Source: a virus
IMG/VR virus record: IMGVR_UViG_3300033150_001094
Location: 1 to 61,191 of that record
Length of the DNA stretch: 61,191 nucleotides
Reading direction: 5' to 3' (one strand)
The notes under the pieces: generated by a model
Database searches by the model: none
What the model saw: the letters and a program-made list of their open reading frames with translations, nothing else
Told to the model about the DNA's origin: nothing
Translations under genes and position numbers: made by a program
Part shown: positions 1 through 61,191 of the stretch, one piece after another
Layout of the letters: each line of letters starts with the position of its first letter
Position numbering within the stretch: the stretch's first letter is position 1

Positions 1-114
1 TGCACAGCAGATGTTCGGGGACCGCGATGCACTTTACTCCGACGAGCGCCAGCACGTGCGTGAGCACTTGAACGCCGCAATTGCGGTAGCCCAAAAGTTG
101 TTTTCCACTGAGGC
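1..114. repeat. terminal direct repeat, left copy (identical to 61078..61191)
   Basis: Bases 1-114 (tgcacagcagatgttcgggg...ttttccactgaggc) recur exactly as the last 114 bases of the window. This is the typical overlap of a circularly closed contig. Confidence 0.95.
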
Positions 115-166
115 TGACGGCTTGCGTGAAAGGGATTCCGACACCGAATCTCAATCGGAGCGCTGA
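2..166 (+). CDS. hypothetical protein, C-terminal part (ORF starts at 61022 and crosses the circular junction)
   Basis: Frame 2 reads AQQMFGDRDALYSDERQHVREHLNAAIAVAQKLFSTEADGLRERDSDTESQSER*. It is in phase with the ATG at 61022 once the 114-nt overlap is collapsed (72 aa in total). Confidence 0.5.
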   Translation, partial: AQQMFGDRDALYSDERQHVREHLNAAIAVAQKLFSTEADGLRERDSDTESQSER

Positions 167-175
167 AATCCTCCC

Positions 176-769
176 ATGGATGCCATGTGCAAACCCAAGA
201 CCTGCCTTAACTGCGCCGATTACGACAACGGCAGATGCCCTCGCTTGCGCGAGTTTTCCGGCACGACGATGTGGCTGGAAGTCGGCGCAAAGATCGGGCA
301 TTGCGGGAAATGGGGCCGAAAGATGGCAAAAGATCCAAAAACCGTCTGCGCTGATCTTGATGTTGCGGAAAAAGGAAAAGCAATGCATGTTGCAGTATTT
401 CAGAGAATAGCTCAATTAGTATATGAGACTGCGCGACTGGAAGCATGGCTGATGGACCGGCGTATTCCCGCGGAGCCATGGTGGGAACGTGACGAAGACT
501 TCCGCCAGCGATTTTGCGACAAGCTGACGGACATACTAACGGGGGCCGAGATTCCCGATCCAGAAAAAGCTCACGAGGAATGGGTAAAAGAGCACAAGGA
601 AAAGGGATGGACTTACGGCCCGAAACTAGACCTAGAGGCCAAGACGCATCCGAATATGGTGCCCTACGACCAGTTGCCGGCGGCCGAACGCGAAAGGGAT
701 GCGGTTTTCCTGGCCATTGTGCAGATGGCCCGCAACTTGCTTGTCATTTATGCGTCCAGCGATGAGTAA
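176..769 (+). CDS. RyR-domain protein with Cys-rich N-terminus
   Basis: 197-aa ORF. AHEEWVKEHKEKGWTYGPKLDLEAKTHPNMVPYDQLPAAERERD fits the RyR-domain signature (W...GW.YG....K.HP..VPY..L...E). The N-terminus has CKPKTCLNC..C and HCGKW. The true start may be an internal Met. Confidence 0.65.
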   Translation: MDAMCKPKTCLNCADYDNGRCPRLREFSGTTMWLEVGAKIGHCGKWGRKMAKDPKTVCADLDVAEKGKAMHVAVFQRIAQLVYETARLEAWLMDRRIPAEPWWERDEDFRQRFCDKLTDILTGAEIPDPEKAHEEWVKEHKEKGWTYGPKLDLEAKTHPNMVPYDQLPAAERERDAVFLAIVQMARNLLVIYASSDE

Positions 770-953
770 CTGCGAGCAGTACCGTTGGATCGGGCGGCGG
801 CGACTGCCTGAGCGACACGGCCGGCGGTGTTGGCTGCTTAAAGCACATCGAGGCAAGTTTCTGTTGCAGTTCGAGGACGGTTTTCGTGTTGTCACTGTGC
901 GTGGTACGTTTCGACGCGTGGTGGCGGCAAAACGTGGACAGTGTGACTGTTGA
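762..953 (+). CDS. hypothetical small protein (63 aa)
   Basis: The ATG at 762 overlaps the end of the preceding gene (GATGAGTAA). It fills the gap before the next gene. No recognisable motif. Confidence 0.3.
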   Translation: MSNCEQYRWIGRRRLPERHGRRCWLLKAHRGKFLLQFEDGFRVVTVRGTFRRVVAAKRGQCDC

Positions 954-974
954 TCCGAAAGCGGCACAGGAACG

Positions 975-1739
975 ATGAGCAGAACAAAATCGCTCACGGA
1001 ACAGACGATCTTTGAGTTGCTTAAGCGTCGTTGGCCATGGCCCGGCTATGTCGTGTTGCCACAGGTGGCGAACTGTACTGGGGATGCTTGCCGCCGATAC
1101 GCAGACGCGGTGGTTCTCAGCGTGTATCCGTCGCGCGGCATCTATGCGATAGGTGTTGAAATCAAAGTTTCACGGTCCGACTGGCAAAAAGAGTTGGCCG
1201 ATCCAGAAAAGGCGGAAGCTATCTTGAAGCATTGCCTTTACTGGTACGTTGCGGCACCGAAAAAACTGATTGATCCGGCAGAAGTGCCAGAGAAGTGGGG
1301 GCTGATTGAGTGCGATGGCCGCGGCACACGCATTGCCAAGCGAGCGCCGAGACTGATGACGGCACCGCTATCCTGGGAGTTTGTGGCGGCGATCACAAGG
1401 CGGCTGGCCGAGAACGTGGTCACCAGAGAGGAGCACGAGCGCCGACTGCAAGAGGAGCGCGACAGGTGCGCAGAGGACGCCCAAAAAGCGATGAAGTTAC
1501 GCGAGGTCCAGTATCGCCTGCGAATGTTGGAGTGTGCTGTGTCTGCTTTTGAGAAGGCATCTGGCGTGAAAATTACCGACCGATGGGAAGGGGAACCAAT
1601 CGGCGAAGCTGTCGCCGAAATACTCAAGGCACGGAAAGTCGACGGGTACAGTGACACGATTGGACATGTGATCCAAATCTTGCGAGACGTTATTGCTTCG
1701 CTGGAGCAAACAAAAACAGTGCTGGAACGAAGTGCATAA
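975..1739 (+). CDS. PD-(D/E)XK nuclease-fold protein (MmcB-like)
   Basis: 254 aa. ...YADAVVLS-x11-GVEIKVSRSDW... gives a D...ExK core near the N-terminus. The C-terminal half is coiled-coil-like. Confidence 0.5.
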   Translation: MSRTKSLTEQTIFELLKRRWPWPGYVVLPQVANCTGDACRRYADAVVLSVYPSRGIYAIGVEIKVSRSDWQKELADPEKAEAILKHCLYWYVAAPKKLIDPAEVPEKWGLIECDGRGTRIAKRAPRLMTAPLSWEFVAAITRRLAENVVTREEHERRLQEERDRCAEDAQKAMKLREVQYRLRMLECAVSAFEKASGVKITDRWEGEPIGEAVAEILKARKVDGYSDTIGHVIQILRDVIASLEQTKTVLERSA

Positions 1740-1751
1740 AAGGGTAGCTGT

Positions 1752-2429
1752 ATGATCGCGCTTGATACCATAAAGTGCCGTTGGAAGGTGCCGTGGCCGG
1801 AAGTCCAGGACAGGGAATGGCACACAACAGATTTGATTTGCCGCCAAGGGTTGTTTGAGCTGCGTGAGGATGGCACGCTATGGCACTACGTGCATGATAC
1901 CCAATACGAGGAAGACGACTCCTCGCCATCAGGCTGCAAGATGACGCAGGAGAATTTCCGGTGGCAACCCCACCTGCATGACGGCGTGCTGCGCATCTAT
2001 ACCACGCGTGTTAAGGAGACGGAATGGACGCGGTATTGGCTTCAACTGTGGATGCGCAATGGCAAGGTGCGTGATGTGATACCTACGAAGCAGACAGAAG
2101 AAATTCGTGCCGAATCAGAGAATGGTCAACGTGGCGGCAGCGAAGGAAAGCATCTAAAGCAAGTGGTGTTCAGGAGCAATGTGGCAGCCAATCAATGGCG
2201 GTGCATATGCCTTGATGGCGACGAATACGCTGTGTCCGTGACGTACACGGCGAACCCCAGGACAGCGGCTGACGTGATCCAAGAATGTGCCGAGGAAGGC
2301 AGAACAGTTGCGTTGCTGGAACCTGGGGGCGAAAGGTCCACGGTCGAAGAATACGAGTTTCGACTTACTGTGCCTCCAAGCGAGGAAAGCGAAGTGATTG
2401 ACGCGTGCCGAGAATGGGCGAATAGATGA
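1752..2429 (+). CDS. hypothetical protein
   Basis: 225-aa ORF. Its stop overlaps the start of the next gene (ATGA). No motif recognised. Confidence 0.55.
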   Translation: MIALDTIKCRWKVPWPEVQDREWHTTDLICRQGLFELREDGTLWHYVHDTQYEEDDSSPSGCKMTQENFRWQPHLHDGVLRIYTTRVKETEWTRYWLQLWMRNGKVRDVIPTKQTEEIRAESENGQRGGSEGKHLKQVVFRSNVAANQWRCICLDGDEYAVSVTYTANPRTAADVIQECAEEGRTVALLEPGGERSTVEEYEFRLTVPPSEESEVIDACREWANR

Positions 2430-3886
2430 CAGACTGGAGTTTGCTCGAAGGCGACGTGTTCGAGAGGCTAGCGGAAATCGAGACCGGCAGCGTGCATTGT
2501 TGTATCACAAGCCCGCCGTATTACCATTTGCGGAGCTACCTGCCGGAAAACCATCCCTCTAAAGCCAAAGAGCTTGGCAATGAGCCAACAGTGGAAGAAT
2601 ACATCGAGAACCAAGTGAGGGTATTCCGGGAGGTGCGACGCGCCATGCACCACACTGGACTGCTATTCATCAACATCGGCGATAGCCGCAATGCCAGCAG
2701 CCGGGCAGGACATGGAACCTTGACGCCCAAGCAAGCCACAAACGCTCACGCACCAGATGATAGGCCGTCGGACCGTGGCCGACGAGATGGTGAACCACTC
2801 AACGTGCCGTGGCGGTTACTGGATGCCTTGAGGGCTGACGGATGGCGATATGTGCAAGAAATCGTGTGGGTCAAACCCTCTGTCATGCCTGAAAGTGTTC
2901 AAGGGTGGCGGTGGGAACGATGCAGAGTGAAAATTGCACCCGGAAACATTCCATCTGGCCGGAAGGTTGGACGCAATCGCCAGAGGTTCCCTGATGTCGC
3001 GGCCGGCAAAAACCCAGAAGGACTTGCCAAGTGGGCAGAGTGTCCTGGGTGTCCAAAATGTGAAGCTACTGGCGGCTGGGTACTAAGACGCGGGCGAGGT
3101 AGATGCACAACATCACATGAGTACGTGTTGGTGTTCGCCGCAAGCGACCGCTACTTCTGGAACAGCGCGGAGTTTCGGGAGCCAGCCACGCCTGCCGTAA
3201 GGGTTGTCAAAGGCAAGAGTGGTTCGTTGGGGCAGGCTGTGGCGTCCGGCAGGAAGCCTAGTGGCAATGCTGTGCCGGGATCGGTGATGAAGACAGGAAG
3301 CACCAGAAATCCACGGACAACATGGCAGATTGGCCCCGAACCGTCCGCCGAGCATCACTTCGCAGCATTCCCATCCGAACTGGCCCGGCGCTGCATCCTG
3401 GCAGGCACAAGCTCCGGCGGCTGCTGTCCGGTATGCGGAACACCGTGGGCGCCGATGGTGGACAAGCAATCCCCAGCGTTGACTTACAACGAGTGGTTGG
3501 CACAAAAGGGAAGCAGATACAAAGACGATGGCTATGGCCGGGAACCCGGCTCGCATCGAGGCTATGGCGGTGCAGTGGTCCAGTATTACAAGGAGATGTT
3601 CGGCGATCCCGCCGGGCCGCCACCGGCGCATATTGTGGGATACCGGCCGTGTTGTGAATGCGGCGCGGAAGCAGCGATTCCCTGCCTGGTGCTTGATCCG
3701 TACGCAGGAACAGGCACCGTGTTGCAGGTGGCTCGTCACTTGGGCAGGCGCTCCATAGGTATCGAACTCAATCCTGACTACATCGAAATTGCCCGACGCA
3801 AGATTCCTCAAGTGCCACGTTGCTTCCAAAGGGCTGCGAGAAAGACTGCGACACAGTGCGCACCAAGCCAGAGAACATTGTTTTGA
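2426..3886 (+). CDS. DNA methyltransferase, beta-class N4-C/N6-A type (SPPY motif)
   Basis: 486 aa. Motif IV is CCITSPPYYHL near the N-terminus and AdoMet motif I is VLDPYAGTGTV near the C-terminus (order IV then I). Cys clusters (CPGCPKC, CCPVCG, CCECG) are inserted between them. Confidence 0.85.
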   Translation: MTDWSLLEGDVFERLAEIETGSVHCCITSPPYYHLRSYLPENHPSKAKELGNEPTVEEYIENQVRVFREVRRAMHHTGLLFINIGDSRNASSRAGHGTLTPKQATNAHAPDDRPSDRGRRDGEPLNVPWRLLDALRADGWRYVQEIVWVKPSVMPESVQGWRWERCRVKIAPGNIPSGRKVGRNRQRFPDVAAGKNPEGLAKWAECPGCPKCEATGGWVLRRGRGRCTTSHEYVLVFAASDRYFWNSAEFREPATPAVRVVKGKSGSLGQAVASGRKPSGNAVPGSVMKTGSTRNPRTTWQIGPEPSAEHHFAAFPSELARRCILAGTSSGGCCPVCGTPWAPMVDKQSPALTYNEWLAQKGSRYKDDGYGREPGSHRGYGGAVVQYYKEMFGDPAGPPPAHIVGYRPCCECGAEAAIPCLVLDPYAGTGTVLQVARHLGRRSIGIELNPDYIEIARRKIPQVPRCFQRAARKTATQCAPSQRTLF

Positions 3887-3894
3887 GGGTGACG

Positions 3895-4422
3895 ATGAGC
3901 TGGCACGCGTTTGTACAGTGGCGAACTGCAAACAGAGCCAAGGTGTGCAAATTGCTTGCCCGCCTAGAAGCGGCCCTTGAGTCCGAGGACGCCGAAGCAG
4001 TCGAGGCGGCGGTGCGGAAATTTGTGTACGAGCTGGAAACCGCGGGCGGGATGGACGAGTTTGCGTACGATTCATTGGAACGCCTATCAACCAGCACAGT
4101 CTGGGAGTACGTCTGGCAACCCTACAGCGAAGCCGTCAAGTCAATTCTCGCCAACTACAAAGTCCAGGACATGTTTTACAACAAGAACCTTGTGTATGGC
4201 ATCAACTGGGCGATTGTGTGGTGGGATACGGTCAAAAATGCAACGCCTGGCCATGAGGCCGAGGTATGGATGGAAGTGGGAAGACACGCACAAGAAACAC
4301 TGAACAGCGACGTGACGACAAACGAGCGGGTGATGATAGAGACGATCAAGGAAATGGCAGGCACATCGTTACGAGCAACCAGACAGGCCGAGTGTTCCAC
4401 GCGGCGCGTGTTTGAAGCATAA
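3895..4422 (+). CDS. hypothetical helical protein
   Basis: First ATG after the methyltransferase stop (MSWHAFVQWRTA...). The ORF-track start at 3820 would overlap the methyltransferase. Confidence 0.5.
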   Translation: MSWHAFVQWRTANRAKVCKLLARLEAALESEDAEAVEAAVRKFVYELETAGGMDEFAYDSLERLSTSTVWEYVWQPYSEAVKSILANYKVQDMFYNKNLVYGINWAIVWWDTVKNATPGHEAEVWMEVGRHAQETLNSDVTTNERVMIETIKEMAGTSLRATRQAECSTRRVFEA

Positions 4423-4440
4423 CCCAACAGGAGGCAAAGC

Positions 4441-4899
4441 ATGACCCCCGAAGAATTGCAAATTGTCACCAACGAAGTGATGGCCCAAATGCTTGAGATA
4501 TGTGAACGGGCTCAAGCATACGGCAACACTGAAGTCGTGGCGGTGGTGGTGGGCCAGCTGAGAGCCAGCGTGGCGGGCCACGCAATGCGAGCCATCTCTC
4601 GGCATCTGTTGCTGGAACTCACCCGTGCCGATGAATCCTGGAAAGACACGCTAGTAGAAAGGATAGCCAGCGTATGCGAGCGCGAGGGACTAGACCCAGA
4701 CGACATTGACATGGAGCAGAACGTGCCCTGGGAGCAAATCTGGCTGGGCATTGTGATTGACTTGCCCGCGGACAAACGGCGGCAGTTCTGGATGACAACC
4801 TGTGAATGTCTGATCGAGCAACTGCGTAGCGCGTTGGCTCAGCACAATGGGAAAACGTCTGGCCCTTTTACAAGAAAGGAGAGAAATAATGGCCGGTAA
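4441..4899 (+). CDS. hypothetical helical protein, member of an early paralogue set
   Basis: 152 aa. DPDDIDMEQNVPWEQIWLGIV... parallels DLDDADKEGRLPWEVVWMGTA... in 5159..5614. Confidence 0.55.
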   Translation: MTPEELQIVTNEVMAQMLEICERAQAYGNTEVVAVVVGQLRASVAGHAMRAISRHLLLELTRADESWKDTLVERIASVCEREGLDPDDIDMEQNVPWEQIWLGIVIDLPADKRRQFWMTTCECLIEQLRSALAQHNGKTSGPFTRKERNNGR

Positions 4900-5146
4900 G
4901 TACACAAGCACGCCACAAGGCGACAACGAAGCAAGGCCAGACTTTGGCAACGCGATGTTTTGGGGCATTGCGGTCCTCATCATCTTGGGCGCTGTTTTGC
5001 TGGTGAACTGCGGGTTGCAGCGCGAGCACGAGCGATACTTGCAACAGCAGATGTTCCGAAGGCAGCGCGAGATGGAACGGCAAGAACGAATCTGGGAACT
5101 CCAAAAGGCCGTGCTGGAAGAAGGCGGCGTGTACGACTTTGACTGA
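4889..5146 (+). CDS. small membrane protein
   Basis: The ATG at 4889 is preceded by AAAGGAGAG. One hydrophobic helix (FWGIAVLIILGAVLLV) is followed by a charged coiled tail. Confidence 0.5.
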   Translation: MAGKYTSTPQGDNEARPDFGNAMFWGIAVLIILGAVLLVNCGLQREHERYLQQQMFRRQREMERQERIWELQKAVLEEGGVYDFD

Positions 5147-5158
5147 AAGGAGGAGATT

Positions 5159-5614
5159 GTGACCATGACCGACGTGGCGCTTTTTGAGGACGCGCTCGAG
5201 CGCAAAGACACGCACGCCATTGCCTTGTACACAGGCATGTTGGTGGCGTGCGTGCGAGACGAAAAGGTATTGCGGCGACTGTGCCGGGAGATGGCAATTG
5301 GCGTGCGGGATCGCACTGGCAGCTGGTATTGTGATCTCGTTGGCAGGGCCATGTGCCGTGTGCTCGATTTCAATGCAACCGCCGGCGACCTCGACGATGC
5401 AGACAAGGAAGGCCGATTGCCATGGGAAGTCGTTTGGATGGGCACCGCGCAATTGGTCAGCAAAGAGCCTCAAGAACGCGTAACGGAGTACTGGGAAAAG
5501 CTCGCTGATACCATCATTGAGCTGTTCAAAATAAGGGACGCTGGACCAGAGCAAGGGAAATCCGAGCAGCAAGGGGAAGAGCCGTGCCCAGAGAAACCGG
5601 ATACTACATCCTGA
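5159..5614 (+). CDS. hypothetical helical protein, paralogue of 4441..4899
   Basis: 151 aa. Shares the D.DD.D.E...PWE..W.G motif and has an acidic C-terminus. Confidence 0.55.
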   Translation: MTMTDVALFEDALERKDTHAIALYTGMLVACVRDEKVLRRLCREMAIGVRDRTGSWYCDLVGRAMCRVLDFNATAGDLDDADKEGRLPWEVVWMGTAQLVSKEPQERVTEYWEKLADTIIELFKIRDAGPEQGKSEQQGEEPCPEKPDTTS

Positions 5615-6048
5615 AAAAGCTCCGGGTGTCCGACGTGTCCACCCTGTTGCGACTCCATCAGGGCCTTTTGTACGCCCGGCAAATCAAGAAAAGCATGACG
5701 GCTGCGTATCTGCTGGCAATGCTGCTTGACGAACTGAACAAGATTGACCCCAAAGCAGCCGTCGACATGATTGCTGGTATGCTGGAACGGATCGTCAATC
5801 GCGGCGGCCAGCACGGACGCATCTTGGTGAAGTCTGCCGTCCAGGAAGCCACGGCATACCGAGACCTTCGAGAGTTGAAGGCATCGGAGGACTGCGATTC
5901 CTGGCACTGGTGGGCTACGTTGTGGGAGTTGCTGATGCAATGCCCGTGGGACCGCGAGCAGAAAGTCTTCGACCACATCTTCAAGTACGCCGAGGAGTGG
6001 TTGGAGGCAAACCTGGGCTATCACGGAATAGAGTGCGATGAACCCTGA
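5584..6048 (+). CDS. hypothetical helical protein
   Basis: 154 aa with a GTG start. The Trp-rich segment DSWHWWATLWELLMQCPWDREQ is reminiscent of the two preceding genes. Confidence 0.45.
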   Translation: MPRETGYYILKKLRVSDVSTLLRLHQGLLYARQIKKSMTAAYLLAMLLDELNKIDPKAAVDMIAGMLERIVNRGGQHGRILVKSAVQEATAYRDLRELKASEDCDSWHWWATLWELLMQCPWDREQKVFDHIFKYAEEWLEANLGYHGIECDEP

Positions 6049-6499
6049 TGCTCCCAAAATCCTGGCGATTGACCCCGGCCGCACTTGCGGTTGGGCTCAT
6101 TCCGACGGCATGAGCGGCACCTGGGACTTGCGGCGCCGAAGGGATGAAAGCAGCGGCATGGCCCTAGTGCGGCTGACAGCCAAATTGTGCGAGCTCCACA
6201 AAGCACTTGGCGTCGATATCGTCGTCTTCGAGGCCGCCAGAGCCGCCCGGAACTTTACGGGGCTGGTTTCCGTAGCAGAAATCCAGGGCGCCATCAAACT
6301 TTGGTGTGAACACCGTGCCATCCCCTACAAGGGGTATTCGCCATCGGAAGTCAAACGGATGGCAACAGGCAAGGGGAACGCCAAGAAGGACGAGGTGTTC
6401 GACGCCGCCCGCCGGGAATGGCCTGAAATCAACATCGTGGATCACAACCACGCAGACGCATTATGGCTGCTACAGCTGGCGAAAAACGAGATCGGTTGA
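6038..6499 (+). CDS. ruvC: RuvC-like Holliday junction resolvase
   Basis: 153 aa. Has ILAIDPGRTCGWA (catalytic Asp), VVFEAAR and C-terminal DHNHADALWLL. Confidence 0.7.
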   Translation: MNPDAPKILAIDPGRTCGWAHSDGMSGTWDLRRRRDESSGMALVRLTAKLCELHKALGVDIVVFEAARAARNFTGLVSVAEIQGAIKLWCEHRAIPYKGYSPSEVKRMATGKGNAKKDEVFDAARREWPEINIVDHNHADALWLLQLAKNEIG

Positions 6500-6729
6500 G
6501 CGTGTGCCGGAACTGTGGATTGGTGCTTCAAGGCACCCCCACACCCTTGACGCTACCCATTTGCCCGGTCTGTGCCAAGGCCGTGCGAAACCTCAACGCC
6601 TATACGATCTTGAAGCCCTATGCCAAAAAGACCAGGAACATGGCGATGCCCGCATTGCGGCGCGGTGATATTGGACAAGCCGGAATACGTTACAATCCAC
6701 CTGCGGGGCAGCCCCCGATGTCTCAATAG
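6496..6729 (+). CDS. small zinc-ribbon protein
   Basis: CRNCG...CPVC pair. TTG/GTG start at the RuvC stop. The tail overlaps the next ORF. Confidence 0.35.
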   Translation: MSVCRNCGLVLQGTPTPLTLPICPVCAKAVRNLNAYTILKPYAKKTRNMAMPALRRGDIGQAGIRYNPPAGQPPMSQ

Positions 6730-6961
6730 CCCCGAAAATCAACGGTACTTCGTGCAGGTCGGCGTGGTCTATCTCCACGTCAAAACTCTTCAAGTCGCGT
6801 CCACCCGCGTGCCGGGCACCAACCCCGACCAATACTCCGCAGCCGTCCGCGGTATACAACCAGAAGGATGGATTACCCACGTCCTCCAGCCAACCAGAAC
6901 CGACGCCAAACATGCTATCGACGAAGCCAAGACAAAGTGTGCTGCCATACTACGGAGGTAA
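6620..6961 (+). CDS. hypothetical protein with CxxC...C motif
   Basis: 113 aa (WRCPHCG...SPRC). Overlaps its neighbours on both sides. Confidence 0.4.
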   Translation: MPKRPGTWRCPHCGAVILDKPEYVTIHLRGSPRCLNSPENQRYFVQVGVVYLHVKTLQVASTRVPGTNPDQYSAAVRGIQPEGWITHVLQPTRTDAKHAIDEAKTKCAAILRR

Positions 6962-7760
6962 GGTGTTCCTCCTCAACGAGATCGTGCCTTTGCTAGACGC
7001 CAACCCGCACACCACTTACGTCGAACCCTTCGGCGGCGGTGCCAGCATTCTGCTCCATAAGCGCCCCGCCACCAACGAAGTCTACAACGACCTAGACGAT
7101 AACCTCTACGCCCTCATCAAAACCCTCTCCGACCCCCTCAAAGGCCGCCAACTCCAACGCCGCCTCCACTTCACCCTCCACTGCCGCAAACTCTACGAAG
7201 AAGCACGACAACAACTCAAGAAACCTAACCTCCACACTTACCAACGCGCCTTCTACTTCTACATCGTCCTGCTCAACTCCTTCGCCCGAAAGCCCGGCCA
7301 CGGCTTCCGTATCTCTAAGTCCCATACCTCCGTCGCCCAAGGCTACAGAAACCAAATCAGCAAACTGCATACCATCATCAATAGACTCAAACACGTCACC
7401 GTCGAACACCTCGACTTCCAGCAAGTTATCACCCGCTACGACTCCCCCTCCACCATCTTCTACATCGACCCACCATACCACCCAGATACCAGACCCACCG
7501 CCCCCAAATGCTACCACCACGAAATGTCCCACCAAGATCACCTAAGACTCACCAACACCCTCCTCAATATCAAAGGCCGCGCTATCCTCTCCTGCTACTT
7601 CCACCACGCATACCAACCACTCATCGACCTCAAACACTACTCCCGTATCGACCTCAAACATACCCCCAAAACCCTCAACCCCAATAACCCACCACGCACC
7701 GAAACCCTCCTCATCCACCCAGATATCATCAAACCCCAACCGACACTCCCAAACTTCTAA
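6912..7760 (+). CDS. dam: Dam-type (D12 class) N6-adenine DNA methyltransferase
   Basis: LPYYGGK, EPFGGGAS (motif I) and FYIDPPY (motif IV). The sense strand is extremely G-poor from about 7000 onward. Confidence 0.85.
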   Translation: MLSTKPRQSVLPYYGGKVFLLNEIVPLLDANPHTTYVEPFGGGASILLHKRPATNEVYNDLDDNLYALIKTLSDPLKGRQLQRRLHFTLHCRKLYEEARQQLKKPNLHTYQRAFYFYIVLLNSFARKPGHGFRISKSHTSVAQGYRNQISKLHTIINRLKHVTVEHLDFQQVITRYDSPSTIFYIDPPYHPDTRPTAPKCYHHEMSHQDHLRLTNTLLNIKGRAILSCYFHHAYQPLIDLKHYSRIDLKHTPKTLNPNNPPRTETLLIHPDIIKPQPTLPNF

Positions 7761-7791
7761 CGCCCACACCCCCCCAGGCCCACACCCCCCG

Positions 7792-7880
7792 ATCCCGCAC
7801 ACCCCGATTCTTCACACCCGACTTTCACGCCCCCATTTTTGCACGCCCTGATTCTTCACACCCTGATTTTTTCACGCTGG
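7792..7880 (+). repeat. degenerate 14-16-nt direct repeats (iteron-like)
   Basis: GATTCTTCACACCC (7806 and 7850), GACTTTCACGCCC (7820), CATTTTTGCACGCCC (7834) and GATTTTTTCACGC (7865). They are preceded by ATCCCGCACACCCCGATTC, which resembles the promoter-like motif. Confidence 0.6.
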
Positions 7881-7971
7881 AAAGAGGGGAATCTCATCTA
7901 AGGCCCGGCAACTGGCTTGGGGGGCCTCCCCCCCCATCGGTTGTTGGTCTGAGTGCGATTGTGTGGGGTAT

Positions 7972-8005
7972 AAAAAACCCCCCAGGAGCCATAGCTCCCA
8001 GGGGG
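7972..8005 (-). terminator. intrinsic terminator of cassette A
   Basis: On the minus strand an imperfect GC-rich hairpin (CCCCCUGGGAGC-UAUG-GCUCCUGGGGGG, 5-bp core plus 3 G-C pairs across an internal loop) is followed by UUUUUU. Confidence 0.65.
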
Positions 8006-8027
8006 TGGTAGGGGGGAGAAATATGGG

Positions 8028-8246
8028 CTAGTTGGAAATCGATTCGTAGTAGTCAACAGCCTTGGCAATGTGTTTGAAAAGCCATTTGATTCGGGCGTCT
8101 TTCTTCAGCGCCCTGATGATAGCACCGCGGAGTTCATCCGGTCCCTCCATAGTGTGGGTGTCACCGTTGGCGTTAATAAAGCCCACCAATTCTCCTTGCA
8201 CATACACAGAAATCCCCAAAACATAGGTGATTTCAATGCGAGCCAT
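8028..8246 (-). CDS. cassette A protein (72 aa, hypothetical)
   Basis: MARIEITYVLG... with SD AAGGAGA upstream. It has its own promoter-like motif and terminator. Confidence 0.6.
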   Translation of the reverse strand: MARIEITYVLGISVYVQGELVGFINANGDTHTMEGPDELRGAIIRALKKDARIKWLFKHIAKAVDYYESISN

Positions 8247-8296
8247 TTTGTGTCTCCTTGTGCTAGTGTTTGCCCCCTACCACCATTTGTCTGCGG

Positions 8297-8313
8297 GTAA
8301 GATTGGTGCGGGA
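8297..8313 (-). promoter_or_regulatory. conserved promoter-like motif, copy A
   Basis: The minus strand reads TCCCGCACCAATCTTAC, 51 nt upstream of the cassette A ATG. Confidence 0.55.
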
Positions 8314-8347
8314 TTTTTCCCGTTGGTGGGGGCGTCCACCAACACAT

Positions 8348-8377
8348 AAAAAACCCCACCCGAACATATGTCCGGGT
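8348..8377 (-). terminator. intrinsic terminator of cassette B
   Basis: Minus strand has ACCCGGAC-AUAU-GUUCGGGU followed by a U6 run. Confidence 0.7.
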
Positions 8378-8406
8378 AGGGCTGGCAGGAGGATATGAAG
8401 AAAACA

Positions 8407-8667
8407 TTACAACAACCCAGCCAAAACAAGTGCCGACACCACAGAGTGCGTCATGCAGTTTTCGCACCAGCCAGCGCGCTGGTCCGGTTCGTAATAGTAA
8501 ACCGTCCGGCACAGCCTACAGATTGCCGGAACAACAGTGTCATCCTCATACAGATACAGTTCACACAGCTCGTCAAGGGATTCATACCCCTCGGTTTCCA
8601 GCAGTTCTTCCAGTAAACTCCTCCTTATTTCCTGTTTTGCTCTTTGAAGTTCTTTTTTGGTAACCAT
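8407..8667 (-). CDS. cassette B protein (86 aa, zinc-ribbon-like)
   Basis: MVTKKELQRAKQEI... with CRLC...CENC. SD is AAAGGAGAAAGCC-ATG. The longer ORF-track version (to 8928) would run through the promoter and terminator repeats. Confidence 0.6.
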   Translation of the reverse strand: MVTKKELQRAKQEIRRSLLEELLETEGYESLDELCELYLYEDDTVVPAICRLCRTVYYYEPDQRAGWCENCMTHSVVSALVLAGLL

Positions 8668-8719
8668 GGCTTTCTCCTTTGTCTTGAATCTTGCCCCTCC
8701 TGCCACTATTGCTGAGCGA

Positions 8720-8736
8720 GCAAGATTGGTGCGGGA
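8720..8736 (-). promoter_or_regulatory. conserved promoter-like motif, copy B
   Basis: TCCCGCACCAATCTTGC, 53 nt upstream of the ATG at 8667. Confidence 0.55.
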
Positions 8737-8866
8737 TTCTTGCCGTCGACAGGGGGCTTGCCGCCGCTTGCCTGCCTCCACCGCGTGTACGGCACTCGTC
8801 ACAATTCGAGCAACTGTTTCCCCATAAAGGGTTCGCCAACTGGCCGCCTGGTCTATCCGGGCGCGC

Positions 8867-8904
8867 AAAAAAACGCCCCGCCCAAGCAACCGCCTGGGCA
8901 GGGC
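8867..8904 (-). terminator. intrinsic terminator of cassette C
   Basis: A 10-bp stem (GCCCUGCCCA / UGGGCGGGGC) is followed by GUUUUUUUGCGCGC. Confidence 0.7.
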
Positions 8905-8924
8905 TGGCAGGGGGAAAGCTGTTG

Positions 8925-9155
8925 TCATTTGTCAAACTCTACAAATCCAGTATCTGTTGGCCAATAGGTGCCTGAACAGCACTCTTTGATTCGCCTGTAT
9001 TCCACCCGCCATTTTAGGTGTCTGTCGCCATAATCGGGTGCAAGCGTTAGAACTACTTTTGCCAAATCTCTTTTGGTCGGCTTTTTTTGCCACTCCCAAG
9101 CTCGGTCATCTAGGACCAAGCCAGTCTGTGCATCAGTAATGACCAAGTAATACAT
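8925..9155 (-). CDS. cassette C protein (76 aa, hypothetical)
   Basis: MYYLVITDAQTG... with SD AAAGGAGGGAAAA-ATG. Confidence 0.6.
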   Translation of the reverse strand: MYYLVITDAQTGLVLDDRAWEWQKKPTKRDLAKVVLTLAPDYGDRHLKWRVEYRRIKECCSGTYWPTDTGFVEFDK

Positions 9156-9204
9156 TTTTCCCTCCTTTGTCTTTTCTTTGCCCCCTGCCACCATTTCTGA
9201 GCAA

Positions 9205-9221
9205 GCAAGATTGGTGCGGGA
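9205..9221 (-). promoter_or_regulatory. conserved promoter-like motif, copy C
   Basis: TCCCGCACCAATCTTGC, 50 nt upstream of the ATG at 9155. Confidence 0.55.
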
Positions 9222-9350
9222 TGCTTGCCGTTGGTCGAGCAGCATCACCCAACACAGCATCGCTTGCCGCGCCTGCCGCCTCAAACCAACTGACGACTGA
9301 CCTTTCCACATCTAGGTTCCACAACTGGCCTGCCGCACGGATGCGCGCAC

Positions 9351-9386
9351 AAAAAAACCCTGGCCGGATTGTAGTGCCGACCAGGG
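9351..9386 (-). terminator. intrinsic terminator of cassette D
   Basis: A CCCUGG...CCAGGG hairpin is followed by UUUUUUUGUGCGCGC. Confidence 0.7.
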
Positions 9387-9406
9387 CGCGCGTGCGGCAA
9401 AGACAG

Positions 9407-9721
9407 CTAGTCCGCCTGCGACTCGGAGGTGAGGATCGAATGCAGGTTGGCGAAGATCGGCGTGGCGTGCCTGCCCACGCTGCAGGGAATCAGATCGCCA
9501 CCAACCTCCAGGTAGCTGCGCCCCCTCACCCTCACAAGCGTACCACCCAGCACGCTTGCGGCGAAACCCAGAGCCTCGGTGTAGATGCGCTCGGACAGGT
9601 GCTCTGGTTTCGCGCTGATGGTGATTGAGTCGGAATCAATGTTGACTATAAGACTTTCGCCAACATAGACTCCCAACCGACCAGGACGCCACTTCAGATG
9701 CGTGTTCTTTGGGATATACAT
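9407..9721 (-). CDS. cassette D protein (104 aa), possibly AbrB/SpoVT-like fold
   Basis: MYIPKNTHLKW...SLIVNIDSDSITISAKPE...VRVRGRSYLEVGGDLIP. It is a paralogue of cassette E. SD is GGAGGTCAAGGTC-ATG. Confidence 0.6.
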   Translation of the reverse strand: MYIPKNTHLKWRPGRLGVYVGESLIVNIDSDSITISAKPEHLSERIYTEALGFAASVLGGTLVRVRGRSYLEVGGDLIPCSVGRHATPIFANLHSILTSESQAD

Positions 9722-9807
9722 GACCTTGACCTCCAACACGAGTGTGTCGGCCACCCACAGCCCCCTATGGGCTGTTGAACAGCAGCCGAGACAACATGTT
9801 GACGCAG

Positions 9808-9824
9808 GCAAGATCAGTGCGGGA
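9808..9824 (-). promoter_or_regulatory. conserved promoter-like motif, copy D
   Basis: TCCCGCACTGATCTTGC, 87 nt upstream of the ATG at 9721. Confidence 0.5.
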
Positions 9825-9828
9825 AACA

Positions 9829-10272
9829 TCACGCTGCCACCAAACCGAGCAGCCACGCACCCGCCGACGGCAGCGGGCACCGCACATCGGCGGTGCACAA
9901 CTGGCCTGCCAGACCACATGCCTGGCCAGCCCATCGGCGCAAAAAAACATCCGAGCGTGCCGAAGCACGCCCGGATTTGTGCCCTGCGGCCAGATCACGC
10001 GTCGGCCAGCTGCACTCGTGGTCACCCGGCGTCGCGGGGATGAGCTGCCCGTCCAGCTCCATGTAGCTCCGCCCCCGGACACGAACCACTTGGCCACCCA
10101 ACACCACGGCCGCCAAATTCAACGTCTCGTTGTAAATCCGGTCCGAGACCTCAGGCGGTTTGGGCACGATCACAAGCCCATCCCGTGTCGCGGTCACAAT
10201 CGGCTGCCCAGATGCACGCACTTGCATTGCGGCAGCACCCCACTGAACACTCGAGCCCTTGGGAATGTACAT
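9829..10272 (-). CDS. cassette E protein (paralogue of D); the ORF has no stop before its own terminator
   Basis: MYIPKGSSVQW...VRVRGRSYMELDGQLIP aligns with cassette D for about 80 aa. The frame then stays open through the terminator hairpin to 9829. Confidence 0.5.
   Translation of the reverse strand: MYIPKGSSVQWGAAAMQVRASGQPIVTATRDGLVIVPKPPEVSDRIYNETLNLAAVVLGGQVVRVRGRSYMELDGQLIPATPGDHECSWPTRDLAAGHKSGRASARSDVFLRRWAGQACGLAGQLCTADVRCPLPSAGAWLLGLVAA
9941..9976 (-). terminator. intrinsic terminator of cassette E (lies inside the open frame)
   Basis: AUCCGGGCGUGC-UUCG-GCACGCUCGGAU is followed by GUUUUUUUGCGCC. Confidence 0.65.
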
Positions 10273-10345
10273 GACCGAATCCCCTACATGCGTTGCAACC
10301 CACCGCGGGCTGCCGACCAGCAGCCAACTCACTATGCCCACGCAA

Positions 10346-10362
10346 ACAGGATTGGTGCGGGA
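10346..10362 (-). promoter_or_regulatory. conserved promoter-like motif, copy E
   Basis: TCCCGCACCAATCCTGT, 74 nt upstream of the ATG at 10272. Confidence 0.5.
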
Positions 10363-10630
10363 ATCCCAAACAACATGCCACCACAGACGCCCATGCCTAA
10401 AAATTGAGCACGCCCATGTTCGCCACACATCTGTGTGGCCACAACTGGCAACCACCCCACCGTTGCACCTAAACCCTTGCAGGCAAAGCACTTAGCCGCG
10501 GCCACGACCACGCCCCCTATCGGAAAGGTTGGACATTTGCGTACCCGTTGGTGGGGTGTTTTACCGGGATTTCGGATACCAATCCGCCAAAACGTGTCCA
10601 ACCCTGGGCCACTCACGGGGTGCCCTCGGA

Positions 10631-10679
10631 TTGCGTAATTTTTACGCAAAATGCCCCAAAAGGGTGGGAAAATTGCGTA
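10631..10679. promoter_or_regulatory. TTGCGTAA / TTACGCAA palindrome plus a third half-site
   Basis: TTGCGTAA-TTT-TTACGCAA occupies 10631-10649 and TTGCGTA occupies 10673-10679. The middle arm can pair with either outer arm. Confidence 0.45.
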
Positions 10680-10689
10680 TTTTTTGGGC

Positions 10690-10940
10690 AGATCCCCTGC
10701 GTCACCGCGTAGGGGGTGTGGTATTTGGGCGTTGTTAGGGCCGTTTGGGTGGTTTGGGCGTGGTTAGTTACAACGGGGTGGCGTGGTGAGTTATGGGTGA
10801 GTGGGGGTATGGGGGTATCGAGAGATACTGGGCGCGGGGCGTAGTTGGTGTGATTTGAGGGGTAGGGGCGTAGCGTATCTCGAATCGGGGCGTTTTCTGG
10901 GGCGTGGCAGGTGGGGGAAGCGTGAATGTGGCGCAAAAGA
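10690..10940 (-). repeat. G-depleted (on the minus strand) tract with reiterated ACGCCC / CACACC units
   Basis: The plus strand has only 5-6 C per 60 nt (hand count of lines 10741 and 10801). The minus strand repeats CACGCCCC, ACGCCCCG, CTACGCCCC, ACCACGCC and AACGCCCAAA. Confidence 0.6.
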
Positions 10941-10995
10941 TAGGGGGTAGCCGACATGAAGCCGACCACCCCCACGGGCACGAGGGGAGAACGTG

Positions 10996-11244
10996 TTATC
11001 TGAGGTCACCTGGGTCCACAGCTACTATGAGGGCGTCGCCGTGTGCCCATGCTTTGCGTATCTCATATCCAGGTGCCCTGCGTGTGGTTTGGCACTTCGG
11101 GCCTAGATACTGGTCGCGGACGATCAGGCGTGACTCGGGCAGGGGCGGGCCGTGACCAGAGGGCACCGCGACGTATCCGATCCCCCCGTTCCACCACGCC
11201 AGTGGCCCACGTTCAATCCAGTATATGTCAAAAGTTCTTTTCAT
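10996..11244 (-). CDS. hypothetical protein (82 aa)
   Basis: MKRTFDIYWIERGPLAWWNGGIGYVAVPSGHG... The start overlaps the upstream stop (ATGA). Confidence 0.5.
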   Translation of the reverse strand: MKRTFDIYWIERGPLAWWNGGIGYVAVPSGHGPPLPESRLIVRDQYLGPKCQTTRRAPGYEIRKAWAHGDALIVAVDPGDLR

Positions 11245-11368
11245 GCGTCACCCTCCGTGCTGGTGGAGATGTCGCTGGGTTCGTGCCCGTTCGGGGTTCG
11301 CCCGTTTCTGCCGGGCACCGGAGCGTGCCGTCTTCAAGAATGACAATCTCAAACGTGTCGTTGGCCAT
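11228..11368 (-). CDS. hypothetical small protein (46 aa)
   Basis: MANDTFEIVILEDGTLRCP... is the internal Met of ORF 11228..11743. Tentative. Confidence 0.3.
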   Translation of the reverse strand: MANDTFEIVILEDGTLRCPAETGEPRTGTNPATSPPARRVTHEKNF

Positions 11369-11372
11369 TGCG

Positions 11373-11678
11373 TTACCTCCTTGTGACGAGGAGCTTTCTA
11401 CCTTGGCGGCGAACCCTCCACCCGCGGGCACGGGCAGTTCGCTCAACCAAGCGTTCCGAATACCGTTGCTGAACCTGGCGGACGCGTTCGACGCAGTCCC
11501 GCTCAACTTCCGCGTTGTCACCGCGAATGGTGGCGATGACACGCCCACCGTCGATAAACTGAATGACACCCGCGACCACGCGGGTGTCCAGCCCCACATC
11601 CTTGGCGGCCGCCACGATTTCTCTGGCGTTTTTCTGCCGCCACTCAACCCGCACTGTGTTGATTTCCCAACACGGCAT
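11373..11678 (-). CDS. hypothetical protein (101 aa)
   Basis: MPCWEINTVRVEWRQKNAREIVAAAKDVGLD... The Arg-rich C-terminal tail may be out of frame. Confidence 0.45.
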   Translation of the reverse strand: MPCWEINTVRVEWRQKNAREIVAAAKDVGLDTRVVAGVIQFIDGGRVIATIRGDNAEVERDCVERVRQVQQRYSERLVERTARARGWRVRRQGRKLLVTRR

Positions 11679-11681
11679 GCT

Positions 11682-11924
11682 TCACCCCTTTCTCTTTTGC
11701 AGTGCCACGATTCTCGCCACGTACTCCAGCCAGAGCAGAGCACGTTTCACCCTGCGGCGCGGGATGGCCGCACCGTCCAACCACGAAGACAACAACAACC
11801 GCGCTTGAAACGTGCGCGGCCCCCGATCCGCGCAGCCGTGGGTGTAATCAAGAACTCGCGCAGCGCGCTCTTTGAGTTTCATGCGGGGGCAGCCGATGCA
11901 GCGCCACTCCACGGCCATTGCCAT
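11682..11924 (-). CDS. hypothetical protein (80 aa)
   Basis: Has a CIGC...HGC cluster and a basic helical C-terminus. Confidence 0.4.
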   Translation of the reverse strand: MAMAVEWRCIGCPRMKLKERAARVLDYTHGCADRGPRTFQARLLLSSWLDGAAIPRRRVKRALLWLEYVARIVALQKRKG

Positions 11925-11995
11925 TCTCCTTGTTTGGCCGAGCCCCCGCGCGACTCGGCACCCCGTGATTCCCGGCGCGGGCGGGATACTAACCG

Positions 11996-12832
11996 TCAGA
12001 CCTCGAAAGTCCGCCGCTCGGCAGGCAGGATTTCCACGGCGTTGCCGAGCACGCGGCCGAGTTCGTCACTCAAGCTTGAGAGCTGCGCTGGGCTCGTGCG
12101 CAGCGTTTCGGGTGCCACACCAGAGATGAGATTTCGGGCGCGGCGCACCAAGTCCGCCAACTCTTCGTCGTCCGTTACGTTGCGGACATCGAAGAGCCGG
12201 AGCCATTCGCGTAGCACATTGAATGTGCCACTAGTGATCCGCTCCGTTTCGCCACGCTTCACCTTGTCCAGGCGCGTCTTCAGCTCCGCGACGGCCTGAG
12301 CGAAACCGGCACGCAGCCCCTCGCGGATTTCCTCAACCACGCTGTCGAATTGCCGGCGCGATTCAGGATCGGGTGCCGGCGCGAACTGGTAGATCGACGC
12401 CAACACTTCAAACTTGTTGGCGTACTCTTCGGGGTCGGCGTAGTCCGACCAGTCAAACAAGTCGCCCAATCTGCGTTGGGCGTCCTGGCGGATATCATCC
12501 CACTCTGCCAACAACATTGAGCGGGCACGCTGAAAGTCCATGCGCGCCTGCTCCAACTCAGTATCCACAATCTCCCTGGCGTCCTGCGGAAACACGTGGA
12601 CAGCCGGCCCCAAGTTGTACACAGCCAGCTGCCCGATTCTCTTGCGGGCACGTCTGGCGGCCCCCCTAGCATACGCCACCGCACTAGCCCGCATCACCTC
12701 TTTCGATGCGTGCAGGCTGGTGCGATCCGCAGCGTTAGCATCGGCGGCCTCCTCTGCCGCCTTGCGGGCGGTCCGCCATTCAGCAGGCACACGGAACCGC
12801 AGATGAAGAACATTCATCGGTCGGTACATCAT
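11996..12832 (-). CDS. hypothetical helical protein (278 aa) downstream of the AAA+ gene
   Basis: Long acidic and helical ORF. No family assigned with confidence. Confidence 0.6.
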   Translation of the reverse strand: MMYRPMNVLHLRFRVPAEWRTARKAAEEAADANAADRTSLHASKEVMRASAVAYARGAARRARKRIGQLAVYNLGPAVHVFPQDAREIVDTELEQARMDFQRARSMLLAEWDDIRQDAQRRLGDLFDWSDYADPEEYANKFEVLASIYQFAPAPDPESRRQFDSVVEEIREGLRAGFAQAVAELKTRLDKVKRGETERITSGTFNVLREWLRLFDVRNVTDDEELADLVRRARNLISGVAPETLRTSPAQLSSLSDELGRVLGNAVEILPAERRTFEV

Positions 12833-12840
12833 ACGTCCTC

Positions 12841-13176
12841 CTACACATCGAGGGCACGCCCCGTGTTCGGCCGGGGCTTGCGATACAAACCAGGCACGGA
12901 CGCCGACAGGTAACGCCCGTCAGCCTCCGTGCGCCTACGCTCAATTCCCTCCGGATCGGCCACAGCCACCGGCGTAACGAATTTGGCGGCTGCTTCCAGC
13001 GAGAGTTCCAGCTCCCACGCCGTTTGACAGCACGCCTTGATCTCGGCGGCCGTCCACGACGCGTGCTTTGGCTTGGGCTGTTCGCCCAAGCCGTACTGGC
13101 TTGCCGTCGGACAGTTCGGAAATGACTGCCAACGCCTGCGCCACCCGCCCCTCGGTTTGACCGACCAACGATCCAT
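12841..13176 (-). CDS. AAA+ lid-like C-terminal fragment (different frame from 12941..13534)
   Basis: ...SWTAAEIKACCQTAWELELSLEAAAKFV... looks like the SGAEI-type lid helix. The N-terminal third of this ORF is out-of-frame overlap. Confidence 0.4.
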   Translation of the reverse strand: MDRWSVKPRGGWRRRWQSFPNCPTASQYGLGEQPKPKHASWTAAEIKACCQTAWELELSLEAAAKFVTPVAVADPEGIERRRTEADGRYLSASVPGLYRKPRPNTGRALDV

Positions 13177-13534
13177 AGAGCGCCGCTAGGTCAAACTGAA
13201 TCGTCAAGACGCCGGCACTCGCGCCAGCCGCCTTGCACACTAGCGACTTGCCCGTTCCGGGGTGCCCAAGAAAAAGCACCCCGGAACTTTCGGTATCCTG
13301 CATATAGCTAAGCAACCTGCCAAGCACCCGCTGAGAGGTGCCAGACGTGTCGGAAGTCCCGGACGTGGCGCCAGCCATGGCTTTTTCGATTTCGTCGATG
13401 AACACGACGGCCTTGTAACCCCCGCGGCCGGTCAGTTTTCGTTCCAGATACTCTTTGACGTTGGCAAGCCCCACCACGTCAGAGAGTGTCTCGCGGGGCT
13501 CGTAGATGGAAAGACCCGCGGTATCCTTCACCAT
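12941..13534 (-). CDS. AAA+ ATPase core with Walker B placed upstream of Walker A; C-terminus runs out of frame
   Basis: DVVGLANVKEYL, then KAVVFIDEIEKAMAG..SGTSQRVLGRLLSYMQD, then GVLFLGHPGTGKSLVCKAAG...LVGQTEGRVAQAL. The last ~55 aa are low-complexity. Confidence 0.6.
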   Translation of the reverse strand: MVKDTAGLSIYEPRETLSDVVGLANVKEYLERKLTGRGGYKAVVFIDEIEKAMAGATSGTSDTSGTSQRVLGRLLSYMQDTESSGVLFLGHPGTGKSLVCKAAGASAGVLTIQFDLAALYGSLVGQTEGRVAQALAVISELSDGKPVRLGRTAQAKARVVDGRRDQGVLSNGVGAGTLAGSSRQIRYAGGCGRSGGN

Positions 13535-14175
13535 CCGGGGTCAATCCCGTTCGTGGCCTGCCTCAGAGCAATTGCCGCGTGTTGCTCCGCGGCAAACGCA
13601 GGCAGGCCGCGCAGCAGCTCTACCGCCTGCGCGATCTGGTCGTCAGACGGAGACTGCCGCTGCACCTCCGCGCCGTTTTTGCGCGCCTCTTCGTAGGCGC
13701 GCCGCAAGGATTCGTCCAGTTCCCTGATCATCTGCCGGAGCTGTTGCCGCGTTGGTAACGGCAAAGGCGCCGTGACGACATCCGTGCTTTCCAGGCATGG
13801 GAGCGGCGCCCAGTAGGGCGTCGCAAAGATAATCATTACACCCGCGCGCTTTAGAGTGTCGCGCGCGGCCCAGAATGCTGTACAACCCGCCGCCCCAAGC
13901 TCTTCAAGTAGAGCCCGCGCGTGCGGAATCACAATGATCGTCCGGCGCGGCATCCTGGCCGCCAACGCCGGAAGAGCCGTCAGGTCACCGCCGAGTGCAT
14001 CGAACTCAGCGACAATCGACGCCCCCTCGTCCGTCACCGGCCTGGCGCCGGTGATTGGATCGTACATGACCACTGGCGCGTCGTCATAAATCGACGCGTC
14101 AGCAAGCGCGCCGGGATCGGGCGTCTCCACCGCCAACAGTGGCACGCCCGATTTCCTGTAGCTAACAACGTCCAT
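13528..14175 (-). CDS. degenerate AAA-like N-terminal domain protein
   Basis: GVPLLAVETPDPG (degenerate P-loop position), RRTIIVIPH, GVMIIFATP...LPLPTRQQLRQMI, and a lid-like LRGLPAFAAEQHAAIALRQA. Confidence 0.5.
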   Translation of the reverse strand: MDVVSYRKSGVPLLAVETPDPGALADASIYDDAPVVMYDPITGARPVTDEGASIVAEFDALGGDLTALPALAARMPRRTIIVIPHARALLEELGAAGCTAFWAARDTLKRAGVMIIFATPYWAPLPCLESTDVVTAPLPLPTRQQLRQMIRELDESLRRAYEEARKNGAEVQRQSPSDDQIAQAVELLRGLPAFAAEQHAAIALRQATNGIDPGW

Positions 14176-14250
14176 CCCCTATAAATAAAGCTGTCTGGCC
14201 GAAGTGGGGGGTGGCACTAGGCCAGACTATCCCCTACCCCTCAGCAGCAA

Positions 14251-14267
14251 GCAACTATGGTGTGGGA
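14251..14267 (-). promoter_or_regulatory. promoter-like motif facing the AAA+ operon
   Basis: The minus strand reads TCCCACACCATAGTTGC, 76 nt upstream of the ATG at 14175. It abuts the plus-oriented copy back to back. Confidence 0.45.
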
Positions 14268-14286
14268 TTCCACGCACAATCTCGCG
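14268..14286 (+). promoter_or_regulatory. promoter-like motif, plus-oriented
   Basis: TTCCACGCACAATCTCGCG. Confidence 0.4.
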
Positions 14287-14371
14287 TGGGGCGCCGGGCG
14301 GACCGAAGCACCCGATAGCTGCCGGCGGCCATCCACTCAACTGGCCGTAGAACACAACTGGCCCACACTAT

Positions 14372-14391
14372 TCCACCACACCAACCTTGCC
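14372..14391 (+). promoter_or_regulatory. promoter-like motif, plus-oriented, upstream of the beta-solenoid operon
   Basis: TCCACCACACCAACCTTGCC, 42-58 nt upstream of the candidate starts. Confidence 0.45.
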
Positions 14392-14448
14392 TCCTGCTGA
14401 TTGTTGCTGGCCCTAGAAGAAAGGAGTGAAACATGCTGGCCTATTGTT

Positions 14449-15321
14449 ATGTGCCGAGTGACGCCTAATCTTCCCGCTAAGGCTGAGCTGGTAGTTACCG
14501 CTGAGCCTGTCTGCGGCAAGAGCGTTATGCAAGACTTCATTGAGCGCATGTTGGCCCGTCCGGGCCACAACGTTGTGGCCGCTGGAAGCGTCGCTCGCCC
14601 GATTCTGGCCAACAGCACGGGCCAAGTGGCTTTCTCGTCTGAGATTTGTCCAGCTGTCGCGTACGGTGAAGATACTGTGGCAATCGCCACATATGACACA
14701 GCCGTGGCTCACGGTATCGGTGCGGTTGCTGTCTGCACAGCCGACAGGGAGGCGGCCATCGCCGTTGGCGTGCAATCCCGTGCCCACTACCACGGCAATG
14801 ACGGTTGCGCTATTGCCGACGGCACATTGTCTGTCGCAAGTGCGTGCGGCGAAGGCTGCTACGTTGGCACCACTGTGGGGATAGCCGTCTTGCACGGCTC
14901 ATGCGGTGTCGTCACTGGCAATGAGACAGTCGTTGTGGGCAATGACAACGTTGTGAATGTCGGCCGCAAAGGATTCATCAGAGGCGAAAGAAACAGTATT
15001 GCATTGATACCGGAATCTTCCGTGGAGGGAGTTGTTGCTGTTTACGGCTCACGCAACACAGTGATTTGTATGCGGCAAATCCGATTGCTTGTCGGGCCTA
15101 AAAGCACCGTATACTTGCAGAATCCTAGCATTGTGAAGGCCGGCAAGGAAAGCCTGGTCTATTTCACGCCCACGGATGGCATCTATTCGACGTTTCACGT
15201 CGGCGAAGACATTCCTGCTGACACATGGCTGGCGTTCAGCGTGGAGGATAATGTCGTGGAGGTCACGGAGACCGACCAGTTGGCAGAAATCCCATCAACA
15301 AGCAGCCAGGAGGAGTCGTGA
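14449..15321 (+). CDS. beta-solenoid repeat protein
   Basis: Reiterated short A/G/V repeats (AVAHGIGAVAVCTADREAAIAVGV..., GNETVVVGNDNVVNVG). The C-terminus is HVGEDIPADTWLAFSVEDNVVEVTE. The start is uncertain (TTG 14401 or ATG 14449/14527), and the strong SD at 14421 serves an out-of-frame ATG at 14433. Confidence 0.6.
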   Translation: MCRVTPNLPAKAELVVTAEPVCGKSVMQDFIERMLARPGHNVVAAGSVARPILANSTGQVAFSSEICPAVAYGEDTVAIATYDTAVAHGIGAVAVCTADREAAIAVGVQSRAHYHGNDGCAIADGTLSVASACGEGCYVGTTVGIAVLHGSCGVVTGNETVVVGNDNVVNVGRKGFIRGERNSIALIPESSVEGVVAVYGSRNTVICMRQIRLLVGPKSTVYLQNPSIVKAGKESLVYFTPTDGIYSTFHVGEDIPADTWLAFSVEDNVVEVTETDQLAEIPSTSSQEES

Positions 15322-15800
15322 TGAAACCACGCAAGGTTTACAAAGTGGTGTATTGCTTCGACGGCAAACGATGGTCGGCGGCCGTGCGGGCGCCGGGATG
15401 GATGCTTGAATATCACGTCAACAGACCAACAGTGCCGACAGTTCAGCAGTCCTGTCTGTACGCGTTCAAAGACTATCATTCGGCGCTGCTGTTTATGAGG
15501 GACTACGGCAGCTGTCGGCACGAACTGTGGGAGTGTGACGGGATTGTGGTGCCCGTGCCTCGCGTTGTGGTGGTTTCGCCGTACGCAGAAACCATGATGT
15601 GGCTGTGGCAGCGATACACGAAAACATGTGAACTGGGTGGCGGCTGCCGGCCGCCGCACGGCACGATCATGTGTAGCAGCATCACGCTGCGGCAACGGCG
15701 AGCAATCTATGGATTCAAGGATGGCAGGATAGACGTTTTTCGAGTCCAGCCCAACGGAACGCCATACGGCCAATCTCCCGAGGGCGTTAAGCCATGCTAA
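15321..15800 (+). CDS. VYKVV-family paralogue 1
   Basis: MKPRKVYKVV...LYAFKDYHSALLFM...ELWECDG...CRPPHGTIMCSSITL. SD is CAGGAGGAG, and the ATG overlaps the upstream TGA. Confidence 0.7.
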   Translation: MKPRKVYKVVYCFDGKRWSAAVRAPGWMLEYHVNRPTVPTVQQSCLYAFKDYHSALLFMRDYGSCRHELWECDGIVVPVPRVVVVSPYAETMMWLWQRYTKTCELGGGCRPPHGTIMCSSITLRQRRAIYGFKDGRIDVFRVQPNGTPYGQSPEGVKPC

Positions 15801-15838
15801 CGGAGCAGTCACGATGAAATCCCGCAAGGTTTACAAGG

Positions 15839-16294
15839 TTGGACGGGAAGCGTTGGTCGCTCTTCGCACGATCACCGAAGTGGATTGTTAAGTATCACGT
15901 CAACCGACCAACAGTACCGACAATTCAGTGGTCCTACCTCTACGCATTCAAGGACTACCATTCGGCACTGATGTTTATGCAAGAGTGCGGAACTTGCGAC
16001 TACGAATTATGGGAGTGCGACGGCGTAATAGCACCCGTGCCTCGCGTTCTCGTGATTACGCCGCATCCAGATGCTATGACCTGGTTGTGGCGACAATACA
16101 CGCATGTGTGTGAGTCGGGTGGCGGCTGCCGTCCGCCTCACGGCACAATCGTGTGTAGCAGCATCACGCTAAGGCGACGGCGGGCAGTCTATGGCCTGAA
16201 AGACAACATGCCGAACATTTTCCGTGTCCACCCTGACGGCACACCTTACGGACGGGTGCCGGAAGGCGTCGCGGTTGGTGAAATACCGTTCTAA
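15839..16294 (+). CDS. VYKVV-family paralogue 2, N-terminus detached by an 11-nt deletion
   Basis: The ATG at 15814 encodes MKSRKVYKV and then stops at 15891 in the wrong frame. The rest (DGKRWS...LYAFKDYHSALMFM...PHGTIVCSSITL) is in the +1 frame and only has a TTG start. Confidence 0.5.
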   Translation: MDGKRWSLFARSPKWIVKYHVNRPTVPTIQWSYLYAFKDYHSALMFMQECGTCDYELWECDGVIAPVPRVLVITPHPDAMTWLWRQYTHVCESGGGCRPPHGTIVCSSITLRRRRAVYGLKDNMPNIFRVHPDGTPYGRVPEGVAVGEIPF

Positions 16295-16320
16295 TACTCT
16301 AGCACGAGAAGGACACACAG

Positions 16321-16779
16321 GTGCGCACTATCGAAGTCTACAAAGTCGTAAGGAGGTCAGGCGACAAATTGCAGTCTGCCCTCATTTACGATCAAAGGTT
16401 CATTGTGGACTATGTGCCCGGCAAACCCACCAAACCGAAACATCCGGGGTCGCTCCTGTACGCTTTCAAAGACCTAAAATCTGCCGTGCGGTTCATGGGA
16501 AGTAACTGCTTGCCCGGCCACGAAGTCTGGGTGTGCCAAGCGATACCATCAAGGCGCAAGCCAAAAGCGGCGAACTGCACGGCTTTGTTCACGCGATTCT
16601 GGAATCTCTTCACGAGGCGCAAAGACATTCCTCGCCTCGTTCTTGGGCTCGTACCACCTGGGTGTATCCTTTGTTCCGAGATCACGCTCGTGAGGCGTGT
16701 CGCCAGATTTCAGTGCTTTGATGGCACAGACGACGAACCTATAGTCTTCGTCGACGAACACGGAAGGAACCCGAAATGA
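16321..16779 (+). CDS. VYKVV-family paralogue 3
   Basis: MRTIEVYKVV...LLYAFKDLKSAVRFM...EVWVCQA...PPGCILCSEITL, with a GTG start. Confidence 0.65.
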   Translation: MRTIEVYKVVRRSGDKLQSALIYDQRFIVDYVPGKPTKPKHPGSLLYAFKDLKSAVRFMGSNCLPGHEVWVCQAIPSRRKPKAANCTALFTRFWNLFTRRKDIPRLVLGLVPPGCILCSEITLVRRVARFQCFDGTDDEPIVFVDEHGRNPK

Positions 16780-17015
16780 GCGCACTTTCAATCAAAAACA
16801 TTGTCGAGCACGCAATGGCGCTCAAGCCAAAAGGCGTCAGTGCCTCTGATGTGCGGCGAGCAGCAGAAAGGGCTATCACCCAGCATCGCCGTCTTTATCT
16901 TGAAACCAGTTATGCCGGCGGTCCCGGACGATGTTACATTCCGTCTACGCCGGGCGAAGAAGCAGAATGCGAAAAACTTGTCCGCACCAGCACACGGTGG
17001 TATCGCTTGCTCTAG
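16776..17015 (+). CDS. hypothetical protein (79 aa)
   Basis: ATGA overlap with paralogue 3. Not related to the family. Confidence 0.5.
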   Translation: MSALSIKNIVEHAMALKPKGVSASDVRRAAERAITQHRRLYLETSYAGGPGRCYIPSTPGEEAECEKLVRTSTRWYRLL

Positions 17016-17032
17016 TGACGAGGGGGATTGCT

Positions 17033-17426
17033 ATGCAAAAGACTGTTTACAAAGTCGTTAGGCGCGCAGACGGTGGGCGACGTTTTTCGGTCGCTACGCA
17101 CGAACCAGAATGGAGGGTTGAATACTCGCCCCATTTTCCGGCTCGGCAAGGACGCCGTCTCGTTCGCCCTGTTCATGGGAGGCGTTGGGCTTGAGATATG
17201 GTTGGCGGAAGCCGACGTGGTAGAGCAGAAAGCGCGTGCCGGGTTTTTTCAGGGGTGGGATTACCTTTATCGCGTGTTCTGGGAGCACTATGACGAAAAG
17301 ATAGGCGAGCCCGCACCGCGAGGCACGGTGCTGTGCTCTACCATCACGATAAAAGAGCGCCTAGCAGAAACCGTGGAATCTTCCGATGGTCTGATCACTC
17401 TCCAGGAAATGGAGCCATCCCGTTAA
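17033..17426 (+). pseudogene. VYKVV-family paralogue 4, frame-broken (+1 needed near 17135-17140)
   Basis: MQKTVYKVVRRADGG...WRVEYSPHF is in one frame (stop at 17194). RLGKDAVSFALFMGG...EIWLAEAD...PRGTVLCSTITI is in the +1 frame. The junction is at CATTTTCCGG. Confidence 0.6.
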
Positions 17427-17443
17427 CCGCAAAGGTGAAGCCA

Positions 17444-17872
17444 ATGGCCACTGTTTACAAGGTAGTTTCACGAGATGAGAACGGGCAGTTGTGGTCTGCT
17501 GCCACGGTTGATGAGCGGTGGAAGGTGCGTTACCCAGTGGGGGCGCTCATCGTAGCTCGCCAACCCGATTCGATGCTTTACGCATTCCGTGACTACGACT
17601 CGGCCGCCCGCTTCATGCGGGCATGGTGTGGCAGAACCCACGAAATGTGGGAAGCGGAAGCCGACATTGACCAGTCTGTAGAGATGCCGTGGTGTGCCAC
17701 GGTAGGGTTCATGTTTGATCTGTTCTGGCAGAACATGTCCAAAGTCCCGAGTCGCTACGTCGCTCACGCGCCAGATGGGACGGTCCTCTGCAAAAGCATC
17801 ACCCTACGCAAGAAAGTTGGTGTGCTCGGTCTTGGGACGGTAATCCGCGTCAATGAGCAAGAGGAAAAATGA
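17444..17872 (+). CDS. VYKVV-family paralogue 5
   Basis: MATVYKVVSRDENG...MLYAFRDYDSAARFM...EMWEAEAD...PDGTVLCKSITL. Confidence 0.7.
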   Translation: MATVYKVVSRDENGQLWSAATVDERWKVRYPVGALIVARQPDSMLYAFRDYDSAARFMRAWCGRTHEMWEAEADIDQSVEMPWCATVGFMFDLFWQNMSKVPSRYVAHAPDGTVLCKSITLRKKVGVLGLGTVIRVNEQEEK

Positions 17873-18267
17873 GTACGCTGCATCCCGTTTTCAAGATTGT
17901 CAAAAAGCTCCCAGACGGGCGTCTTGTGTCGCCATGCGTAGGCGATCCAGAATGGCGAGTAGTTTACGTGCGAGACACGTTTGTGACCCCCCAAAAACCG
18001 AATAGCCATCTTTACGCGTTCGGGCGGTTTACGCTTGCAAGCGTGTACTTGCTTGGGCCACTACAGGCGCCTGACCTGGAATTGTGGGCTGGCGTGTCCG
18101 ACGCAGTTGGTATTCCGAGCAAGGAGGCTTGGCCGTGCGACCCACGTTTCTTTGAGACATTTTGGTACGGTGATCGTCGCCGCGTGGTGACTGTTGAACC
18201 GTGGCCCGGCACGCTCGTTTGCAAGAGGATAAAATTGCAATTCAAGATTCCCTTGGAGAGAAAGTAA
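17869..18267 (+). CDS. VYKVV-family paralogue 6 (divergent)
   Basis: MSTLHPVFKIVKKLPDG...HLYAFGRFTLASVYL...ELWAGVSD...PGTLVCKRIKL, with an ATGA overlap. Confidence 0.6.
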   Translation: MSTLHPVFKIVKKLPDGRLVSPCVGDPEWRVVYVRDTFVTPQKPNSHLYAFGRFTLASVYLLGPLQAPDLELWAGVSDAVGIPSKEAWPCDPRFFETFWYGDRRRVVTVEPWPGTLVCKRIKLQFKIPLERK

Positions 18268-18602
18268 TGAAACTCCCGCAAGAAAACGAAAAAGTGCCGT
18301 CTTACCCCGTGCCCGGCTACCTTGCCACGCTCTCGCCGGCCACCGCGAATGACGTGAAGGGCATCAATTTCCCACCGCTGGTGCCAGAGTGCGAGTTTTG
18401 TGGCGATCCCACCGACGGAATGGTGATTGCGATAGGCAAGATCACGGGGACGCCCAGTCCTGTATTCATGCGAATCAGGATATGCCCGGCGTGCTTGGCA
18501 AAGAAACACGGCACAAACGCCATAATCAAGGCAATGGCGTCAATAGACGAAACCGCCGCCGTGCTCAAGGCAGTGGTGGCCACGGTTGCACCTACCAATT
18601 AA
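18267..18602 (+). CDS. hypothetical zinc-ribbon protein (111 aa)
   Basis: MKLPQENEK... with CEFCG...CPAC. TAATG overlap with paralogue 6. Confidence 0.55.
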   Translation: MKLPQENEKVPSYPVPGYLATLSPATANDVKGINFPPLVPECEFCGDPTDGMVIAIGKITGTPSPVFMRIRICPACLAKKHGTNAIIKAMASIDETAAVLKAVVATVAPTN

Positions 18603-18633
18603 ACGAGCCGAGGCAGCCAGCGTTTGTGCCAGT

Positions 18634-18822
18634 TCACTTTCGCCTTTTGGCAAGCTTCCGTAGTGTGCGCCACAGATTGCATTGCCGTTGAGTGCGAGCG
18701 TCCAGGTTGTCCTGGCTGCAATACTCGGCAATCGACTTGCCAGCAGCCTTTGCCTTTTTGGTAAGCGCCCCAGGACGCTTGATTGCACCCTGAATCCACT
18801 GGCTGTTATTCTTCTTTGCCAT
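18634..18822 (-). CDS. small basic protein (62 aa)
   Basis: MAKKNNSQWIQGAIKRPGALTKKAKAAGKS... with SD GGGAGG 7 nt upstream. Confidence 0.55.
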   Translation of the reverse strand: MAKKNNSQWIQGAIKRPGALTKKAKAAGKSIAEYCSQDNLDARTQRQCNLWRTLRKLAKRRK

Positions 18823-18838
18823 CGTGCATCCTCCCAAA

Positions 18839-21800
18839 CTAATAGGCCCCCGATTGCAGTTCTTGAATCATACGAGAAATTTGCTGTGTCGGGCTGAGCC
18901 GTTCCGGCGGCGTGTTGAACATCTCTCGAAGCTGCGCCTCTATCAGCTGGTCCACCATTTTGCTCTTGCCGCGAGGCTGGGCGTACCCACGCCGCACTCT
19001 CTCCTTCTGGATTGCGTCCATCAGGGCGTCCAATGCCCGGATATCCTGTTGGGCGGCCTGCCCTGCCGCCGTGGCCTTCCACGTCTCTGGCACGTAATAG
19101 TACATGCCGCTGCGGGCCGCTCTCGCGTTTTCCAGGATGCGTTGTAAGGCGTCTCGTGCGTCGTACAGCTTTTGCATCTCCAGATCATAGTACCCCGTCT
19201 TGATACCTGTCACCAGGTCCACGACCGGCCCTACGCGAAGTTTCAAGTCACCTATATCCTGGACCATCCGCGAAATCCCCTGTCCAGGATCAATGCCGGC
19301 GATTTCCAGCATGGTTCGCAAAGTGCTGGCCAGCCGGGCGAGCGGTGTCATCGAAATCATGGCGTCCACCGTGGGCTGCCCGTAAAGACCGCTGGTGTAC
19401 TCAAGCGGCCTGCCAGTGTACGGTTCGATCCCAAACAACAACCTCGTGGTGCCTGGAATGAGGGGGTGCATACGTGAGATCATTTTCAGGCTGGTCCGCA
19501 TTGCTGCCATCGGAACGCCACCCGCTGGCGTGGGCAAGAAGAACATGCCCACGTCTTCCATCGGCAGCCCCCACTGCCGGATCACCATTTGCCGCCCTGG
19601 TTCGCCCCCCAAGTGCTCGGCAATTCCCTCTGGCACTGGCACAGCAAACATTTCCCTCATCCACTCGGGCAGTTCTGGCTGTTGAGCCTGTAGTCTGTGC
19701 ATCGCCCGTGTAACCTGAGCTGGGCCACTACGCCAGTCCAGCAGCAACCTGGGCAGCATATACCCCAGGTTCTGCCTCAGCCACGAGTAGAACATGAAGA
19801 TGTTGCCGTACCGGCGTTCCAGTGGACTTAGGCGACCGTAGTTGTATTGCACCTGCCAAACCAATTCGACTGCCTGGGCGGGCGTAAATCCTTTGCGACG
19901 TGCAGCAATATACATTGCCCCCCGCATGGTCGATTCGACAACTCGGTACGCATGTTCGCCTGCGGCTGCCCACGCCTTAGCGATAGTGGCCGCACCACTC
20001 AGCGCCGGCACCTTGCTGACCACGCTTTTCTGTACGTCCTGTCGCGCGCGAGTAAGCAATCCCCTCGGAAGCAATCTCTGCGGGATCGTGTAATACTGTG
20101 AAGCCGCTTGTGTGGCACGGCTGGCCCCCTGGATCGCACGGTAAAACTCCATCTCGTTGGCATAGGGTGGCCTCGTGCCTTTGCTCAAATGGCTTGTGAA
20201 CTCGCCCAGCGCCTTGAAGAACTCTCTGGGGGTGTACGGTGCATCGGCCATCAGGGCCATAACCGTAGCTGACGTGGTGTTCCTCACATGGAAGGAAGGA
20301 AACGGCTGCGTCCACATGAACCTTGTGACTTCCATCACCTTCCCTATCGCCTTCTCCAACCCGTACTGTACCGAACGGTCCTCGGAGAAGTCCAATACCT
20401 TTTGCATCCGCGTAATCATCTCCTTCGGTACGTACAGGCGCTTCTCCAGCCCCCTTGGCACCGAAGTGACGGGTTCTACGGTACGCCACCAGTCGGTCGT
20501 TAGCTCCCTCAGAAAGCTGCCTCCCATTGAGGAACCGCCGAACCGTAGCCGACGCATCCCTTCATCGAGCCGTACCCACTCGTCACGCCCGATCCCCCAC
20601 GTTTGCATGATGCGGCGTTTCAAACCCACAGCCTTGCGCACCCGACGCTTTATCCGCCCACTGGCCGCAGGGTGTGCCGAGAAGAAACGTTCCACGTCAA
20701 CCTCGCTGGCTTCCTGCGGATTGAATGGCAAAATGGTCTTGGCCAAAGCACGCCTAACGCCGAAAACCAGCCCCAACTTCGCCGCGCCCAAGTGGAACAT
20801 TTCTCGGTACGATTCCATCACCTCGGGACGAAAGAGCACGCCGGGTGAGTGGTGTTCCTTCAAGTAGTCAATGGCGACGCCAACCGCGCCGCCGCGGCTG
20901 AGGTATTCAGCAAGTGACGAGACGCCATACAACCGATTTGGTGTCAGCCTGCGAAATGACGCCCAGTCTTCTGGCGTGATACCCCACGCCTTGCCTTCCG
21001 CGGGCACTTCGGCACTTCTGCTTTGCAAAAGACGCCAGAAGTTCTTTCTCTCTTGTTCATGGTTGAACGCCGCAAGATGCCGCACCAACTCGTCACGTCC
21101 AGCCAATCGTTTGGTCAAAAACCTCTTGATGTACCAGTCAGGCAGCGGCGCCGACAACAACCACACATTCCGTTGCCATGCTGGCGCGGGCGATCTGAGC
21201 CATTCAACCAGATATCTGTCGAACGCGTAGAGTGATCTCTTGCCTTCCTGCGTCAGACGGCGACGGCGAATGTCAATGGCCAGATTGTCGTAGGCTTCTT
21301 CGCCAACGCGATACAAGAAATACTTGTCAACGGCGTCCTTCTGGAGCCGTTCTGGCAATCGGGGAATCGGCCCTGCCTCCTCTAACGGTGACGCAGGAAA
21401 CCGGACCTCTGTTGGGTTGACGGCGGGCAGCCGGATAAGTTCCGTGTTCTCGCCAACTGTCCGGCCAAGGTAGTATGTGCCCTCATCATCCATCCCCATC
21501 ACGTAACCAGAGATGCCTTTTTCGCCCACATCCAAGGTTACGGCGGTGCCTGGCGTCCACCACGTTCTCTCGCCGTTCGCCTCAAAGAGCCAGCCGGCTC
21601 GCGTGATCTCTGGGTAGGCGTCTTTTACAGCCGGGCGAGTAAGCACGGGGTCACGAGCAATCTGATTCACCGCCACGGTCGGCAACCGGATTTTCTGGCC
21701 GCGCATCACCGGCCAGAGGGTTGGCGCGTAGCGTTCCTCAAGCACCTTGAATCGTGGCATGTATCGGCTCAGGAACGCATCCAAAAGCTCAGGCACCTTG

Positions 21801-23554
21801 ATGCCTGAATTGCTCATAGCTTGGCGCAGGGCGGCCGTGGGCTCACGCAAGGTGTTGTTCAGGTAATTCTCTACCCTCCACAACAAGTCAGCCACGTCGC
21901 CAGCATGTTCCGTCGTTTCCGGCACCCCCATGAGAAATTCGCCCATCTTGCGGGCAAACTTCATGGTGTCTTCACTTCCTCGCTTGTACGTTTCGCCAAC
22001 CGTGCGTACTAGCTCGTCGTATGTCTTGACCAGCTCAGGATGGTTGGCTGCCTGGGCACGTGCTCGGAGCCCTTCGTAGGTGCCCCTTAGACTACCGAGC
22101 AATTCCGACGCGACGTATTGAGTGTCCAGCAGCAAATAGTTGAGCCGCATCATTGCGTCGGCAGCGTACTGCCGGGCAGCCGACTCCATTGGGTTGGCCG
22201 CCGAGCCAGTGGTCCAGTGGAAGAAGCTCAACAGCCCGGACGTGACACGGTTATTTACCAGCCATTCGGCCAACTGTTGTGCTCGCTCACCAGTTCCCAA
22301 CTCAACCAACGCCTCGTGTTGCGGCACAATGGTCGTCCAGGGCCACGCAGTCCTGAAAGCCAACAGGGCACGGCCTCTTTCACCAGTCCACTCTTCAACT
22401 TTGCCCATCGGGGAAACAGGTGCCAGTTCCGCCGCCTCTCTTGTAGCAAGTCCTGGTTGACGCCCAATGTTTCGCAACAGCGATTCAACCTGCGTCCGCA
22501 CCCCGCCACCGATTGATTCCAGCAGAAACTGGTGCGGTTTGGACGCAAACTCTGATTGAGCGACCTGAGTCGCCACCTGGCTCAAGTCACCATTGACGTG
22601 GGGCTTTTCGAGCGTTCTCAAGTACCTGTTCACGTGGGCCGCCAGCTCAGCTACGTCGCTGCCGCCAAAGTCGCTCATGCCGGTCACATCGGCGATCCCG
22701 ACCTTCTTGAGTGCTTCCCGGCCCAGCCTCGCTGCATCATCCCACTGCTCGGCCGCAATCTTGCCAAGCATCTCCTTGCCAACAGACTCGAACGCCCTAG
22801 CGTCTGCCAGTGCTACTGTCAGCGCACCTGCGGCACGGGCCGTCCGTCCGCTGATCCCCCCCAACTTTTCCGCGCCTTGCAAGATTCTCAGTGCCCGGTT
22901 AGACGGCCCAGCAATCACCGGCAACCCCGGCGGAACGGCGAATATCTCGACGCCCAGCCCCAAGATGTCGTATATCGCATCGTAGGGGTCCGCCAGCACG
23001 TGGAATCCGGGCTTGTTTTTTGGTGCGCCCCACTTTTCCAACACTTCACGGCCCGTGATGTGACGCTCGGGCACCTTCCACGGGAAAGTTGCCTCCCAGA
23101 ATCCCTTCAAATAGCTCTCCGAGAACGGCAGCAACACCATCAAGTGCTCTGGCTCGCGGGCCAAGATTCCACGGAAGGCCGCAAACGGTTTGTCGATCAC
23201 GTTGCCGATCACATACAACGCGCTCACCGCAGAACGGCCGACCGCCGCCAAAGCTCTTGACAGGTGTTCGTCTTCCCTGGCGGCACCCGCCAACGGCGAG
23301 TTTTGCTTCCGCAACAGCTCAGTCAGTTCCGCGTGAGGCTGAACCAGCGGCTCATAGCCCCCCAGTTGCATGGCCTGTTCGTAAATGGTGGGGGCTTTGT
23401 TGCTCGCCAGGTATGGCGTGAAGTCAGCGTATGGCGCCATGTCGGGGACTCGCGGCGCAATGGCGCGAAAGATTTGCTCTTTCTGCTCACGCGGCAAGAG
23501 CGCAAGCACCTGGTCATTGCCCAGCAAGTCTTGCAAGTCAAAAGGTAGTGTCAT
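18839..23554 (-). CDS. 1571-aa virion protein candidate (internal/ejection-type by position)
   Basis: This is the longest ORF and the last gene of the virion block. It is preceded by small membrane proteins and A/G/Q/M-rich proteins. I saw no polymerase, transglycosylase or peptidase motif. Confidence 0.7.
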   Translation of the reverse strand: MTLPFDLQDLLGNDQVLALLPREQKEQIFRAIAPRVPDMAPYADFTPYLASNKAPTIYEQAMQLGGYEPLVQPHAELTELLRKQNSPLAGAAREDEHLSRALAAVGRSAVSALYVIGNVIDKPFAAFRGILAREPEHLMVLLPFSESYLKGFWEATFPWKVPERHITGREVLEKWGAPKNKPGFHVLADPYDAIYDILGLGVEIFAVPPGLPVIAGPSNRALRILQGAEKLGGISGRTARAAGALTVALADARAFESVGKEMLGKIAAEQWDDAARLGREALKKVGIADVTGMSDFGGSDVAELAAHVNRYLRTLEKPHVNGDLSQVATQVAQSEFASKPHQFLLESIGGGVRTQVESLLRNIGRQPGLATREAAELAPVSPMGKVEEWTGERGRALLAFRTAWPWTTIVPQHEALVELGTGERAQQLAEWLVNNRVTSGLLSFFHWTTGSAANPMESAARQYAADAMMRLNYLLLDTQYVASELLGSLRGTYEGLRARAQAANHPELVKTYDELVRTVGETYKRGSEDTMKFARKMGEFLMGVPETTEHAGDVADLLWRVENYLNNTLREPTAALRQAMSNSGIKVPELLDAFLSRYMPRFKVLEERYAPTLWPVMRGQKIRLPTVAVNQIARDPVLTRPAVKDAYPEITRAGWLFEANGERTWWTPGTAVTLDVGEKGISGYVMGMDDEGTYYLGRTVGENTELIRLPAVNPTEVRFPASPLEEAGPIPRLPERLQKDAVDKYFLYRVGEEAYDNLAIDIRRRRLTQEGKRSLYAFDRYLVEWLRSPAPAWQRNVWLLSAPLPDWYIKRFLTKRLAGRDELVRHLAAFNHEQERKNFWRLLQSRSAEVPAEGKAWGITPEDWASFRRLTPNRLYGVSSLAEYLSRGGAVGVAIDYLKEHHSPGVLFRPEVMESYREMFHLGAAKLGLVFGVRRALAKTILPFNPQEASEVDVERFFSAHPAASGRIKRRVRKAVGLKRRIMQTWGIGRDEWVRLDEGMRRLRFGGSSMGGSFLRELTTDWWRTVEPVTSVPRGLEKRLYVPKEMITRMQKVLDFSEDRSVQYGLEKAIGKVMEVTRFMWTQPFPSFHVRNTTSATVMALMADAPYTPREFFKALGEFTSHLSKGTRPPYANEMEFYRAIQGASRATQAASQYYTIPQRLLPRGLLTRARQDVQKSVVSKVPALSGAATIAKAWAAAGEHAYRVVESTMRGAMYIAARRKGFTPAQAVELVWQVQYNYGRLSPLERRYGNIFMFYSWLRQNLGYMLPRLLLDWRSGPAQVTRAMHRLQAQQPELPEWMREMFAVPVPEGIAEHLGGEPGRQMVIRQWGLPMEDVGMFFLPTPAGGVPMAAMRTSLKMISRMHPLIPGTTRLLFGIEPYTGRPLEYTSGLYGQPTVDAMISMTPLARLASTLRTMLEIAGIDPGQGISRMVQDIGDLKLRVGPVVDLVTGIKTGYYDLEMQKLYDARDALQRILENARAARSGMYYYVPETWKATAAGQAAQQDIRALDALMDAIQKERVRRGYAQPRGKSKMVDQLIEAQLREMFNTPPERLSPTQQISRMIQELQSGAY

Positions 23555-23970
23555 TGCATTGTCTCGTAACCCGGCGGCGATACTACCGGAACCTGCGGTG
23601 CATACCAGTCTTCGATGTAATCCAACGCCCGCTCGAGTTCAGCCCTTTGCTGGTCAGTCAGCTCATTTGCAAATTGGGTCAGCAGTAGATAAACCGGGCG
23701 CGGGTCCATGCGGTTTACCGCTGTCTGCGTCGCCTCTGCCACTGCTTGATCCAGTTGATGTTGCCGCGGTTGACGAGGCGTCAGCAAGTTCATGGCGCCG
23801 TACATGCCTAGAGCGCCAAGTCCAGCGCCGCCAAGGGCACTCACCCAAGGGCGTTTCTTGGCAAACTCAGACATTCGTTGCCCGAGCTCTCGTGAAAGAA
23901 CTCGTGCCGTGCCTGCCGCGCCCGGTGGGGGCACGACTGGTGAAGAAATAGGTGTGAGCCGAATCGCCAT
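23551..23970 (-). CDS. membrane protein (139 aa)
   Basis: One TM segment (WVSALGGAGLGALGMYGAMNLL). ATGA overlap with the 1571-aa gene. Confidence 0.55.
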   Translation of the reverse strand: MAIRLTPISSPVVPPPGAAGTARVLSRELGQRMSEFAKKRPWVSALGGAGLGALGMYGAMNLLTPRQPRQHQLDQAVAEATQTAVNRMDPRPVYLLLTQFANELTDQQRAELERALDYIEDWYAPQVPVVSPPGYETMQ

Positions 23971-23973
23971 AGT

Positions 23974-24303
23974 TTACCTCCCAATCGCTCGGTTGTACGT
24001 CATGCTGGGGGGCAGTGCGCCCAACATGCCAGCCGTTCTGGACGGGTTGCGGAGCAGGAATTGCGCTGCAAGCGGCGAAATTCCGCCCCAAACGGACGGA
24101 GCCGCACGCATCAGCATGGCAATAGACGAACCCCGGGGGCGGTTGGCCATGTCTATAAGCGTACGGTACAACGCCAAACGGCGTTGCTTTTCCGCCTGGG
24201 CCGCTGCTTGCTGGGCCGCCTGGCGGCCCTGCCACCATGCCATACCGCCCTGCAACAGCGTTGGCAGCAGCAGCGACAAGGCAAGATACGCCGCAGTGCT
24301 CAT
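23974..24303 (-). CDS. membrane protein (109 aa)
   Basis: N-terminal TM segment (AAYLALSLLLPTLL) followed by a Q/A-rich helix. Confidence 0.5.
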   Translation of the reverse strand: MSTAAYLALSLLLPTLLQGGMAWWQGRQAAQQAAAQAEKQRRLALYRTLIDMANRPRGSSIAMLMRAAPSVWGGISPLAAQFLLRNPSRTAGMLGALPPSMTYNRAIGR

Positions 24304-24319
24304 ACTACACCTCCTTTCT

Positions 24320-24712
24320 TTAGTCTAACCCCATTAGCTGGCGTTGTATCTGCAAAAGCCTGTCGAACCTTTCTAGCTTTGCTTCTTCTTCTGCTATGCG
24401 CCCTCTGGTGGCAGATTCGGCCAGTCCTTGCGCAACCGCACCAAGAGTGCCACCAATGATCCACGGCAGCAAATCAGCACCCGCTGAACGTCGCTGTGCC
24501 GCAGACCTGGCCTGGGCCATCTCCTTCTTGATAGCATCATAGATAGGGCGAGTGCGTCTCCGCCGTCCAAGATCGCTCAGCCTTACCGTGTCCCTTTTCC
24601 CAAGGAAGCGATCAAAGGTTTTCCAGTCGTCTTCGTCCATCTCCATGTGCCACCCCTCGCCGCTCGCGATGTTCGTTACAACCGAGCTCTTCTTGTCCCG
24701 GTACGCCCGCAC
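24320..24712 (-). CDS. membrane protein (130 aa)
   Basis: TM segment LLPWIIGGTLGAVAQGL near the C-terminus. Confidence 0.5.
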   Translation of the reverse strand: MRAYRDKKSSVVTNIASGEGWHMEMDEDDWKTFDRFLGKRDTVRLSDLGRRRRTRPIYDAIKKEMAQARSAAQRRSAGADLLPWIIGGTLGAVAQGLAESATRGRIAEEEAKLERFDRLLQIQRQLMGLD

Positions 24713-24752
24713 GAAGATATTCTCGTCGCCAGGTTCGATTGCGAGTTCTTCT

Positions 24753-25418
24753 TCAATCAGCTTCCGGCCAGCCTCCGCCGTTCGGTACGAACCTGGGCCT
24801 CGCCTGGACTCGTACGGACGGAATCCAAGAACCTCCGCCGCCCTGCGGGGATTCCGGCCTTACGCCAATCCCGCGCTCGCCCCTTACTGCTGGTGGGCGT
24901 TCCATGCCACCACCCTTCGACTCGTCGCTTGGCGGCGGCAGTTGTGGCGGCACCCGTCCACCGGAGATCGCCTTTTTCGCCCGCGGCGTTTTTTTGCCTG
25001 GTGGCGGTGGTGCTGGCGGCACCCGCCCGGCGAGGGCCGCTTTTTTCTCCCGCGGCGTTTTTTTGCCCGGCGGCGGTGGTGCTGGCGGTACCCGCCCACT
25101 AAAAGCCGCATCCGGTCCAACGGTGGGCCTGGCAGCTGATTCGGTTCTCGCAAATTTGGTCTTTGGTTGCCTTTTGTACCTCCGCTTCAGCTCTCGCACG
25201 ATCACTTCCAGTACCGTTTTTGTGTCCAACGCCGTCCGTGGCACAAGAAGCTCCGCCTTCGGGTAATTCGCCGACCTGACCGCATCCGCCGAGATGTTGA
25301 GCTTTTTTACCTGCGGATTATCGGCGGTCCCGGTGATGGCATATACTTGCTCGTCTGGGGTGACGACGTACATTTCCTTGCCGACCTTATAAACGTCCAG
25401 TTTCACCTCATCGGCCAT
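24753..25418 (-). CDS. protein with Pro/Lys-rich 23-aa tandem repeats
   Basis: GRVPPAPPPPGKKTPREKKAALA, GRVPPAPPPPGKKTPRAKKAISG and a partial third unit. Confidence 0.6.
   Translation of the reverse strand: MADEVKLDVYKVGKEMYVVTPDEQVYAITGTADNPQVKKLNISADAVRSANYPKAELLVPRTALDTKTVLEVIVRELKRRYKRQPKTKFARTESAARPTVGPDAAFSGRVPPAPPPPGKKTPREKKAALAGRVPPAPPPPGKKTPRAKKAISGGRVPPQLPPPSDESKGGGMERPPAVRGERGIGVRPESPQGGGGSWIPSVRVQARPRFVPNGGGWPEAD
24946..25110. repeat. 69-bp tandem repeat, about 2.4 copies
   Basis: Units start at 24946, 25015 and 25084 (ggcggcacccg...ggtggtgct). Confidence 0.85.
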
Positions 25419-25421
25419 TGT

Positions 25422-26363
25422 TTACCTCCCACGAAAACGGGTAGCTGCCGCTCTCATTAGTCTCACCGCAACCGGCAACATCAAGGGCGACCGAGCCGTC
25501 ACGGCCTTCTCGAAAATTGCCGGTTGGGTTAACGCTTGTGTCGCCGCCAGTGTGCTGGCGGCTTTCGCTTCTTGTTGCGTAATTGCTTCCTCGGCCACGT
25601 ACCACGCAGGCCACCGTTTTGTCTTGTACGCAATTTCCAACTGCTTCGGCAACATCGTGGTTGCTCGTTGGAATATGGTGCTGGCCGGAATGTCTGTCTT
25701 GGCTATGTCACGCGTGGCCCTGCCCACAAGTTCCGTTACCTTCTCTTGTGCCCCAGGAGAACGTCCTATCTCGGCACCGTGCCGCAGCATCGCAATCCAC
25801 GCCAACGGTTCCAACCTACCAGTGCTGTAGTCCGCCAGAAGCGCCGTGGCGGCCTCACGTGACAATCGGCCAAGGGCCGCGCTAGCTTTGATCGCCGTTT
25901 CATAGTCTTTGCTCCAGATCGCCTCTACTTCCTTCCTGGCACTATCCACTTGCAACAGGTAGGTCTTTAGCCTCGCAAGTACATGCGCCGCCTGTATTAA
26001 ATCCGGCTGCTGGCCCTCACCCTTCGGCAGAATACGAGCAAGCTGCCGTACAACCTTCTCCTCGACCTCATCTGGCATCAACCCCTTCAAGTAAATCTGC
26101 TCCATTCGTCGCCGTGCCACGGCGGTCGGTTCGGCCACATAACCCGGCTTCGATGGTATCATATACGGTCCAAATCCCTCGATCCCGCCGCTCGCAAGGT
26201 ATTGTTCCAGGTACCCCGTCTTTTTCTCGAAGGCTTCTACGGCCCTCAAGAACGCCCGTTTGTCCTGAGCAGTGACGTACACCTTGCCCGCCATGCGAGG
26301 GTCTTTTTCGAGCATGTGGTGCCATCCGCAATAGCTTGTCCTGCGTTCTGCGCAGAGCACCAA
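25422..26363 (-). CDS. virion-block protein; true start uncertain (Met at 26315 or 26294) or fused to the upstream ORF
   Basis: ...MLEKDPRMAGKVYVTAQDKRAFL... The first ~20 codons look out of frame. Confidence 0.5.
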   Translation of the reverse strand: MVLCAERRTSYCGWHHMLEKDPRMAGKVYVTAQDKRAFLRAVEAFEKKTGYLEQYLASGGIEGFGPYMIPSKPGYVAEPTAVARRRMEQIYLKGLMPDEVEEKVVRQLARILPKGEGQQPDLIQAAHVLARLKTYLLQVDSARKEVEAIWSKDYETAIKASAALGRLSREAATALLADYSTGRLEPLAWIAMLRHGAEIGRSPGAQEKVTELVGRATRDIAKTDIPASTIFQRATTMLPKQLEIAYKTKRWPAWYVAEEAITQQEAKAASTLAATQALTQPAIFEKAVTARSPLMLPVAVRLMRAAATRFRGR

Positions 26364-27291
26364 CTGCGTCGAATGGTGTGCGATCTAGTTCCTTCGCCAA
26401 TATCCTCTGGATCGCCTTCATAGCAGGCAGCCGTTGTCGCGCTGTTTCGCCTCTGCGCTCCTTCCAGTAGCTGCCGCTGATTGTTTGCAGGAATCCCGCA
26501 ACCTCCCTGAGTGTCCGTGGATGACCGTACCTGGCACTGGAGATAATCTGGCTCAGCTCACGTTCCGCGGTGCGAGCAGTCTCGCCTCGCAGCGGCCTCT
26601 TGATTTCTCTGGTGACAGCGACCTGGGACGCACGAAATGGCTTGCCGACTTTTACGGGCTCTTTCCCGCCGCCTAGTCCTTCCCCGGCACCTTCTTCACC
26701 AGCTCGTTCAAGCTCTATGTCCCGGATGGCACCAGCCCCGCCAGCCAGCAGCCGCTCAAAACCCGATTGCTCTTGTCCAGCCTCTACGCCAGCGCCAATC
26801 CGTTTGCTCGACCGCCGAAACTTTATGGTGCCTCTGTCAACACCCTCGCGCACCAATCGCGTGATCTCGTTGATCTCGTCCCTGTATTCATCGCCACCAT
26901 GTTCAATCTGCCCCGACTGAAGCTTCTTGGCGAGACTAGTAATCCTTTGGCTGAGTTCTCGACTCAACGACACCGGGCGCCGCGTCAGCGTGCGGCCCGC
27001 GCTGGCGGATACTTCAACCTCTTGGCCATACAGCAAGTCGTTAACGTCTTCCTGGACACGCAGTCGCCACGCATCAATCTCTTCCTTTCGCCTCTGTTGT
27101 TCCGTCAGCTGGCGAGCCTGTTTGCTCGACTCACGGGCAATCTCACTAATCGACGGCTGGGCGCCCTCAATCCTTGCGCCGCGAACTGCCACGGACATTG
27201 CCCTTAACAGTTCGGCGGCAGAAGACGGCGGTTCGCCACCCTCACCACCCAACACTTCCAACCACAGGCGTTGCGACAGATAGCCCGCCAT
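26068..27291 (-). CDS. virion-block protein; last ~100 codons overlap the next ORF in another frame
   Basis: Good coding character up to ...AMKAIQRILAKELDRTPFDAVGAL. An Arg/Gly-rich tail follows down to 26068. Confidence 0.5.
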   Translation of the reverse strand: MAGYLSQRLWLEVLGGEGGEPPSSAAELLRAMSVAVRGARIEGAQPSISEIARESSKQARQLTEQQRRKEEIDAWRLRVQEDVNDLLYGQEVEVSASAGRTLTRRPVSLSRELSQRITSLAKKLQSGQIEHGGDEYRDEINEITRLVREGVDRGTIKFRRSSKRIGAGVEAGQEQSGFERLLAGGAGAIRDIELERAGEEGAGEGLGGGKEPVKVGKPFRASQVAVTREIKRPLRGETARTAERELSQIISSARYGHPRTLREVAGFLQTISGSYWKERRGETARQRLPAMKAIQRILAKELDRTPFDAVGALRRTQDKLLRMAPHARKRPSHGGQGVRHCSGQTGVLEGRRSLREKDGVPGTIPCERRDRGIWTVYDTIEAGLCGRTDRRGTATNGADLLEGVDAR

Positions 27292-27297
27292 CTCTCA

Positions 27298-28500
27298 TCA
27301 CTGCTTGCGCGATTGTGCCTCTGCCATCTTTTCCAAGGCGCGAATGTTCATCTGTTGGCCAGCAAAACCGCCTTTTTGCGACATGTACGCAAGAGCTGGC
27401 AGCATGGCCGCCGTGACATACTGCCCCAGCGCGGTAGGCAGCCCCATGAGCGCTTGCAGCACGCCCGGATATGCCATCAAGCCGGCACGTTCGATTTCGC
27501 CGGGTTGCAGCATCGCAGGCAGTGCCGCCGTCATTGCCGCTTGCCGCGTCGTTGCCATTGCTGGCGCTGTAGCCCGTTGTACCTCTGGATACGTGCTGGC
27601 AACCTGCCCAATCGTTCGCTGTCCTTCCTGCGCAATCTGTCCTAGAGCTTGCAGGTAATTGGCCTGCGCCATAGCCGACTCCGGCCCCGCCAGCATGGCA
27701 ATATCGCCAGGCGTGGCCTGTCCAGTTGCGACACGCATATAGATTGGCGCCAAGGCCGGGGAAATGTTGTTGGCTTTGAGGAAAACAGCCATCCGACGCT
27801 CATCTGGCGTGAGCGCGCCACCACCAGTCCCGGATGGCGCCTCTGTTATTCTCGCCGGCACCATCGGCCCCATTGCCCTCTGTTGGGCCGCCCCGGCCCT
27901 TTCGATTGCACCACTCATTGCGCCACGTGTTGCGGCAGCCTCGCCAGCCAACTCGCCCGCAAGAGCGCCCGCCTGTCCTTCCGCGAAAGACGCCATCTCT
28001 GCTGGTTCGAGATGGCGCGGTATGCGCGACCTGTACAGGTCAGCCATCTCCTGAACGCCGACAAGCCCCGATGGCGTGAGCTTCTCGGCGGGTTCAGCAT
28101 ACCACTTTGGTAGCCCAAACAGATTTCTTACGAAATCCAGGTAATCCTGGGGGCGCTGTTTAGGCGGAGCGATCTGGGGGCCTGCCGAGGGTTCTTGCTT
28201 CTGCGCTGGCCCCTGATGCTTTTGCAGCCATTTCTCGTATGCTTCTTTAGAAACTCCCCGTCTAGCAAGAGCACCACGAACGCCAAATTCTTCTACGGCT
28301 GATACTGGAACCTCCACCTGTCTCGTGCCGCTCACCGTAGGAATGTCGTGAAATGTTAGCGTCTCCTTATCAAGAAGGCCGGGGTCCGTCAATGCAACAG
28401 TAGGGTCAATTTCTTTGACCGCCTGCAATCTTTTGCTAAGCAGTGCCGACGGCATTTCGCCCAATGGCACTGACTCACCTGCTGGAAGATATCCGGGCAT
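27298..28500 (-). CDS. A/G/Q/M-rich internal-protein-like protein (400 aa)
   Basis: The composition (AGALAGELAGEAAATRGAMSGAIERAGAAQQRAMG...) is typical of podovirus ejection proteins. This is inference only. Confidence 0.5.
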   Translation of the reverse strand: MPGYLPAGESVPLGEMPSALLSKRLQAVKEIDPTVALTDPGLLDKETLTFHDIPTVSGTRQVEVPVSAVEEFGVRGALARRGVSKEAYEKWLQKHQGPAQKQEPSAGPQIAPPKQRPQDYLDFVRNLFGLPKWYAEPAEKLTPSGLVGVQEMADLYRSRIPRHLEPAEMASFAEGQAGALAGELAGEAAATRGAMSGAIERAGAAQQRAMGPMVPARITEAPSGTGGGALTPDERRMAVFLKANNISPALAPIYMRVATGQATPGDIAMLAGPESAMAQANYLQALGQIAQEGQRTIGQVASTYPEVQRATAPAMATTRQAAMTAALPAMLQPGEIERAGLMAYPGVLQALMGLPTALGQYVTAAMLPALAYMSQKGGFAGQQMNIRALEKMAEAQSRKQ

Positions 28501-28502
28501 CT

Positions 28503-28775
28503 TTATTCACCTCGACAATAGAGTAACACCATCACCACCGGCCACGCAGCCAGTCGCCAAAGCTGCGGCGGACCACCCCACCGTTCAGCGGCAGACCAGG
28601 CAAGCCAGTCAACTATCACACGCTTGTGCTTCCGGCACCCAGCAACCCCCCAGCGATCCATTCGCCGAGCACGCCTCTTGCATTTGCATGTTGGCGCCGT
28701 TCGGACGCCAAAACGTTCCAGCGCCTCAGAAAGCGCCGTGCCTGGTCCGGTTCGAGAATGACGCCCTACGTCCAC
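28503..28775 (-). CDS. small Cys-containing protein with C-terminal TM (90 aa)
   Basis: LERFGVRTAPTCKCKRRARRMDRWGVAGC...AAWPVVMVLLY. Confidence 0.45.
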   Translation of the reverse strand: MDVGRHSRTGPGTALSEALERFGVRTAPTCKCKRRARRMDRWGVAGCRKHKRVIVDWLAWSAAERWGGPPQLWRLAAWPVVMVLLYCRGE

Positions 28776-29155
28776 TGTGAGACAGAAGGTTTCGCTACTT
28801 CTATTGTAAACTCCGCGATGTGCGTTTGCACTGGACTCCCCGTGTCATTTCCCTTCACGGCTACCTTTCGGGTATTCCCCTCGCCAGTGTCGATGCTCGT
28901 GAGAGTCAAAGTAAACAGGATCGCCCGCCCCGGCCCTGTTTCAACGCCCGCGATCGTCATGGTGCTGCTGTTGGTCTGGACGTCACCCACGGTAAAGTTG
29001 TCGTTCCCCAGCGACTCGACGCCGGCCTGCACAGTGGCATCGTCAAGTGTTACGCCTTCCTCAAGCCGATTCTCGAATGTTACGGCGATCAGGCGTTTTT
29101 CGCCTTCGTAAAGCAGAGGCAGGGTGTCTTGGTACTTTGTTACGTCCAGGCTCAT
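28766..29155 (-). CDS. hypothetical beta-rich protein (129 aa)
   Basis: Composition looks Ig-like. Located in the virion block. Confidence 0.5.
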   Translation of the reverse strand: MSLDVTKYQDTLPLLYEGEKRLIAVTFENRLEEGVTLDDATVQAGVESLGNDNFTVGDVQTNSSTMTIAGVETGPGRAILFTLTLTSIDTGEGNTRKVAVKGNDTGSPVQTHIAEFTIEVAKPSVSQWT

Positions 29156-29337
29156 GCCTCAAACTCCGCGGGTTCGGTGTCAAACTCAACCGACTCCTCG
29201 GCCTCACATTGTATCACAGAGTTGGTGCCGGTGGAGCGTGCCACCAGGTCCACTCTCTCCCCCGTCGGCGGGGCGTCGGCGCCAGTCGTGAAAGGCAGCC
29301 ACAGGCATGTCTCGGTCGCCACTTGTCCCAGCATCAT
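29152..29337 (-). CDS. hypothetical small acidic protein (61 aa)
   Basis: Bridges two genes with overlapping stop and start codons. Confidence 0.35.
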   Translation of the reverse strand: MMLGQVATETCLWLPFTTGADAPPTGERVDLVARSTGTNSVIQCEAEESVEFDTEPAEFEA

Positions 29338-30077
29338 GTCGCTTTCCCCAGCACTTCGGTTCCGTCGCTCGTGACATAAACATCCTGACTGGTAAGGACG
29401 GTTTCCTCGTCGTCATCATACACGATCAGCAAGTCGCCTTTCTTGGCAGGCCCAAAGAATCGCTGGTAAAGTTGGGCAATGGCCTCTTTGTAAGTAGTGG
29501 CCCGTCCCTGCGGCTTAGTCATCGTGTCCGACAGGATGGCACTGATGGCCGCGTCAAGGTTGCTCAAGTTGTCCAGCAATGCGGCCCTTGCTTCAGTGTA
29601 ATGGGCCGCCTGCGCGCAACCGCTCACGTAGGCATTCAGCTTAGGAATGTTCGCCTCTACGTTATCGGCTGCGGCCTCGCTCTCGGAAATTGCTCCGACA
29701 TTGACTTGCTGAACGTTGATCTGTTCCACGGCTATGTCCACCGCCGTGTCATTGGCGTTGTCGCTGGTCAACAGCAGCTCCAAACTGTCCCCCGAAATGT
29801 ATAGCACGTCCCGCAAGTCAACCACCAAAGTGGTGTCGCCAGGCTGATAGGTCACGCTTTCCGACGGCCCGTAGTAAGCAACCGAGTTCCGCGTCACTTT
29901 CCACCTCGCCGTAATTGTGCCGCCGCCGGAATCAAGGCCGCTTAACACCAACTGGTGGTGCAATAGGGCGTGTGTGCCGTTTGGCGCGTAATCGCCAAGG
30001 CCGCTCGGCGTAACACCGAAGCTGTACTCGCTGGTAAGATTCGCGGCCGATTGTGTAAAAGAGGATCGCTTATACAT
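29334..30077 (-). CDS. hypothetical virion protein (247 aa)
   Basis: Lies immediately downstream of the beta-helix genes on the minus strand. Confidence 0.5.
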   Translation of the reverse strand: MYKRSSFTQSAANLTSEYSFGVTPSGLGDYAPNGTHALLHHQLVLSGLDSGGGTITARWKVTRNSVAYYGPSESVTYQPGDTTLVVDLRDVLYISGDSLELLLTSDNANDTAVDIAVEQINVQQVNVGAISESEAAADNVEANIPKLNAYVSGCAQAAHYTEARAALLDNLSNLDAAISAILSDTMTKPQGRATTYKEAIAQLYQRFFGPAKKGDLLIVYDDDEETVLTSQDVYVTSDGTEVLGKAT

Positions 30078-31168
30078 CAGGCAAACACCCCTTGAAACAA
30101 CCGCCCTGTTGTGGGCAGATTCGGCAACCCAGGCAGTAGGCGAACGATTGTTGCTCCATCAGGCATGACAAACTGGCCACCATACCCCGCCGCTCGTACC
30201 AATGTCTCAAACAGTCCGTTGTCTCTGTCTCGGTATCCGTCGCCACCACCTGAACCACTAGTATCCATGCCGTTCACGCTGCGGATAAAGTCCCCAGAAT
30301 AGTCATCGCCCCCATTGTTCGCAGCATAGCACCCAATGGCTGTACTCACGTATGTTCCAGTGCCAGAACTCACGAACCCATGCTGGTCATTGTTCGTTGC
30401 ACGACAACCAAGAAGCAGCATGTTGAATCCGATGAAGCCGTACACATTTCCGTCTGCGACACAAAAAGCACGTACGGCAAAGTCCCCCGCGCCAGTACCA
30501 TAGAATCCGTACTGGTTGGCGTAAGCTAGGCAGCAAGCCACGCCAGCGAACCAAGCGAAACCGTTGGCTGCGTTGTGATCCGCGACGCTGCACATAGCCG
30601 TGGCTTGCCCATAGGAACGCAAACCGCTTGCGCCGTTGTGATCGCCGCGACAGTAAGCAAGCGCATTGTAGTAGCCCTTGTATCCTGTTGAAGTGTCCCG
30701 ATTGTAGTAGCCCTCCGCGCCATTGTAACAGAATCGGCAGTTGAACCAGTGGTTGGCATAGCCGTGGGCACCTGTTCCAGGAAGCACACCACAATCGGTC
30801 GCGTTGCGAAACTCCAGGTTGCGAAAGTGCCAATGCCATCCCTGATAGTACAAACAAGTCTTCGCTGTGTTATCGGCGTCGAGTCGCGCACGGGTCCCGT
30901 CTTCGACGCCTTGCCCCAAGCTGCTGTCCCAGCGATAGCCTCTAAGCGTTCGGCGAACGTCGCTGCCATAGGGCAACTGAATAGGAGCCGAAAGTGTGAT
31001 GCCAGGTGCAGAATCGGGGTCCACAGCGATGTTCACGTAAGAGTCAGCGTCGTTTTGGACTGCGTTGACCGCATCTTGCAGCCGGGTCTCGGACAGCGGC
31101 CAGGCACCCCCCCAGCTCAAACCATCGTTCGCGTCATTGCCGTCAGGTGTCAGATAATAGTCAGCCAT
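30077..31168 (-). CDS. right-handed beta-helix protein (tailspike/depolymerase candidate)
   Basis: MADYYLTPDGNDANDGLSWGGAW... followed by reiterated NG.(Y/F)G turns (HNGASG, HNAANGF, ANQYGFYG, DGNVYGF, NNDQHGF). Confidence 0.6.
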   Translation of the reverse strand: MADYYLTPDGNDANDGLSWGGAWPLSETRLQDAVNAVQNDADSYVNIAVDPDSAPGITLSAPIQLPYGSDVRRTLRGYRWDSSLGQGVEDGTRARLDADNTAKTCLYYQGWHWHFRNLEFRNATDCGVLPGTGAHGYANHWFNCRFCYNGAEGYYNRDTSTGYKGYYNALAYCRGDHNGASGLRSYGQATAMCSVADHNAANGFAWFAGVACCLAYANQYGFYGTGAGDFAVRAFCVADGNVYGFIGFNMLLLGCRATNNDQHGFVSSGTGTYVSTAIGCYAANNGGDDYSGDFIRSVNGMDTSGSGGGDGYRDRDNGLFETLVRAAGYGGQFVMPDGATIVRLLPGLPNLPTTGRLFQGVFA

Positions 31169-31172
31169 CGCT

Positions 31173-32339
31173 TCATCCCGACGCTTTCACGAAACCATTG
31201 GAATCCCTCCATAGTGCGCCCACTGATCCAGGATCACTGGCTGGAAGGTTTGGCAAAATTACCCTTTGGTTTGAGTCGTGGCCAATGACAGCGACGAAGC
31301 CGTCGTAGTTGTCGGTTAAGTCACATGCCACCCGGCTTCCGTACACCGCAACACCTTGAACCGAGGAGCCTGCGTCATGTACAAACAGACGGTTCAATCC
31401 GCTCGTTGCATATCCACCAACAACGCACAATCCGTAGCATTTCCTCAGCAGGATACCGTAGTGCCCACCGGCCACGCTGCCGCCGCCATTCTGGAAATAC
31501 ACGCCGGCAAGTGTAACACCCACCACATCGCCCTGCGTGCCAATCTTGAACAGATAAGTCGGCCCAGGATCGTTTGCGTAGATCGTCTCCATGTAAGTGC
31601 CATGGCAACTGAAGTTGTACGCCTGAGCCAATTCAACGGCAACCAAGTTGGCCTCAATGTCGCCTCCCAGTAGCCGAACACCTGTACTTGGCGCCGACGG
31701 ACCAACCACCATACCTCTTTCGCAACGGTACAGGATTCCTCCGTAAATTGCAGTGCCGTGTGCCTTGTTCAAAACCAGGCCGTCTTGGCAAAACTGGCAC
31801 ACGACATGTTCCAGGTGCCACCCGTGGCTTGGCTTGGCCCCGTCGCCAAAACGTATCCCCTCGGCCGCGTAACCTCCATATCCGCCGCCGTTATACGCAC
31901 TTACCATTGTGTGACGCAACACACCCCACGTTGAATTGTTGACCAAGATTACGGGGTGAGATGTCGCCACCTTCTGTTCAATCCTGATGCCATCAATTCC
32001 GCATCCACGTGACACATTACCATTAGGATCGCCAATCGTTACCACAGGAGCACTGTCAACATAGCTCTCCAAAAACACTGCTGTTGGCTCTATGGGGGCC
32101 GCATCCACGTGCGACAACGATGGCAGTCCGCGGAGAGTTACGCGCGACCTCGTGCCGTAATCAATAGGCGTGTAAATCGGAGATGATCCAGACGGCACAT
32201 ACACGACTCCACCAGTAACTGGCAGATCGGCGATCGCGGCGTTGATCTGTGCGCCCAAGTCGTTGCCCGGAAAGTCGGTTGCGAATCGCCATTCGCTAAC
32301 CGGATTGGGCATCGCTCTCAAGAGCGCATTCCTGGCCAT
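31173..32339 (-). CDS. pectate-lyase-fold tailspike candidate, paralogue of 33457..34608
   Basis: WRFATDFPGNDLGAQINAAIADLPVTGGVVYVPSG matches WRYADEFAGSDMGAKINAAIADLPSSGGVVWLPAG. Confidence 0.6.
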   Translation of the reverse strand: MARNALLRAMPNPVSEWRFATDFPGNDLGAQINAAIADLPVTGGVVYVPSGSSPIYTPIDYGTRSRVTLRGLPSLSHVDAAPIEPTAVFLESYVDSAPVVTIGDPNGNVSRGCGIDGIRIEQKVATSHPVILVNNSTWGVLRHTMVSAYNGGGYGGYAAEGIRFGDGAKPSHGWHLEHVVCQFCQDGLVLNKAHGTAIYGGILYRCERGMVVGPSAPSTGVRLLGGDIEANLVAVELAQAYNFSCHGTYMETIYANDPGPTYLFKIGTQGDVVGVTLAGVYFQNGGGSVAGGHYGILLRKCYGLCVVGGYATSGLNRLFVHDAGSSVQGVAVYGSRVACDLTDNYDGFVAVIGHDSNQRVILPNLPASDPGSVGALWRDSNGFVKASG

Positions 32340-32342
32340 GAC

Positions 32343-32906
32343 TCAAGCCTCCTGCATCCACTTGTTCAGAAGATGGCAAGGCGTCGTGCGGCCGCCTGCC
32401 CTCACCCCGAGCCCTATTACCGTGGCGACGGCGTCCACGAACTCAGAGCAGTGCATCCATCCCGTCAGGCGGAACAGGTAATTGAGGAACAGGCCGTATC
32501 TCAAACCGCTGTAATCAACCAACCAATCTGCCAGTCCTCTGGCCATGCCCTTAATTTCGCCCGGTATTTCACACGGCGGCACAATCCATTTGTGATCAAT
32601 CCCGCCCCAGTACTTGGCCCACGGTAACGATTCCCAGTGCGGCACCACAACAGAGCAGTATTCTCTCCATGAATGTCGTTGCGGGCCACTCTTGAGAAAC
32701 GGCTTGCCGATCTTCGGGTGGCTGTGATAGACATAGGGTCGCCCACCGTAGTTGACCCTCAGCACTACATGCGTGTACGGACAACCACCCCACCACGCTA
32801 TGAACTTGTCAACCACGACCGGAACCATATGGCGCATGACGCCAAGGCTAAACTCTGGCGGTGGTTCGACCTCAAACGTATTGTGTGGCACCAATTGTCT
32901 CCGCAT
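32343..32906 (-). CDS. possible NlpC/P60-superfamily (YiiX-like) cysteine peptidase
   Basis: ...LTGWMHCSEFVDAVATVIG... is a candidate nucleophile context. Weak evidence. Confidence 0.35.
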   Translation of the reverse strand: MRRQLVPHNTFEVEPPPEFSLGVMRHMVPVVVDKFIAWWGGCPYTHVVLRVNYGGRPYVYHSHPKIGKPFLKSGPQRHSWREYCSVVVPHWESLPWAKYWGGIDHKWIVPPCEIPGEIKGMARGLADWLVDYSGLRYGLFLNYLFRLTGWMHCSEFVDAVATVIGLGVRAGGRTTPCHLLNKWMQEA

Positions 32907-32915
32907 ACTGAACCC

Positions 32916-33203
32916 TCAGCCTGCGCGCAGGATTTGACGCAACAAGCACCGCCTTGCTTCTTTCTTCAACCGGCGGTGCCACCGGCGGCTAAGCCACACT
33001 TCGGTTCCGCGGTACATTAGCCGCACTTGCTTGCCGACCATGACAACTCGGAACTCTTTGTCTCGGTGCTTCAACCCACCATACACCGGATGCCAGTCCA
33101 TATAAGCATCGCGCAGAGAACCAACCACTGCCTTCGCCACGGCATCAGACAACTTCGACGGGCACGGCAGCCGCCGGCCGACAGCCAGCCAAATCGCCAA
33201 CAT
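32916..33203 (-). CDS. hypothetical protein (95 aa)
   Basis: MLAIWLAVGRRLPCP... The ATG directly follows the stop of the small ORF 33205..33348. The ORF-track version to 33281 overlaps that small ORF. Confidence 0.4.
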   Translation of the reverse strand: MLAIWLAVGRRLPCPSKLSDAVAKAVVGSLRDAYMDWHPVYGGLKHRDKEFRVVMVGKQVRLMYRGTEVWLSRRWHRRLKKEARRCLLRQILRAG

Positions 33204-33204
33204 G

Positions 33205-33348
33205 TCACCGTCCTTTCTGCTTGATGGGTTCCCCCGTCTTATACACCTGTTTGGTCTGCTTCTGGCATATGCGAATGGCACTCACCTTCCCCATGCCACG
33301 ACTAACAAGATGCATAACACAGCGATGAACTCGCGTCCCTTTAGGCAT
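33205..33348 (-). CDS. small basic protein (47 aa), not in the ORF track
   Basis: MPKGTRVHRCVMHLVSRGMGKVSAIRICQKQTKQVYKTGEPIKQKGR. The start overlaps the upstream stop. Confidence 0.4.
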   Translation of the reverse strand: MPKGTRVHRCVMHLVSRGMGKVSAIRICQKQTKQVYKTGEPIKQKGR

Positions 33349-33457
33349 CGGTTGGCCTCCAAACACCGATTTTCCAGAGAATCCACAACATGACCCACAA
33401 GAAAAACTCGCGCCACTGCCGTGGCGTACGCCGCAATCGCCTGGGCACTCGTTTCAT
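33341..33457 (-). CDS. small membrane protein (38 aa), not in the ORF track
   Basis: MKRVPRRLRRTPRQWREFFLWVMLWILWKIGVWRPTDA, with a TGATG overlap with the tailspike stop. Confidence 0.35.
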   Translation of the reverse strand: MKRVPRRLRRTPRQWREFFLWVMLWILWKIGVWRPTDA

Positions 33458-34608
33458 CACACCACCTTCAAGGTTCCACCGTCATTCCATATCGCACCAG
33501 ATACGGCCGGTGCCGATGTCGGCAAATTCTTGAACCGGATGTACGTTGACGCAGTAGGGGGTGCCAGCAACCAATGATTGCTGCCACATCCGGCAATCAT
33601 TTCTACGCCGCCCTCGTTGTCACAAAAAGTCGTGCCGTCATGCAATACCCCCATTGCCTTGACGCCACCCACGCCGCTTCCGGCCAAACTTAGAAACGTA
33701 GGCCAATTGCTATCCGCTTCGCCGCCGACTACCATCATGCCGTCCAGATTGTCCGCCCTGATAGCCGCCACATTCAGAACTGCGGGGTCCGACGCCCAGC
33801 AGCACCCCATCAAAGTGATGTTGCGACACTGGGCAGACTGGCCAACACGAATTCCGTAGCCATCGCCAACGGATTCGTGCCGCCCTTCGATTCGCAAACC
33901 AACGACGGTTACGTTGTCAGAACCATCTACATCTAGCCCGGCGTCCCTGTTGTCATGGCACGTACCCCCCAATACTACCACGTCGTCACAATAATCGCCA
34001 ACAGCAATACCACTATGACACCTGGCAGTGCGGCAGTAAGCTACCTCGCAACGCCTAGAGTTCACGACTTTGATGCCGTCGCCAGCCGCCACTACTTCGC
34101 ATCGTTCCAACGTCCACTCATCACAAGCGTTTGAGATGTCCCCAACCTGAATGCCGGTCCCCAAGTAAGCCGGGTATCCGCTAGCATCGCGTCCTTGGAC
34201 TGCCACATCTCGTATGCTGCCACGTACCGACTTGGCGATTTTCACCGCCGGATATGCCGTGGTCGATATCTGGTCGATGACCACCCCCCACAACCCACAA
34301 CCAATAGTGGCAGTGCCTCCAGAAGAACCTATCGTTACCACTGGTGCCGTCGTGATTGTCGAGCGAAGGATCGTCGGTGCTGCCGACCCATCTGAACCCA
34401 ACATAGCACGAGCCGAAAACCCGGAGGCAGCCACGAGAACATTATCCCTGGTGCCGTACTCAATTGGCGTGCTGATGCTATAATCACCGGCAGGCAACCA
34501 TACGACACCGCCACTGCTCGGCAAGTCCGCAATGGCGGCGTTGATCTTGGCGCCCATGTCAGAGCCCGCGAACTCGTCAGCATACCGCCAATCGGTCAAT
34601 ACCGTCAT
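33457..34608 (-). CDS. pectate-lyase-fold tailspike candidate
   Basis: 383 aa. The N-terminus is paralogous to 31173..32339, and the body is beta-helix-like. Confidence 0.6.
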   Translation of the reverse strand: MTVLTDWRYADEFAGSDMGAKINAAIADLPSSGGVVWLPAGDYSISTPIEYGTRDNVLVAASGFSARAMLGSDGSAAPTILRSTITTAPVVTIGSSGGTATIGCGLWGVVIDQISTTAYPAVKIAKSVRGSIRDVAVQGRDASGYPAYLGTGIQVGDISNACDEWTLERCEVVAAGDGIKVVNSRRCEVAYCRTARCHSGIAVGDYCDDVVVLGGTCHDNRDAGLDVDGSDNVTVVGLRIEGRHESVGDGYGIRVGQSAQCRNITLMGCCWASDPAVLNVAAIRADNLDGMMVVGGEADSNWPTFLSLAGSGVGGVKAMGVLHDGTTFCDNEGGVEMIAGCGSNHWLLAPPTASTYIRFKNLPTSAPAVSGAIWNDGGTLKVV

Positions 34609-34611
34609 GGC

Positions 34612-34995
34612 TCAGGGCCTCTCTCTTTCGATTGCCGCGATTGCTTCGGTCAGCTTTTGCGTATGGTCTCGGCAGTGTTGGGTAATTTCGGCCAGCCTGG
34701 TAAGAGTCTCCACTAACTCTTTGCTGTCGGCGTGACGCGATTCCTCCCACCTGCCCATCTGTGCCCGCATCGCGTCCAGGGCCAGCTTCACAGATTCACC
34801 AAGCTCAGAAATCGCCCTGTTCTGGGCGGGCAACACCTTGATTAAAAGCACCAAGCACACCAATCCAAGTAGAGCCATTCCGCTAGCCTGCAAGATGGTG
34901 TCGTACAACGGAATACCTGTCCCTTGGGCTAGCACCAACATCCCGGTTGCCGCTCCTACGCCTATTGACAATGCCATTGTGACCGTACCATTCAT
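34612..34995 (-). CDS. holin candidate
   Basis: 127 aa with two hydrophobic helices (ALSIGVGAATGMLVLA and GMALLGLVCLVLLIKVL) and a charged coiled tail. It lies next to the peptidase. Confidence 0.45.
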   Translation of the reverse strand: MNGTVTMALSIGVGAATGMLVLAQGTGIPLYDTILQASGMALLGLVCLVLLIKVLPAQNRAISELGESVKLALDAMRAQMGRWEESRHADSKELVETLTRLAEITQHCRDHTQKLTEAIAAIERERP

Positions 34996-34998
34996 GCG

Positions 34999-35829
34999 TT
35001 ACTCCAGCGCTAGCGTCCACACACGGATAGCATAAGCACCGTAAGCAAACTGAATCCGTGAGCTATGAAGCACTCCGAATCCGTCACGGCCCCATTCTTT
35101 GCCCCACGAATTCTTGAACTCCAGCGTGGTTTGGCTGAGCAACTGGGTCGCAAATACGGCGTGTGAGTCGTAGCCGAAATAGACGGGCCACCCATACAGC
35201 AAAGCCGATCCAAACTCCGCCCAGTCTCGCACTTCGTAGAACTCTTGCAGGCGATACTTGGCGGCCTCGCGTATCGCCTCAGCCGACGGCTCTTGGCGAT
35301 AGCCTCTTTCCCTGGGCCACATGCTTTCTGGTGTAATGCCGATTGCTCTGGCGTACCGCAAATTGGATTGCAGGGTACTGCCATGATCCACGCCACCACC
35401 AGAGTAATGATAGAGCCCCCACGGGTTCAGCATTACATCCGGTTGACCCTGAAACCGCCGAACCGTCAGGCATGTTCCCGTCAGAGATTCGGCCGCACAA
35501 GAGCCGACGCCGTCTTGGTCCAAGGTGAACCACACAAACTTCTCTACGTCAACCTTGTTGCTTTCGAGATACCGGCCCCATTGGTCAACGGGAATCACTG
35601 GGACTACTTCTTTTAGCCGGCACAGCTTGAGATTGGTGCGCAGTTCCGCAGGATCACCCGGCAACAGCCCCTTGCTCTTGCCAACAGGCGGATTGTCGAG
35701 CATGTCCCGCCCCAAGAAGTCCAGCTCGTCTTCAAGAGAATCGTCAAGATGCCGCTCATCGAACGGCCGAGCTAAATACTGCTCGCGCAGCTCAATGAGC
35801 CTCCTTGACCTTGAGTCCAGGCTATTCAT
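34999..35829 (-). CDS. papain-family (C1) cysteine peptidase
   Basis: QDGVGSCAAESLTG (Gln/Cys), HAVFATQ (His) and NSWGKEWGRDGF (the NSWG..WG..G signature). No signal peptide. Confidence 0.8.
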   Translation of the reverse strand: MNSLDSRSRRLIELREQYLARPFDERHLDDSLEDELDFLGRDMLDNPPVGKSKGLLPGDPAELRTNLKLCRLKEVVPVIPVDQWGRYLESNKVDVEKFVWFTLDQDGVGSCAAESLTGTCLTVRRFQGQPDVMLNPWGLYHYSGGGVDHGSTLQSNLRYARAIGITPESMWPRERGYRQEPSAEAIREAAKYRLQEFYEVRDWAEFGSALLYGWPVYFGYDSHAVFATQLLSQTTLEFKNSWGKEWGRDGFGVLHSSRIQFAYGAYAIRVWTLALE

Positions 35830-36235
35830 CGTAAACCTCCCTCACTTTCGTGGCAAACTTCACGGCGTCCGGCGGTACCACAAAGTGCCCTTTCAGTCGT
35901 TTGGCCTTCACCACAAACGCGTGCGGCATACCCTCAGCTACCGCAATATCAACCAGCCGAGCAAGCCACTCTGGCTGCTCGTCTGTTGCGTCCACGATGT
36001 CCTTGTCAAACACGTACAAGTTGCCGCCAAGGACACCGCGTGCCTCGTCTGAATAGAGCACCAGTACATGCTCGTAGCTGACGCTGCTCGATTCGTAGAT
36101 GATGAGCGCGCTGTCTGGCAGAGGAATCTCGGCGGGCGTCGGTTCGGGTTCCGGCGGCGGACAGCCGACAAATAGCCCGCAGGTCGCCAGCACCCAAAGT
36201 GCGAGCGCGATTCTAAAAGGTTTGGGTCGCATCAT
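35822..36235 (-). CDS. lipoprotein (spanin-like position)
   Basis: MMRPKPFRIALALWVLATCGLFVGC followed by a PPPEPEPTP linker. This is a signal peptide plus lipobox Cys. Confidence 0.55.
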   Translation of the reverse strand: MMRPKPFRIALALWVLATCGLFVGCPPPEPEPTPAEIPLPDSALIIYESSSVSYEHVLVLYSDEARGVLGGNLYVFDKDIVDATDEQPEWLARLVDIAVAEGMPHAFVVKAKRLKGHFVVPPDAVKFATKVREVYDE

Positions 36236-36429
36236 TCGCCTCCTTCACCACTCAGCAGAAGTTCCAGGATACGACGGAAAGCTTCACTTTCCACGAGGGC
36301 AGCAAGAGCCTTCGCCACGGCGTCGTCGATCTTGTTGCCGGTCAACTCAGCAACAGCCTCGACCAGTGCCACTACGGCCTTGGCGAGTTTGGCCGCTTGC
36401 TCAGGCGTCAAGTTCAGATTGTCGGTCAT
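36232..36429 (-). CDS. small helical protein (65 aa)
   Basis: TPEQAAKLAKAVVALVEAVAELTGNKIDDAVAKAL. Confidence 0.5.
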   Translation of the reverse strand: MTDNLNLTPEQAAKLAKAVVALVEAVAELTGNKIDDAVAKALAALVESEAFRRILELLLSGEGGE

Positions 36430-36440
36430 TGTGCTTCTCC

Positions 36441-37733
36441 TTACAAACCAAGGTACACGAAAGTTGCCGATCCCCCCAGAAGCGTAGCAAAGTTCTGGGA
36501 ATCACAGTACACGTTCCCATCAGCAACGAATTGTACGCCAGTGTCGGCTACCAGTTCCACCACCGCTGCTGCCGACCCCGAAACAATGGGGTGCCCGTGC
36601 TGGATGACCTGACTTCTCGGCACGCAGGCCATAAACTGCAACCCCTCAAGCTCCACGCCCCCATGAAGCACCGTAGCCTCCACGGGATGCACCCAATCCC
36701 GAAGCCACTTGTCTTCGTAATCGTCACCCCCGGAATCTTTCTTCTCCTCTGTAATATATCCGTCGTTGGCCATTTGCCCCAAGCCAAATCTCGCCTCCCA
36801 AGCCACCAGATAGCTGCCCCCCTTTCGGACTACCACAGTCCCGGTGTCCACATTCTCGGCAATTGCTGGCTGCCATTCCACGGCGTCGCCACGCCCCTGC
36901 CAATAACTGAACATGACCCGTGCATTCGTGCCACTAGTCAAACCGCTGACAACCCCACCACCACTGCCAAATAGCACTGGAGAGGTAAGCCTCACGTAAT
37001 CCAGCATGAAAGGTTCGACAAGCTTCCAACTCGCCGTGGCACTGTTCCACCTGTAAATGTGCCCCGTTCCGCCGAATACTGGGGCGTCGTCGACGGGTAC
37101 AGCAGTTGAATACTGCCCAGTGCGTTGCAGCACATCATCGTAGGGCCTCAAGGCGTACCACCCTTCGGTGGGTTCAGCAAGCATCATGCGATACACCCAC
37201 GTGGCAGTAGGTGGCGCCAAGATAACCGGGTCAATCAGAAGCCTTTCACCGTCATGTTCCTCGACGTGTCCGTAGATGAGTGAGGCGCAAACTTCGTAGA
37301 TCGGGCCAACCAACAGCCATCTGCCACCGAGATTTGCCAGTTGCACGATGGTTCCAGGCGGAACCCATCGTGCCGGGAATCTGCCTTTCGGGATGGCTGC
37401 GTCGGGGGCCACTTTGGCCGCAAAAGCCCCATCAATATCAGTCCTGTTCGGCAATTCAGGTGCCCAGACAGTTACCCCCCCACTGATGATCCCGGGGTCC
37501 AAGTAGCTCACCATCTCGACGGGATACACAAGACCCGTATCCCTTGTGGTGTCCATCGCCTGTTCTAGCGTGGGATAGTTGAACGTGTTGACCGTCCGGC
37601 CAATAGCACTAGAAAGCGCCGGTGAAGTTGGAACCTCAAGGTACGCAGAGGTGACTTCCCGCGACCGATGATCGGCCAGTGCTGCCTCATGGGCAAGCAG
37701 AGTTTCCCGAATTGTCTCGTTGATCCCTTGCAT
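36441..37733 (-). CDS. tail/virion structural protein (430 aa)
   Basis: Met (MQGINETIRE) lies right after the upstream stop. The ORF-track start at 37805 would overlap by 70 nt. Confidence 0.55.
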   Translation of the reverse strand: MQGINETIRETLLAHEAALADHRSREVTSAYLEVPTSPALSSAIGRTVNTFNYPTLEQAMDTTRDTGLVYPVEMVSYLDPGIISGGVTVWAPELPNRTDIDGAFAAKVAPDAAIPKGRFPARWVPPGTIVQLANLGGRWLLVGPIYEVCASLIYGHVEEHDGERLLIDPVILAPPTATWVYRMMLAEPTEGWYALRPYDDVLQRTGQYSTAVPVDDAPVFGGTGHIYRWNSATASWKLVEPFMLDYVRLTSPVLFGSGGGVVSGLTSGTNARVMFSYWQGRGDAVEWQPAIAENVDTGTVVVRKGGSYLVAWEARFGLGQMANDGYITEEKKDSGGDDYEDKWLRDWVHPVEATVLHGGVELEGLQFMACVPRSQVIQHGHPIVSGSAAAVVELVADTGVQFVADGNVYCDSQNFATLLGGSATFVYLGL

Positions 37734-37735
37734 GG

Positions 37736-38572
37736 CTATCCCGCAGGCAAGAGAATCCTCAAATCGGCCGTCGGCACCAAGCTCACCTTGCGAAACCTTG
37801 ACCACGCGTGTGCACTGTCGCCAGCGTACAAGTCGTCATATTGCCCCAAAAACGGATTCCAGACCGTACCGAACGGTTGGCTGCTTAGCAGGAATGACAG
37901 GGACACTTCGTACCGCGACACCGTGCCAAGTTGCCACCGCCGCTCAACCCTCGGCCCCAAATATAGCAACCTCCTTTGGGCTACCACCAAACCACCCAAA
38001 ATGGTAACAGGCGTGGCGTTGCACGCTCCAGTCAGAGAAAAGATCGCGCCGCCAATCGTCGTCAGCTTGGCGATTCTGACGGTATAGCTGGCGTTGCTTA
38101 CGACCAGTTTGGGGATGGTATCGGTCCCCAACCCCACCATCTTGTCTATCTTCGTTCGGAATAAGGCACCGTCCATCTCCTCGGCCGCCGTCCGCATGAA
38201 CAGCCCCCCGCCCGGAACTGGTGCCACAGAAGGCCTGGGAACAAGCAACTCCTGATAATACGCGCCCAATGCCTGTGACCACACAAACTCCTCGTACGTG
38301 ATTTCCAGCAGCCAGCGGCGATAGGTCCCGTCTGGGCAATGTGTGCCAATTGGGTTCAAGGACACTCGCACCGGCAACATCCCCTCCCACTCTGTATTAA
38401 CCAGAGTGTTCAGTTCGCTGCTCGGCGTGTAGCCGGTACTGAATAGCTCATCCTGGGGGACTTCAAATGTGCGTACCGCGCTCTTGGACGGATGCCAAGG
38501 CGTGCTGATGCCTTGGTTCGCTAGGTAAACGAATCTTGGAGACCCGGCTACTTCGTGGTCCGTTATCGCCAT
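37736..38572 (-). CDS. virion structural protein (278 aa)
   Basis: Sits in the structural block. No motif recognised. Confidence 0.55.
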   Translation of the reverse strand: MAITDHEVAGSPRFVYLANQGISTPWHPSKSAVRTFEVPQDELFSTGYTPSSELNTLVNTEWEGMLPVRVSLNPIGTHCPDGTYRRWLLEITYEEFVWSQALGAYYQELLVPRPSVAPVPGGGLFMRTAAEEMDGALFRTKIDKMVGLGTDTIPKLVVSNASYTVRIAKLTTIGGAIFSLTGACNATPVTILGGLVVAQRRLLYLGPRVERRWQLGTVSRYEVSLSFLLSSQPFGTVWNPFLGQYDDLYAGDSAHAWSRFRKVSLVPTADLRILLPAG

Positions 38573-38763
38573 TTCACGTTCCCTGCGTTGACTTCCTCGG
38601 CCAATTCGAGCACATCTGGGTCTGTCCCACGAACCTCCAACCTGCCGTCCATGCGGTTAGACACCACAACACTCTTTGCTGCCGCCAACCGTCGCTCTAA
38701 CTCATCGACCCGGCGTCTCAATAAATCCAGCTCGGCAGCAAGGGCGGCAAGATCGTCAGCCAT
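38563..38763 (-). CDS. small coiled-coil protein (66 aa)
   Basis: LAALAAELDLLRRRVDELERRLAAAK. Confidence 0.45.
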   Translation of the reverse strand: MADDLAALAAELDLLRRRVDELERRLAAAKSVVVSNRMDGRLEVRGTDPDVLELAEEVNAGNVKWR

Positions 38764-39589
38764 AGACCCGTACCCCGTTGACCGTTACTTGTCCGGTGTA
38801 ATTGCCAGCAGAATCCGTCTCATCGAATATCAACCTGGCAGCATATCGGCACCTGCGGCCACGAGTGGCAGTGTAACTCATCGTCTGTGGCACCCAGTTC
38901 GCCACCTCAACCAACTTGGTGGCACCACGCGTCAGCCCGATCTTGCACCTGCCGAGCAGGGAATCTGCGTCGTTGATGCTATCAGCTTCCAGCACCACGT
39001 TGGCTGCGCCACCCAGGGGCGAGCACACCCACGTAACCTCATCTCTGGCAACGATCCACATCGGGCGCCTGCCCATCTGAATGTTTACCTTCACCACGCT
39101 GCCCAACTGGGCACCGTTCACCTGGCAGGCCGCCCCTTCCACTGATTCCAACCTTGGTGTGTCAACCTCGTTGATCCCGGTCGGCTCATTTGTTCTTGCC
39201 AACGAAGGCACACTGCACACCCACCGCCACACCGCGGCTTGGTTCTCCCAGTCGTACCCCTGTTCCCACTCAGACAGCACTCCAGTGCCAAACCACCACG
39301 GACTGGCATCACTCGTATGCTTGTCTTCGCAAAGCCACAAGGCCACAGCCTGCCCCGGAGCGCAACTCAGAGGCAATAAGCCCACACCTTGCAAAAGCAC
39401 GGTGATGTATGACTTTGCACACCCCATAACAATAGCCGCCCCCTTACCGATGGCCGAAAACGACGCGGATGGCGTAAGTTGCCATACGCGCATGATCCCA
39501 ACCGATACGGCATTCGACAGCCGGTATTTTGTCGTGCCGCCGTCCAGGGAAACGATTGCGTCTCGAAAATCGCCATACAGTCCCGCCAT
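38756..39589 (-). CDS. virion structural protein (277 aa)
   Basis: Met (MAGLYGDFRD) lies after the upstream stop. The ORF-track start at 39673 overlaps by 76 nt. Confidence 0.5.
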   Translation of the reverse strand: MAGLYGDFRDAIVSLDGGTTKYRLSNAVSVGIMRVWQLTPSASFSAIGKGAAIVMGCAKSYITVLLQGVGLLPLSCAPGQAVALWLCEDKHTSDASPWWFGTGVLSEWEQGYDWENQAAVWRWVCSVPSLARTNEPTGINEVDTPRLESVEGAACQVNGAQLGSVVKVNIQMGRRPMWIVARDEVTWVCSPLGGAANVVLEADSINDADSLLGRCKIGLTRGATKLVEVANWVPQTMSYTATRGRRCRYAARLIFDETDSAGNYTGQVTVNGVRVYG

Positions 39590-39597
39590 TGTTGTGC

Positions 39598-40098
39598 CTA
39601 GATGCTGGCCTCGCTGTACAAGGCGTCCCTCCGAAAACGAAACCTCACGCCTATGTCGAGGGCCACCGCCCATCCAGCCGGTAAACCATCACGCCGCAGT
39701 TGGCCGCCAATCACTTCACTGCCAGACACAACAGGATTGCCGTTCCAGGTGTAATTCCGCAGCTTTTCACCAAGGGTACTGCCGACGGCCAAGATGGCCC
39801 ACAACACGTCTAAGGCACTCAACTGCTTGTCGTGCCCGCCGAACACCACCACGGAATACTTGACACGCATATCAGAATCGGCTACCGTCCCGTACGGCTC
39901 AAAGGTCACTTCGTTCACCAGAACAGCAACCGCGGGTGCGATTGCCTCAGTACGCAGTTCTTCGGCGTATGCCTTGGACGCCGTCGGGTCCAGCCAATGT
40001 TTCAGTCGGCCGCGTGTACTGACAAGTGCGCTGAACGCACTGGAATCTTCCAGTTCGGCCCAAATCAGATTCCATACTCCTTTGATGGCATTGGTCAT
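39598..40098 (-). CDS. virion structural protein (166 aa)
   Basis: ATGA-type overlap with the adaptor gene. Confidence 0.5.
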   Translation of the reverse strand: MTNAIKGVWNLIWAELEDSSAFSALVSTRGRLKHWLDPTASKAYAEELRTEAIAPAVAVLVNEVTFEPYGTVADSDMRVKYSVVVFGGHDKQLSALDVLWAILAVGSTLGEKLRNYTWNGNPVVSGSEVIGGQLRRDGLPAGWAVALDIGVRFRFRRDALYSEASI

Positions 40099-40478
40099 TT
40101 CTTCACCAATCCCACGTCAAGAGTGCCGTTGCGAATCCCCTGAATAACCTCCCATGCCCACTTCTTTTTGAACAGCATTCGATGTACGGGCTCGCCTGTC
40201 TTGGGATCAATGTCGCTACTGCCCCTTGCCTCGTACAACCATACAGCCGCTAGCGTGGCCGAAACCTCGGTAATGAGCGTCGGCGTCGAACTGCTTTCAT
40301 CTTGCAGCGGAACCTTGTACCATGTGTTCCGCATGGCTGCGTCGATCTGTGCATCAGCTATCGTGATAGCGTATTCAATACGTTGCTCGACAGTCAGCCC
40401 GCCGCCCACATCCGCCCACTTGTCGGCGTTGTCGCCGACAATCTTGCGCACATCGCTGACGGTGCTATACGCCATCAT
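40095..40478 (-). CDS. head-tail connector/adaptor (gp6- / DUF1320-like)
   Basis: MMAYSTVSDVRKIVG...EQRIEYAITIADAQIDAAMR...LITEVSATLAAVWLYEARG is the typical pattern of this adaptor family. Confidence 0.5.
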   Translation of the reverse strand: MMAYSTVSDVRKIVGDNADKWADVGGGLTVEQRIEYAITIADAQIDAAMRNTWYKVPLQDESSSTPTLITEVSATLAAVWLYEARGSSDIDPKTGEPVHRMLFKKKWAWEVIQGIRNGTLDVGLVKK

Positions 40479-41623
40479 TGACTCTCCGAATAGAGAACCA
40501 CAGTAGATTGCCCCCCAGGCAATACCTGCAACTTCTGACCTTCCGCCAACAGTCGGTCCTGCCGCCGGGCCTCAGCCAGCGCTGTTCTGAGCCGCACATC
40601 AAGCTGCCGGCGGATAGTGTCTTTCACAGCGACCGACATTCCCACGTTCTGAGCAACCGCGGCGGCGTAGACAGGCCACAAAAAGTCCAGGTCCATCCAG
40701 CTCGACAACAGCAACTTCCGGGCGTCCGCCCAAGACGGTGGTGATGGCGTGACAATCGCCACGGTAGAGTCGCCACTGTCAATGGCCTCAATCATGCACT
40801 CATGATACGGCTGCTCTACGGCATACAAGCCGCCAGGAGCCTGTGTGGCTGTCCCGATACGCAACACGCACCCCACGGCATCGGACGGCCAGTCCACCGC
40901 CTGCGAACCATCCCACAGCTGAACCTTCGACTGGCTGTCATATTTCACATATTTGTCAGCCAAATCTGATTCAAATCCCGTTCTTACGGGGGGGCGATAG
41001 CTGCGGGTGTAGATTACCTCCAGCGTGCCACTAGTCTGTGGATAAGGATACACCCCCAACCGTCGCCATTCGGGAAAGGCGCGATGTGACCCCACCATAA
41101 AGTAAAGCGGTGTGCCGATGGGCGTGTATTGCAAAGTCTGCTCGATTGTCTTTGCGTCATGCACACCAACAAGCACGTTGCCGTTCCAGGTGACAGAATG
41201 CACATTGCTGATGGGGTGCGCGGTAGCGTACCATCCTTTCGCTACCGTCACTTGGGCGTTAGACTGATCCGAACCGAATAGGTCGGACTCCAGCTTTATC
41301 GTGTCACCGGTATTCCATGTGATGCGCGCATCGTTTGTGCCAGCCACAGCCACCTGTCCAGCCGCCCACGTGGGCCACGTGCCAGTTCCTAGCGTGGCCA
41401 ATCTGTCGGCTGCCGTATATGTGACGCCGGTTTTCGTAACAGCGTCCGGTGTCACAATCTTTTCTCGCATCTTGAGGGAACGCCAGGTAAGGCTGAACAC
41501 AAAGTTCAATGCGTTCATCGTGGCTTGCCTAAGCTGTTCGTTGTGCAAAGACAAGCCTAGCCTTTGCGCAGCCAGTGATGCCTCAAGCAGCGCGTCGTGC
41601 CACGTTGTCAGTCTTCGTTCCAT
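40475..41623 (-). CDS. virion structural protein (382 aa)
   Basis: Lies between the portal region and the adaptor. Confidence 0.55.
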   Translation of the reverse strand: MERRLTTWHDALLEASLAAQRLGLSLHNEQLRQATMNALNFVFSLTWRSLKMREKIVTPDAVTKTGVTYTAADRLATLGTGTWPTWAAGQVAVAGTNDARITWNTGDTIKLESDLFGSDQSNAQVTVAKGWYATAHPISNVHSVTWNGNVLVGVHDAKTIEQTLQYTPIGTPLYFMVGSHRAFPEWRRLGVYPYPQTSGTLEVIYTRSYRPPVRTGFESDLADKYVKYDSQSKVQLWDGSQAVDWPSDAVGCVLRIGTATQAPGGLYAVEQPYHECMIEAIDSGDSTVAIVTPSPPSWADARKLLLSSWMDLDFLWPVYAAAVAQNVGMSVAVKDTIRRQLDVRLRTALAEARRQDRLLAEGQKLQVLPGGQSTVVLYSESQ

Positions 41624-42042
41624 ATCTCGTCTCCACTGGTTTCTGGCACATCGTCACCGCTCAGCTGCTGGCGGATTTTCTCGCGGGCTTCGGCCCTTTC
41701 GTCATCGGACATCGGGCCAACTTCATGTTCCAGTCGTTCCAAGTGACGATCCACAATGTCATCAGCCACTTGATACTTCCTCGACGGTTCTCGGTCGGCG
41801 AATTGCGGTGGCGTGAAGTCCACGATTCCCCTCGCTTCTGCTTGATCTTCTTCGAGTATCCGGCGAATCTCGCTGCGGCTACTCACCACAGCGCGCTTGT
41901 CGCCGGGAAACCTTGCCAAACCGGGAATGTATGTGCCGCCCTGAAACAGCTGTTTGTCCGTTGGGGCGATGTTCACCAAAAACTTCTTGGAACGAAGATC
42001 GCGCCGTCGTCTTGCAATAAACGCTCGATCTCTCATCGTCAC
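41608..42042 (-). CDS. hypothetical acidic protein (144 aa)
   Basis: ATGA overlap with the portal stop. Confidence 0.5.
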   Translation of the reverse strand: MTMRDRAFIARRRRDLRSKKFLVNIAPTDKQLFQGGTYIPGLARFPGDKRAVVSSRSEIRRILEEDQAEARGIVDFTPPQFADREPSRKYQVADDIVDRHLERLEHEVGPMSDDERAEAREKIRQQLSGDDVPETSGDEIWNED

Positions 42043-43946
42043 ATGCTCTCCGTACGAGTACGTGCGCCTCTCTGCTGCGTTTGTTGCCGAGCAGCAGATT
42101 GGGCTTGCTGCTGAGCCAGTCTGGCCTGTACTTCGTCAGGCGTCAGCATGAACTCACTAAGATCGACATCCAGGATTCGTCCGAGCATTTCCACGATTTT
42201 GTTAAAGGGCCGGACGTTGCCAGTCTGGTACGCCTCCTGCAAGGCTAGGGTTCCGTACATCTGGGCAACAGCCTGGGCAACCTGCGACATATAGGCCGGG
42301 TCATGCCGCCTGCCGCTGCCCGTTGCTACGCTGTATTCGTACTCCGACACCGCCAGCAAAGGGTCGTCTGTGTTGATCTGCTCGATCCAAATCCTAGTCA
42401 ACGGGCCAGCAGGAATCTCGCCAACTTCGCCGACGGGCAAAGGTTCGCCAACCAAAGGCGCGATGGTATCCGCGCCAACATACAATCGCGTCAGAATGCC
42501 TTCCTTGCGAGATACCCTCGACATCCATTTCTCCACTGTGTCCGCCATATCCTTTGGGCGGGTAGAAAGGTGTGCCTCCCGTCTCCTGGACTCGAAAGCA
42601 CTGCGTGGCTCAGTCTCACCGGGCAGTCCGTACATCATCGGGTCCAGCATGACCGCCTGTTCAAAAGCCCGATTGATGATTTGCAGGACGGTCAGGATTT
42701 CTGGCTTCATCGGCGGAATCTCAATCGGAACAATGGCCTTTGCCATGTCCACGATCTGATCCTCGTCAACATACACAACCTCTACATCCCGGATACTCTC
42801 CTGCATCGTGTCAAGATCAATCTGCAATCCTCGCGGCGCAGCCACGATTACCTTGGCGTCCCACCGCACCCTCGACATGATATACCCATAGAGATGGTCC
42901 AGGAACGCCAAAAACGGAATGCCTGGTTCCAGCGGCGATCGCGCCCAAGGATTGTCCGCACAAGGGTAGAAGTCCAGGAAAGTCACAGGCCACGGATCGG
43001 TCACGTCGCCGTAAAGAGGCAAAGGCCACTCCAAAGCTTGGCGAAACTCCCCCTCGGTCTTCAAGTTCATGTCTGGCCGCAAGTTCAGTGGATACTCGAC
43101 GCCATCGGCTATCGCGAGCCAGCAAAACTGCCCCATTGACTCTAGGGCTGTCCACAGTTCGCCAAGGTCTTCGTCTTCCGGCCCCGCCAGCACATGACCA
43201 ATTCCAATGCGTGAGTAAATCTCGTAGTATTCGACGATCTCGGTCTCGTGTGCCCGCCTGTCCTCTGGGTCCAAGGAATCCGCTAAACTCTCAAGCACGG
43301 CGTCCGGTAGTCCCAAACGCGCTTGTGCCTGCCACTTCGGCATCCGGCGGCGGCGGATAATGTACCCTGCATCCCTTAACAGCTGAGCGTCGGGATCAAT
43401 CAACAGATTGCGCCACGAATCAAAGCTGCTGGTGACGAGCGTACGATTGCCGGCGTCAATGACCTCCGACCACAACATCCCGCGCCCATAAAGCAAGGCT
43501 TCCTGAACGGCCATCCGGGCTTCATACGTAAGGTCCGTCTCCTGTACGGTGTAATTCAGGTAAACCTCAAGCATCCACGCCGCTATGTCACGAACGGTCC
43601 GAAGTCCGCTAGGGTCCGACGCTCCCGCCTCTACCAATCTGGCAGGAATATGCTGCAAGCGAGGCATGACCACGCGCCGCGGAATCTTGGTAAGAACCGT
43701 CGGCACCATAAGGGCAAGAAACTCGTGAATCTTGTTCAGCTTGGGTTTGTAGAACGTATCAATTTCGGGCCAGGACGCCTCGCCCTCCACCAAGTCGTTC
43801 TCGCTGACAAGGTACACATCTTTGTACGAACGATTGTAGAGGATGTCGATTGTCCGCGCGACCTCGCCAAAGTAATAGTCGCGGGCCTTTTTGGCATTCT
43901 CAATTCTCTCCAGCCACTTCTTCACTATCTGATTGTACCACGGCAT
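42039..43946 (-). CDS. portal protein candidate
   Basis: 635 aa, close downstream of TerL. The call is based on size and position. Confidence 0.6.
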   Translation of the reverse strand: MPWYNQIVKKWLERIENAKKARDYYFGEVARTIDILYNRSYKDVYLVSENDLVEGEASWPEIDTFYKPKLNKIHEFLALMVPTVLTKIPRRVVMPRLQHIPARLVEAGASDPSGLRTVRDIAAWMLEVYLNYTVQETDLTYEARMAVQEALLYGRGMLWSEVIDAGNRTLVTSSFDSWRNLLIDPDAQLLRDAGYIIRRRRMPKWQAQARLGLPDAVLESLADSLDPEDRRAHETEIVEYYEIYSRIGIGHVLAGPEDEDLGELWTALESMGQFCWLAIADGVEYPLNLRPDMNLKTEGEFRQALEWPLPLYGDVTDPWPVTFLDFYPCADNPWARSPLEPGIPFLAFLDHLYGYIMSRVRWDAKVIVAAPRGLQIDLDTMQESIRDVEVVYVDEDQIVDMAKAIVPIEIPPMKPEILTVLQIINRAFEQAVMLDPMMYGLPGETEPRSAFESRRREAHLSTRPKDMADTVEKWMSRVSRKEGILTRLYVGADTIAPLVGEPLPVGEVGEIPAGPLTRIWIEQINTDDPLLAVSEYEYSVATGSGRRHDPAYMSQVAQAVAQMYGTLALQEAYQTGNVRPFNKIVEMLGRILDVDLSEFMLTPDEVQARLAQQQAQSAARQQTQQRGARTRTESM

Positions 43947-44574
43947 CGTTTGCTCCTTCGGTGGCAGGCACTAGCCCTTCTTGCGGCAAACCGGATCGCT
44001 CCCTGAGAACGTCCGCCAGCGTGTCCTTCCCAAGTTCAACGCAGAGACGAAACACCGTGTCAAGCAATACACCAACCCGATCATCATTGGCCGCCAGATA
44101 CCTCAACAGCATTACATAGATACGCCGCTGGAAATAGCCGCGCTCCCATGACCGAGTTAGCCGAAACACGCCGCGTTCTTGCATGTCTCGCCGCCGCAGA
44201 AGGCGCTGGTGCTCCTTGATTCGCGGATCATCCTCGTGCCACAGACCGTGCATCTCGGCCAGCCTTGGCCCAGGCAAAGCCACAAGGGCGTCAATCGAAT
44301 CGGTGCCAACCCTCGTCACCCATCCCAGCATCCATTCCGGCGCACCCGCATACCGTGCCACTGCTACGGTGTCGCCAATATCCAACAGCCCACAAATGTA
44401 CCGTGGTTTGGGTCGATACAATCGCAGGTCAACCAACTGTGAGACCTGGGATTTCAATGTGTCCATGATGGCGTTTACTACGTCTGCGTCGCTGATAGTC
44501 TTCCCAGACTGCATAGCTCTCCCTTTCCTTCTTCGCGCTAATGCGGTCCACGTAACGTGGGTTGACGGCCGCAA
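43900..44574 (-). CDS. hypothetical protein (start probably at internal Met 44514 or 44466)
   Basis: The ORF overlaps the TerL 3' end by 146 nt if the first Met is used. Confidence 0.45.
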   Translation of the reverse strand: MRPSTHVTWTALARRRKGRAMQSGKTISDADVVNAIMDTLKSQVSQLVDLRLYRPKPRYICGLLDIGDTVAVARYAGAPEWMLGWVTRVGTDSIDALVALPGPRLAEMHGLWHEDDPRIKEHQRLLRRRDMQERGVFRLTRSWERGYFQRRIYVMLLRYLAANDDRVGVLLDTVFRLCVELGKDTLADVLRERSGLPQEGLVPATEGANDAVVQSDSEEVAGEN

Positions 44575-46045
44575 GGTATTCCAGGCAATCCAGCAAGTCA
44601 GTCCGTTCCGACTTGCGCTTGTTCGGGTGCTTTGGGTCAGTCCGCACTGTTGATAACTGTCTTTCCAGGTCAGGCAACGTGCCTTTGAAAATCTTGAGCT
44701 TCGGCGTGCCAGCGAACGGCCCCGTTTCCCGAATCGACATCATTTGCCGCAACAGGTTTTGCCTCGCCGCAACATCGTTCGTGCCAGGCAAAAAACCATG
44801 TAGTGGACCTCGTGTGGCAACCTCTACATTGTATTCTTCCAGTGCTCGCCAATACTCGCTGGCAATCGTGCGACCATAGCCCATCGGCGTTTGCCTGCCG
44901 GCCGCGCAGTCAATCACAATTGCCTCGATGGTCCGGCCGTTGGTCATTCGCTTGACGGCAGCCGCCCACTCGCGGGCGTCGCTCTGCCTTAACACACACC
45001 CATCATAAACCCAAAGGTGCTTGTCGTCAGGGTCCACCGCCGCCAGCAGAGTGCCGCAATATTGCGTGCCGGGGTCCACAGCACAATAAACCGTCCAGTG
45101 CTCTGGAATCTCGAATGGTTCTACACCATGGACCGTCTGAGGGTCAAACCGCGGGTATATCCGCCACCCCTCAATTGAATGTTCGCCCAGGATACGAACG
45201 CGATATTCTTCTTCCGTTAGCATTGAAGCAAAGAGGCGCTTTTCTTCGTCTGTCACAAACGGGTTCCCCTCTAGCTTCATCTCTGTGATGGCAATGGCCT
45301 CGTCACCCAACCGGCCACGCTGCATCATCTCCCACAGCTGAATGTTGAAGCTTTGGGGGGTAGCCGTCCATACAGCCACAGACTTGTATCGCGGGCGCCC
45401 GAAGTCCAGAATGCCGCGCACCAACTCGTAATAGAATTGATCGTTGTAGATCGCCTCGTCAATCCAGCCGAAGTTATAGTGCCCGCCCTGCGGGGGGCGC
45501 CCAAGGCTACTATGGAACGAAATCCGCCAGCCGTCAGTCTCGACTACCTTGGGCACCCCCCTTTGACGGTCCTCGTATTTGATAGATTTGATGGCCCGCT
45601 TGGGAAGCAATGGTTCCGCCGCCACCCACTTATCCCTCTGCTCTGCGTCTTCTGGGTCCAAAGTCATAGTTACGGGGTCCCACCGCACAGCCCTCATTCG
45701 ACCCAGCTTCTTGTCGTAGACGCACCAGAAGGCCCCAGGCTCACTGAGCTTCCGCCATAGCTCGGCAATGTGTTCGGTATCCAGCCCGATCACGATAGCA
45801 CGACCTTCGCGCGGATACTTGCCGTAGGGGTCCATGCCGCGGATGGCCCGGCAGAACTCGACCGCCCCAACTAACGTCTTACCTGAGCGGTTCGGTCCCA
45901 CCACCAAACGCCACTTCGCCCTCTGCTTGTGAAATTCCACCGCCCAAGGAAACGGGCGGTACAGCTTCAGGGCGTCCCTGCGGCGCTTCAACACCTCTTT
46001 CAGGATCGCCAGTCTCGTCTTGTCTGTCGCCATCGCTCTCCACAA
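44429..46045 (-). CDS. terL: terminase large subunit
   Basis: Walker A VVGPNRSGKT, Walker B FGWIDEAIY, and nuclease-domain Asp contexts YCAVDPG and IVIDCAAG. Confidence 0.85.
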   Translation of the reverse strand: MWRAMATDKTRLAILKEVLKRRRDALKLYRPFPWAVEFHKQRAKWRLVVGPNRSGKTLVGAVEFCRAIRGMDPYGKYPREGRAIVIGLDTEHIAELWRKLSEPGAFWCVYDKKLGRMRAVRWDPVTMTLDPEDAEQRDKWVAAEPLLPKRAIKSIKYEDRQRGVPKVVETDGWRISFHSSLGRPPQGGHYNFGWIDEAIYNDQFYYELVRGILDFGRPRYKSVAVWTATPQSFNIQLWEMMQRGRLGDEAIAITEMKLEGNPFVTDEEKRLFASMLTEEEYRVRILGEHSIEGWRIYPRFDPQTVHGVEPFEIPEHWTVYCAVDPGTQYCGTLLAAVDPDDKHLWVYDGCVLRQSDAREWAAAVKRMTNGRTIEAIVIDCAAGRQTPMGYGRTIASEYWRALEEYNVEVATRGPLHGFLPGTNDVAARQNLLRQMMSIRETGPFAGTPKLKIFKGTLPDLERQLSTVRTDPKHPNKRKSERTDLLDCLEYLAAVNPRYVDRISAKKERESYAVWEDYQRRRRSKRHHGHIEIPGLTVG

Positions 46046-46394
46046 TCCCCGCCTCTTTCGCCAGCATTTGCAGTTCCTCGTCAGACAGACTACTCAGATC
46101 GTCGATTTCGTCAATCCTAGAAAGTGCTGTGAGGATCGCGCTCTCCAGGCGAATCCGCGGATTCGATCCGGGCTTGCACGCTTGCATGTCTTCGAGCATC
46201 ATGCGGGCAAATGCTGCTGGCCCGCCGCATTGCTCAATGAATGCCTTGCATACCGTTCCAAGGCTGATGGTGCCAACACCGGCCTTCACTTCCGTAGCCA
46301 GTGCGGCAAAGAGTTCACTCTTTGATTGCTTTCCAGCTTTTCGGCGTGTACCACCAGCCGTTTTTCGTTTCTTGGCTTGTTGTTTGTCTGCCAT
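45879..46394 (-). CDS. terminase small subunit candidate
   Basis: Lys-rich N-terminus (MADKQQAKKRKTAGGTRRKAGKQ) immediately upstream of terL. The last ~55 codons overlap terL and look out of frame. Confidence 0.4.
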   Translation of the reverse strand: MADKQQAKKRKTAGGTRRKAGKQSKSELFAALATEVKAGVGTISLGTVCKAFIEQCGGPAAFARMMLEDMQACKPGSNPRIRLESAILTALSRIDEIDDLSSLSDEELQMLAKEAGIVESDGDRQDETGDPERGVEAPQGRPEAVPPVSLGGGISQAEGEVAFGGGTEPLR

Positions 46395-46681
46395 TCTAGC
46401 GTTCGTAACCTCCCGCGTCCCGTGACCACATCACCAATTTTCAGCCTGCTCATCAGGGCAACTAGCTCGCCAGTGGCATATACATATAGCACTTCTGGCT
46501 GAGTGGGGCCGACTTGCAACACTACATGCCCCGCTGGCACCTTCTGCCGAAACGGCCTCGCAAACTCCGGCGGTGCCACCACTACGCCAGTAAACTCCAC
46601 GGTGACACCAAGCCCCTTGACCTCTTGTATATCATCAGGCCGAAAGACGGCCCTAGACAAGCCCAAAGTCATCACCTGCAA
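46286..46681 (-). CDS. hypothetical protein, possibly OB-fold
   Basis: ...GDVVTGRGRLRTLEWQTNNKPRNEKRLVVHAEKLE is an SSB-like strand pattern. Weak evidence. Confidence 0.35.
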   Translation of the reverse strand: MQVMTLGLSRAVFRPDDIQEVKGLGVTVEFTGVVVAPPEFARPFRQKVPAGHVVLQVGPTQPEVLYVYATGELVALMSRLKIGDVVTGRGRLRTLEWQTNNKPRNEKRLVVHAEKLESNQRVNSLPHWLRK

Positions 46682-48221
46682 TCCTCACGTACATACCCGT
46701 TGCGTCATCGTCGGGCAAAGCCTCTGCTACTGCGCACACACGGTCACCACTGCTGGCCACTTTGGACACTCCACCCACTGACGTATCAGTCCCGTCGCCG
46801 AACGTCAACTCATTGTCAGACGACAAGAAATTGTACGCAGCAAACTTCGTCCATGCCGCTGAGCGTTGCACCTTGCTCAGCCGGAACTCACCCACTTCAC
46901 CCATTGCAGTGTTCGACTCGCCTGAGTCACCGATGTATAGCTGGTCCAATGAGTCTTGAGCGCCCGTCGTGGTGCCTGAAACGTCTTTTGCTACACCGTC
47001 CAATTCCAGCCTACTGTTGTTAATGTCCGAATCATTGCCACCTGGAATCGAAACGACCAGATAGTGATAATCGGTGTCCTCAATCTCGTTCAGCACGTCT
47101 ACGTTCCATGACCGCTGCGAGAGCCCCAAGATCAAATCCACTGTCTCAACGCCATACGAGAGGTACGCCGTCCCACCAGTATTCAAGCTGAATGCAATCG
47201 GGCCGCTGTCGCCGACGCCCGGCGTGGCAAACAACCACTCGACAGTCCATGCCGTCACGTTGGTAAGAGGATCGCACGCGATGCAGCCATCAAATGCCCC
47301 TAATGCGTTAAAGAATTGCCCTTTGCCCACCAATGAATCGATCTCTTGACTCTGCTTCCCAGACTTGGCGCCATCCATCCCCACTGTAGCCGCTACCTTC
47401 GAGCTGTCGCCAGGCTTATCGGCCATATGGGACACCCACAGATAGTCAGAGTCCCACACGCTGGCCGCATTTTCCAGTCCTTGCAACGCGGGTGGTCCAT
47501 ACTTCATCAAAAGTAGAGTGCCACTCGTGGATATGCTCGGTACTTGAACGAAAAAGGCACCGCTGGCGGCGCCATCACTGATACTGAATGAGACTTTTTC
47601 GTGAGGCAGCGGTGTATCAGTATCCGTGATGGCATAAAAGCAAATGTCTGAGCCATCCGGCAGGGCGTATGCACCAATCTCCGTGTCGTTCGTAAACGCC
47701 ACCAAAAGGGGGAACTTGGTAAGGGTGCTATCAACGTTATCACCCTTGACTGTAATCACCCGATTTCGCCGCCGGTAAGCGCCTGCAAGCCGCAACTTCG
47801 ATCCGGCCGTTACGCTGGGCGCCCTGGGTAGTCGAATCAGCCCCCGTTCAACCACAAAGGCAATGTCGTTCTGTCTCCATGGGTGTGGTTCTCGGCCGGG
47901 AATTAACAACCTGGGCCGCTGAGCGTACCTGTCCGCGATGCCCACAACATTCTTGCCGCTGCTGTCAAGCTCTACCCACGTTGCCTGATGGTAGGGAATG
48001 TCAAACCCCGCGGCATTTCGGACGGCACGAAGCACCATATTGCGCTGTGGATAGAAACTGTCAGCGGGCGCTCGCCACTCAAACAGTTTCCCCGCAAATC
48101 CCGACCCAAAATCCGAAGATACCAATCTCTCTTTTCTTGCATACGTCGTGTGCGGATGAAAGGGTAAGACTGCCTCTTGCCACATGATCGCACTCCACAA
48201 AAAAGGGGGAACCTGCCACAA
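46653..48221 (-). CDS. DUF2341-like plus LamG/concanavalin-like domain protein
   Basis: DICFYAITDTDTPLPHEKVSFSISDGAASGAFFVQVPSISTSGTLLLMKYG, then a lectin-fold-like C-terminal half (YHYLVVSIPGG...SRLELDGV). Confidence 0.5.
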   Translation of the reverse strand: MWQVPPFLWSAIMWQEAVLPFHPHTTYARKERLVSSDFGSGFAGKLFEWRAPADSFYPQRNMVLRAVRNAAGFDIPYHQATWVELDSSGKNVVGIADRYAQRPRLLIPGREPHPWRQNDIAFVVERGLIRLPRAPSVTAGSKLRLAGAYRRRNRVITVKGDNVDSTLTKFPLLVAFTNDTEIGAYALPDGSDICFYAITDTDTPLPHEKVSFSISDGAASGAFFVQVPSISTSGTLLLMKYGPPALQGLENAASVWDSDYLWVSHMADKPGDSSKVAATVGMDGAKSGKQSQEIDSLVGKGQFFNALGAFDGCIACDPLTNVTAWTVEWLFATPGVGDSGPIAFSLNTGGTAYLSYGVETVDLILGLSQRSWNVDVLNEIEDTDYHYLVVSIPGGNDSDINNSRLELDGVAKDVSGTTTGAQDSLDQLYIGDSGESNTAMGEVGEFRLSKVQRSAAWTKFAAYNFLSSDNELTFGDGTDTSVGGVSKVASSGDRVCAVAEALPDDDATGMYVRIAGDDFGLV

Positions 48222-48288
48222 CCATTGTAGCAGATTCCCCCTCCGGCCATAATACCTCCACGTCCACGCACGAGGAGAAGGAGGGCTC

Positions 48289-48873
48289 TCACTGCATCAA
48301 GTAAGGTTCGTCGAGCACGAGCACCTTCTTGCCTGCGGCATTGGCCCCACTTTGGACAGCTTCGAGGGCCAGTGCCACAACCATCTTGCTTGACGCTGCC
48401 TTTCGCAGCTCTGGCACACCGCCGTTTCCAAAGCAACACAGCGGGTCGCCAACAGCAATAGCGCTGTCATTGCCAGCGGCATCTGTGCCAGCCACAGCCG
48501 CAATTGCTACGCCTTTGTCCACGACGTAGCACACGTCGTACTGGCTGACTGTCGCGCCGTTCATGGCACGATCGACAGGTTTGACGATCTGCGTGCCGTC
48601 GATACCGGCACCGCCGGCGTCCGAAATCTTTTCGCCAGCGCTATCCAACACGGCGAGAGTGTCGGTGGAAAAGTCCAAGCCACCACTCTGATTACACTGG
48701 ACCGCTCTCAAACGAATCACGTGGGCCTTCGGGCTATTGGAGAAAGCATACCTGTCAAAATCCTCGTAGGTCTGCCCCCAGTACTCCTGCCCGAAGGTGC
48801 TGCTCAAATCGCAAACCCCATCCCCCAGGGTCTTGCCCCGAGGAAAGGGAAGGATGTTCGGAACCAATCCCAT
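48289..48873 (-). CDS. head-associated protein (decoration candidate)
   Basis: 194 aa directly after the capsid gene. A/G/V-rich C-terminal half. Confidence 0.4.
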   Translation of the reverse strand: MGLVPNILPFPRGKTLGDGVCDLSSTFGQEYWGQTYEDFDRYAFSNSPKAHVIRLRAVQCNQSGGLDFSTDTLAVLDSAGEKISDAGGAGIDGTQIVKPVDRAMNGATVSQYDVCYVVDKGVAIAAVAGTDAAGNDSAIAVGDPLCCFGNGGVPELRKAASSKMVVALALEAVQSGANAAGKKVLVLDEPYLMQ

Positions 48874-48885
48874 AGCGTACCTCCG

Positions 48886-49971
48886 TTAGCTGAAGTTGGT
48901 TACGGTGTCGATGATTCCGACGCAAGCCGGAGAGTAATAGACCATCTGGCCGTCGAAATCAAGCCGAATGAGCTGCGTGCTCGTGGTGATGTCGTCGTCT
49001 TCACTCCTGTAAAAGAGCTGCGGTGACAGACACATCAGCTCAATGTGCTGAGCATTCAGCATGAACGCCAGACCGTTCGGACAGGCGTAGTCGGCCACCA
49101 GGTCCAACCCCTCAAACGCCAAAGCTCGAATCCCGAGGTCGAGAAGTTGTGGCGTCTTGCTGACCTCAAGTCGCTGCGCATCCTTGAGGGAATCCATCGC
49201 CTGACGAAGCAGTTCTGCGTTCATCACGCAGATATTGGGGTCGATCCCGGTACGCATACCAAGATACGTCCGCGTGAACCGGAGAACCGACTGCCAGTCA
49301 CCCGCCCAGGTGCCATTGGCAAAGAAGTTGCTGTCGGTCCCGTCAACGATTAGAGATGTCCAAGCAGCATACTCGGAGTCGCCATACCCAATCGGAAAGT
49401 GGCCGGTCCAGCTGCCACCCAACGCCCCCAACTGCATCGCAATTCCGGCGTATGACTTGTTGCTGCTCGGGTTCTTGGCTGGCGTGTCGCCGGCACTGCC
49501 GATTGCCGTTGCACTGGTGTCGTGCACGGTCTGGAGCCCGTCAATGTCCTCCGGATTCGAGCCGGAGTTGATGTACAACTTCATCTTGAACGCCACTTCC
49601 ATGTCTTCCAGCAACTCATTCACGGTCGTTTGCACGATCCGAATGAGCGCCTCCTTGCCTTTGTTCACCAACTTCTCAAAGCGCGAAATGCGCTCAGTCA
49701 TGTGGTAATGCCGCCAACTCGACTCCGCCTCAAGTCGGGTGTTGGTGGCCACAAAAGTGGCACTCACGGCCTCACCCAACCCTGTTTCGAGTTCGCGGCG
49801 GCGATAGCGAGGATACCACACGATCTTCCGGCCGCTGTTGTTGAACGACAGGCGGCCAAACCCACGCAAAACGCCCAACAGCGGCAACTTCGGATAGATC
49901 GTCTCGACCTTCTTGCGCACGTATTTGTTGAGCGTGGTGGTTCGGATTCTGGGCGTAATAGGATCAGGCAT
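48886..49971 (-). CDS. major capsid protein candidate
   Basis: 361 aa with strong SD (AAGGAGG). It follows the scaffold gene and has its own consensus promoter and long leader. Confidence 0.65.
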   Translation of the reverse strand: MPDPITPRIRTTTLNKYVRKKVETIYPKLPLLGVLRGFGRLSFNNSGRKIVWYPRYRRRELETGLGEAVSATFVATNTRLEAESSWRHYHMTERISRFEKLVNKGKEALIRIVQTTVNELLEDMEVAFKMKLYINSGSNPEDIDGLQTVHDTSATAIGSAGDTPAKNPSSNKSYAGIAMQLGALGGSWTGHFPIGYGDSEYAAWTSLIVDGTDSNFFANGTWAGDWQSVLRFTRTYLGMRTGIDPNICVMNAELLRQAMDSLKDAQRLEVSKTPQLLDLGIRALAFEGLDLVADYACPNGLAFMLNAQHIELMCLSPQLFYRSEDDDITTSTQLIRLDFDGQMVYYSPACVGIIDTVTNFS

Positions 49972-50281
49972 ACGAGCCTCCTTGTTCTAACGCAGGTAGA
50001 GAACTCAGCGTACCCAAGCGCGATTCCCGACAAGCAACAGCGCAAGGCTTATCGGGCAAGCGAACCGCCGAGAACGCCCGTGGGATACGGGGCCGGAAGT
50101 GCATCTGAACGAGGATTATCGCCAGGCCACGACAGCCACAGCTTCCGGGTATCCCTATCCCACCGACGCGAACCGGACCAGTGTTCGCTTAGGAAAGCAA
50201 TGCACCCGAGCGCGATTGCCGCCAAGCCGCAATCGCTATCACTTCACAGAAATTGTCTTGGTCCGGTTCGTGTAGGATTCT
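49972..50281 (-). promoter_or_regulatory. ~310-nt structured 5' leader of the capsid gene
   Basis: Perfect 12-bp long-range helix (50169-50180 with 50259-50270), 8-bp hairpin (50212-50236), and a 7+7-bp helix (50082-50099 with 50142-50155). Confidence 0.5.
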
Positions 50282-50287
50282 GTCTCT

Positions 50288-50314
50288 ATTATACCGCGCC
50301 ACCTAGCGTGTCAA
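50288..50314 (-). promoter_or_regulatory. sigma70-consensus promoter (TTGACA-N15-TATAAT)
   Basis: The minus strand reads cTTGACAcgctaggtggcgcggTATAATagag, starting 1 nt after the scaffold stop. Confidence 0.6.
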
Positions 50315-50315
50315 G

Positions 50316-51434
50316 CTACAGTTCGCCGGCTCGACGAAATGCCTCGACCAAATCCATGCCCTGATCCACGAGGTCATCGACGCTCGGCTTCTTCCTCTGC
50401 CCCCCCGCAGAGGTGGCACGGGTAGCAGTTTTCTTGAGAGGCCGCTTGGCACCACCTTTGGGGGCCAGGTCTGCGCGAGCCAGCTTCAAGGCGAGTTCTA
50501 CGCGGAGCTTTTCGTCGGTCACCTTGCCCGCCAGATTGTTCAGGTGCTCCACAAACTTCTCGCCAAACTCCGTTGGCCCCTTCTGGGGGTCGCCATCTAC
50601 GAACAGCACCTCCTTGTTCGCTTGGACGGTGGCTGCGAGGTAGTTGAGGTTCTTGGCTTGGTCGGCGTATTCTTGGGCGCGTTTGTTGAAGTCGTCGATG
50701 AAGGCTTGCCACTGTTCGCGCCAATCCCCCACCAGTGTGGTGATGAATCGTTTGGGGTCTTTTGCGAACGCATCAATCAGCGCCTCCCTGTATTTGATCC
50801 AACGGTCAAGCTTCGCCGGTATCGTGTCGTCTTCACCAGGCAGCGCCTCCCACTTTCCGGTGGTGGGGTTCAGCTTGACCTTGTAGTACCAAGACGGGTC
50901 AAACTCCGGTGGCTGTAGATCGTCTTTGTCGTCTTCCGATTTCTTCGGCTCTGTCGGTTCCTGTTTGACGGTATCAGGAATCTTGCCAGACGCCACCATC
51001 TCGGCAACAGCTTCCTCACCGAACCTTTCCACGAGCTTGTCGAACATGCGCGAGCGGTGTTCCCTACGCCCGACAAGCTTCTGGGCCTCCAGCAGTCCCT
51101 TTACCAGTTCTTCGTCCGTGGCATACTTCTGCCCAAGAGCATTGGCAATTTCTTCGCCGTAATTCTGGGCAATGTACTCCAGGAAAGGCCGTTCTGGCGC
51201 GCCACAAGGCTCGCCACCCTCGCCGCACGGCTCACCCTCATCGGGCTCTTCCACGTCCGTATCCCCGGATTCGCCGCCGGGCTCCCCTTCCGGCTCTTCG
51301 GGTTCCTGGGGTTCAGTGGGTGTATCTTGCGCGTCCGGTTCATCGCCCTCGCCCGTGCCGTCAGGCACCCCTTCTTTGCCCTCATCGCTCGCGACCAAAT
51401 CCACAAGGTCCAGGTCGTCTTCGCCCGTGCTCAT
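50316..51434 (-). CDS. scaffolding protein candidate
   Basis: Very acidic, low-complexity N-terminus and a helical body. It precedes the capsid gene. The ATG at 51434 has SD AAGGGAGA. Confidence 0.5.
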   Translation of the reverse strand: MSTGEDDLDLVDLVASDEGKEGVPDGTGEGDEPDAQDTPTEPQEPEEPEGEPGGESGDTDVEEPDEGEPCGEGGEPCGAPERPFLEYIAQNYGEEIANALGQKYATDEELVKGLLEAQKLVGRREHRSRMFDKLVERFGEEAVAEMVASGKIPDTVKQEPTEPKKSEDDKDDLQPPEFDPSWYYKVKLNPTTGKWEALPGEDDTIPAKLDRWIKYREALIDAFAKDPKRFITTLVGDWREQWQAFIDDFNKRAQEYADQAKNLNYLAATVQANKEVLFVDGDPQKGPTEFGEKFVEHLNNLAGKVTDEKLRVELALKLARADLAPKGGAKRPLKKTATRATSAGGQRKKPSVDDLVDQGMDLVEAFRRAGEL

Positions 51435-51454
51435 GCCTGTTCTCCCTTTCTTTG

Positions 51455-51470
51455 TCCACACCAATCTTAC
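51455..51470 (+). promoter_or_regulatory. promoter-like motif upstream of the replication block
   Basis: TCCACACCAATCTTAC, 86 nt upstream of the ERF ATG. Confidence 0.5.
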
Positions 51471-51555
51471 TTGGCAACACCTGTTAGGGCGGTGCTATTT
51501 TATACTTGTTGGACCAAAGGCACAAGCCCATTCCACACTTTTAGGGGGACTTGCA

Positions 51556-52296
51556 ATGCAGCACTCCGAAAACATTGACGCTTTGCTTGCCATGCTCCAC
51601 GAAGTGCAACGACATGTGGAGCCACCCAATTGCACAGGCTTCAACGCCGAACAAAAGTACGACTACGCCACAGAGGTTGACTGGTGGCAGACACTTCACG
51701 CACTGCTCACAGAATACAAGCTCGTCGTGGTCTTCTCGTTGGCCGACTGCTCCTGCCTTGGCCCAACGCCCAGGGGCACCCAGATGATAACACAGGTCAA
51801 ACTCAAGATGCGTATAATCCACGCCCCGACGGACCAGTGGTTGGAAATCGAAACAGGCGGCTACGGTGCCGACCCCACCGACAAAGGGATTTACAAGGCC
51901 ATTACTGGCGCGAAGAAATACGGATATGCCATGCTGCTGGCTCTGCCGACCCTCCATGATCCCGAACGAGACAGCCAGGGTTCTGCGGCCAAACAATCGC
52001 CGTCTGATCCTCCTGCCGTTCGTGCCATCAATGCCATTCACAACGCCCAAAGTCTCCAAGAGCTGGACCGCATCATGGAGCACGCCCAAAAGGTGATTCG
52101 CAAGGCCAGCGAACTTGACCAAATCAGCCGTGCTGCCAATGTGCGAATTTGCGACATCGCAGACGCCGCCTCTAGCAGCGGCGACACCAAAACCCTCCAA
52201 TACCTCAAGGCTCGTGTGGAAGTGACAGGCTGGATTACGGAGGCGACACGTGACATTCTTCGCAAGTTCCTTGCTGACGGACCTTCCGCTTCGTGA
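51556..52296 (+). CDS. erf: ERF-family single-strand annealing protein
   Basis: MQHSENIDALLAMLHEVQ...FNAEQKYDYATEVD...DKGIYKAITGAKKYGYAMLLALPT follows the ERF pattern. The ORF-track start at 51172 lies antisense to the scaffold gene. Confidence 0.6.
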   Translation: MQHSENIDALLAMLHEVQRHVEPPNCTGFNAEQKYDYATEVDWWQTLHALLTEYKLVVVFSLADCSCLGPTPRGTQMITQVKLKMRIIHAPTDQWLEIETGGYGADPTDKGIYKAITGAKKYGYAMLLALPTLHDPERDSQGSAAKQSPSDPPAVRAINAIHNAQSLQELDRIMEHAQKVIRKASELDQISRAANVRICDIADAASSSGDTKTLQYLKARVEVTGWITEATRDILRKFLADGPSAS

Positions 52297-53941
52297 TTAC
52301 CAAGCAGACGCAGTCTCGGCAATCCTTGAAGCGTTCGACAATGACCGCAACAGAGTGTTGCTCGTCATGCCAACCGGCACCGGCAAAACGCATGTTTTCC
52401 TTCAAGTCGCCGTCAACATGGCACGGTTGGAAAAGAGGACGCTCATTGTCTCACACCGGCGCGAAATCCTGTTGCAAACGCTCGAACGAGCGCAGGCAAC
52501 AGGGCTTCGTGCAATCATGGACTCAGGGCCGCGCAAGGCTCCTGAGTGGACGCTAGATGATGTGGTCGTTACGACCGTCCAAACCATGAGTCGCGGGGCC
52601 AGGCACGCCCGCTACGATGAAGGCCACTTTGACCTCATCATCTTCGATGAAGCACACCACTCCGTGGCGCCAAGCTATCAGCGGATAACAGAGTACTTCA
52701 ACGCCCCACACTTGCTTGGCGCCACCGCTACTCCACACCGCCACGACAAGGTGGCTCTCGGCAACATTTTCGACACCGTGGCTTACGAAATGTCCGCCAT
52801 GCGGGCAATCAATCAGGGATGGCTCGTGCCAGTGCTGGCAAAGTCCATCCTGGTCGAGTCGGTTGACCTGACAAACGTCCCGTTGGTGGCAGGCGACTTC
52901 GCACCAACCATTCTCGCCAATGTGATGGAGCGAGAAAAGGCAGTGCATGGCGTGGTGCATCCACTCCTTGCGCTCGCAGGAGACCGCCCGACTTTGGTCT
53001 TCGCGTCATCGGTCAACCATGCCAAGTTGTTGGCCCAGACAATCAACAACAAGCGACCTGGGGCGGCCAGAATCGTTACGGGCGAAACACCGCTCGAAGA
53101 ACGCGATGCCATGATGAAGCAATTCCGTAACTCTGAGTTCCAATTCCTCGTCAACTGCCAAGTTGCCACAGAAGGATTTGACGCGCCGAATATCCGCTGC
53201 GTCGCTGTCGCTCGCCCGACCCGCAGTGTTGCTCTGCTCACACAGATGATCGGGCGTGGGCTGCGGCCATTGCCGGGTGTGGTTGACGCCGTGGAAACAG
53301 AGGAAGCCCGCCGGCAAGCTATTGCCGCCAGCAATAAGCCGAACTGTCTGATTCTGGACTTCTACGGCACATTGGGTAAACGCACCATCGCCACCGTGGC
53401 GGATGCTCTGGCTGGAACCCCCAAGAGCCTGCGCCCGGCCATCATCGCGGCGGCCACCAACACCGACGAGCCTAAAAACCTTGACGAAATCGTCCGCGAC
53501 GCGCACAGCAAATACTACGAGTTGGACGCAGAGCTGCGCAAGAGAATCAAGGCCAAGGTGAAATGGAAAACGGCACGAACCAGCCCGTTCAAGCTGTTCG
53601 ATCTGCCAGCAGAAACCAGCATCAAAGCCATCGCCGTTTCCCAGATTCACCCCTACCACGCTGCTATCCTGTCCCGTAACGGCATCCCAACCAACGGGCT
53701 ATCAGCCAACGAGGCAGCCCTGATCTGTGACTACTTGCGATGGCGTCGCCAAAACGGCCTATGCACCTACAAGCAAGCAAAAGTTCTCGTGCCACGTGGT
53801 TTTCACCCGAACATCTCCTTCGAGATGGCCTCGCAGATAATGGACGACCTGATACGAAATGGATTCCGCTGGACACGTTATCGACCACATCGCGTCAAGC
53901 CTAAAGCTGAAACGCCTGCCAGATTCAAGCACCTGGATTAG
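52250..53941 (+). CDS. SF2 DEAD/DEAH-box helicase
   Basis: Motif I VMPTGTGKT, motif II IIFDEAHH, motif III GATATP, motif VI QMIGRGLR. Confidence 0.85.
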   Translation: MTFFASSLLTDLPLRDYQADAVSAILEAFDNDRNRVLLVMPTGTGKTHVFLQVAVNMARLEKRTLIVSHRREILLQTLERAQATGLRAIMDSGPRKAPEWTLDDVVVTTVQTMSRGARHARYDEGHFDLIIFDEAHHSVAPSYQRITEYFNAPHLLGATATPHRHDKVALGNIFDTVAYEMSAMRAINQGWLVPVLAKSILVESVDLTNVPLVAGDFAPTILANVMEREKAVHGVVHPLLALAGDRPTLVFASSVNHAKLLAQTINNKRPGAARIVTGETPLEERDAMMKQFRNSEFQFLVNCQVATEGFDAPNIRCVAVARPTRSVALLTQMIGRGLRPLPGVVDAVETEEARRQAIAASNKPNCLILDFYGTLGKRTIATVADALAGTPKSLRPAIIAAATNTDEPKNLDEIVRDAHSKYYELDAELRKRIKAKVKWKTARTSPFKLFDLPAETSIKAIAVSQIHPYHAAILSRNGIPTNGLSANEAALICDYLRWRRQNGLCTYKQAKVLVPRGFHPNISFEMASQIMDDLIRNGFRWTRYRPHRVKPKAETPARFKHLD

Positions 53942-54683
53942 TGCGCGATGCCCGGCGCACGAAGACCATCGCAACTCACTGGGCGTGAAACTGGCAAAGG
54001 ATGGTCAAAGCATCGTGCTGAAATGTTTTGCCGGGTGCAAAATCGACGACATCTGCGCGGCGTTGGGCATAGAAAAGCGTGATCTGTTCTTCAACTCCCA
54101 CACACGCGACACCAGCCGCCGCTCGCCACGCAAGCGTTACCGCATTGTGGCGTCCTACATCTACACAGATGAGCAAGGCAACAAGCTCTATAAGATCGTG
54201 CGATACAGGCCAAAGACCTTTAAAAGCTTTGCTTATGATAGCAAGTCGAAGCGCTGGCGGAAGGGCCTCGAAGGCGTCCGGCGGGTGCCCTACCGCCTGG
54301 ACATGATGGCGGCCAACAAAAGCAAAACCGTCGTGTTCACGGAAGGTGAGAAAGACGCCGACCTCGTTACCGCCAGCGGGCTATACATCGGAAGCTGCAT
54401 TGCCGGCGGGGCAAACGGTCCTCTGCCAGAAAACTTCGGGGCATACTTTCGGGGGAGGGTGGTGATCCTAGTCCCCGACTGCGACCCCCCAGGCCGGGCC
54501 TTTATGGCACGTGTCCTGTTTGAGCTAATCCCAAATGCCCTCTCGGTTTATGTTTTTGACCTTGACAGAACCAGAGCAGATGGGTATGACTTGAGCGACT
54601 GGGTGAAGGATGGGAACAGCCTTGAGGCCCTTGACTCTTGCTTGAGTTACCTCAATAGCTGCAACGTTCGCACCAATTGGTAA
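53859..54683 (+). CDS. zinc-finger / Toprim primase-like protein
   Basis: CPAHEDHRNSLGV...KCFAGC (CHC2-type finger), VVFTEGEKDADL (Toprim Glu) and LVPDCDPPG (DxD). Confidence 0.7.
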   Translation: MDSAGHVIDHIASSLKLKRLPDSSTWISARCPAHEDHRNSLGVKLAKDGQSIVLKCFAGCKIDDICAALGIEKRDLFFNSHTRDTSRRSPRKRYRIVASYIYTDEQGNKLYKIVRYRPKTFKSFAYDSKSKRWRKGLEGVRRVPYRLDMMAANKSKTVVFTEGEKDADLVTASGLYIGSCIAGGANGPLPENFGAYFRGRVVILVPDCDPPGRAFMARVLFELIPNALSVYVFDLDRTRADGYDLSDWVKDGNSLEALDSCLSYLNSCNVRTNW

Positions 54684-54689
54684 CACACC

Positions 54690-55013
54690 ATGGGACGCCC
54701 AAGAACCAGACTGACGAACTGGGAAAAGTTGATTGCCTTCACGATGCGCATCATGGCGCCTGCACGCCTGAACTCACAGGCAACCATCACCACTCTTTTC
54801 CACCCCCCAAATCGTAAGGCAGTCACCGAGGCGTTCCTTACTCTGCTGCGCACCCGCAACCTTCACCACGACGACAGGTGGCCCAACGAATATCTCAACC
54901 GCAAGACGGATGTTGTGAAGGTGTTGGCAGTTCATGCCAACATCCAAACGTTGGGCTATCGTGGCGTGACCAACAGGCATCTCACATTCTTCGGCCGCAA
55001 ACTTAGGCCATGA
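54690..55013 (+). CDS. hypothetical protein (107 aa)
   Basis: ATG start shortly after the primase stop. Confidence 0.5.
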   Translation: MGRPRTRLTNWEKLIAFTMRIMAPARLNSQATITTLFHPPNRKAVTEAFLTLLRTRNLHHDDRWPNEYLNRKTDVVKVLAVHANIQTLGYRGVTNRHLTFFGRKLRP

Positions 55014-55080
55014 TCGGTTTGTGTTTCACAATCCGTTCACTCAAACAGGAAAGGAGCACACATAGTCTGCGCGCAATCAA

Positions 55081-55113
55081 AGAGACCACCGAGGGGCTAA
55101 CCCGGTGGTCTCT
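55081..55113 (+). terminator. perfect 11-bp hairpin (no U tract)
   Basis: AGAGACCACCG-aggggctaacc-CGGTGGTCTCT, about 70 nt after the stop at 55013. Confidence 0.35.
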
Positions 55114-55750
55114 TCGTGAGTGGCGCGACGGATCGCGCTGCTCGAACGGCATGGAAGCTTTTTTCAAAGCCTCCCGCCTAAGTGCTGGCCTGCTGGACTG
55201 TGAAGGTCTAAAAAGGCCGCCGCAGGCACCAGCCGGTTTTTTCGAGGGTTTTTACCCCGGCCGTCCAGGGCAAGCCATAAAGCCCACCGAGGCGGCTAAA
55301 AAACCCCGAATAAAGCACCCTGATCGCGGGCAGGGCGGTCCAAAGGAACCGAAACAGGGTCCAACCCCTACAGGTTGGTTTCCGGGCAACGGGCTGGTAG
55401 TCGATCCAGCATTGGGGGCTACGTCCCGGTCCACCGGCATAGCCGGGGGTTCACCCCCGTTTCAAAACCCTGGTATAAGGTTCCTCGCCGACCGGGCAAC
55501 TGCGACGGCCAGCACTGACACTACTATCCTACAATCGGCCATCACAATAGACAACCCCAAATTGAGAAGAACCCCTTCCACCCAAACGAAGGGAAGACAT
55601 GTGGGGGAATGAGGAATAGGCCGGTTGGGGGGAACTCCAAGGCATCCTGGCATCCGCCACTATTACTCTATGCCAGGGGAAGCCCCCCTGTACGCCAAAC
55701 ACCCCCACACAACGGGGGTAGCGAATACCACCCCCAGGAGTCTGGGGTCA

Positions 55751-56341
55751 ATGACCTTGGTTGAGAAAATTGCCGCAGAATACAAGGGCTCCCTCCGAGA
55801 CGGTTTCGGCGTGCCATTTGCCAATGTGGTTTTCGCCCGTGCGGAGCGGGCGAGCATTGAGTTGCAGGCTCAAGGATGCCCCTGTCACAACGTGCCCCTT
55901 TGGGGGGAGCCCTTTGATTTTGCCCCTCTGGTGCCAGAGATAGACGAGTATGGCTTGATTGTGGCCCCAGAGAGGCCCATGCCTGCCATGTTGCCCCCCA
56001 GGGTGTCTGAATGGCCTACTGTCAAGCGATTGCGTTCTGGGCTAATTCTGGCCGGTCTCAAGGCCCTCTGGCGAAAGTCGGCACTGAGTGGCAAGTCTCC
56101 AGTTGAGTTGCATCATCTGTTTGCAGGAACGGTCGGGCGAGACGATGCGCCGACGGCCATCATTCCCCTGACGCCAGAAGAGCACCGCCAGGCGCACGGT
56201 GGCCAGATTGACATTGCCCTGTTGCTTGGCGCCCGATGGGCATTGCACCAGGCCAGCGTGGATTGGGTGAGATTGCACCTGTTGGCTCGCAGGCGGCTCC
56301 CGAAGCCAAGGCTGCCTTCCTGGGCGGACATCGGGGCGTAA
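55751..56341 (+). CDS. HNH-like endonuclease candidate
   Basis: MTLVEKIAAEY... ELHHLFAGTVGRDD...IIPLTPEEHRQAH resembles the HNH core. Confidence 0.45.
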   Translation: MTLVEKIAAEYKGSLRDGFGVPFANVVFARAERASIELQAQGCPCHNVPLWGEPFDFAPLVPEIDEYGLIVAPERPMPAMLPPRVSEWPTVKRLRSGLILAGLKALWRKSALSGKSPVELHHLFAGTVGRDDAPTAIIPLTPEEHRQAHGGQIDIALLLGARWALHQASVDWVRLHLLARRRLPKPRLPSWADIGA

Positions 56342-56364
56342 ACCTTGATTGCACGACAAAAGAA

Positions 56365-56382
56365 TCCCCACACCAATCTTTG
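56365..56382 (+). promoter_or_regulatory. promoter-like motif upstream of the exonuclease gene
   Basis: TCCCCACACCAATCTTTG, 42 nt upstream of the ATG at 56424. Confidence 0.5.
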
Positions 56383-56423
56383 GTGCTGCCAACCTGTGGG
56401 GGCAGCTGAAAGGAGACTTGCCG

Positions 56424-57350
56424 ATGAAGGTTCTGATGGACAATTGCCGGGAACATGAAGACTTGTGGCTGTTGGGTCGCAAGAAGCACGTAACGGCGTC
56501 TGAGGTGCCGATTATCATGGGGCTGACGAAGTGGCTGAGCCCCAAAGAGCTATGGCTGGAGAAAACCGGCAAGCGGCCCCTTGCTCGGCGTATGACAGAG
56601 GCGCAGAGCCTGGGGGTGATGCTCGAAGATGCCATTCTCAATCACGTTGAGGAAACCGAGGGGTTGAAGTTTGATCGCCAGCTTTTTGCCGTCGAGGATA
56701 GCGGTGGACTGCTGGCCGCCACGTTCGACGGAATTGACCAAGAGAATGGCGTGGTCTGCGAGGTCAAGACGACTGGTTTGGTAGGGAGGGCAGACAGGGC
56801 CTTCTACAGCAGCGACGTGCCGCCACACGTCATGGCTCAGGTTCAAACCCAGCTAATCGTTTCTGGTGCAAAGTATGCCCTAGTGTACGCATTGGTTGCC
56901 GGAAAGGGATTGGTTCGCTGGCGCGTCACGCCGGAGGAAAAATGGGCCTTGGACATAAGACACGCAGCCGAGAAGTTCTGGGAATGTGTCAAGAGCAACA
57001 CGCCTCCCGACGGCGTCGAGTTCCCGACGATCGAAGTCGATTCCGAGGAAGCACCGGCGGTTATCCCAGAAGAAATGTTTACGCGGTACGCTTTACGGAA
57101 GCAAGAGCGTGACATAGCCGAAGAAGAGTTCCAGAGGGCGAAGCGTGAACTGATTAAGGCACTTGGGAACAAGGGTTACGGCATGTCGCCGAGCGGAGAT
57201 TCGATTCGCCGAACGGTTGTTGTGTCACACCGTGTTGACACGAAAACCTTGCGGAAAGAGTTTCCAGACATTGCCGAAAAGATGCTCAAGGAGAGCCAAT
57301 ACGAGCGAGTTACCATCAGCCTCAAACCATCTGCGGAGGAAACATTGTGA
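56424..57350 (+). CDS. YqaJ / lambda-Exo-like recombination exonuclease
   Basis: HVTASEVPIIMGLTKWLSPKELWLEKTGK and FDGID...CEVKTT (D...ExK), with SD AAAGGAG. Confidence 0.75.
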   Translation: MKVLMDNCREHEDLWLLGRKKHVTASEVPIIMGLTKWLSPKELWLEKTGKRPLARRMTEAQSLGVMLEDAILNHVEETEGLKFDRQLFAVEDSGGLLAATFDGIDQENGVVCEVKTTGLVGRADRAFYSSDVPPHVMAQVQTQLIVSGAKYALVYALVAGKGLVRWRVTPEEKWALDIRHAAEKFWECVKSNTPPDGVEFPTIEVDSEEAPAVIPEEMFTRYALRKQERDIAEEEFQRAKRELIKALGNKGYGMSPSGDSIRRTVVVSHRVDTKTLRKEFPDIAEKMLKESQYERVTISLKPSAEETL

Positions 57351-57553
57351 AAGACAGGTACATCACATTACGTGTAAGGATTTACGTTGGCGGTGCGGAA
57401 GCAGTACGAATGAGGCGGGTCAAGCTCTTGTCGCCTGAGTATGTGGACAGCGAATTGATGAGTCTCGTGGAGGATGCTAAGGACGCCACAATGACGTTGG
57501 TGTTCAAGAGAAAACCATGTGGCCCAGAACGTGGCGAAAAAAACGACAGTTGA
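57347..57553 (+). CDS. hypothetical protein (68 aa)
   Basis: GTGA overlap with the exonuclease stop. Confidence 0.4.
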   Translation: MKDRYITLRVRIYVGGAEAVRMRRVKLLSPEYVDSELMSLVEDAKDATMTLVFKRKPCGPERGEKNDS

Positions 57554-58332
57554 ACGATTGGCGGTCATGTGTTTGGGTCAATGGCAGAGCCGCCTTTGCG
57601 TGGGAGCCGGTAATCGGTTGTTGGCCAGTGAGCGTTGCTTGTGAGTATTGCATAGCGGCCGAACAGGTTGCTCGAATGCAAAAGCAACGCTCGAAACGAG
57701 CCGATGCCTTGGTTGACGAACATGGCAATTGGACAGGCAGCGTGCGGTGTACCCCAGAGATGAACGTGCCGGTGTTTTTGCGAACCCCCCATGTTTTTGA
57801 GGTATGCCCTCGCAGTGACCTGTTTTACGAAGGCGTGCCAGACGAAGTGCGAAGCAAGGTATTCGATATCATGGCCGACAATCCGCAACATCGCTACCTT
57901 GTGTTTACTCGCAGGCCGGCATTGCTAAAGGAGTGGGTTGAATCAGAACGCCCCAGGTTGCCTGGGTGTGTGTGGGTAGGGGTGTCGGCGTCCACGCAAG
58001 GCGAGGCTAATGTGGGGGCCAGCATATTGTCCGAATTGCACGTTGCCGGACGGATGTTGCGGCTACAGCCAATCTTGGAGCCAATCAGACCAGTCGTGAA
58101 GCCGGATCAGAACTGGTGGATCATTGCTGGGTTGCGGACTCGGTATGCTGGGCATCGTAGGTGCCCGGAATCACACAACCGATTTTTGCAGGCCGTGTGT
58201 GACACGGCGCCTAGCGGGGTGCCGGTGATGGTGCTGAGCTATTCCGAAAATGGGGTAGTCAAGCACACAGAAGGAAGGTCGAACGTGTGGCGGTGCGAGG
58301 CGCCCGCCGAAATCGTCTCCACTTTTCAATAA
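57517..58332 (+). CDS. DUF5131 (phage Gp37/Gp68-like) protein
   Basis: WEPVIGCWPVSVACEYC..., VFEVCPRSDLFYEGVPDEV, HRYLVFTRRP, VWVGVSAS and LQPILEPI follow the family layout. Confidence 0.6.
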   Translation: MWPRTWRKKRQLNDWRSCVWVNGRAAFAWEPVIGCWPVSVACEYCIAAEQVARMQKQRSKRADALVDEHGNWTGSVRCTPEMNVPVFLRTPHVFEVCPRSDLFYEGVPDEVRSKVFDIMADNPQHRYLVFTRRPALLKEWVESERPRLPGCVWVGVSASTQGEANVGASILSELHVAGRMLRLQPILEPIRPVVKPDQNWWIIAGLRTRYAGHRRCPESHNRFLQAVCDTAPSGVPVMVLSYSENGVVKHTEGRSNVWRCEAPAEIVSTFQ

Positions 58333-58342
58333 GGAGAGGAAG

Positions 58343-58552
58343 ATGCGACTTGTCATTGACAGTGATCGGCGTGAGGTCAAGCTGTACCGAAAGGAGCTGA
58401 CCAGAATCAATGAAGTGTGCGGGTTGATGCGTATGTTGGCACACTACGCCCCCGAGGATCATGTGGCTGCTGCCGCCCAAAAGGCGGCTGAATCGCTGGA
58501 AGCAATCGTCAATTGCTTCTCCGCACCCGACGAGAAAAACGAAGCCGTTTAG
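58343..58552 (+). CDS. hypothetical protein (69 aa)
   Basis: Strong SD AAGGAGAGG. Confidence 0.55.
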   Translation: MRLVIDSDRREVKLYRKELTRINEVCGLMRMLAHYAPEDHVAAAAQKAAESLEAIVNCFSAPDEKNEAV

Positions 58553-58679
58553 GAGTCGCCCTGCACACGCAGGCGCGGATTGACGCAGAATGCCCCCGCC
58601 CCCTCCGTCAAGGCGGCTGGTCGTGGTCGCTGTGGGCTGCGGCCAGCCGTCTGACGGGGTGATCCAAAGGATACTGGCA

Positions 58680-58883
58680 ATGTGTGATATCTGTAAGGAC
58701 GGAAAATGTGGCGAGTGCTGGCGTTGCAAGTACGAAGAGTTGCGGAAAGCCGTAGCTGAGATGCGTGAAGCGCAGAAGAGTTTCTTTTCTGGCAAAAGCC
58801 GGTACACGCTGATACAGGCGAAGAAACTTGAACAGAGGGTAGATCGTCTGGTAGGCGAACATTCCCAAGGGCGTTTGTTTTAA
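58680..58883 (+). CDS. small Cys-rich protein (67 aa)
   Basis: MCDICKDGKCGECWRCKYEEL... This is the internal Met of ORF 58590..58883. Confidence 0.45.
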   Translation: MCDICKDGKCGECWRCKYEELRKAVAEMREAQKSFFSGKSRYTLIQAKKLEQRVDRLVGEHSQGRLF

Positions 58884-59242
58884 TGAACATGCACATGCTT
58901 GAAGTAGCGATTGCCGTTGAATGCGCAGAATGCGGTCGCCGACTGAACAAGCAGATCACGAGCATAGACTTCAACCACAGCACGAGCGAGTGGAGAATTA
59001 CGGTTGCGCCTTGTCCATACTGCCTCAAGGGAAAGCAGTCGAAACCTTTGTTTCATCGCAAAGATGAATGTCTAGAGAAGTTTTGCGATGAGTGCGAAGC
59101 TCTGCTGGAAAAATGTATCATCCGCCAACAAGGCAATGCCTCAGACGAATGGTGTATTTCAGAATCAGCCGCAATCGAAATTGCGGAAGCACTGGAAGAT
59201 GCCGTGGCCCGGCTTCGCTGTCGTGATCGTATTCAAGACTGA
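58883..59242 (+). CDS. zinc-ribbon protein (119 aa)
   Basis: CAECG...CPYC. TAATG overlap. Confidence 0.5.
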   Translation: MNMHMLEVAIAVECAECGRRLNKQITSIDFNHSTSEWRITVAPCPYCLKGKQSKPLFHRKDECLEKFCDECEALLEKCIIRQQGNASDEWCISESAAIEIAEALEDAVARLRCRDRIQD

Positions 59243-59244
59243 CC

Positions 59245-59290
59245 GGACATAAAGCACCCAGGCCCCGGCGGCGTGGTGGGGACACGCAGG
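59245..59290 (+). repeat. orphan copy of the tRNA-like 5' module
   Basis: GGACATAA-N9-GCCCCGGCGGCGTGGTGGGGACACGCAGG aligns with 60814-60859, but no T-arm follows. Confidence 0.7.
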
Positions 59291-59340
59291 TTTTGCGTTG
59301 GAAAGCTCGTTGAAACGACTACAGCAGAAAGGTGCTTATC

Positions 59341-59763
59341 GTGAAACGCCGTGAATTTCTTGGAAGCATTGTCACATTGCCTTGCCTAGCAGCAACCACC
59401 AAGCACGAGGAGCAGCCGCTTGTCGTGTCGCCGCCGGAGCCCCCAAAGCAACGGTGTCGCGTACACAAAGAACTTTACGTGGAGGTGAAAGTCGATACTG
59501 ATGATCGGAAAATAGTGATTTGTCATGCCTGCCCTGAATGCTATGTATATCACGAGGCAACATTGCCCTGCGAAGCGTTTGATGTTTTCACTATGAACTT
59601 GTATTGCATACATGCACACTACCGGCGCCTCCTGACGCTTCCCGCAGACAGGAAAGAGGTACAAATATACGCACCCATTCCGCACGGCTGGAAAACGGAG
59701 AAACGCCGACTGAAAAGTGTGGCCATTTGGAACGCCCGTGAGCTGTGGATTTGGTCTGGCTGA
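59341..59763 (+). CDS. secreted protein candidate with twin-arginine signal
   Basis: V-KRREFLGSIVTLPCLAA at the N-terminus (GTG start after AGAAAGGTG). The mature part is Cys/His-rich. Confidence 0.5.
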   Translation: MKRREFLGSIVTLPCLAATTKHEEQPLVVSPPEPPKQRCRVHKELYVEVKVDTDDRKIVICHACPECYVYHEATLPCEAFDVFTMNLYCIHAHYRRLLTLPADRKEVQIYAPIPHGWKTEKRRLKSVAIWNARELWIWSG

Positions 59764-59782
59764 GGGCCAAGGACACGACGGT

Positions 59783-60241
59783 ATGAAACGCGAGATCGTT
59801 TACAAGGTGGTGCGCGTAGAGGGCGACAAACGCTTGTCAGCCGTCACAAATGGTGTCTGGCAAGTCGAATACAAGCCAGGCAAAGTCACGCGGCCGCGGA
59901 AGCGCACGAAACTACTGGCCTTCAAGTCACGCGAAGCTGCCCTGGATTTCACTCGCTTCATCGCCAAGATCGAGAGAGATGATGTGTTTGAAATCTGGAA
60001 ATGCGAGGCGCGCGATTGCGAAGCCGTGTACAATCTGCCGGGCTGCGGACGCGCAAACGACTTCATAGATTTCTGGCGAAAACTCAGTCGCTGCGAGTTC
60101 TTTTCAGTACGCCCAAGAACGAAAGTGTGCCTTTTTATGGCACCGCCTGGGACTGTTGCCTGTTCTGCACTCAAACTACGGGTGAGGGTCGCTAGATACA
60201 CCAATCGAAAAAAGTCGCAAACGGAAACGGCCAATGATTAG
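59783..60241 (+). CDS. VYKVV-family paralogue 7 (dispersed copy)
   Basis: MKREIVYKVVRVEGDKRLSAV...LLAFKSREAALDF...EIWKCEA...PPGTVACSALKL. Confidence 0.65.
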   Translation: MKREIVYKVVRVEGDKRLSAVTNGVWQVEYKPGKVTRPRKRTKLLAFKSREAALDFTRFIAKIERDDVFEIWKCEARDCEAVYNLPGCGRANDFIDFWRKLSRCEFFSVRPRTKVCLFMAPPGTVACSALKLRVRVARYTNRKKSQTETAND

Positions 60242-60242
60242 T

Positions 60243-60380
60243 GCCTCGGCGGCGTGGTGGGAACACGCAGTTAGACGGAGGGCGTGTTAAGTCCGCGCGG
60301 TAGCGTCCAGACGGAGCCGTCCGGCCGTAGGCGGAGGCGCCAGCGAGCCGGACTACCGGGTTCGAATCCCGGCCGGGGCT
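60243..60380 (+). ncRNA. tRNA-like element 1 (acceptor, D- and T-arms present; 83-nt insert replaces the anticodon region)
   Basis: 7-bp acceptor GCCTCGG/CCGGGGC, D-arm GCGT-ggtgggaac-ACGC, T-arm CCGGG-TTCGAAT-CCCGG. No canonical anticodon hairpin and no CCA. Confidence 0.55.
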
Positions 60381-60472
60381 CTGTAGGCTTGGATAACAGC
60401 AGTGGAACACAGGCGCCGTTTCACGTGGAACATTGACGGAGTACGAAAGGTGAATGCACATGCGCAGGGCGT

Positions 60473-60763
60473 GTGAAATATCGGCACAAGTCGCCACATG
60501 AGGATGATTGGTCGCCGATGTGGCGGGTGTGGCCCGTAACGGCCAGTGACGACTGGTGCAAAATGTGGGAGCCGAAGGAGGAGGAAGACACATACACGCT
60601 TGATGCCACGAAGATCAGCCTGGAAAACTGGGAGGGGTTCAAGCGCGTTCGCAAACGCCCTGTAGTCGTGCATGCTGTCCAATTGCACGAGCCATTCTAT
60701 GTTGACACCAAAGAGGGCCGCATGACGGGCAAGGCCGGAGATTGGTTAAAAGTATCCCATTGA
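60473..60763 (+). CDS. small beta-rich phage protein, C-terminus displaced to the +1 frame
   Basis: ...RKRPVVVHAVQLHEPFYVDTKEGRMTGKAGDWLK then stop. The +1 frame continues YPIDNRIFRDTYEILE* to 60803, which is the ending expected for this common family. Confidence 0.5.
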   Translation: MKYRHKSPHEDDWSPMWRVWPVTASDDWCKMWEPKEEEDTYTLDATKISLENWEGFKRVRKRPVVVHAVQLHEPFYVDTKEGRMTGKAGDWLKVSH

Positions 60764-60830
60764 CAACCGCATTTTCAGAGACACGTACGAAATCTTGGAG
60801 TGAGACGCCGACTGGACATAATGAGTCGTT

Positions 60831-60970
60831 GCCTCGGCGGCGTGGTGGGAACACGCAACCTTGCGCGTCCGCAAAGTAGCTTGGTGAGGCAGGCGAACTG
60901 CGGAAGAAGGTGGCCGAGACCGCTTGGCGTAATAAGGCCGGCCTACCGGGTTCGAATCCCGGCCGGGGCA
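60831..60970 (+). ncRNA. tRNA-like element 2 (same 27-nt ends as element 1, different 85-nt insert)
   Basis: The 5' 27 nt and 3' 27 nt are identical to element 1. A CATAAT box lies 9 nt upstream. The insert forms ACCTT/AAGGT and GGCCG/CGGCC helices. Confidence 0.55.
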
Positions 60971-61021
60971 CTTCGTTCGGATCAGGCAAACGGGGCGAAC
61001 ATTGGTCATAGGGGAAAAGAC

Positions 61022-61191
61022 ATGACTGAACAGCGAATGTGGATGCTGGTAGCTCAAATTTACGCACACCTGCTGACTGCACAGCAGATGTTCGGGGACC
61101 GCGATGCACTTTACTCCGACGAGCGCCAGCACGTGCGTGAGCACTTGAACGCCGCAATTGCGGTAGCCCAAAAGTTGTTTTCCACTGAGGC
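61022..61191 (+). CDS. hypothetical protein, N-terminal part (continues at 2..166 across the junction)
   Basis: ATG at 61022: MTEQRMWMLVAQIYAHLLTAQQMFGDRDAL... Confidence 0.5.
   Translation, partial: MTEQRMWMLVAQIYAHLLTAQQMFGDRDALYSDERQHVREHLNAAIAVAQKLFSTE
61078..61191. repeat. terminal direct repeat, right copy
   Basis: Identical to bases 1-114. Confidence 0.95.

Follow-up and report, generated by a model that had tools for sequence, protein, structure and literature searches.

A tandem array of five small, terminator-bracketed genes in an uncultivated tailed phage resembles moron- and PeSL-like accessory cassettes

The window analysed here is the whole 61,191-nt stretch of IMG/VR record IMGVR_UViG_3300033150_001094, which belongs to an uncultivated phage. 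On its minus strand, five small co-oriented genes lie downstream of an ATPase operon, in the order E, D, C, B and A from position 10362 down to 7972 (Table 1), in what is probably the accessory-gene tail of the leftward early/middle region of a tailed phage. An earlier sequence-only reading had described the locus as five autonomous cassettes built on one reusable scaffold. Several of its elements are borne out: a repeated motif is found 50-87 nt upstream of each ATG when measured from the motif end, each gene has its own Shine-Dalgarno sequence (SD; AAGGAG in A-C, GGAGG in D and a weak AGGGGA in E), each is followed by a perfect-stem hairpin and a run of T6-T7, and a second upstream box is present in cassettes A-C. 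The single scaffold does not stand, as two types can be distinguished, one in A-C and the other in D/E.

Table 1. Features of the array and related elements elsewhere in the window (T-run, first position of the terminator T-run; dG in kcal/mol).
Feature	Position	Strand	Detail
GCCAGTTG box past the last terminator, no gene after it	7909..7916	-	repeat count
Terminator A	7972..8006	-	12-13-bp stem, T6, dG -24; T-run 7977
3' box A	8004..8015	-	CCCCCTACCACC
ORF A, 72 aa	8028..8246	-	GC 47.9%, SD AAGGAG at 8254-8259
5' box A	8273..8284	-	GGTGGTAGGGGG; 12/12 complementary to 8004-8015
Motif copy A	8298..8313	-	TCCCGCACCAATCTTA
Terminator B	8348..8382	-	13-14-bp stem, T6, dG -22; homologous to terminator C; T-run 8353
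3' box B	8381..8392	-	CCTCCTGCCAGC
ORF B, 86 aa	8407..8667	-	four-Cys, zinc-ribbon-like, GC 48.7%
5' box B	8696..8707	-	AGTGGCAGGAGG; complementary to 8381-8392
Motif copy B	8721..8736	-	motif scan
GCCAGTTG box upstream of cassette B	8837..8844	-	repeat count
Terminator C	8867..8904	-	13-bp stem, T7, dG -29; T-run 8873
3' box C	8903..8914	-	CCCCCTGCCAGC; abuts terminator stem
ORF C, 76 aa	8925..9155	-	ORFan, GC 45.5%, SD AAGGAG at 9162-9167
5' box C	9181..9192	-	GGTGGCAGGGGG; complementary to 8903-8914
Motif copy C	9206..9221	-	TCCCGCACCAATCTTG
GCCAGTTG box upstream of cassette C	9322..9329	-	repeat count
Terminator D	9351..9386	-	10-bp stem, 9-nt loop, T7, dG -18; T-run 9357
ORF D, 104 aa, paralogue of E	9407..9721	-	orphan family, native GC 58%
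5'-UTR hairpin D	9770..9787	-	GGCTGCTGTTCAACAGCC
Motif copy D	9809..9824	-	TCCCGCACTGATCTTG
ORF E as read in the window, 147 aa, frameshifted	9829..10272	-	contig comparison
GCCAGTTG box upstream of cassette D	9898..9905	-	repeat count
Terminator E	9941..9976	-	12-bp stem, UUCG loop, T7, dG -23; T-run 9947
5'-UTR hairpin E, type common to D	10308..10325	-	GGCTGCTGGTCGGCAGCC
Motif copy E	10347..10362	-	TCCCGCACCAATCCTG
GCCAGTTG box upstream of cassette E	10442..10449	-	repeat count
Diverged motif copy, ATPase operon head	14252..14267	-	TCCCACACCATAGTTG
Two GCCAGTTG boxes, ATPase operon head	14338-14362	-	repeat count
Motif core copy, divergent g329 (start 14433), 44 nt upstream	14376..14388	+	CCACACCAACCTT
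Motif core copy, ERF recombinase (ATG 51557), 88 nt upstream	51456..51468	+	CCACACCAATCTT
Motif core copy, YqaJ-type exonuclease (ATG 56425), 44 nt upstream	56368..56380	+	CCACACCAATCTT

The ORFs of cassettes A-C have a GC content of 45-49% and a GC3 of 44-59%, compared with 58-63% and about 72% in neighbouring genes and a GC of 57% for the phage. Their products share no mutual similarity and ORF A has no family match, while the four invariant cysteines of ORF B are consistent with the zinc ribbon proposed for it. These unrelated, low-GC ORFs sit in a common, homologous GC-rich frame. Homologues of ORF B occur in other mobile elements, on three further contigs, where they form part of operons and lack the motif, a terminator and this frame. 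To judge from its composition, the cargo of A-C appears to be foreign and horizontally acquired, and these properties are moron-like.

Cassettes D and E carry an orphan pair of paralogues, with proteins 44-47% identical and a GC content of 58-62%. Compared with two public JGI contigs, the window has a 28-nt deletion at 10010/10011, because of which ORF E as drawn runs through its own terminator. The intact gene in the public contigs encodes 101 aa and ends with a TGA at window positions 9995-9997, 18 nt before the hairpin, which replaces the longer, frameshifted ORF of the sequence-only reading. That reading had correctly seen A, B and C as mutually unrelated and D/E as paralogues, but its label of AbrB-like for the latter finds no support: D/E have no Pfam, NCBIfam or PHROG match that would place them in the AbrB/SpoVT/MazE swapped-hairpin family. 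Moreover, a PDB profile search gave a best E-value of 0.05, for an unrelated protein, the best Foldseek match of an AF2 model (pLDDT 88) in the PDB had an E-value of 0.3, with none AbrB-like, and a BFVD search returned only uncharacterised phage proteins. The two cassettes look like a tandem duplication of a gene of native composition, rather than acquired cargo.

Of the six intrinsic terminators that are strongest in the 61 kb, five are the array hairpins. Their GC-rich stems of 10-13 bp (13-14 in B), with a dG of -18 to -29 kcal/mol, lead directly into T6-T7, as is expected of intrinsic (Rho-independent) terminators, in which a GC-rich stem-loop is directly followed by a U-tract. Terminators B and C are homologous, and where they differ the changes are paired across the two arms. 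The UUUUUUUG(U)GCGC context that had been assigned to all five is found in C, D and E only, whereas A and B have UUUUUUAU. Termination at these hairpins is probably efficient. The array could also be one long read-through RNA, made from the promoter of the ATPase operon or from one upstream of E, in which the hairpins would mainly be processing sites or 3' stabilisers, like the RNase III sites of T7 early genes. All five genes are indeed co-oriented downstream of that operon, complementary sequences flanking the ORFs look like processing stalks, and the efficiency of termination is a prediction. A single transcript nonetheless seems very unlikely, given that the hairpins are canonical and nearly absent elsewhere in the genome, and that a motif repeated after each of them would be purposeless in such an RNA. 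Since strong terminators bracket each gene and the motif is the sole conserved element common to all five array intergenic regions, five separate transcription units are the most economical reading.

The motif has the consensus TCCCRCACCAATCTTGC over nine copies. Allowing up to two mismatches, the 16-nt sequence TCCCGCACYRATCYTG is found in five minus-strand copies in the array and one weak stray in the whole window, against a chance expectation of 0.2 copies and with none of 100 shuffles reaching the observed count, and the core CCRCACCAATCTT, allowing up to one mismatch, occurs seven times against 0.1 expected. The genome-wide total of nine counts the D and ATPase-head copies together with the core matches. 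All nine are intergenic, are oriented with the next gene and lie 44-88 nt from its ATG. Four of them are outside the array, at the heads of the ATPase, g329, ERF and YqaJ units, the last two having been left out when the scan matrix was built; the motif is a genome-wide element and not, as had been proposed, part of a scaffold particular to the cassettes. Divergent intergenic regions, which must contain a promoter, hold three of the copies; the ERF-side copy sits in one of 121 nt, and the YqaJ-side copy in an intergenic region of 83 nt.

This distribution is best read as that of a non-sigma-70, promoter-class element of the phage's own, and the motif probably is, or overlaps, a promoter. The five autonomous units of the sequence-only reading hold as far as the bracketing terminators and common motif are concerned, but their promoters are conjectural and have no sigma-70 consensus. 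A sigma-70 scan of the minus strand between 7000 and 12000 returned no site, with no -35/-10 in any of the five intergenic regions, the aligned motif copies contain no TTGACA/TATAAT pair, and the proteins scanned included no recognisable phage RNA polymerase or sigma factor. In the aligned copies, one T is invariant; it lies 27 nt beyond the start of the core, inside a weak -10-like hexamer (variants AATGGT, AATAGT and CATGTT). In the MotA-dependent middle promoters of T4, the MotA box replaces the -35. If the hexamer, 22-27 nt after the core start, were a -10, the conserved box would similarly fall at about -38 to -22, a speculative likeness; the box has another sequence, the presumed -10 is a weak one (nATnnT) and neither a MotA nor an AsiA homologue was detected. 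Promoters for sigma-54 have an invariant GG at -24 and a GC at -12. The spacing of the motif does fit (CGCAC-N5-TTGCT versus TGGCAC-N5-TTGCW), but the GG is replaced by CG or CA in nine of nine copies, and four of them (A, E, ERF and YqaJ) also lack the -12 GC, which does not agree with a sigma-54 promoter.

A second repeat, the GCCAGTTG box, has seven minus-strand copies, all within 7909-14362, and one plus-strand copy in the whole window, which lacks 34 nt at 9334/9335, just upstream of the box of cassette C. In four of the five cassettes, and likewise at the head of the ATPase operon, the distance from this box to the motif downstream of it is 80-108 nt. This arrangement would suit a different role for the motif, as an asymmetric, operator- or stoperator-like site to which a phage DNA-binding protein would bind to block or tune transcription where genes begin, with transcription coming from unrecognised promoters, for instance near the GCCAGTTG boxes, or from upstream read-through. 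Nine asymmetric intergenic copies, all oriented with transcription, are also the signature of L5-type operators and stoperators (PMC9283540), and sigma-70 hexamers are found neither in nor beside the motif. Such a role is regarded as unlikely, as exactly one co-oriented copy is present wherever a promoter is logically needed, namely after the five strong terminators and in the divergent regions at 14.3 kb and 51.5 kb. Furthermore, the 160-nt intergenic region of cassette A has the motif and no GCCAGTTG box, and offers no other common element as a promoter, and no repressor or HTH protein was identified in the scanned part of the proteome.

Beyond what had been read earlier, the upstream box of A-C complements a box next to the terminator. 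Each 5' box is the exact reverse complement, over 10-12 nt, of the box abutting the terminator, with perfect Watson-Crick pairing over 12 nt in A and over 10 nt in both B and C, lengths that are matched by 0, 1 and 4 of 500 shuffles, respectively; cassettes D and E contain no such runs. The 9-mer GGYAGGRGG occurs seven times in the window, and six of these correspond precisely to the three 5' boxes and to the three 3' boxes read as their complements. The duplex between the two boxes has a dG of -23 to -27 kcal/mol, versus -7 to -13 for that of the SD with the 3' box, and in full-length folds of A-C the box helix is part of the MFE structure, with a probability of 0.64-0.98. Compensatory changes are seen in 2 of the 12 pairs formed between the boxes, a covariation drawn from three sequences and two events, with a weak shuffle control (62/500). 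The boxes predict a panhandle between the 5' and 3' ends of the A-C mRNAs. Were the weak hexamer the -10, the transcript would begin within the 5' box, which would preclude the RNA panhandle.

That start site, which would leave the 5' box mostly untranscribed, would also suit a reading in which the boxes act in DNA, as short inverted repeats that mark each ORF for recombination, whether it is inverted, excised or inserted as a cassette, in the manner of invertible switches or integron-like cassettes. The repeats are 10-12 bp of perfect Watson-Crick pairs with no G-U, they flank exactly the ORF and its SD, and matched variants in both arms would equally arise if a crossover needs identity. A recombination role is nevertheless considered quite improbable: no site-specific recombinase was found among the proteins scanned, the three available versions of the locus are identical in orientation and content, and the 3' box adjoins the terminator stem, as would suit an RNA helix stacked onto that hairpin. 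In addition, each unit has its own expression signals. Integron cassettes consist of a promoterless ORF followed by the imperfect palindrome attC, near intI/attI/Pc. The units of the array, which have their own motif, a T-tailed terminator and no attC, are not of this kind, and no tyrosine recombinase appears among the scanned proteins or the precomputed annotations.

With regard to the predicted RNA panhandle, pairing of the same 5'/3' type is that of fbi and tac in the hok mRNA. Pairing between 5'-UTR and 3'-UTR has also been described for icaR of S. aureus (PMC3868564) and hbs of B. subtilis (PMC5737220). As in these mRNAs, a C-rich, anti-SD-like 3'-UTR box (UCCCCCUG, CCUCCUG) complements a G-rich 5'-UTR of the same transcript, and the predicted pairing would close the transcript, with an effect on how stable it is or how it is translated. 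However, the icaR 3' motif pairs with the SD itself, whereas the 3' box of A-C prefers a separate upstream box; and, in contrast to icaR and hbs, the predicted pairing is built into a repeated frame common to three unrelated genes.

No close relatives of the phage were found. The best ATPase identity is 47%, the closest relatives (32-47%) have neither the motif nor such an array, and none of A-E is present in any relative that keeps the adjacent ATPase-g278-g66 module; the locus versions compared are three, all near-identical. The phage encodes ERF and YqaJ recombination proteins, and no integrase, repressor or lysogeny module was seen among the proteins scanned. The repeats, terminators, complementarity, composition, paralogy, motif distribution and absence of A-E from relatives are directly present in the sequences, and the explanation that we favour, with moderate confidence, is that of five monocistronic units in two frames, with a panhandle in A-C. 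Each unit would consist of the promoter-class element, an SD, a small ORF and a strong insulating terminator. The D/E gene would have been duplicated in tandem together with its promoter element and 5'-UTR hairpin, and three unrelated acquired ORFs would have been placed in a duplicated GC-rich frame in A-C, with cargo presumably swapped by recombination in the common flanks. If the 5' box is transcribed, each A-C mRNA would close into a panhandle stacked on the terminator hairpin, which may protect or standardise the expression of whichever ORF is inside.

So read, the locus resembles a moron- or PeSL-like accessory array, a known type of phage accessory-gene cassette and no new kind of system. 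PeSLs (promoter-early stem-loops) are repeated, intergenic terminator and promoter modules in the hyperplastic, non-essential region of T4-type phages, where they precede small ORFans, keep neighbouring units insulated and serve as homologous segments through which modules can be shuffled (Arbiol et al. 2010, PMC2839356; Comeau et al. 2014, PMC4122927). The array shares with them a repeated intergenic composite of stem-loop and putative promoter before ORFans (A, C, D/E). Unlike the array, PeSLs have a promoter that matches the host sigma-70 consensus (-35, -10, AT-rich upstream) and that contains or adjoins the stem-loop, and they have no complementary 5' and 3' boxes around the ORF; here 60-200 nt, with other boxes among them, separate the terminator from the motif downstream of it, and the phage is not T4-like. 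Moreover, PeSL copies recombine, giving indels, replacements and mini-circles, whereas swapping in the array is conjectured. The motif itself recalls mycobacteriophage operators/stoperators (PMC9283540) and start-associated sequences, SAS/ESAS (Pope et al. 2011, PMC3203893), which are also short, asymmetric, phage-specific intergenic repeats with many copies per genome, oriented with transcription and tied to gene starts. Nonetheless, stoperators are 13-mers bound by a known repressor, with more than 20 per genome (PMC9283540), and SAS coincide in part with the ribosome-binding site, at 3-8 nt from the start codon (PMC3203893), while the motif has nine copies 44-88 nt upstream of the ATG and no known binding protein.

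In lambdoid and other temperate phages, a classical moron is an isolated insertion that separates two genes found side by side in close relatives, and it is expressed from the repressed prophage (reviewed in Cumby et al. 2012, PMC3594210). The array resembles morons in that each unit is a single accessory gene that has its own terminator and a presumed promoter and is absent from relatives; by contrast, no lysogeny module was seen in this phage. The earlier view of moron-type units fits A-C, with their deviant base composition and unrelated ORFs in a homologous frame, but not D/E, which are of native composition and duplication-like; and in place of isolated insertions, the array is made of five tandem units that use the phage's own general motif.

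The small minus-strand genes at window 7972-10365 (cassettes A-E) are single-gene units in tandem, each insulated by a terminator, within an accessory region, and three of them hold foreign cargo in a common frame, meaning here the flanks around the ORF. As the sequence-only reading had proposed, a 16-nt motif, TCCCGCACYRATCYTG, is repeated 5' of all five genes (0.2 copies expected by chance), with 50-87 nt between each copy and an ATG preceded by an SD, and every gene is followed by its own terminator, a perfect-stem hairpin with T6-T7. These terminators account for five of the six strongest found when the two strands of the window were scanned throughout, with dG values of -18 to -29 kcal/mol. 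The only other one of similar strength (17-bp stem, dG -29.6, T6) is found in the structural-gene block. The A, B and C proteins have no mutual relationship, and D and E are paralogues with 44-47% identity. The ORF first drawn for E contains the E hairpin because the window carries a deletion of 28 nt; as read from either public contig, gene E encodes 101 aa and stops at window 9995-9997, directly before the hairpin. The earlier observation was largely right and its interpretation, an array of moron-type units on one scaffold, partly right: the insulated single-gene units hold, whereas the motif is general and there are two frames. Promoter function, unit autonomy and cargo swapping are what we infer for this array.

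The window contains a tailed-phage genome, with a large terminase, a portal/adaptor, a helicase, two DNA methyltransferases, RuvC and the recombination proteins ERF and YqaJ, and cultured phages gave no nucleotide match to the A-E locus or to a 4.7-kb structural gene (blastn, megablast). It is a variant of the JGI metagenome contig 3300033156|Ga0366836_1000746 (61,690 bp), and a second matching contig, Ga0366834_1012551 (25.5 kb), comes from sample 3300033149. Comparison with both shows 0 mismatches, nine deletions (3-134 nt) and one 27-nt insertion at 314-340. The deletions have a junction microhomology of 0-1 nt, are in the majority not multiples of three, and break the genes of the 497-aa AAA ATPase, g66, g329 (N-terminus) and E. 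The window gives the impression of a damaged or artefactual copy rather than one with natural slippage variants. Since genes are broken, the intact locus was read from the public contig (L016), with coordinates kept in window numbering.

With regard to the motif, its role as a cassette scaffold did not hold, since it also heads the ATPase, g329, ERF and YqaJ genes and would thus be a general promoter-class element of the phage. The ATPase operon is preceded by a diverged copy (TCCCACACCATAGTTG) together with two GCCAGTTG boxes, the 13-nt core CCRCACCAATCTT occurs seven times with at most one mismatch (0.1 expected), and a position matrix derived from the copies then at hand found two more plus-strand sites, neither of which was among its input. 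All nine copies are intergenic and run in the same direction as the following gene, whose ATG is 44-88 nt away. Furthermore, exactly one copy is present in each region that logically needs a promoter, namely after the five strong terminators and in the divergent regions, and the intergenic regions of the five cassettes all share the motif and no other element, with the GCCAGTTG box missing from the 160-nt region ahead of A. On account of these oriented copies and their one-per-region occurrence, which is the best available evidence, the motif is taken to be, or to overlap, an early/middle-class promoter. The main rival is an operator or stoperator-like repressor site, for which the same distribution would be seen (PMC9283540). 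A sigma-70 scan indicates that the putative promoter motif is not sigma-70-like, and neither a phage RNA polymerase nor a sigma factor was found among the proteins scanned. The aligned copies have an invariant T 27 nt past the core start, inside a weak nATnnT hexamer; speculatively, this hexamer could serve as a -10, with the conserved box in place of the -35, by analogy with T4, where the MotA box takes the place of the -35.

Several other readings of the motif were rejected. A sigma-54 promoter was discarded for lack of conservation at the GG and GC positions, and a MotA box, suggested by a match to TTGCTT, has no -10 at a suitable spacing. Reading by a phage RNA polymerase was dropped, as the 1571-aa ORF that begins the long minus-strand block matches nothing in Pfam or PHROG and lacks a DxDxD motif, and display in a hairpin loop applies to B and C only, without covariation. 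The divergent region that separates the minus-strand late block (ATG 51435) from the ERF gene (ATG 51557) also contains an extended -10-like TGCTATTTT, around 20 nt 3' of its motif copy.

The two frames comprise A-C and D/E, respectively. D and E have in common the motif, a 5'-UTR hairpin (GGCTGCTG...CAGCC) and a native composition (GC 58-62%, GC3 around 0.73), and look like a native tandem duplication. A-C share around 80 nt of 5' flank with 60-77% identity, and in B and C the 3' flanks and terminators are homologous as well. The A-C ORFs are unrelated and AT-richer, with a GC content of 45-49% against 0.57 for the phage and a GC3 of 0.44-0.59 against around 0.72 in neighbouring genes.

The most original and most testable part of the array is the pair of complementary boxes that flank the A-C ORFs. 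In A-C, the second upstream box noticed earlier (5' box) has its exact reverse complement in a further box that the same reading missed (3' box), located after the stop codon and ahead of the terminator stem; TCCCGCACYRATCYTN{14,20}GGYAGGRGG is a pattern by which the frame could be recognised. Perfect Watson-Crick runs of 12, 10 and 10 nt in A, B and C were reached in 0, 1 and 4 of 500 shuffles, respectively; D and E have nothing comparable. The 9-mer GGYAGGRGG has seven occurrences in 61 kb, six of which are exactly the A-C boxes and their complements. At each of the two variable positions the two boxes change together (C-G to T-A in A, G-C to A-T in B), the control for this covariation being weak (62 of 500, three sequences). 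The box-box duplex has a dG of -23 to -27 kcal/mol, pairing of the 3' box to the true SD giving -7 to -13. When the full-length RNA is folded up to the T-run, the helix, with a range of about 270-310 nt, is present in the MFE structure with a probability of 0.64-0.98 and adjoins the terminator stem; in cassette C it is absent when the fold extends past the T-tract and present when it ends at the T-run. Provided that the transcript includes the 5' box, the sequence predicts a panhandle for every A-C mRNA. If transcription begins inside the 5' box, as the weak -10 reading would have it, the boxes would instead work in DNA. To our knowledge, 5'-3' UTR pairing has been described to date for individual bacterial mRNAs only. 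The nearest precedents for the panhandle are the 5'/3'-UTR interactions of icaR and hbs (PMC3868564, PMC5737220).

The array shows moron-like and PeSL-like behaviour, resembling the principle by which accessory ORFans are placed in insulated, recombination-prone promoter-terminator modules (PMC3594210, PMC2839356, PMC4122927). The A-E modules have a putative non-sigma-70 promoter-class element and belong to an unrelated, uncultivated phage lineage. A tentative and rather unlikely extension regards the A-C frame as a portable "closed-loop" expression cassette, a natural modular expression chassis in a phage, with cargo exchanged via the flanks. It would consist, in order, of a phage-specific promoter element, the 5' box, any ORF, the complementary 3' box and the terminator. 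Stacked on the terminator hairpin, the 5'-3' helix of 10-12 bp would close each monocistronic mRNA into a circle, so that the frame rather than the cargo would determine mRNA stability and translation, and fresh cargo would enter by recombination inside the conserved flanks, aided by the ERF/YqaJ system of the phage. If the array is confirmed, the PeSL/moron principle would also apply in a phage lineage that is unrelated and uncultivated, and the nine aligned sites would help to identify the factor by which the motif is read. With their matched substitutions, the boxes around the A-C ORFs are a compact example in which 5'-3' UTR pairing as part of a reusable frame can be tested directly.

Coordinates of features at the locus and elsewhere in the phage (window numbering unless a locus is named)
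Feature	Position	Strand	Sequence or size	Context
Motif copies, cassettes A-E	8298, 8721, 9206, 9809, 10347	-		5' of each gene
Motif core copy	14376-14388	+		44 nt 5' of divergent g329 gene
Motif core copy	51456-51468	+		121-nt divergent region, 88 nt 5' of ERF gene
Motif core copy	56368-56380	+		44 nt 5' of YqaJ exonuclease gene
5' box, cassette A	8273-8284	-	GGTGGTAGGGGG	3' box CCCCCTACCACC
5' box, cassette B	8696-8707	-	TGGCAGGAGG	3' box CCTCCTGCCA
5' box, cassette C	9181-9192	-	TGGCAGGGGG	3' box CCCCCTGCCA
GCCAGTTG boxes	7909-7916, 8837-8844, 9322-9329, 9898-9905, 10442-10449, 14338-14345, 14355-14362	-
Gene B	8407-8667
Gene D	9407-9721
B homologue, L113	2002-2235
B homologue, L114	1450-1689
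B homologue, L115	823-1056
Three-gene module, L016	1638-4804			window ~11300-14175
Divergent region	51436-51556		121 nt	late block/ERF
1571-aa ORF	18839-23554	-
Further terminator	~48166-48204	-
GGGYGTG array	7771-7863	-	seven units
Further GGGCGTG units	10415, 10515	-
Further GGGCGTG units	10714, 10756, 10900	+
Deletion	114/115		3 nt
Deletion	9334/9335		34 nt
Deletion	10010/10011		28 nt
Deletion	10292/10293		14 nt
Deletion	11320/11321		80 nt
Deletion	13097/13098		134 nt
Deletion	13539/13540		25 nt
Deletion	14175/14176		23 nt
Deletion	14466/14467		101 nt

The five products are candidates for host takeover or anti-defence, with no result pointing to a specific activity; Rfam, tRNA, PADLOC and NCBIfam searches of the proteins and locus were all empty. 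Protein B is consistent with the zinc ribbon ascribed to it, its four Cys being invariant across six homologues. Its five homologues have 45-49% identity, and the family also has a near-invariant C-terminal VVSALVLAGL(I/L) tail. In the three other contigs read, they lie beside DnaG-zinc-ribbon, ParB or DUF3768 genes (DUF3768 directly 3' in two of the three, DnaG-zinc-ribbon and ParB close by), the next gene follows after 10 nt, and motif and terminator are absent. No tblastn match in phages was obtained for A, B or C, nor in plasmids for B, and C is an ORFan. The label "AbrB-like" for D and E found no Pfam, PHROG or NCBIfam match. The AF2 model of D is confident (pLDDT 88, from only two sequences) and has an internal duplication, with four strands and a helix each; it gave no significant PDB match, and uncharacterised phage proteins, some with DUF8033, matched it only weakly. 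A full HMMER search with D alone as query against 1.84 billion representatives returned only D, E and one weak, distant match to an Ig-repeat protein (P0009), which looks spurious, and a D/E profile had no match in IMG/VR.

The exact motif gave 14 single matches in IMG/VR, which is chance level, with no contig containing several copies. Scans with the ATPase covered IMG/VR, GTDB genomes and JGI metagenomes and yielded only relatives of at most 47% identity, in which the motif was absent at up to 3 mismatches and no terminator-dense array was seen. The relatives that keep ATPase-g278-g66 (32-47% identity) are IMG/VR contigs and MAGs of Chthonomonas, Nitrospirales and Deltaproteobacteria, and have none of A-E. 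The AAA ATPase and the 278-aa and 66-aa proteins form a conserved three-gene module, also present in loci L017-L026, L033-L035, L121, L139 and L143, from viral contigs of around 60-65 kb and MAG contigs. A GCGTGGGCCAG repeat in one of these (L019), similar to the GCCAGTTG box, was set aside as located inside a coding region, and a k-mer search for motifs common to the ATPase-upstream regions and the rest of the relatives' loci was too noisy for use.

The seven GCCAGTTG boxes all lie within 7.9-14.4 kb and precede motif copies by 80-108 nt, often with (A/T)GATG around 10 nt further on, and one copy lies past the last terminator with no gene behind. Upstream of cassette E, a stretch of around 720 nt (10273-10995) has no gene-like GC3 in any frame and stops in all six, and looks non-coding; it contains AT-rich TTGCGTA(A/T)TTTTT repeats at 10630-10690 and G-rich ones at 10712-10800. 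Two JGI gene calls in this stretch (122 and 94 aa) and one in the D-C spacer (71 aa) look spurious. Additionally, GGGYGTG units with a spacing of around 15.5 nt form an iteron-like array in the gap that separates the last cassette terminator, with the GCCAGTTG box past it, from the end of the convergent Dam methylase gene (7760). The array is flanked by the further GGGCGTG units listed above, and this cluster may be a replication origin or a regulator-binding cluster.

Follow-up and report, generated by a model that had tools for sequence, protein, structure and literature searches.

The region from 7977 to 10362 of the window (the whole 61,191 nt stretch of DNA analysed, which represents the complete 61 kb genome of an uncultured phage) contains five small ORFan cassettes, each consisting of a terminator, a copy of a conserved box, a ribosome-binding site, a gene and a further terminator. 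The box is 17 nt long and reads tCCCrCACCAATCTTgC, or tCCCrCACCAATCTTgC(nnGC) in its longer form, with a core given as CACCAATCTT or, in the mismatch scans, as CCRCACCAATCTT. Nine ungapped copies are present genome-wide, and the units they head are the five single-gene cassettes, the AAA+ operon, the solenoid/paralogue operon, the ERF/helicase/primase block and the exonuclease block (Table 1).

Table 1. Copies of the box and the features associated with them; positions are those of the window.
Feature	Coordinates	Strand	Sequence	Context
Copy 1	8297..8313	-	TCCCGCACCAATCTTAC	Before 72 aa ORFan 8028-8246; terminator of preceding cassette at 8352-8383
Copy 2	8720..8736	-	TCCCGCACCAATCTTGC	Before 86 aa ORFan 8407-8667; upstream terminator 8875-8904
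Copy 3	9205..9221	-	TCCCGCACCAATCTTGC	Before 76 aa ORFan 8925-9155; upstream hairpin and T-run 9351-9386
Copy 4	9808..9824	-	TCCCGCACTGATCTTGC	Before 104 aa ORFan 9407-9721; upstream terminator 9949-9976
Copy 5	10346..10362	-	TCCCGCACCAATCCTGT	Before paralogous ORFan 9829-10272
Copy 6	14251..14267	-	TCCCACACCATAGTTGC	Before AAA+ operon, start codon 14175; repeat family D1
Doubtful gapped copy	14268..14286	+	TTCCACGCACAATCTCGCG	Back to back with copy 6
Copy 8	14372..14391	+	TCCACCACACCAACCTTGCC	Before solenoid/paralogue operon, true start 14431
Copy 9	51455..51470	+	TCCACACCAATCTTAC	Before ERF and replication block, start 51556
Copy 10	56365..56382	+	TCCCCACACCAATCTTTG	Before YqaJ exonuclease, start 56424
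Intrinsic terminator closing last cassette	7977..8006	-		Similar at 8352-8383, 8875-8904, 9351-9386 and 9949-9976
nATnGTG element (copy 3)	9189..9195	-		Semi-conserved, family D1; equivalents at 8281-8287, 8704-8710, 9792-9798 and 10330-10336
Contrast promoter, major head gene	50288..50314	-	TTGACA-15-TATAAT	Leader of ~300 nt

Cassettes 1-3 have an 81 nt repeat in common (D2), and cassettes 4 and 5 encode paralogues and share a leader hairpin; the paralogue following copy 5 is 101 aa long and intact in sister contig L191. The boxes of the cassettes are near-identical, while their flanks have diverged to around 50%. Nine nucleotides past the box, all five cassette copies have an nATnGTG element; AT content is highest at the box core and this element (as nATnGT), after which there is a GC-rich stretch. 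A second repeat, GCCAGTTG-N10/11-ATG, lies around 70-110 nt upstream of five copies. L191, the only other contig of the phage covering the array, has an identical cassette order and differs there just by indels of 14-34 nt, one of them at the upstream repeat. Copy 5 is separated from the AAA+ operon by a C-rich tract at 10700-10960, and the tract ending that operon before cassette 5 is C-rich and G-poor.

All nine copies are intergenic, in a genome of which roughly 6% is intergenic, and all are oriented toward the downstream gene. The distances from the end of the box to the start codon are, in order, 50, 52, 49, 86, 73, 75, 39, 85 and 41 nt, taking 14431 as the true start of the solenoid gene on the basis of L191. 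Copies are found solely at the starts of non-virion units, never inside an operon, and upstream of each lies either the previous unit's terminator or the C-rich tract after the AAA+ operon. Copies 6 and 8 form an inverted repeat (I2), and copy 9 is only 21 nt from the start of a divergent scaffold gene. Matrix and mismatch scans of the genome detected no copy between 18.6 and 51.4 kb and none directed toward the virion block, as the first-pass annotation had also reported.

The ten sequences listed in that annotation are all present at the positions and on the strands it gave, yet they mark nine units rather than the ten it proposed. The sequence at 14268-14286 aligns with the box only through a 1 nt deletion, is absent from the ungapped matrix matches of at least 8 bits, and is 144 nt away from the nearest downstream start codon, copy 8 intervening; it hence shares the unit of that copy. 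The claim that copies are co-oriented and 42-87 nt upstream of a start codon holds for the nine ungapped copies (39-86 nt). Two degenerate copies that had been suggested are discarded: 7792-7815 belongs to a tract rich in C (49%) and poor in G (12%), with no downstream gene on its strand, and 60783-60800 shares only AATCTTG with the box and overlaps a sigma70-like TTGGAG-16-CATAAT sequence before a tRNA-like element.

The number of matches far exceeds that expected by chance, and the shuffled-sequence control proposed in the first-pass annotation came out in favour of the motif. The 17-mer with up to three mismatches has five matches (0.34 expected), and CCRCACCAATCTT has seven with up to one mismatch (0.10 expected) and 13 with up to two (3.15 expected); in each case the observed count was reached in 0 of 100 shuffles. 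A position weight matrix built from the nine ungapped copies scores those same copies, in a necessarily circular fashion, at 20.6-31.1 bits, and at 12.0-29.0 bits when each is left out in turn; the next match is an 18.4 bit sequence at 47939 on the forward strand, both intragenic and antisense, after which scores drop to 10.3. When the matrix is trained on just the five cassette copies, the other four rank 6th, 8th, 12th and 15th of around 122,000 oriented positions. Positions that are both intergenic and co-oriented, with a start codon no more than 110 nt away, make up just 1.45% of all oriented positions, and by our own arithmetic the chance of four of the 11 non-training matches in the top 16 falling into this class is about 1.5e-5. 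The 11-mers of the box rank among the most repeated in the genome, with four copies each; the other top-ranking 11-mers come from the terminal assembly overlap or are, in a few cases, chance words. The box motif itself is real, and it is absent from every relative searched.

Most box-bearing intergenic regions have no sigma70-type promoter, of which TTGACA-like -35 and TATAAT-like -10 hexamers 16-18 nt apart are the hallmark. Sigma70-like sites are depleted in the genome overall, and the best scores in the box-bearing intergenic regions are 2.8-7.2, compared with 16.7 for the promoter of the gene at 48886-49971, which encodes the major head protein (PHROG 9953) and has the TTGACA/TATAAT sequence previously attributed to it. 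The exception is the region 51435-51555, which scores 10.3: here copy 9 is flanked by sigma70-like sequences on both strands, TTGGCA-19-TATTTT (+) and TTGTGC-17-TAAAAT (-). Further downstream, at 51494-51501, there is a plausible extended -10 sequence (TGCTATTTT) that would put the box at around -45. As the nATnGTG element of the cassettes is out of register in the other four copies, the earlier observation that no consistent -10 hexamer follows the motif is true of the set as a whole.

The phage has no recognisable RNA polymerase or sigma factor, in agreement with the first-pass annotation. Searches of Pfam, PHROGs (for the proteins other than 19 small ones encoded in blocks B and C) and NCBIfam gave no match to any transcription-related family, be it an RNA polymerase, a sigma or anti-sigma factor, MotA/AsiA or an HTH regulator, and the family-library scans gave none to a repressor or integrase. 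In a scan for catalytic signatures, DxDGD, DxDxD and the T7-type motif B were found in no phage protein, and the sole matches to the HD[SAC] motif-C pattern were two proteins of the virion block (382 and 388 aa). A very divergent polymerase may be present; two virion-block ORFans, 18839-23554 (1571 aa) and 46653-48185 (510 aa), have no family match, and the larger has no sequence match in the PDB. The small protein encoded by 11682-11918, put forward earlier as a candidate DNA-binding factor, is confidently predicted to form three helices, and this model matches no DNA-binding fold. The AAA+ protein matches only PF00004 and CDC48/PAN-type families.

The most likely explanation is that the box is a phage-specific promoter signal, of a kind already known from other phages. 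The first-pass annotation had proposed a promoter or operator class specific to non-virion genes, and the placement at unit starts, the co-orientation and the scarcity of sigma70-type sites support this. With a probability that we put at roughly 0.55, the box is the specificity element of a promoter class that opens all nine non-virion units and is read by a redirected host polymerase. From the sequence we infer a promoter rather than an asymmetric operator, and with it the start of transcription at the box, the enzyme, the cofactor and the timing. In this model the box would be read by the host multisubunit RNA polymerase only when a small factor redirects it, with a MotA/AsiA-like appropriator or a divergent sigma factor as candidates, and the virion genes would instead rely on ordinary sigma70-type promoters.

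Two arrangements can be envisaged. In one, the box would span about -38 to -22, preceded by an A-rich stretch (-45 to -39) and followed nine nucleotides on by a weak -10, nATnGT; this -10-like element is solid just in the five cassettes, which have a common ancestry. In the other, AATCTT within the box would itself serve as the -10, with TCCCrCACC as an upstream extension and no -35. The nATnnT pattern is kept in the nine copies, one position being off in copy 8 and the register shifted by 1 nt in copy 6. No ribosome-binding site is found within around 43 nt of the box start, so that a start site could be accommodated in both arrangements. An objection to any cofactor model is that, if all non-virion genes need a phage factor, the source of the first such factor is problematic. 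It is possible, if doubtful, that the factor is of an undescribed kind, either a sigma-like protein or appropriator whose homology escapes detection, or a non-canonical polymerase that might enter along with the DNA; it would read a single-block promoter of 17-21 nt at all early, middle and accessory genes, leaving the virion genes to the unmodified host sigma70 enzyme. Were this true, a 61 kb phage without a recognisable polymerase would turn the usual temporal logic around in the manner of N4.

It is rather unlikely that the box is instead an asymmetric operator, at which a monomeric phage repressor silences or roadblocks weak, unrecognised promoters of the non-virion units. Like the stoperators of Cluster A mycobacteriophages, bound by the L5 gp71-type repressor, it is a non-palindromic site of 13-17 nt with many intergenic copies in a fixed orientation to transcription (PMC9283540). 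In addition, copy 9 is located where the 5' leader of the divergent scaffold gene is predicted, with TTGTGC-17-TAAAAT upstream of it, such that a protein bound there could block virion-gene transcription. However, stoperators are found within operons and virion regions as well, and their function in a temperate phage depends on an HTH immunity repressor, whereas the box is found only at unit starts, the scans turned up neither an integrase nor a repressor-like HTH protein, and most box-bearing intergenic regions lack a detectable independent promoter. The sigma54 consensus is GGCAC-N5-TTGC, and the five cassette copies read cGCAC-N5-TTGC in register with it, copies 2 and 3 matching nine of the 12 specified positions. 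A host alternative sigma promoter, whether sigma54-like or ECF-type, would dispense with the phage factor and so remove the difficulty over the source of the first one; the GCCAGTTG repeat sits where an enhancer would, and phage YuA uses -24/-12 promoters. We nevertheless consider this improbable: the hallmark GG is absent in all nine copies (CG in five, CA in four), so that GG-N10-GC never occurs although GC is present at -12 in six of the nine, the AAA+ protein is of the classic PF00004 type with no Sigma54_activat domain, the scans detected no enhancer-binding protein domain, an AAC-type ECF -35 is missing, and 17 nt of contiguous conservation exceeds any host sigma element.

Equally improbable is a promoter for an unrecognised phage RNA polymerase, possibly carried in the virion, with virion genes transcribed by the host sigma70 enzyme as in N4. 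A single conserved block of around 17-21 nt is reminiscent of single-subunit polymerase promoters, the virion genes have sigma70 promoters, and the two large ORFans without a family match sit in the virion block, but the family and catalytic-signature searches described above found no polymerase of the T7, N4 or phiKZ type. There is also no hairpin common to the sites, unlike N4 early promoters; single-strand folds vary between them, five of the nine having z-scores of -1.1 to +0.4, no better than shuffles. The shared 81 nt repeat of cassettes 1-3 and the paralogues and leader hairpin of cassettes 4 and 5 might suggest that the boxes are relics or recombination substrates of cassette duplication with no sequence-specific function, yet four copies precede unrelated operons 4-47 kb away, and the box has stayed near-identical between the diverged cassette flanks, making this very unlikely. 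Just as remote is a role in RNA, as a 5' leader element for translational control or processing. Copies 4 and 5 can base-pair with the region that holds the ribosome-binding site and the start codon, and copy 2 with GGGGCAAGATT, but no pairing or hairpin is common to the nine sites, no promoter is detectable upstream of the box, and the box of cassette 1 lies about 30 nt beyond the preceding terminator.

The box offers a ready map of nine transcription units in a phage that is almost unannotatable; around 60% of its approximately 90 predicted proteins have no Pfam or PHROG match, and its closest large-terminase relative is 46% identical. If the box does define a promoter class, one of the ORFans is predicted to be a factor that redirects transcription. 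To our knowledge such factors are few (MotA/AsiA, gp12 of phage 14-1 and the putative YuA cofactor), and every new example has shown another means of capturing the host RNA polymerase. The cassettes of terminator, box and gene would likewise exemplify modular promoter-terminator units around accessory ORFans outside the T4 group.

The core of the T4 MotA box is TGCTT, a sequence found inside the box of this phage in some copies. T4 middle promoters, which combine a MotA box with a sigma70 -10 and work through sigma appropriation by MotA/AsiA, resemble the box in having a non-sigma70 element where the -35 would be, in a phage that encodes no polymerase itself (PMC6755090, PMC2988021), and, under the first arrangement above, in the box being centred near -30. 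However, the MotA box is 9 nt long rather than 17 nt, its spacing to the -10 is 11-13 nt compared with 9 nt from the box end to the candidate -10 of the five cassettes, and T4 encodes MotA and AsiA, of which no homologue was found here. The promoter-early stem-loops (PeSLs) of T4-type phages are mobile regulatory cassettes, composite repeats of terminator and promoter that bracket small accessory genes (PMC2839356, PMC4122927), just as terminator and box bracket each of the five tandem ORFans in their accessory region; PeSL promoters are sigma70 early promoters, unlike the box, and recombination between PeSLs is documented, whereas the cassette order is unchanged in L191. Pseudomonas phage YuA has 28 nt repeats, CTTTACTTCTTCGGA-N6-CACTATAC, annotated as a 'putative sigma70 promoter requiring phage-encoded cofactor', which transcription start site mapping has identified as promoters that are inactive without infection (PMC10914365). 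The two phages and their sequences are unrelated; the YuA block has a recognisable -35 (CTTTAC) and -10 (TATACT) whereas the box has no sigma70-like -35, and YuA early genes have sigma70 promoters, none of which was found for the non-virion genes here save the possible extended -10 at 51494-51501. Nevertheless, the YuA repeats are also conserved blocks co-oriented with non-virion genes, 21-79 nt from the start codon, in a phage that has no RNA polymerase of its own and has structural genes on other promoter types. The box has the sequence characteristics of host-polymerase promoters that need a phage cofactor, the YuA and 14-1 type: a conserved, repeated, non-host block, co-oriented with the non-virion genes of a polymerase-less phage.

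The first-pass annotation had reported a box of 16-17 nt marking non-virion transcription units, and this observation was confirmed, with minor corrections to the list of copies and units. All of the sequences it listed are present where it placed them. Allowing up to three mismatches, the 17-mer occurs five times, against 0.34 expected. The proviso that shuffled sequence might yield as many hits was not borne out: the core CCRCACCAATCTT, with one mismatch at most, is found seven times against 0.10 expected, no shuffle reaching seven, and with up to two mismatches it is found 13 times against 3.15. In an unbiased count, box 11-mers, each present four times, were among the commonest repeated words of the genome, the others being assembly-overlap words and a few chance words. 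The ten units and two degenerate copies originally proposed nevertheless reduce to nine copies and nine units, since three entries drop out. The sequence at 14268-14286 requires a 1-nt gap and lies in the same transcription unit as 14372-14391; that at 7792-7815 belongs to a C-rich, G-poor tract; and that at 60783-60800, which overlaps a TTGGAG-16-CATAAT site ahead of a tRNA-like element, has only the stretch AATCTTG in common with the box. The consensus of the nine copies is tCCCgCACCAATCTTgCtTGCt, with information peaking at CAC and AATCTT.

A matrix constructed from these nine ungapped copies scores them, as its own training sequences, at 20.6-31.1 bits, and the rest of the genome at no more than 10.3 bits, with the exception of one plus-strand site scoring 18.4 bits. 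This site (TGCCCACAACATTCTTGCC), the best non-intergenic match, is antisense within a 510-aa virion-block ORFan; neither a ribosome-binding site nor a convincing gene was found downstream, and the match is due either to chance or to an antisense promoter. Because the five copies heading single-gene cassettes share ancestry, a matrix was also trained on them alone, by which the other four copies rank 6th, 8th, 12th and 15th of approximately 122,000 oriented positions. Intergenic, co-oriented sites with a start codon no more than 110 nt away make up only 1.45% of oriented positions, and all four non-cassette copies are among them, for which we calculate a binomial probability of about 1.5e-5.

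The cassettes lie on the minus strand at 7.9-10.4 kb, each opening with the intrinsic terminator of the cassette before it, followed in order by box, ribosome-binding site, ORFan (72-147 aa) and terminator. Cassettes 1-3 have an 81-nt repeat in common, while cassettes 4 and 5 encode paralogous proteins and share a leader hairpin; amid these diverged flanks the box is a near-identical island. Of the remaining four boxes, copies 6 and 8, which form a 25-nt inverted pair, stand before the AAA+ operon and the divergent solenoid/paralogue operon, respectively; the other two precede the ERF/helicase/primase block and the exonuclease block. Strongly C-rich, G-poor sequence is found at just two places in the genome, both about 47-49% C and 11-12% G on the transcribed strand. 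These operon-end tracts may be Rho-utilisation-like terminator regions; if they do terminate transcription, every box would come after the end of a preceding unit. The tracts are also imperfect inverted repeats either side of the cassette array, the first including repeated CACACCC units.

A second repeat, GCCAGTTG-N10/11-(A/T)GATG, has seven minus-strand copies between 7.9 and 14.4 kb, found upstream of box copies 2-6 with one after the last cassette; counted by exact spacing alone, it is weakly above chance (five against 1.56 expected). The apparently non-coding stretch that separates the AAA+ operon from cassette 5 contains the perfect palindrome TTGCGTAAAAATTACGCAA and two further TACGCAA copies, which look like an operator.

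Positions of features in the phage genome
Feature	Position	Strand	Remarks
C-rich tract 1	7061-7860	+	much (3' half) of Dam methylase gene and end of plus-strand block
CACACCC units	7771-7863		
C-rich tract 2	10700-10960	-	end of AAA+ operon
Second repeat GCCAGTTG	7895-7916, 8823-8844, ~9307-9330, ~9883-9906, 10428-10449, 14338-14363	-	
Palindrome region	10545-10690	-	
Non-intergenic box match	47939-47957	+	
Major head gene promoter and leader	49972-50315	-	
Extended -10 candidate TGCTATTTT	51494-51501		
TTGGAG-16-CATAAT candidate	~60790		
tRNA-like elements	60243-60386, 60832-60976	+	~144 nt each
tRNA-like element, partial copy	59262-59300		5' part alone
Long ORFs, apparently spurious	60192-60593, 60639-61109	-	
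Plausible genes	60455-60763; 61023 to 166	+	second spans circular junction
ORFan family 1	15321-18267, 59783-60241	+	
ORFan family 2	3895-6048	+	
Gaps relative to sister contig	9334, 10010, 10292, 11320, 13097, 13538, 14175, 14466, 15838		11-134 nt each
Insertion relative to sister contig	15591-15703		113 nt
Terminal repeat	22-113 = 61100-61191		

Host-type promoters are sparse: sigma70-like sites are scarcer than chance genome-wide (four against 7.1 expected, and one against 6.3) and, except at 51435-51555, none lies in an intergenic region that bears a box. The TTGACA/TATAAT promoter previously noted for the capsid gene holds good: both hexamers are perfect, the spacer between them is 15 nt, and about 300 nt of leader lie ahead of the major head gene. 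Within that leader are three related units, each about 45 nt long (GCGGCAATCGCGCTCGGGTGCATTGC-like), and it may serve in antitermination or translational control. No clear host-type promoter was found at any non-virion gene. The first products would depend either on a factor delivered with the DNA, on a host factor reading the box, or on weak host-type promoters; candidates for the latter are an extended -10 and the TTGGAG-16-CATAAT site, which precedes a tRNA-like element and the gene block running from 61023 to 7760.

The best, if unproven, reading of the box is as a promoter-specificity element, as its placement, strict orientation and modularity suggest, together with the lack of a detectable alternative promoter; the earlier proposal of a phage-specific promoter or operator class thus gains support. 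The enzyme would most likely be the host polymerase, helped by a cofactor. We infer the need for this cofactor because the box is unlike a sigma70 -35 and, at 17 contiguous conserved bases, is longer than what a sigma factor normally reads. Two geometries can be proposed. If the -10 were the nATnGTG found nine nt past the box in the five cassettes (it is out of register in the four independent copies), the box would occupy -38 to -22, with a GC-rich discriminator downstream and an A-rich stretch at -45 to -39, about the position of the proximal UP-element subsite. Alternatively, the -10 would be the AATCTT within the box, TCCCrCACC forming an upstream extension with no -35; such an arrangement is typical of phage-factor-dependent middle and late phage promoters. 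AATCTT fits the minimal -10 pattern, nATnnT, in every copy, allowing for a single deviating position in copy 8 and, in copy 6, a shift of 1 nt. Counted from the start of the box, the predicted start site would be at about position 39-41 in the first geometry and 22-24 in the second, in either case ahead of all the ribosome-binding sites, of which the nearest begins at about 43 nt.

A sigma54 promoter is a tempting alternative: in five copies cGCAC-N5-TTGC is in register with the sigma54 pattern GGCAC-N5-TTGC, and the second repeat (GCCAGTTG-N10/11-ATG), about 70-110 nt upstream, is in an enhancer-like position. However, the AAA+ protein of the phage is not of the enhancer-binding type, and the diagnostic GG doublet is missing from all nine copies, for which reason this reading was dropped. 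An asymmetric operator of the stoperator kind would follow the same orientation rule as the box, but predicts a repressor and sites within operons and virion regions, none of which were seen, making it an unlikely explanation. Structural or RNA-level roles fail because the nine sites have no fold in common: hairpins or cruciforms around CCCGCACC differ from site to site, and RNA pairing between box and ribosome-binding site is limited to copies 4 and 5. DnaA boxes, IHF, Chi and LexA sites were dismissed by eye, as were CII sites (TTGC-N6-TTGC).

A further rival would be a hidden, very divergent phage polymerase, which we consider improbable. The first-pass annotation had recognised no phage RNA polymerase, and the phage proteins exhibit no match to any polymerase family; signature scans of them detected neither the two-barrel DxDGD/DxDxD signature nor the T7-type motif B, and the motif-C pattern was confined to two mid-sized virion-block proteins. 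A 1571-aa ORFan matched nothing among PDB sequences, and on these scans and this search a cryptic polymerase was rejected. The earlier statement that no sigma factor is recognisable also stands, Pfam, PHROGs and NCBIfam scans being negative; these likewise detected no anti-sigma factor, MotA/AsiA, Ogr-type or HTH protein. The small protein encoded at 11682-11918, suggested as a binder of the box, gave a confident three-helix model (pLDDT 85) that found no fold match in PDB or BFVD, DNA-binding folds included, and the model of another candidate, 54690-55013, was unusable (AlphaFold, pLDDT 45). Two ORFan families are expanded in the genome, one of seven paralogues of about 130-160 aa (VYKVV...LYAFKD...PPGT.xCS.ITL) and one of four acidic proteins, each of about 150-175 aa. 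Pfam matched neither family, PHROGs, where run, gave no named function, and a profile of the seven-member family had no match in PDB.

Two elements look tRNA-like: they have in common a 5' end resembling an acceptor/D-arm (GCCTCGGCGGCGTGGTGGGAACACGCA) and a 3' T-arm and acceptor (CCGGGTTCGAATCCCGGCCGGGGC), between which about 85 nt are variable. Both are missed by ARAGORN and by Rfam at the gathering threshold, with a weak mascRNA-like match (E=0.0028). Ahead of copies 2 and 3 stands GGACATAAT/GGACATAAA, in place of which the first copy has GGCCAATGATTAG. Two long minus-strand ORFs in the area look spurious, being rich in Pro, Arg and Ser; the plausible genes are on the plus strand, making the plus-strand block continuous from 51.5 kb to 7.76 kb.

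The window, from JGI metagenome 3300033156 (contig Ga0366836_1000746), represents a complete, circularly closed phage genome, since its two ends repeat one another. It encodes a T4-type large terminase (TerL), a P22-like portal and a major head protein, as well as an ERF annealase, helicase, primase, YqaJ exonuclease, RuvC and two DNA methylases; about 60% of its approximately 90 predicted proteins have no family match. The only other contig covering the region comes from sister sample 3300033149, and is identical base for base at the six box copies checked in the shared span, hence adding no evolutionary information. Over about 16 kb there are no mismatches in aligned blocks, although segments are missing from the window at nine places and 113 nt are additional at another; at the one indel checked, a short direct repeat flanks the missing segment. 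As a result of the deletions the AAA+ gene, intact in the sister contig (497 aa), is split and loses its ribosome-binding site, and both the solenoid gene and cassette 5 are cut short. The deletions are either assembly errors or the mark of a deletion-riddled variant.

Neither the DNA nor the portal protein matched any GenBank phage. In IMG/VR, TerL relatives are at most 30% identical across most of the protein and the box 17-mer has no exact match, whilst the nearest TerL in a collection of 5.8 billion proteins is 46% identical; a TerL scan of genome contigs gave no match. Homologues of the exonuclease and of one cassette protein were not found. Six related contigs have only structural genes in common with the window, and the box was not found in them. 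A similar sequence in the equivalent divergent intergenic region of one relative (L064:3016(-), CTCCCACAGTAAACTTAGT) was not accepted as a box, because the scaffold gene has a good promoter, TTGACT-17-TAAGTT, on the other strand, which explains it better, and the adjoining operon is non-homologous. Scanning metagenomes for TCCCRCACCAATCTTRC returned at least 120 loci; the matches listed, with a single exact match each and mostly in a gut-bacterial coding sequence, are uninformative chance occurrences. Comparable oddities are seen in two distant relatives (TerL 39-43% identical). In L066 an intergenic region at 2810-3163 contains a tRNA-like T-arm/acceptor (GGGAGGTTCGATTCC...), and sigma70-like promoters precede the small genes; in L063 the protein encoded at 1398-2270 (290 aa) carries an HTH_8 (NtrC/Fis-type) domain.

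Among documented cases Pseudomonas phage YuA comes closest; its GenBank record describes five 28-nt repeats before non-virion genes, each a 'putative sigma70 promoter requiring phage-encoded cofactor'. ONT-cappable-seq identified nine such promoters, inactive outside infection, in YuA, and a second, non-host motif in phage 14-1 (PMC10914365). The mechanistic model for the box would be the middle promoters of T4, with their MotA box and sigma appropriation (PMC6755090, PMC2988021), and the architecture of the cassette array resembles the composite terminator/promoter modules of T4-type PeSLs (PMC2839356, PMC4122927). Both the phage and the sequence of its box are new, whereas the kind of element is already known.

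Follow-up and report, generated by a model that had tools for sequence, protein, structure and literature searches.

Diverged tandem paralogues of an unannotated small-protein family in a phage genome and their recurrent expansion in other phages

Analysis of a 61,191-nt stretch of viral DNA (hereafter the window) revealed seven homologous genes which are diverged paralogues of a large unannotated family of small proteins (~120-160 aa), recurrently expanded in other phages, absent from the annotation libraries searched and, in the youngest window pair, under purifying selection. An exhaustive HMM search of 1.84 billion proteins retrieved 5,293 cluster representatives at E<=1e-3 (1,230 at E<=1e-10); the family is common in viral metagenomes, and the contexts sampled are mostly phage-like contigs. 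The initial annotation, made from the sequence alone, had left the family unassigned, and so it stays after comparison with Pfam, NCBIfam, PHROGs, PADLOC and PDB sequences. Neither the seven window copies nor 133 members matched Pfam at E<=1, the HMMs of PHROGs, NCBIfam and PADLOC gave nothing but isolated matches near the reporting threshold, and a PDB profile search returned nothing significant. Similarly, tblastn with three queries against 50,697 cultured phages yielded no match, and a scan of 185,579 prokaryotic genomes for subfamily motifs yielded no relative. We tentatively favour, with a probability of about 0.4, the interpretation that these proteins form a diversifying family of accessory effectors, possibly acting in counter-defence.

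The window derives from a phage, as had been assumed: genes for a large terminase, a portal protein and a helicase are present, and its ends overlap by 114 nt. A profile HMM of 133 family members, searched against all stop-to-stop ORFs of the window, matched seven loci and no others at E<=10 (Table 1), with E-values from 1e-10 to 1e-39 (1e-24 to 1e-39 for the intact copies). All seven loci of the initial annotation are thereby recovered, and the four motifs that it listed are all found in the copies; corrections concern the start of C2, given there as 15839, and C4 (17033-17426), which is split between two frames in the window. Together, the copies occupy 3,101 nt, or 5.07% of the window, matching the earlier estimate of ~5%. 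Stop and start codons of neighbouring array genes overlap or abut, and AG-rich, Shine-Dalgarno-like stretches precede several of the starts (most clearly those of C1, C2 and C4). The 79-aa ORF within the array matched neither the family HMM nor Pfam, and the 111-aa ORF had no Pfam match. In sibling contigs the Gly/Ala/Val-rich repeat protein is 329 aa long, whereas a 101-nt gap at 14467 shortens it in the window; searching Pfam, PDB sequences and cultured phages with it gave no match.

Table 1. Family copies and adjoining genes in the window.
Feature	Coordinates	Strand	Remarks
Gly/Ala/Val-rich repeat protein	14401..15321	+	First gene of the array's plus-strand block; context, not a family member
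C1, 159 aa, intact	15321..15800	+	HMM E 3.9e-30; AGGAGG 5' of start
C2, real gene 163 aa, frame-broken in window	15814..16294	+	ATG 15814, own GGAG ribosome-binding site
C3, 152 aa, intact, GTG start	16321..16779	+	HMM E 2.5e-36; identical to P0013
Unrelated 79-aa ORF interrupting the array	16776..17015	+	Start overlaps C3 stop codon
C4, real gene 144 aa, frame-broken in window	17033..17426	+	Intact protein = P0014
C5, 142 aa, intact	17444..17872	+	HMM E 8.4e-37; source of first structure model
C6, 132 aa, most diverged copy	17869..18267	+	HMM E 3.8e-26; start overlaps C5 stop by 4 nt
C7, 152 aa, dispersed	59783..60241	+	HMM E 4.8e-39; end of recombination/replication block
111-aa ORF with Cys pairs	18267..18602	+	Last gene of block; start overlaps C6 stop; context

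Two of the seven window copies carry frame breaks that the initial annotation had missed. C2 loses its frame at an 11-nt gap (15838/15839), which is why an ORF finder returns only 15839-16294, and the TTG start at 15839 is an artefact. In C4, the length of which is not a multiple of three in the window, a 41-nt gap at 17146/17147 leaves two frames (HMM E 2.5e-10 and 3.8e-14 for the halves) and removes the LYAF motif. Both genes are intact in two sibling contigs of 61,690 bp and 25,502 bp (C2 at L002 109-600 and L003 10382-10873), which show 0 mismatches to the window over 20 kb and 12 kb. The sole differences are indels of 11-134 nt, without microhomology at their junctions, which are scattered over the compared regions and break other genes too; in one sibling, a 115-nt gap falls within C1 (P0005). 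Since the C2 and C4 gaps are absent from two siblings that are identical apart from such indels, they are probably assembly or scaffolding gaps and not marks of pseudogenes. That the array as a whole was produced by misassembly or consists of functionless, decaying pseudogenes is highly improbable: C2 and C4 are indeed broken in the window and C1 in one sibling, but these breaks belong to the zero-mismatch indel pattern that runs through every region compared and also hits other genes, at least one other contig carries each broken copy in intact form, the dN/dS ratio is low (see below), and the motifs are kept in thousands of homologues. Duplication of the copies by the assembly itself, which the initial annotation had named as a possible pitfall, was rejected as well, the copies being too diverged and dS between C1 and C2 being ~1; with identities of 21-67%, they are therefore not collapsed repeats.

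At the protein level, C1 and C2 are 66.7% identical, somewhat less than the three-quarters initially judged by eye, and the remaining pairs are, as stated then, much more diverged (21-35%; 21-27% for C6 against the other copies). Gene dosage, one of the purposes originally suggested for the array, is unlikely at identities as low as 21-35%. The dN/dS calculation proposed at the same time, run on C1 and C2, gave 0.21 at a dS of ~1; this youngest pair is under purifying selection, and its differences are concentrated in loops and the tail. C7 belongs to a separate subfamily; its closest relatives, P0006 (74%), P0007 (54%) and P0017 (42%), all lie on other contigs.

The multiplication of the family had initially been called unusual. 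It is not confined to this genome, as multi-copy sets recur in unrelated phage contigs: eight tandem copies in L009, eight domains in four two-domain genes in L018, and five, four, two and two copies in L004, L013, L010 and L026, respectively. Among the 15 contexts that span 4 kb or more, seven are multi-copy, and the others hold one copy in the fetched stretch; expansion is therefore not obligatory. Proteins longer than 185 aa account for 18 of the 153 collected in the searches, most of them with two matched stretches. Of 19 copies, 18 have their nearest neighbour within their own genome, and identity is 29-34% within genomes versus 22.8% between them (permutation p ~2e-4), a likeness part of which could be inflated by shared composition (GC 33% to 58%). 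Diversification, also proposed initially, thus gains from the independent multi-copy sets, from the clustering of copies by genome and from the dN/dS of C1 and C2, and fits the data better than chance.

The conserved core (residues numbered as in C5) starts with strand 1, V-Y-K6-V-V, followed by S18 and Y30, then by L-x-A-F48 and a helix with A54 and F57, a strand E-x-W69-x-[AC]-E-A, F-W95 and the C-terminal P-x-G112-T113-x-x-C116-x-x-I-x-L. Four polar residues are near-invariant (K6 99%, S18 98%, Y30 100%, T113 92%), and C116 is also conserved. The best-conserved acidic residues are E67 (62%) and E72 (58%), none exceeding 62%, and no conserved His or Arg was found among family members. Four regions vary between copies, namely the strand 2-3 loops, the stretch after helix 1, a stretch of 40-50 residues between strands 5 and 6, and the C-terminal tail. 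Each protein is predicted to be a single soluble, usually basic alpha/beta domain: the pI is 9.4-10.0 in five of the seven copies and near-neutral in C4 (6.4) and C5 (6.7), with a family median of 9.1. Such a high pI would suit nucleic-acid binding equally well.

Structure prediction, which the initial annotation had recommended, gave a confidently predicted fold and weak matches to solved structures. The AlphaFold2 model of C5 reached a pLDDT of 87.7 and a pTM of 0.84, and a second, independent model, of the compact member P0138, 89.0 and 0.83; pLDDT is lower in the variable stretch of both models. The best Foldseek matches of the C5 model in the PDB are A1 chains of cholera toxin and heat-labile enterotoxin, a RES toxin and TreX, and those of the P0138 model are BC2332 (2AUA, E 0.16), then Arr (2HW2; probability 0.90, TM 0.48/0.41 over 126 columns) and KptA/Tpt1. 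The top matches of both models are therefore proteins of the ADP-ribosyltransferase (ART) fold, none of them significant (E 0.16-2, TM <=0.48, rmsd ~6-10 A); BC2332 and Tpt1 both belong to the ADP-ribosylation superfamily of SCOP. Sequence comparison gave no counterpart, as the family profile aligned to Arr with an hhalign probability of 0.2%, and the Pfam ART families matched none of 133 members at E<=1. The catalytic triads of ARTs, H-Y-E/D or R-S-E, are not conserved in the family. Tad1, Tad2, Acb2 and AcrIF11 were neither among the 50 Foldseek PDB matches listed per model nor found in the PDB sequence search. As a lead only, these models suggest that the scaffold probably derives from a minimal ART fold of the Arr, BC2332 and Tpt1 type that has lost the canonical triad.

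Genes related to NAD+ or ADP-ribose adjoin a family gene in three of the 15 contexts: one copy directly follows an ART-PolyVal gene in L004, two copies are coupled to a WGR-PARP gene in L010-L012, and the eight domains of L018 lie just upstream of an Nmnat-Nampt-NUDIX gene set, with NADAR and Tad2-like genes within the same 20 kb. A Nampt and Nmnat pair constitutes the counter-defence pathway NARP2. No such neighbours were found in the window phage or among 92 neighbouring proteins at six further loci. Elsewhere, one member lies five genes upstream of rIIA-rIIB (L005), two tRNA-like elements directly follow C7, and members in L004, L005 and L018 sit among genes for RNA repair and ligation (Hen1, Pnkp, RlaP, SpoU).

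From these three contexts and the weak ART-fold resemblance we conjecture a role in anti-defence or host takeover. The genes of the array would form a translationally coupled operon for cytoplasmic accessory effectors, in which the conserved core may serve as a scaffold while each paralogue engages its own host target or ligand, probably to counter defences or to take over the host; the arrays could have formed as tandem duplicates that then diverged under conflict between host and phage. As the canonical triad has been lost, we infer that binding, possibly of NAD+/ADP-ribose-type ligands or host proteins, is favoured over catalysis, much as we infer the effector role and the ART ancestry.

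Catalysis would return if K6, S18, Y30 and T113 formed a putative NAD+ site of active, non-canonical ARTs or other NAD+-using enzymes; target specificity would then reside in the variable stretch between strands 5 and 6, so that each paralogue would modify a different host protein or nucleic acid, like Alt, ModA and ModB of T4. The near-invariance of these polar residues, the ART-fold proteins heading the PDB matches of two independent models and the adjoining ART-PolyVal and PARP genes all speak for such enzymes, as do the aromatic-Lys pair of strand 1 and the ensuing conserved Ser, which recall the R...S of the R-S-E class, and the precedent of AcrIF11, a phage ART of similar size that is active with one triad residue. 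Nevertheless, we consider active enzymes unlikely: a Lys replaces the usual His or Arg, no catalytic acidic residue is conserved (E67 62%, E72 58%), and the Pfam, hhalign and Foldseek comparisons with ARTs described above were all non-significant.

Slightly less likely still is a role as nucleic-acid binders, most plausibly of RNA or tRNA, which would make the proteins phage regulators or RNA-handling factors and not anti-defence effectors. The basic pI of most copies, the tRNA-like elements downstream of C7, the RNA-repair neighbours and the presence of Tpt1/KptA, an RNA-acting ART-fold enzyme, among the structural matches are compatible with this role, but large phages commonly carry RNA-repair genes in their accessory regions, lineage-specific expansion is unusual in regulators, C4 and C5 are near-neutral, and no known nucleic-acid-binding fold was recovered. 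Finally, the paralogues might co-assemble into a hetero-oligomer, with several subunits serving one function instead of one target per copy. Overlapping, translationally coupled genes and the frequent two-domain fusions (18 of 153 collected proteins, four such genes in L018) would favour co-assembly; we nonetheless regard it as improbable, given that phages carry from one to eight copies, that C7 is unlinked and of another subfamily, and that no structural-module neighbours recur.

Among known systems, the effector family that we favour finds its best solved-structure matches, through the compact member P0138, in Arr, BC2332 and KptA/Tpt1. Both Arr and AcrIF11 are ARTs of very small size whose sequences show no obvious similarity to those of other ARTs, and Arr (~16 kDa) resembles the family in size. 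Reading the sequences side by side, Arr-type proteins and the family share the same order of elements (an aromatic-then-basic strand, a strand and helix, a hydrophobic strand, a long loop and a final strand), although the family contains an additional hairpin between its strands 1 and 4, and the places of the H19-Y49-D84 triad of Arr are taken by K6, A47 and a variable loop. AcrIF11, an anti-CRISPR ADP-ribosyltransferase of phages and plasmids which serves counter-defence and went unannotated until its structure was solved, is likewise an accessory protein of phages and about as small as the family members. It has an ART fold with a strongly degenerate triad, of which one H-Y-E residue is left; unlike the family, it keeps its His and a catalytic Asp, and it is not known to form tandem arrays.

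Among viral models, Foldseek matched the family to DUF7666 (PF24703; probability 1.0, E 2e-2, TM 0.44-0.45) and to rIIB proteins (probability 0.60-0.94); matches at probabilities of 0.94-1.0 had E-values of 2e-2 to 6e-2 and TM of 0.43-0.45. The T4 rIIB C-terminus itself matches DUF7666 weakly (E 0.17), and a non-significant local hhalign alignment between the rIIB C-terminal domain and the family places YKVV, the conserved Ser, a strand-helix unit and the next strand in the same order; the hhalign probability against rIIB C-terminal sequences was 0.2-1.1%. The Pfam model of DUF7666 matched neither the seven copies nor the 133 members at E<=1, and its signature C-x-x-G-L-H is replaced in the family by L-x-A-F.

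One phage, T4, carries paralogous ARTs directed at different host targets early in infection, and modA and modB are neighbours in its genome. Alt, ModA and ModB have no sequence match to the family and differ from it in being canonical R-S-E enzymes of ~200 aa or more, in three copies versus six to eight. In viral gene accordions, a counter-defence gene is amplified in tandem and then diverges, an established way for viruses to adapt, as for poxvirus K3L and T4 dmd-tifA. Those amplifications are recent and near-identical, whereas in the present array C1 and C2 alone are moderately recent and the other copies are anciently diverged.

The seven genes listed in the initial annotation (C1 to C7) are all present, as seen in the ORF listing and by direct reading of positions 15250-18330 and 58500-61191. 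When an HMM of 133 homologues was run against every stop-to-stop ORF of the window, exactly seven loci were recovered and none other at E<=10, the intact copies scoring between E 1e-24 and 1e-39. The copies add up to 3,101 nt, or 5.07% of the window, in agreement with the claimed share of about 5%, and a comparison of their sequences shows that the four proposed shared motifs are real. C1 and C2 had been judged by eye to be about three-quarters identical; their measured protein identity is lower, at 66.7%, and every other pair of copies is 21-35% identical. The dN/dS analysis proposed at that stage proved usable for C1/C2 alone (dN 0.216, dS 1.03, dN/dS 0.21), synonymous sites being saturated in all other pairs. 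Differences between C1 and C2 cluster in residues 16-30, 61-105 and the tail, and residues 31-60 and 106-120 are 80-93% identical. Because the copies are too diverged, we rejected both gene dosage, one of the roles first suggested for the array, and duplication during assembly, which had been raised as a possible trivial explanation.

Location of the family copies and associated features (window coordinates unless another locus is named)
Feature	Location	Strand	Remarks
Array block	14401-18602	+	Short, flanked by two minus-strand blocks; order: 329-aa Gly/Ala/Val-rich repeat protein, C1, C2, C3, unrelated 79-aa ORF, C4, C5, C6, 111-aa Cys-containing protein
Gly/Ala/Val-rich short-repeat protein	14401-15321	+	First gene of the array operon; intact (329 aa) at 9015-10004 of L003, a sibling-contig stretch
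C1	15321-15800	+	
C2	15814-16294	+	True start is the ATG at 15814, with its own GGAG in front; frame shifted by 11-nt gap at 15838/15839
C3	16321-16779	+	
C4	17033-17426	+	41-nt gap at 17146/17147 leaves the copy in two frames, LYAF motif lost
C5	17444-17872	+	
C6	17869-18267	+	
1571-aa ORF	18839-23554	-	Convergent with array
C7	59783-60241		Dispersed copy
tRNA-like elements	60241-60384, 60830-60971	+	Two paralogues, about 140 nt each, directly downstream of C7
Terminal direct repeat	1-114, 61078-61191		Exact, 114 nt
Segments missing relative to siblings	9335, 10010, 10293, 11320, 13098, 13539, 14176, 14467, 15839, 17147, 24836, 26316, 26626, ~60478		
L009 (IMG/VR contig, 71.7 kb)	8553-11851		Eight tandem copies
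L018 (metagenomic T4-like contig)	609-1055, 11125-14416, 16703-16930		NADAR, Nmnat-like, Nampt, NUDIX and Tad2-like genes; four two-domain family genes (eight domains)
L004 (other locus)			Five copies
L013 (other locus)			Four copies, three in tandem
L010, L026 (other loci)			Two copies each

The window derives from a phage encoding a large terminase, a portal protein, an SNF2-type helicase, ERF, YqaJ, RuvC and two DNA methylases. The large terminase is 21-24% identical to its best cultured matches (four phages: Pelagibacter, Vibrio and Xanthomonas phages), and 20 kb of the window, run by megablast against cultured phages, gave no match; this phage is very distant from all that has been cultured. 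Its GC content is 57% and canonical tRNA genes are absent. Since the window carries a terminal direct repeat and is matched in rotated form by a 61,690-bp sibling contig, the genome is probably complete, its assembly being circular or permuted.

Within the array block, Shine-Dalgarno-like AG-rich stretches lie 5' of several starts, most plainly at C1, C2 and C4, and several stop and start codons overlap, which points to translational coupling. Promoter and terminator scans around the array and C7 loci returned nothing above shuffled expectation. The first gene codes for a repeat protein that may form a beta-solenoid and has no match in Pfam, PDB sequences or cultured phages. The 1571-aa ORF has no PHROGs or precomputed Pfam match and no relative in IMG/VR; its place at the end of a minus-strand block that continues to the genes for portal and terminase suggests a possible role in the virion, in ejection or in the tail. 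C7 lies 41 kb from the array, at the end of a recombination/replication block. The two tRNA-like elements beside it, which are also found in the sibling contig, share their 5' end (GCCTCGGCGGCGTGGTGGGAACACGC) and 3' end (ACCGGGTTCGAATCCCGGCCGGGGC) and differ in their middles (~75 nt). Their ends can pair as a 7-bp acceptor stem, a D-arm and a T-arm, and the predicted folds of both are multi-branched and cloverleaf-like (z-scores -2.8 and -1.6). ARAGORN called no tRNA in either element, and Rfam retrieved only mascRNA, itself tRNA-like, at a sub-threshold score.

Two siblings of the window, contigs of 61,690 bp and 25,502 bp that come from other JGI samples, also have this array; in them C2 is 163 aa and C4 144 aa long. 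Compared with the window, the siblings show zero mismatches over 20 kb and 12 kb, the sole differences being indels of 11-134 nt, which lack junction microhomology, are spread across all compared regions and break other genes too; a 497-aa AAA ATPase, for example, is split across 12841-14175 by window gaps. Gaps also occur on the sibling side, one of 115 nt within C1 (in one sibling) and one of 51 nt at window position 24670. Indels without mismatches argue against decay and for assembly or scaffolding gaps, which are also the most likely origin of the breaks in C2 and C4; pseudogenisation of these two copies was rejected, their gaps being one case of that same pattern. That the array as a whole is an artefact or a set of pseudogenes seems scarcely credible. 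As the gaps look like a scaffolding or assembly artefact, ORF calls in the window are unreliable.

The family remains unassigned, as it was when first noticed. No recurrent match to Pfam or PHROGs was detected among the seven copies, 10 distant homologues and 133 members, a scan of 14 members against NCBIfam and PADLOC returned nothing, and a PDB sequence-profile search gave nothing significant. The sources of the cluster members offer no name beyond 'hypothetical protein', and literature searches on DUF7666, on rIIB in connection with the ADP-ribosyltransferase (ART) fold, on paralogous phage arrays and on ART-like anti-defence proteins yielded nothing on the family. An exhaustive HMM search of 1.84 billion cluster representatives retrieved 5,293 at E<=1e-3 and 1,230 at E<=1e-10; this is the informative search, and word-indexed protein searches with family profiles, at 12 matches each, under-report the family. 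Most members are 115-165 aa long, and about one eighth of the proteins collected are longer two-domain forms. No member was found by tblastn of the family consensus and two individual members (P0129 and P0021) against 50,697 cultured phage records, no relative by scanning 185,579 prokaryotic species genomes (GTDB) for a subfamily motif, and nothing by an IMG/VR search with C5. The retrieved contexts are phage-like, with GC contents from 33% to 59%; one short contig has bacterial-looking neighbours. With more than 5,000 clusters at 50% identity and neither a Pfam, PHROGs, NCBIfam or PADLOC entry nor a solved structure, the family constitutes viral dark matter of considerable size.

This family expands habitually. 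The initial annotation had suggested a survey of copy number in related phages; HMM scans of the retrieved loci covered 15 contexts of at least 4 kb. Seven of these are multi-copy, and the remainder hold one copy within the fetched stretch. The L009 contig, of which 19 kb were fetched, has no similarity to the window (tblastx at 1e-5) other than the family itself. One of its copies (10216-10648) is frame-split, and an upstream ORF (6672-6965) is a remnant made up of two N-terminal half-domains, both degenerate. The split copy and the remnant suggest that arrays undergo turnover, although the frame-split copy could alternatively be an assembly error. Mean identity within three genomes is 31.4%, 34.0% and 28.6%, compared with 22.8% between genomes (label-permutation test for clustering by genome, p about 2e-4), a similarity that could be inflated by shared composition. 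For 18 of 19 copies the nearest neighbour is a genome-mate, the exception being C7, whose closest relatives (P0006, 74%; P0007, 54%; P0017, 42%) all come from other contigs. In a comparison with the best 150 representatives, the outside matches of C3, C4 and C6 are about equal to their paralogues, and the duplications are therefore old, C1/C2 excepted. Genes engaged in host-virus conflict typically show expansion of this kind, which has taken place repeatedly and independently, reaching 4-8 copies or domains in phages that are unrelated.

Residue conservation was counted across 133 members in C5 numbering. Y30 is fully conserved (100%), followed by K6 (99%), S18, F48 and W95 (98% each), G112 (97%), A54 (96%), T113 (92%) and C116 (91%); E67 and E72 reach 62% and 58%, and the 40-50 residues between strands 5 and 6 are poorly conserved. 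AlphaFold2 models of C5 (14-sequence alignment; pLDDT 87.7, pTM 0.84) and of the compact, 116-aa member P0138 (22 sequences; pLDDT 89.0, pTM 0.83) have the same order of elements. A long strand comes first and is followed by a hairpin, then by a strand and a helix; after these come another long strand, a variable region that includes a short helix, and finally a long strand at the C-terminal end. Confidence drops solely in the variable region.

Neither model has a significant match among solved structures. The leading PDB matches of C5 are the A1 chains of cholera toxin and of heat-labile enterotoxin, a RES toxin and TreX, an Rhs toxin (E 0.4-2, TM about 0.38), and those of P0138 are BC2332 (E 0.16), the rifampin ART Arr (probability 0.90, TM 0.48/0.41, 126 columns) and KptA/Tpt1; though none is significant, the two sets are mutually consistent. 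BC2332 and Tpt1 are entries of the SCOP ADP-ribosylation superfamily, and BC2332 has template matches to the diphtheria toxin active site. Other PDB matches, such as ribosomal proteins (rmsd about 13 A), were dismissed as noise. Among predicted viral structures, the best matches are uncharacterised phage proteins (best E 6.9e-5), followed by DUF7666, rIIB and giant-virus 'ankyrin'/DUF4116 proteins (probability up to 1.0, TM 0.4-0.5); the C-terminus of T4 rIIB itself matches DUF7666 weakly (E 0.17). By hhalign, neither rIIB C-termini nor Arr aligned significantly with the family, the local rIIB alignment preserving the order of the YKVV motif, the conserved Ser, the strand-helix unit and the next strand. 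Since structural matches are weak and profile comparisons not significant, descent from an ART-like protein and a relationship to DUF7666 and to the C-terminus of rIIB are leads only.

In three of the 15 contexts the family is found beside NAD+/ADP-ribose genes. A copy lies directly 3' of an ART-PolyVal gene in L004, two copies overlap the start of a WGR-PARP gene in L010-L012, and the eight domains of L018 lie just upstream of genes for Nmnat-like, Nampt and NUDIX proteins, NADAR and Tad2-like genes being found within the same 20-kb stretch. L018 thus resembles a counter-defence island dense in NAD+/ADP-ribose genes; a Nampt and Nmnat pair makes up NARP2, a counter-defence pathway that about 1.1% of phages are reported to carry. 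The window phage has no NAD+/ADP-ribose gene near the array or C7, and there was none among 92 neighbours from six other loci that were scanned against Pfam, these being ordinary phage or temperate-phage genes (integrases, DnaB, portal, methylase). Further neighbours include rIIA/rIIB, RNA-repair and ligase genes and unannotated small ORFs. Given so small a sample, and since accessory genes tend to cluster in any case, the association is at most suggestive.

Our preferred, still tentative reading, with a probability of about 0.42, is that the family consists of a conserved scaffold bearing variable loops, the gene for which would have been duplicated and then diversified. Each paralogue would have its own host target or ligand, with counter-defence or host takeover as the most plausible purpose, and the scaffold is probably a minimal ART fold in degenerate form, acting today by binding. 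A bolder version, which we consider rather unlikely, sees here a new and very large clade of minimal ART-fold proteins, marked by a conserved but non-canonical set of residues (Y-K...S...Y...G-T-x-x-C) and arrayed as a modular counter-defence toolkit, so far encountered in metagenomic sequence only and absent from the 50,697 phage records, in which every member would have a host immune component or NAD+-derived signal of its own to ADP-ribosylate or sequester. That the proteins are active, non-canonical ARTs is unlikely: AcrIF11 and Arr illustrate how deviant small ARTs can become, yet the canonical triads H-Y-E/D and R-S-E are both absent from the family.

The proteins are hydrophilic, with a median pI of 9.1 (9.4-10.0 in five window copies, near 6.5 in C4 and C5), and this basic character, the tRNA-like neighbours of C7 and the RNA-repair contexts would suit nucleic-acid or RNA binders, a role we also regard as unlikely. 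The two-domain fusions hint at an obligate hetero-oligomer of the paralogues, which is more doubtful still. A true ART or NAD+ link would give phage counter-defence a scaffold new to its repertoire and supply many natural variants for the mapping of target specificity; should the link fail, the family would still lend itself to functional screening, being well defined, with models of good confidence and conserved residues that are clear targets for mutation. The family is new in that it is in no library queried and has no characterised member; in kind it is already known, as a lineage-specifically expanded phage accessory family, possibly built on an ART-like fold.
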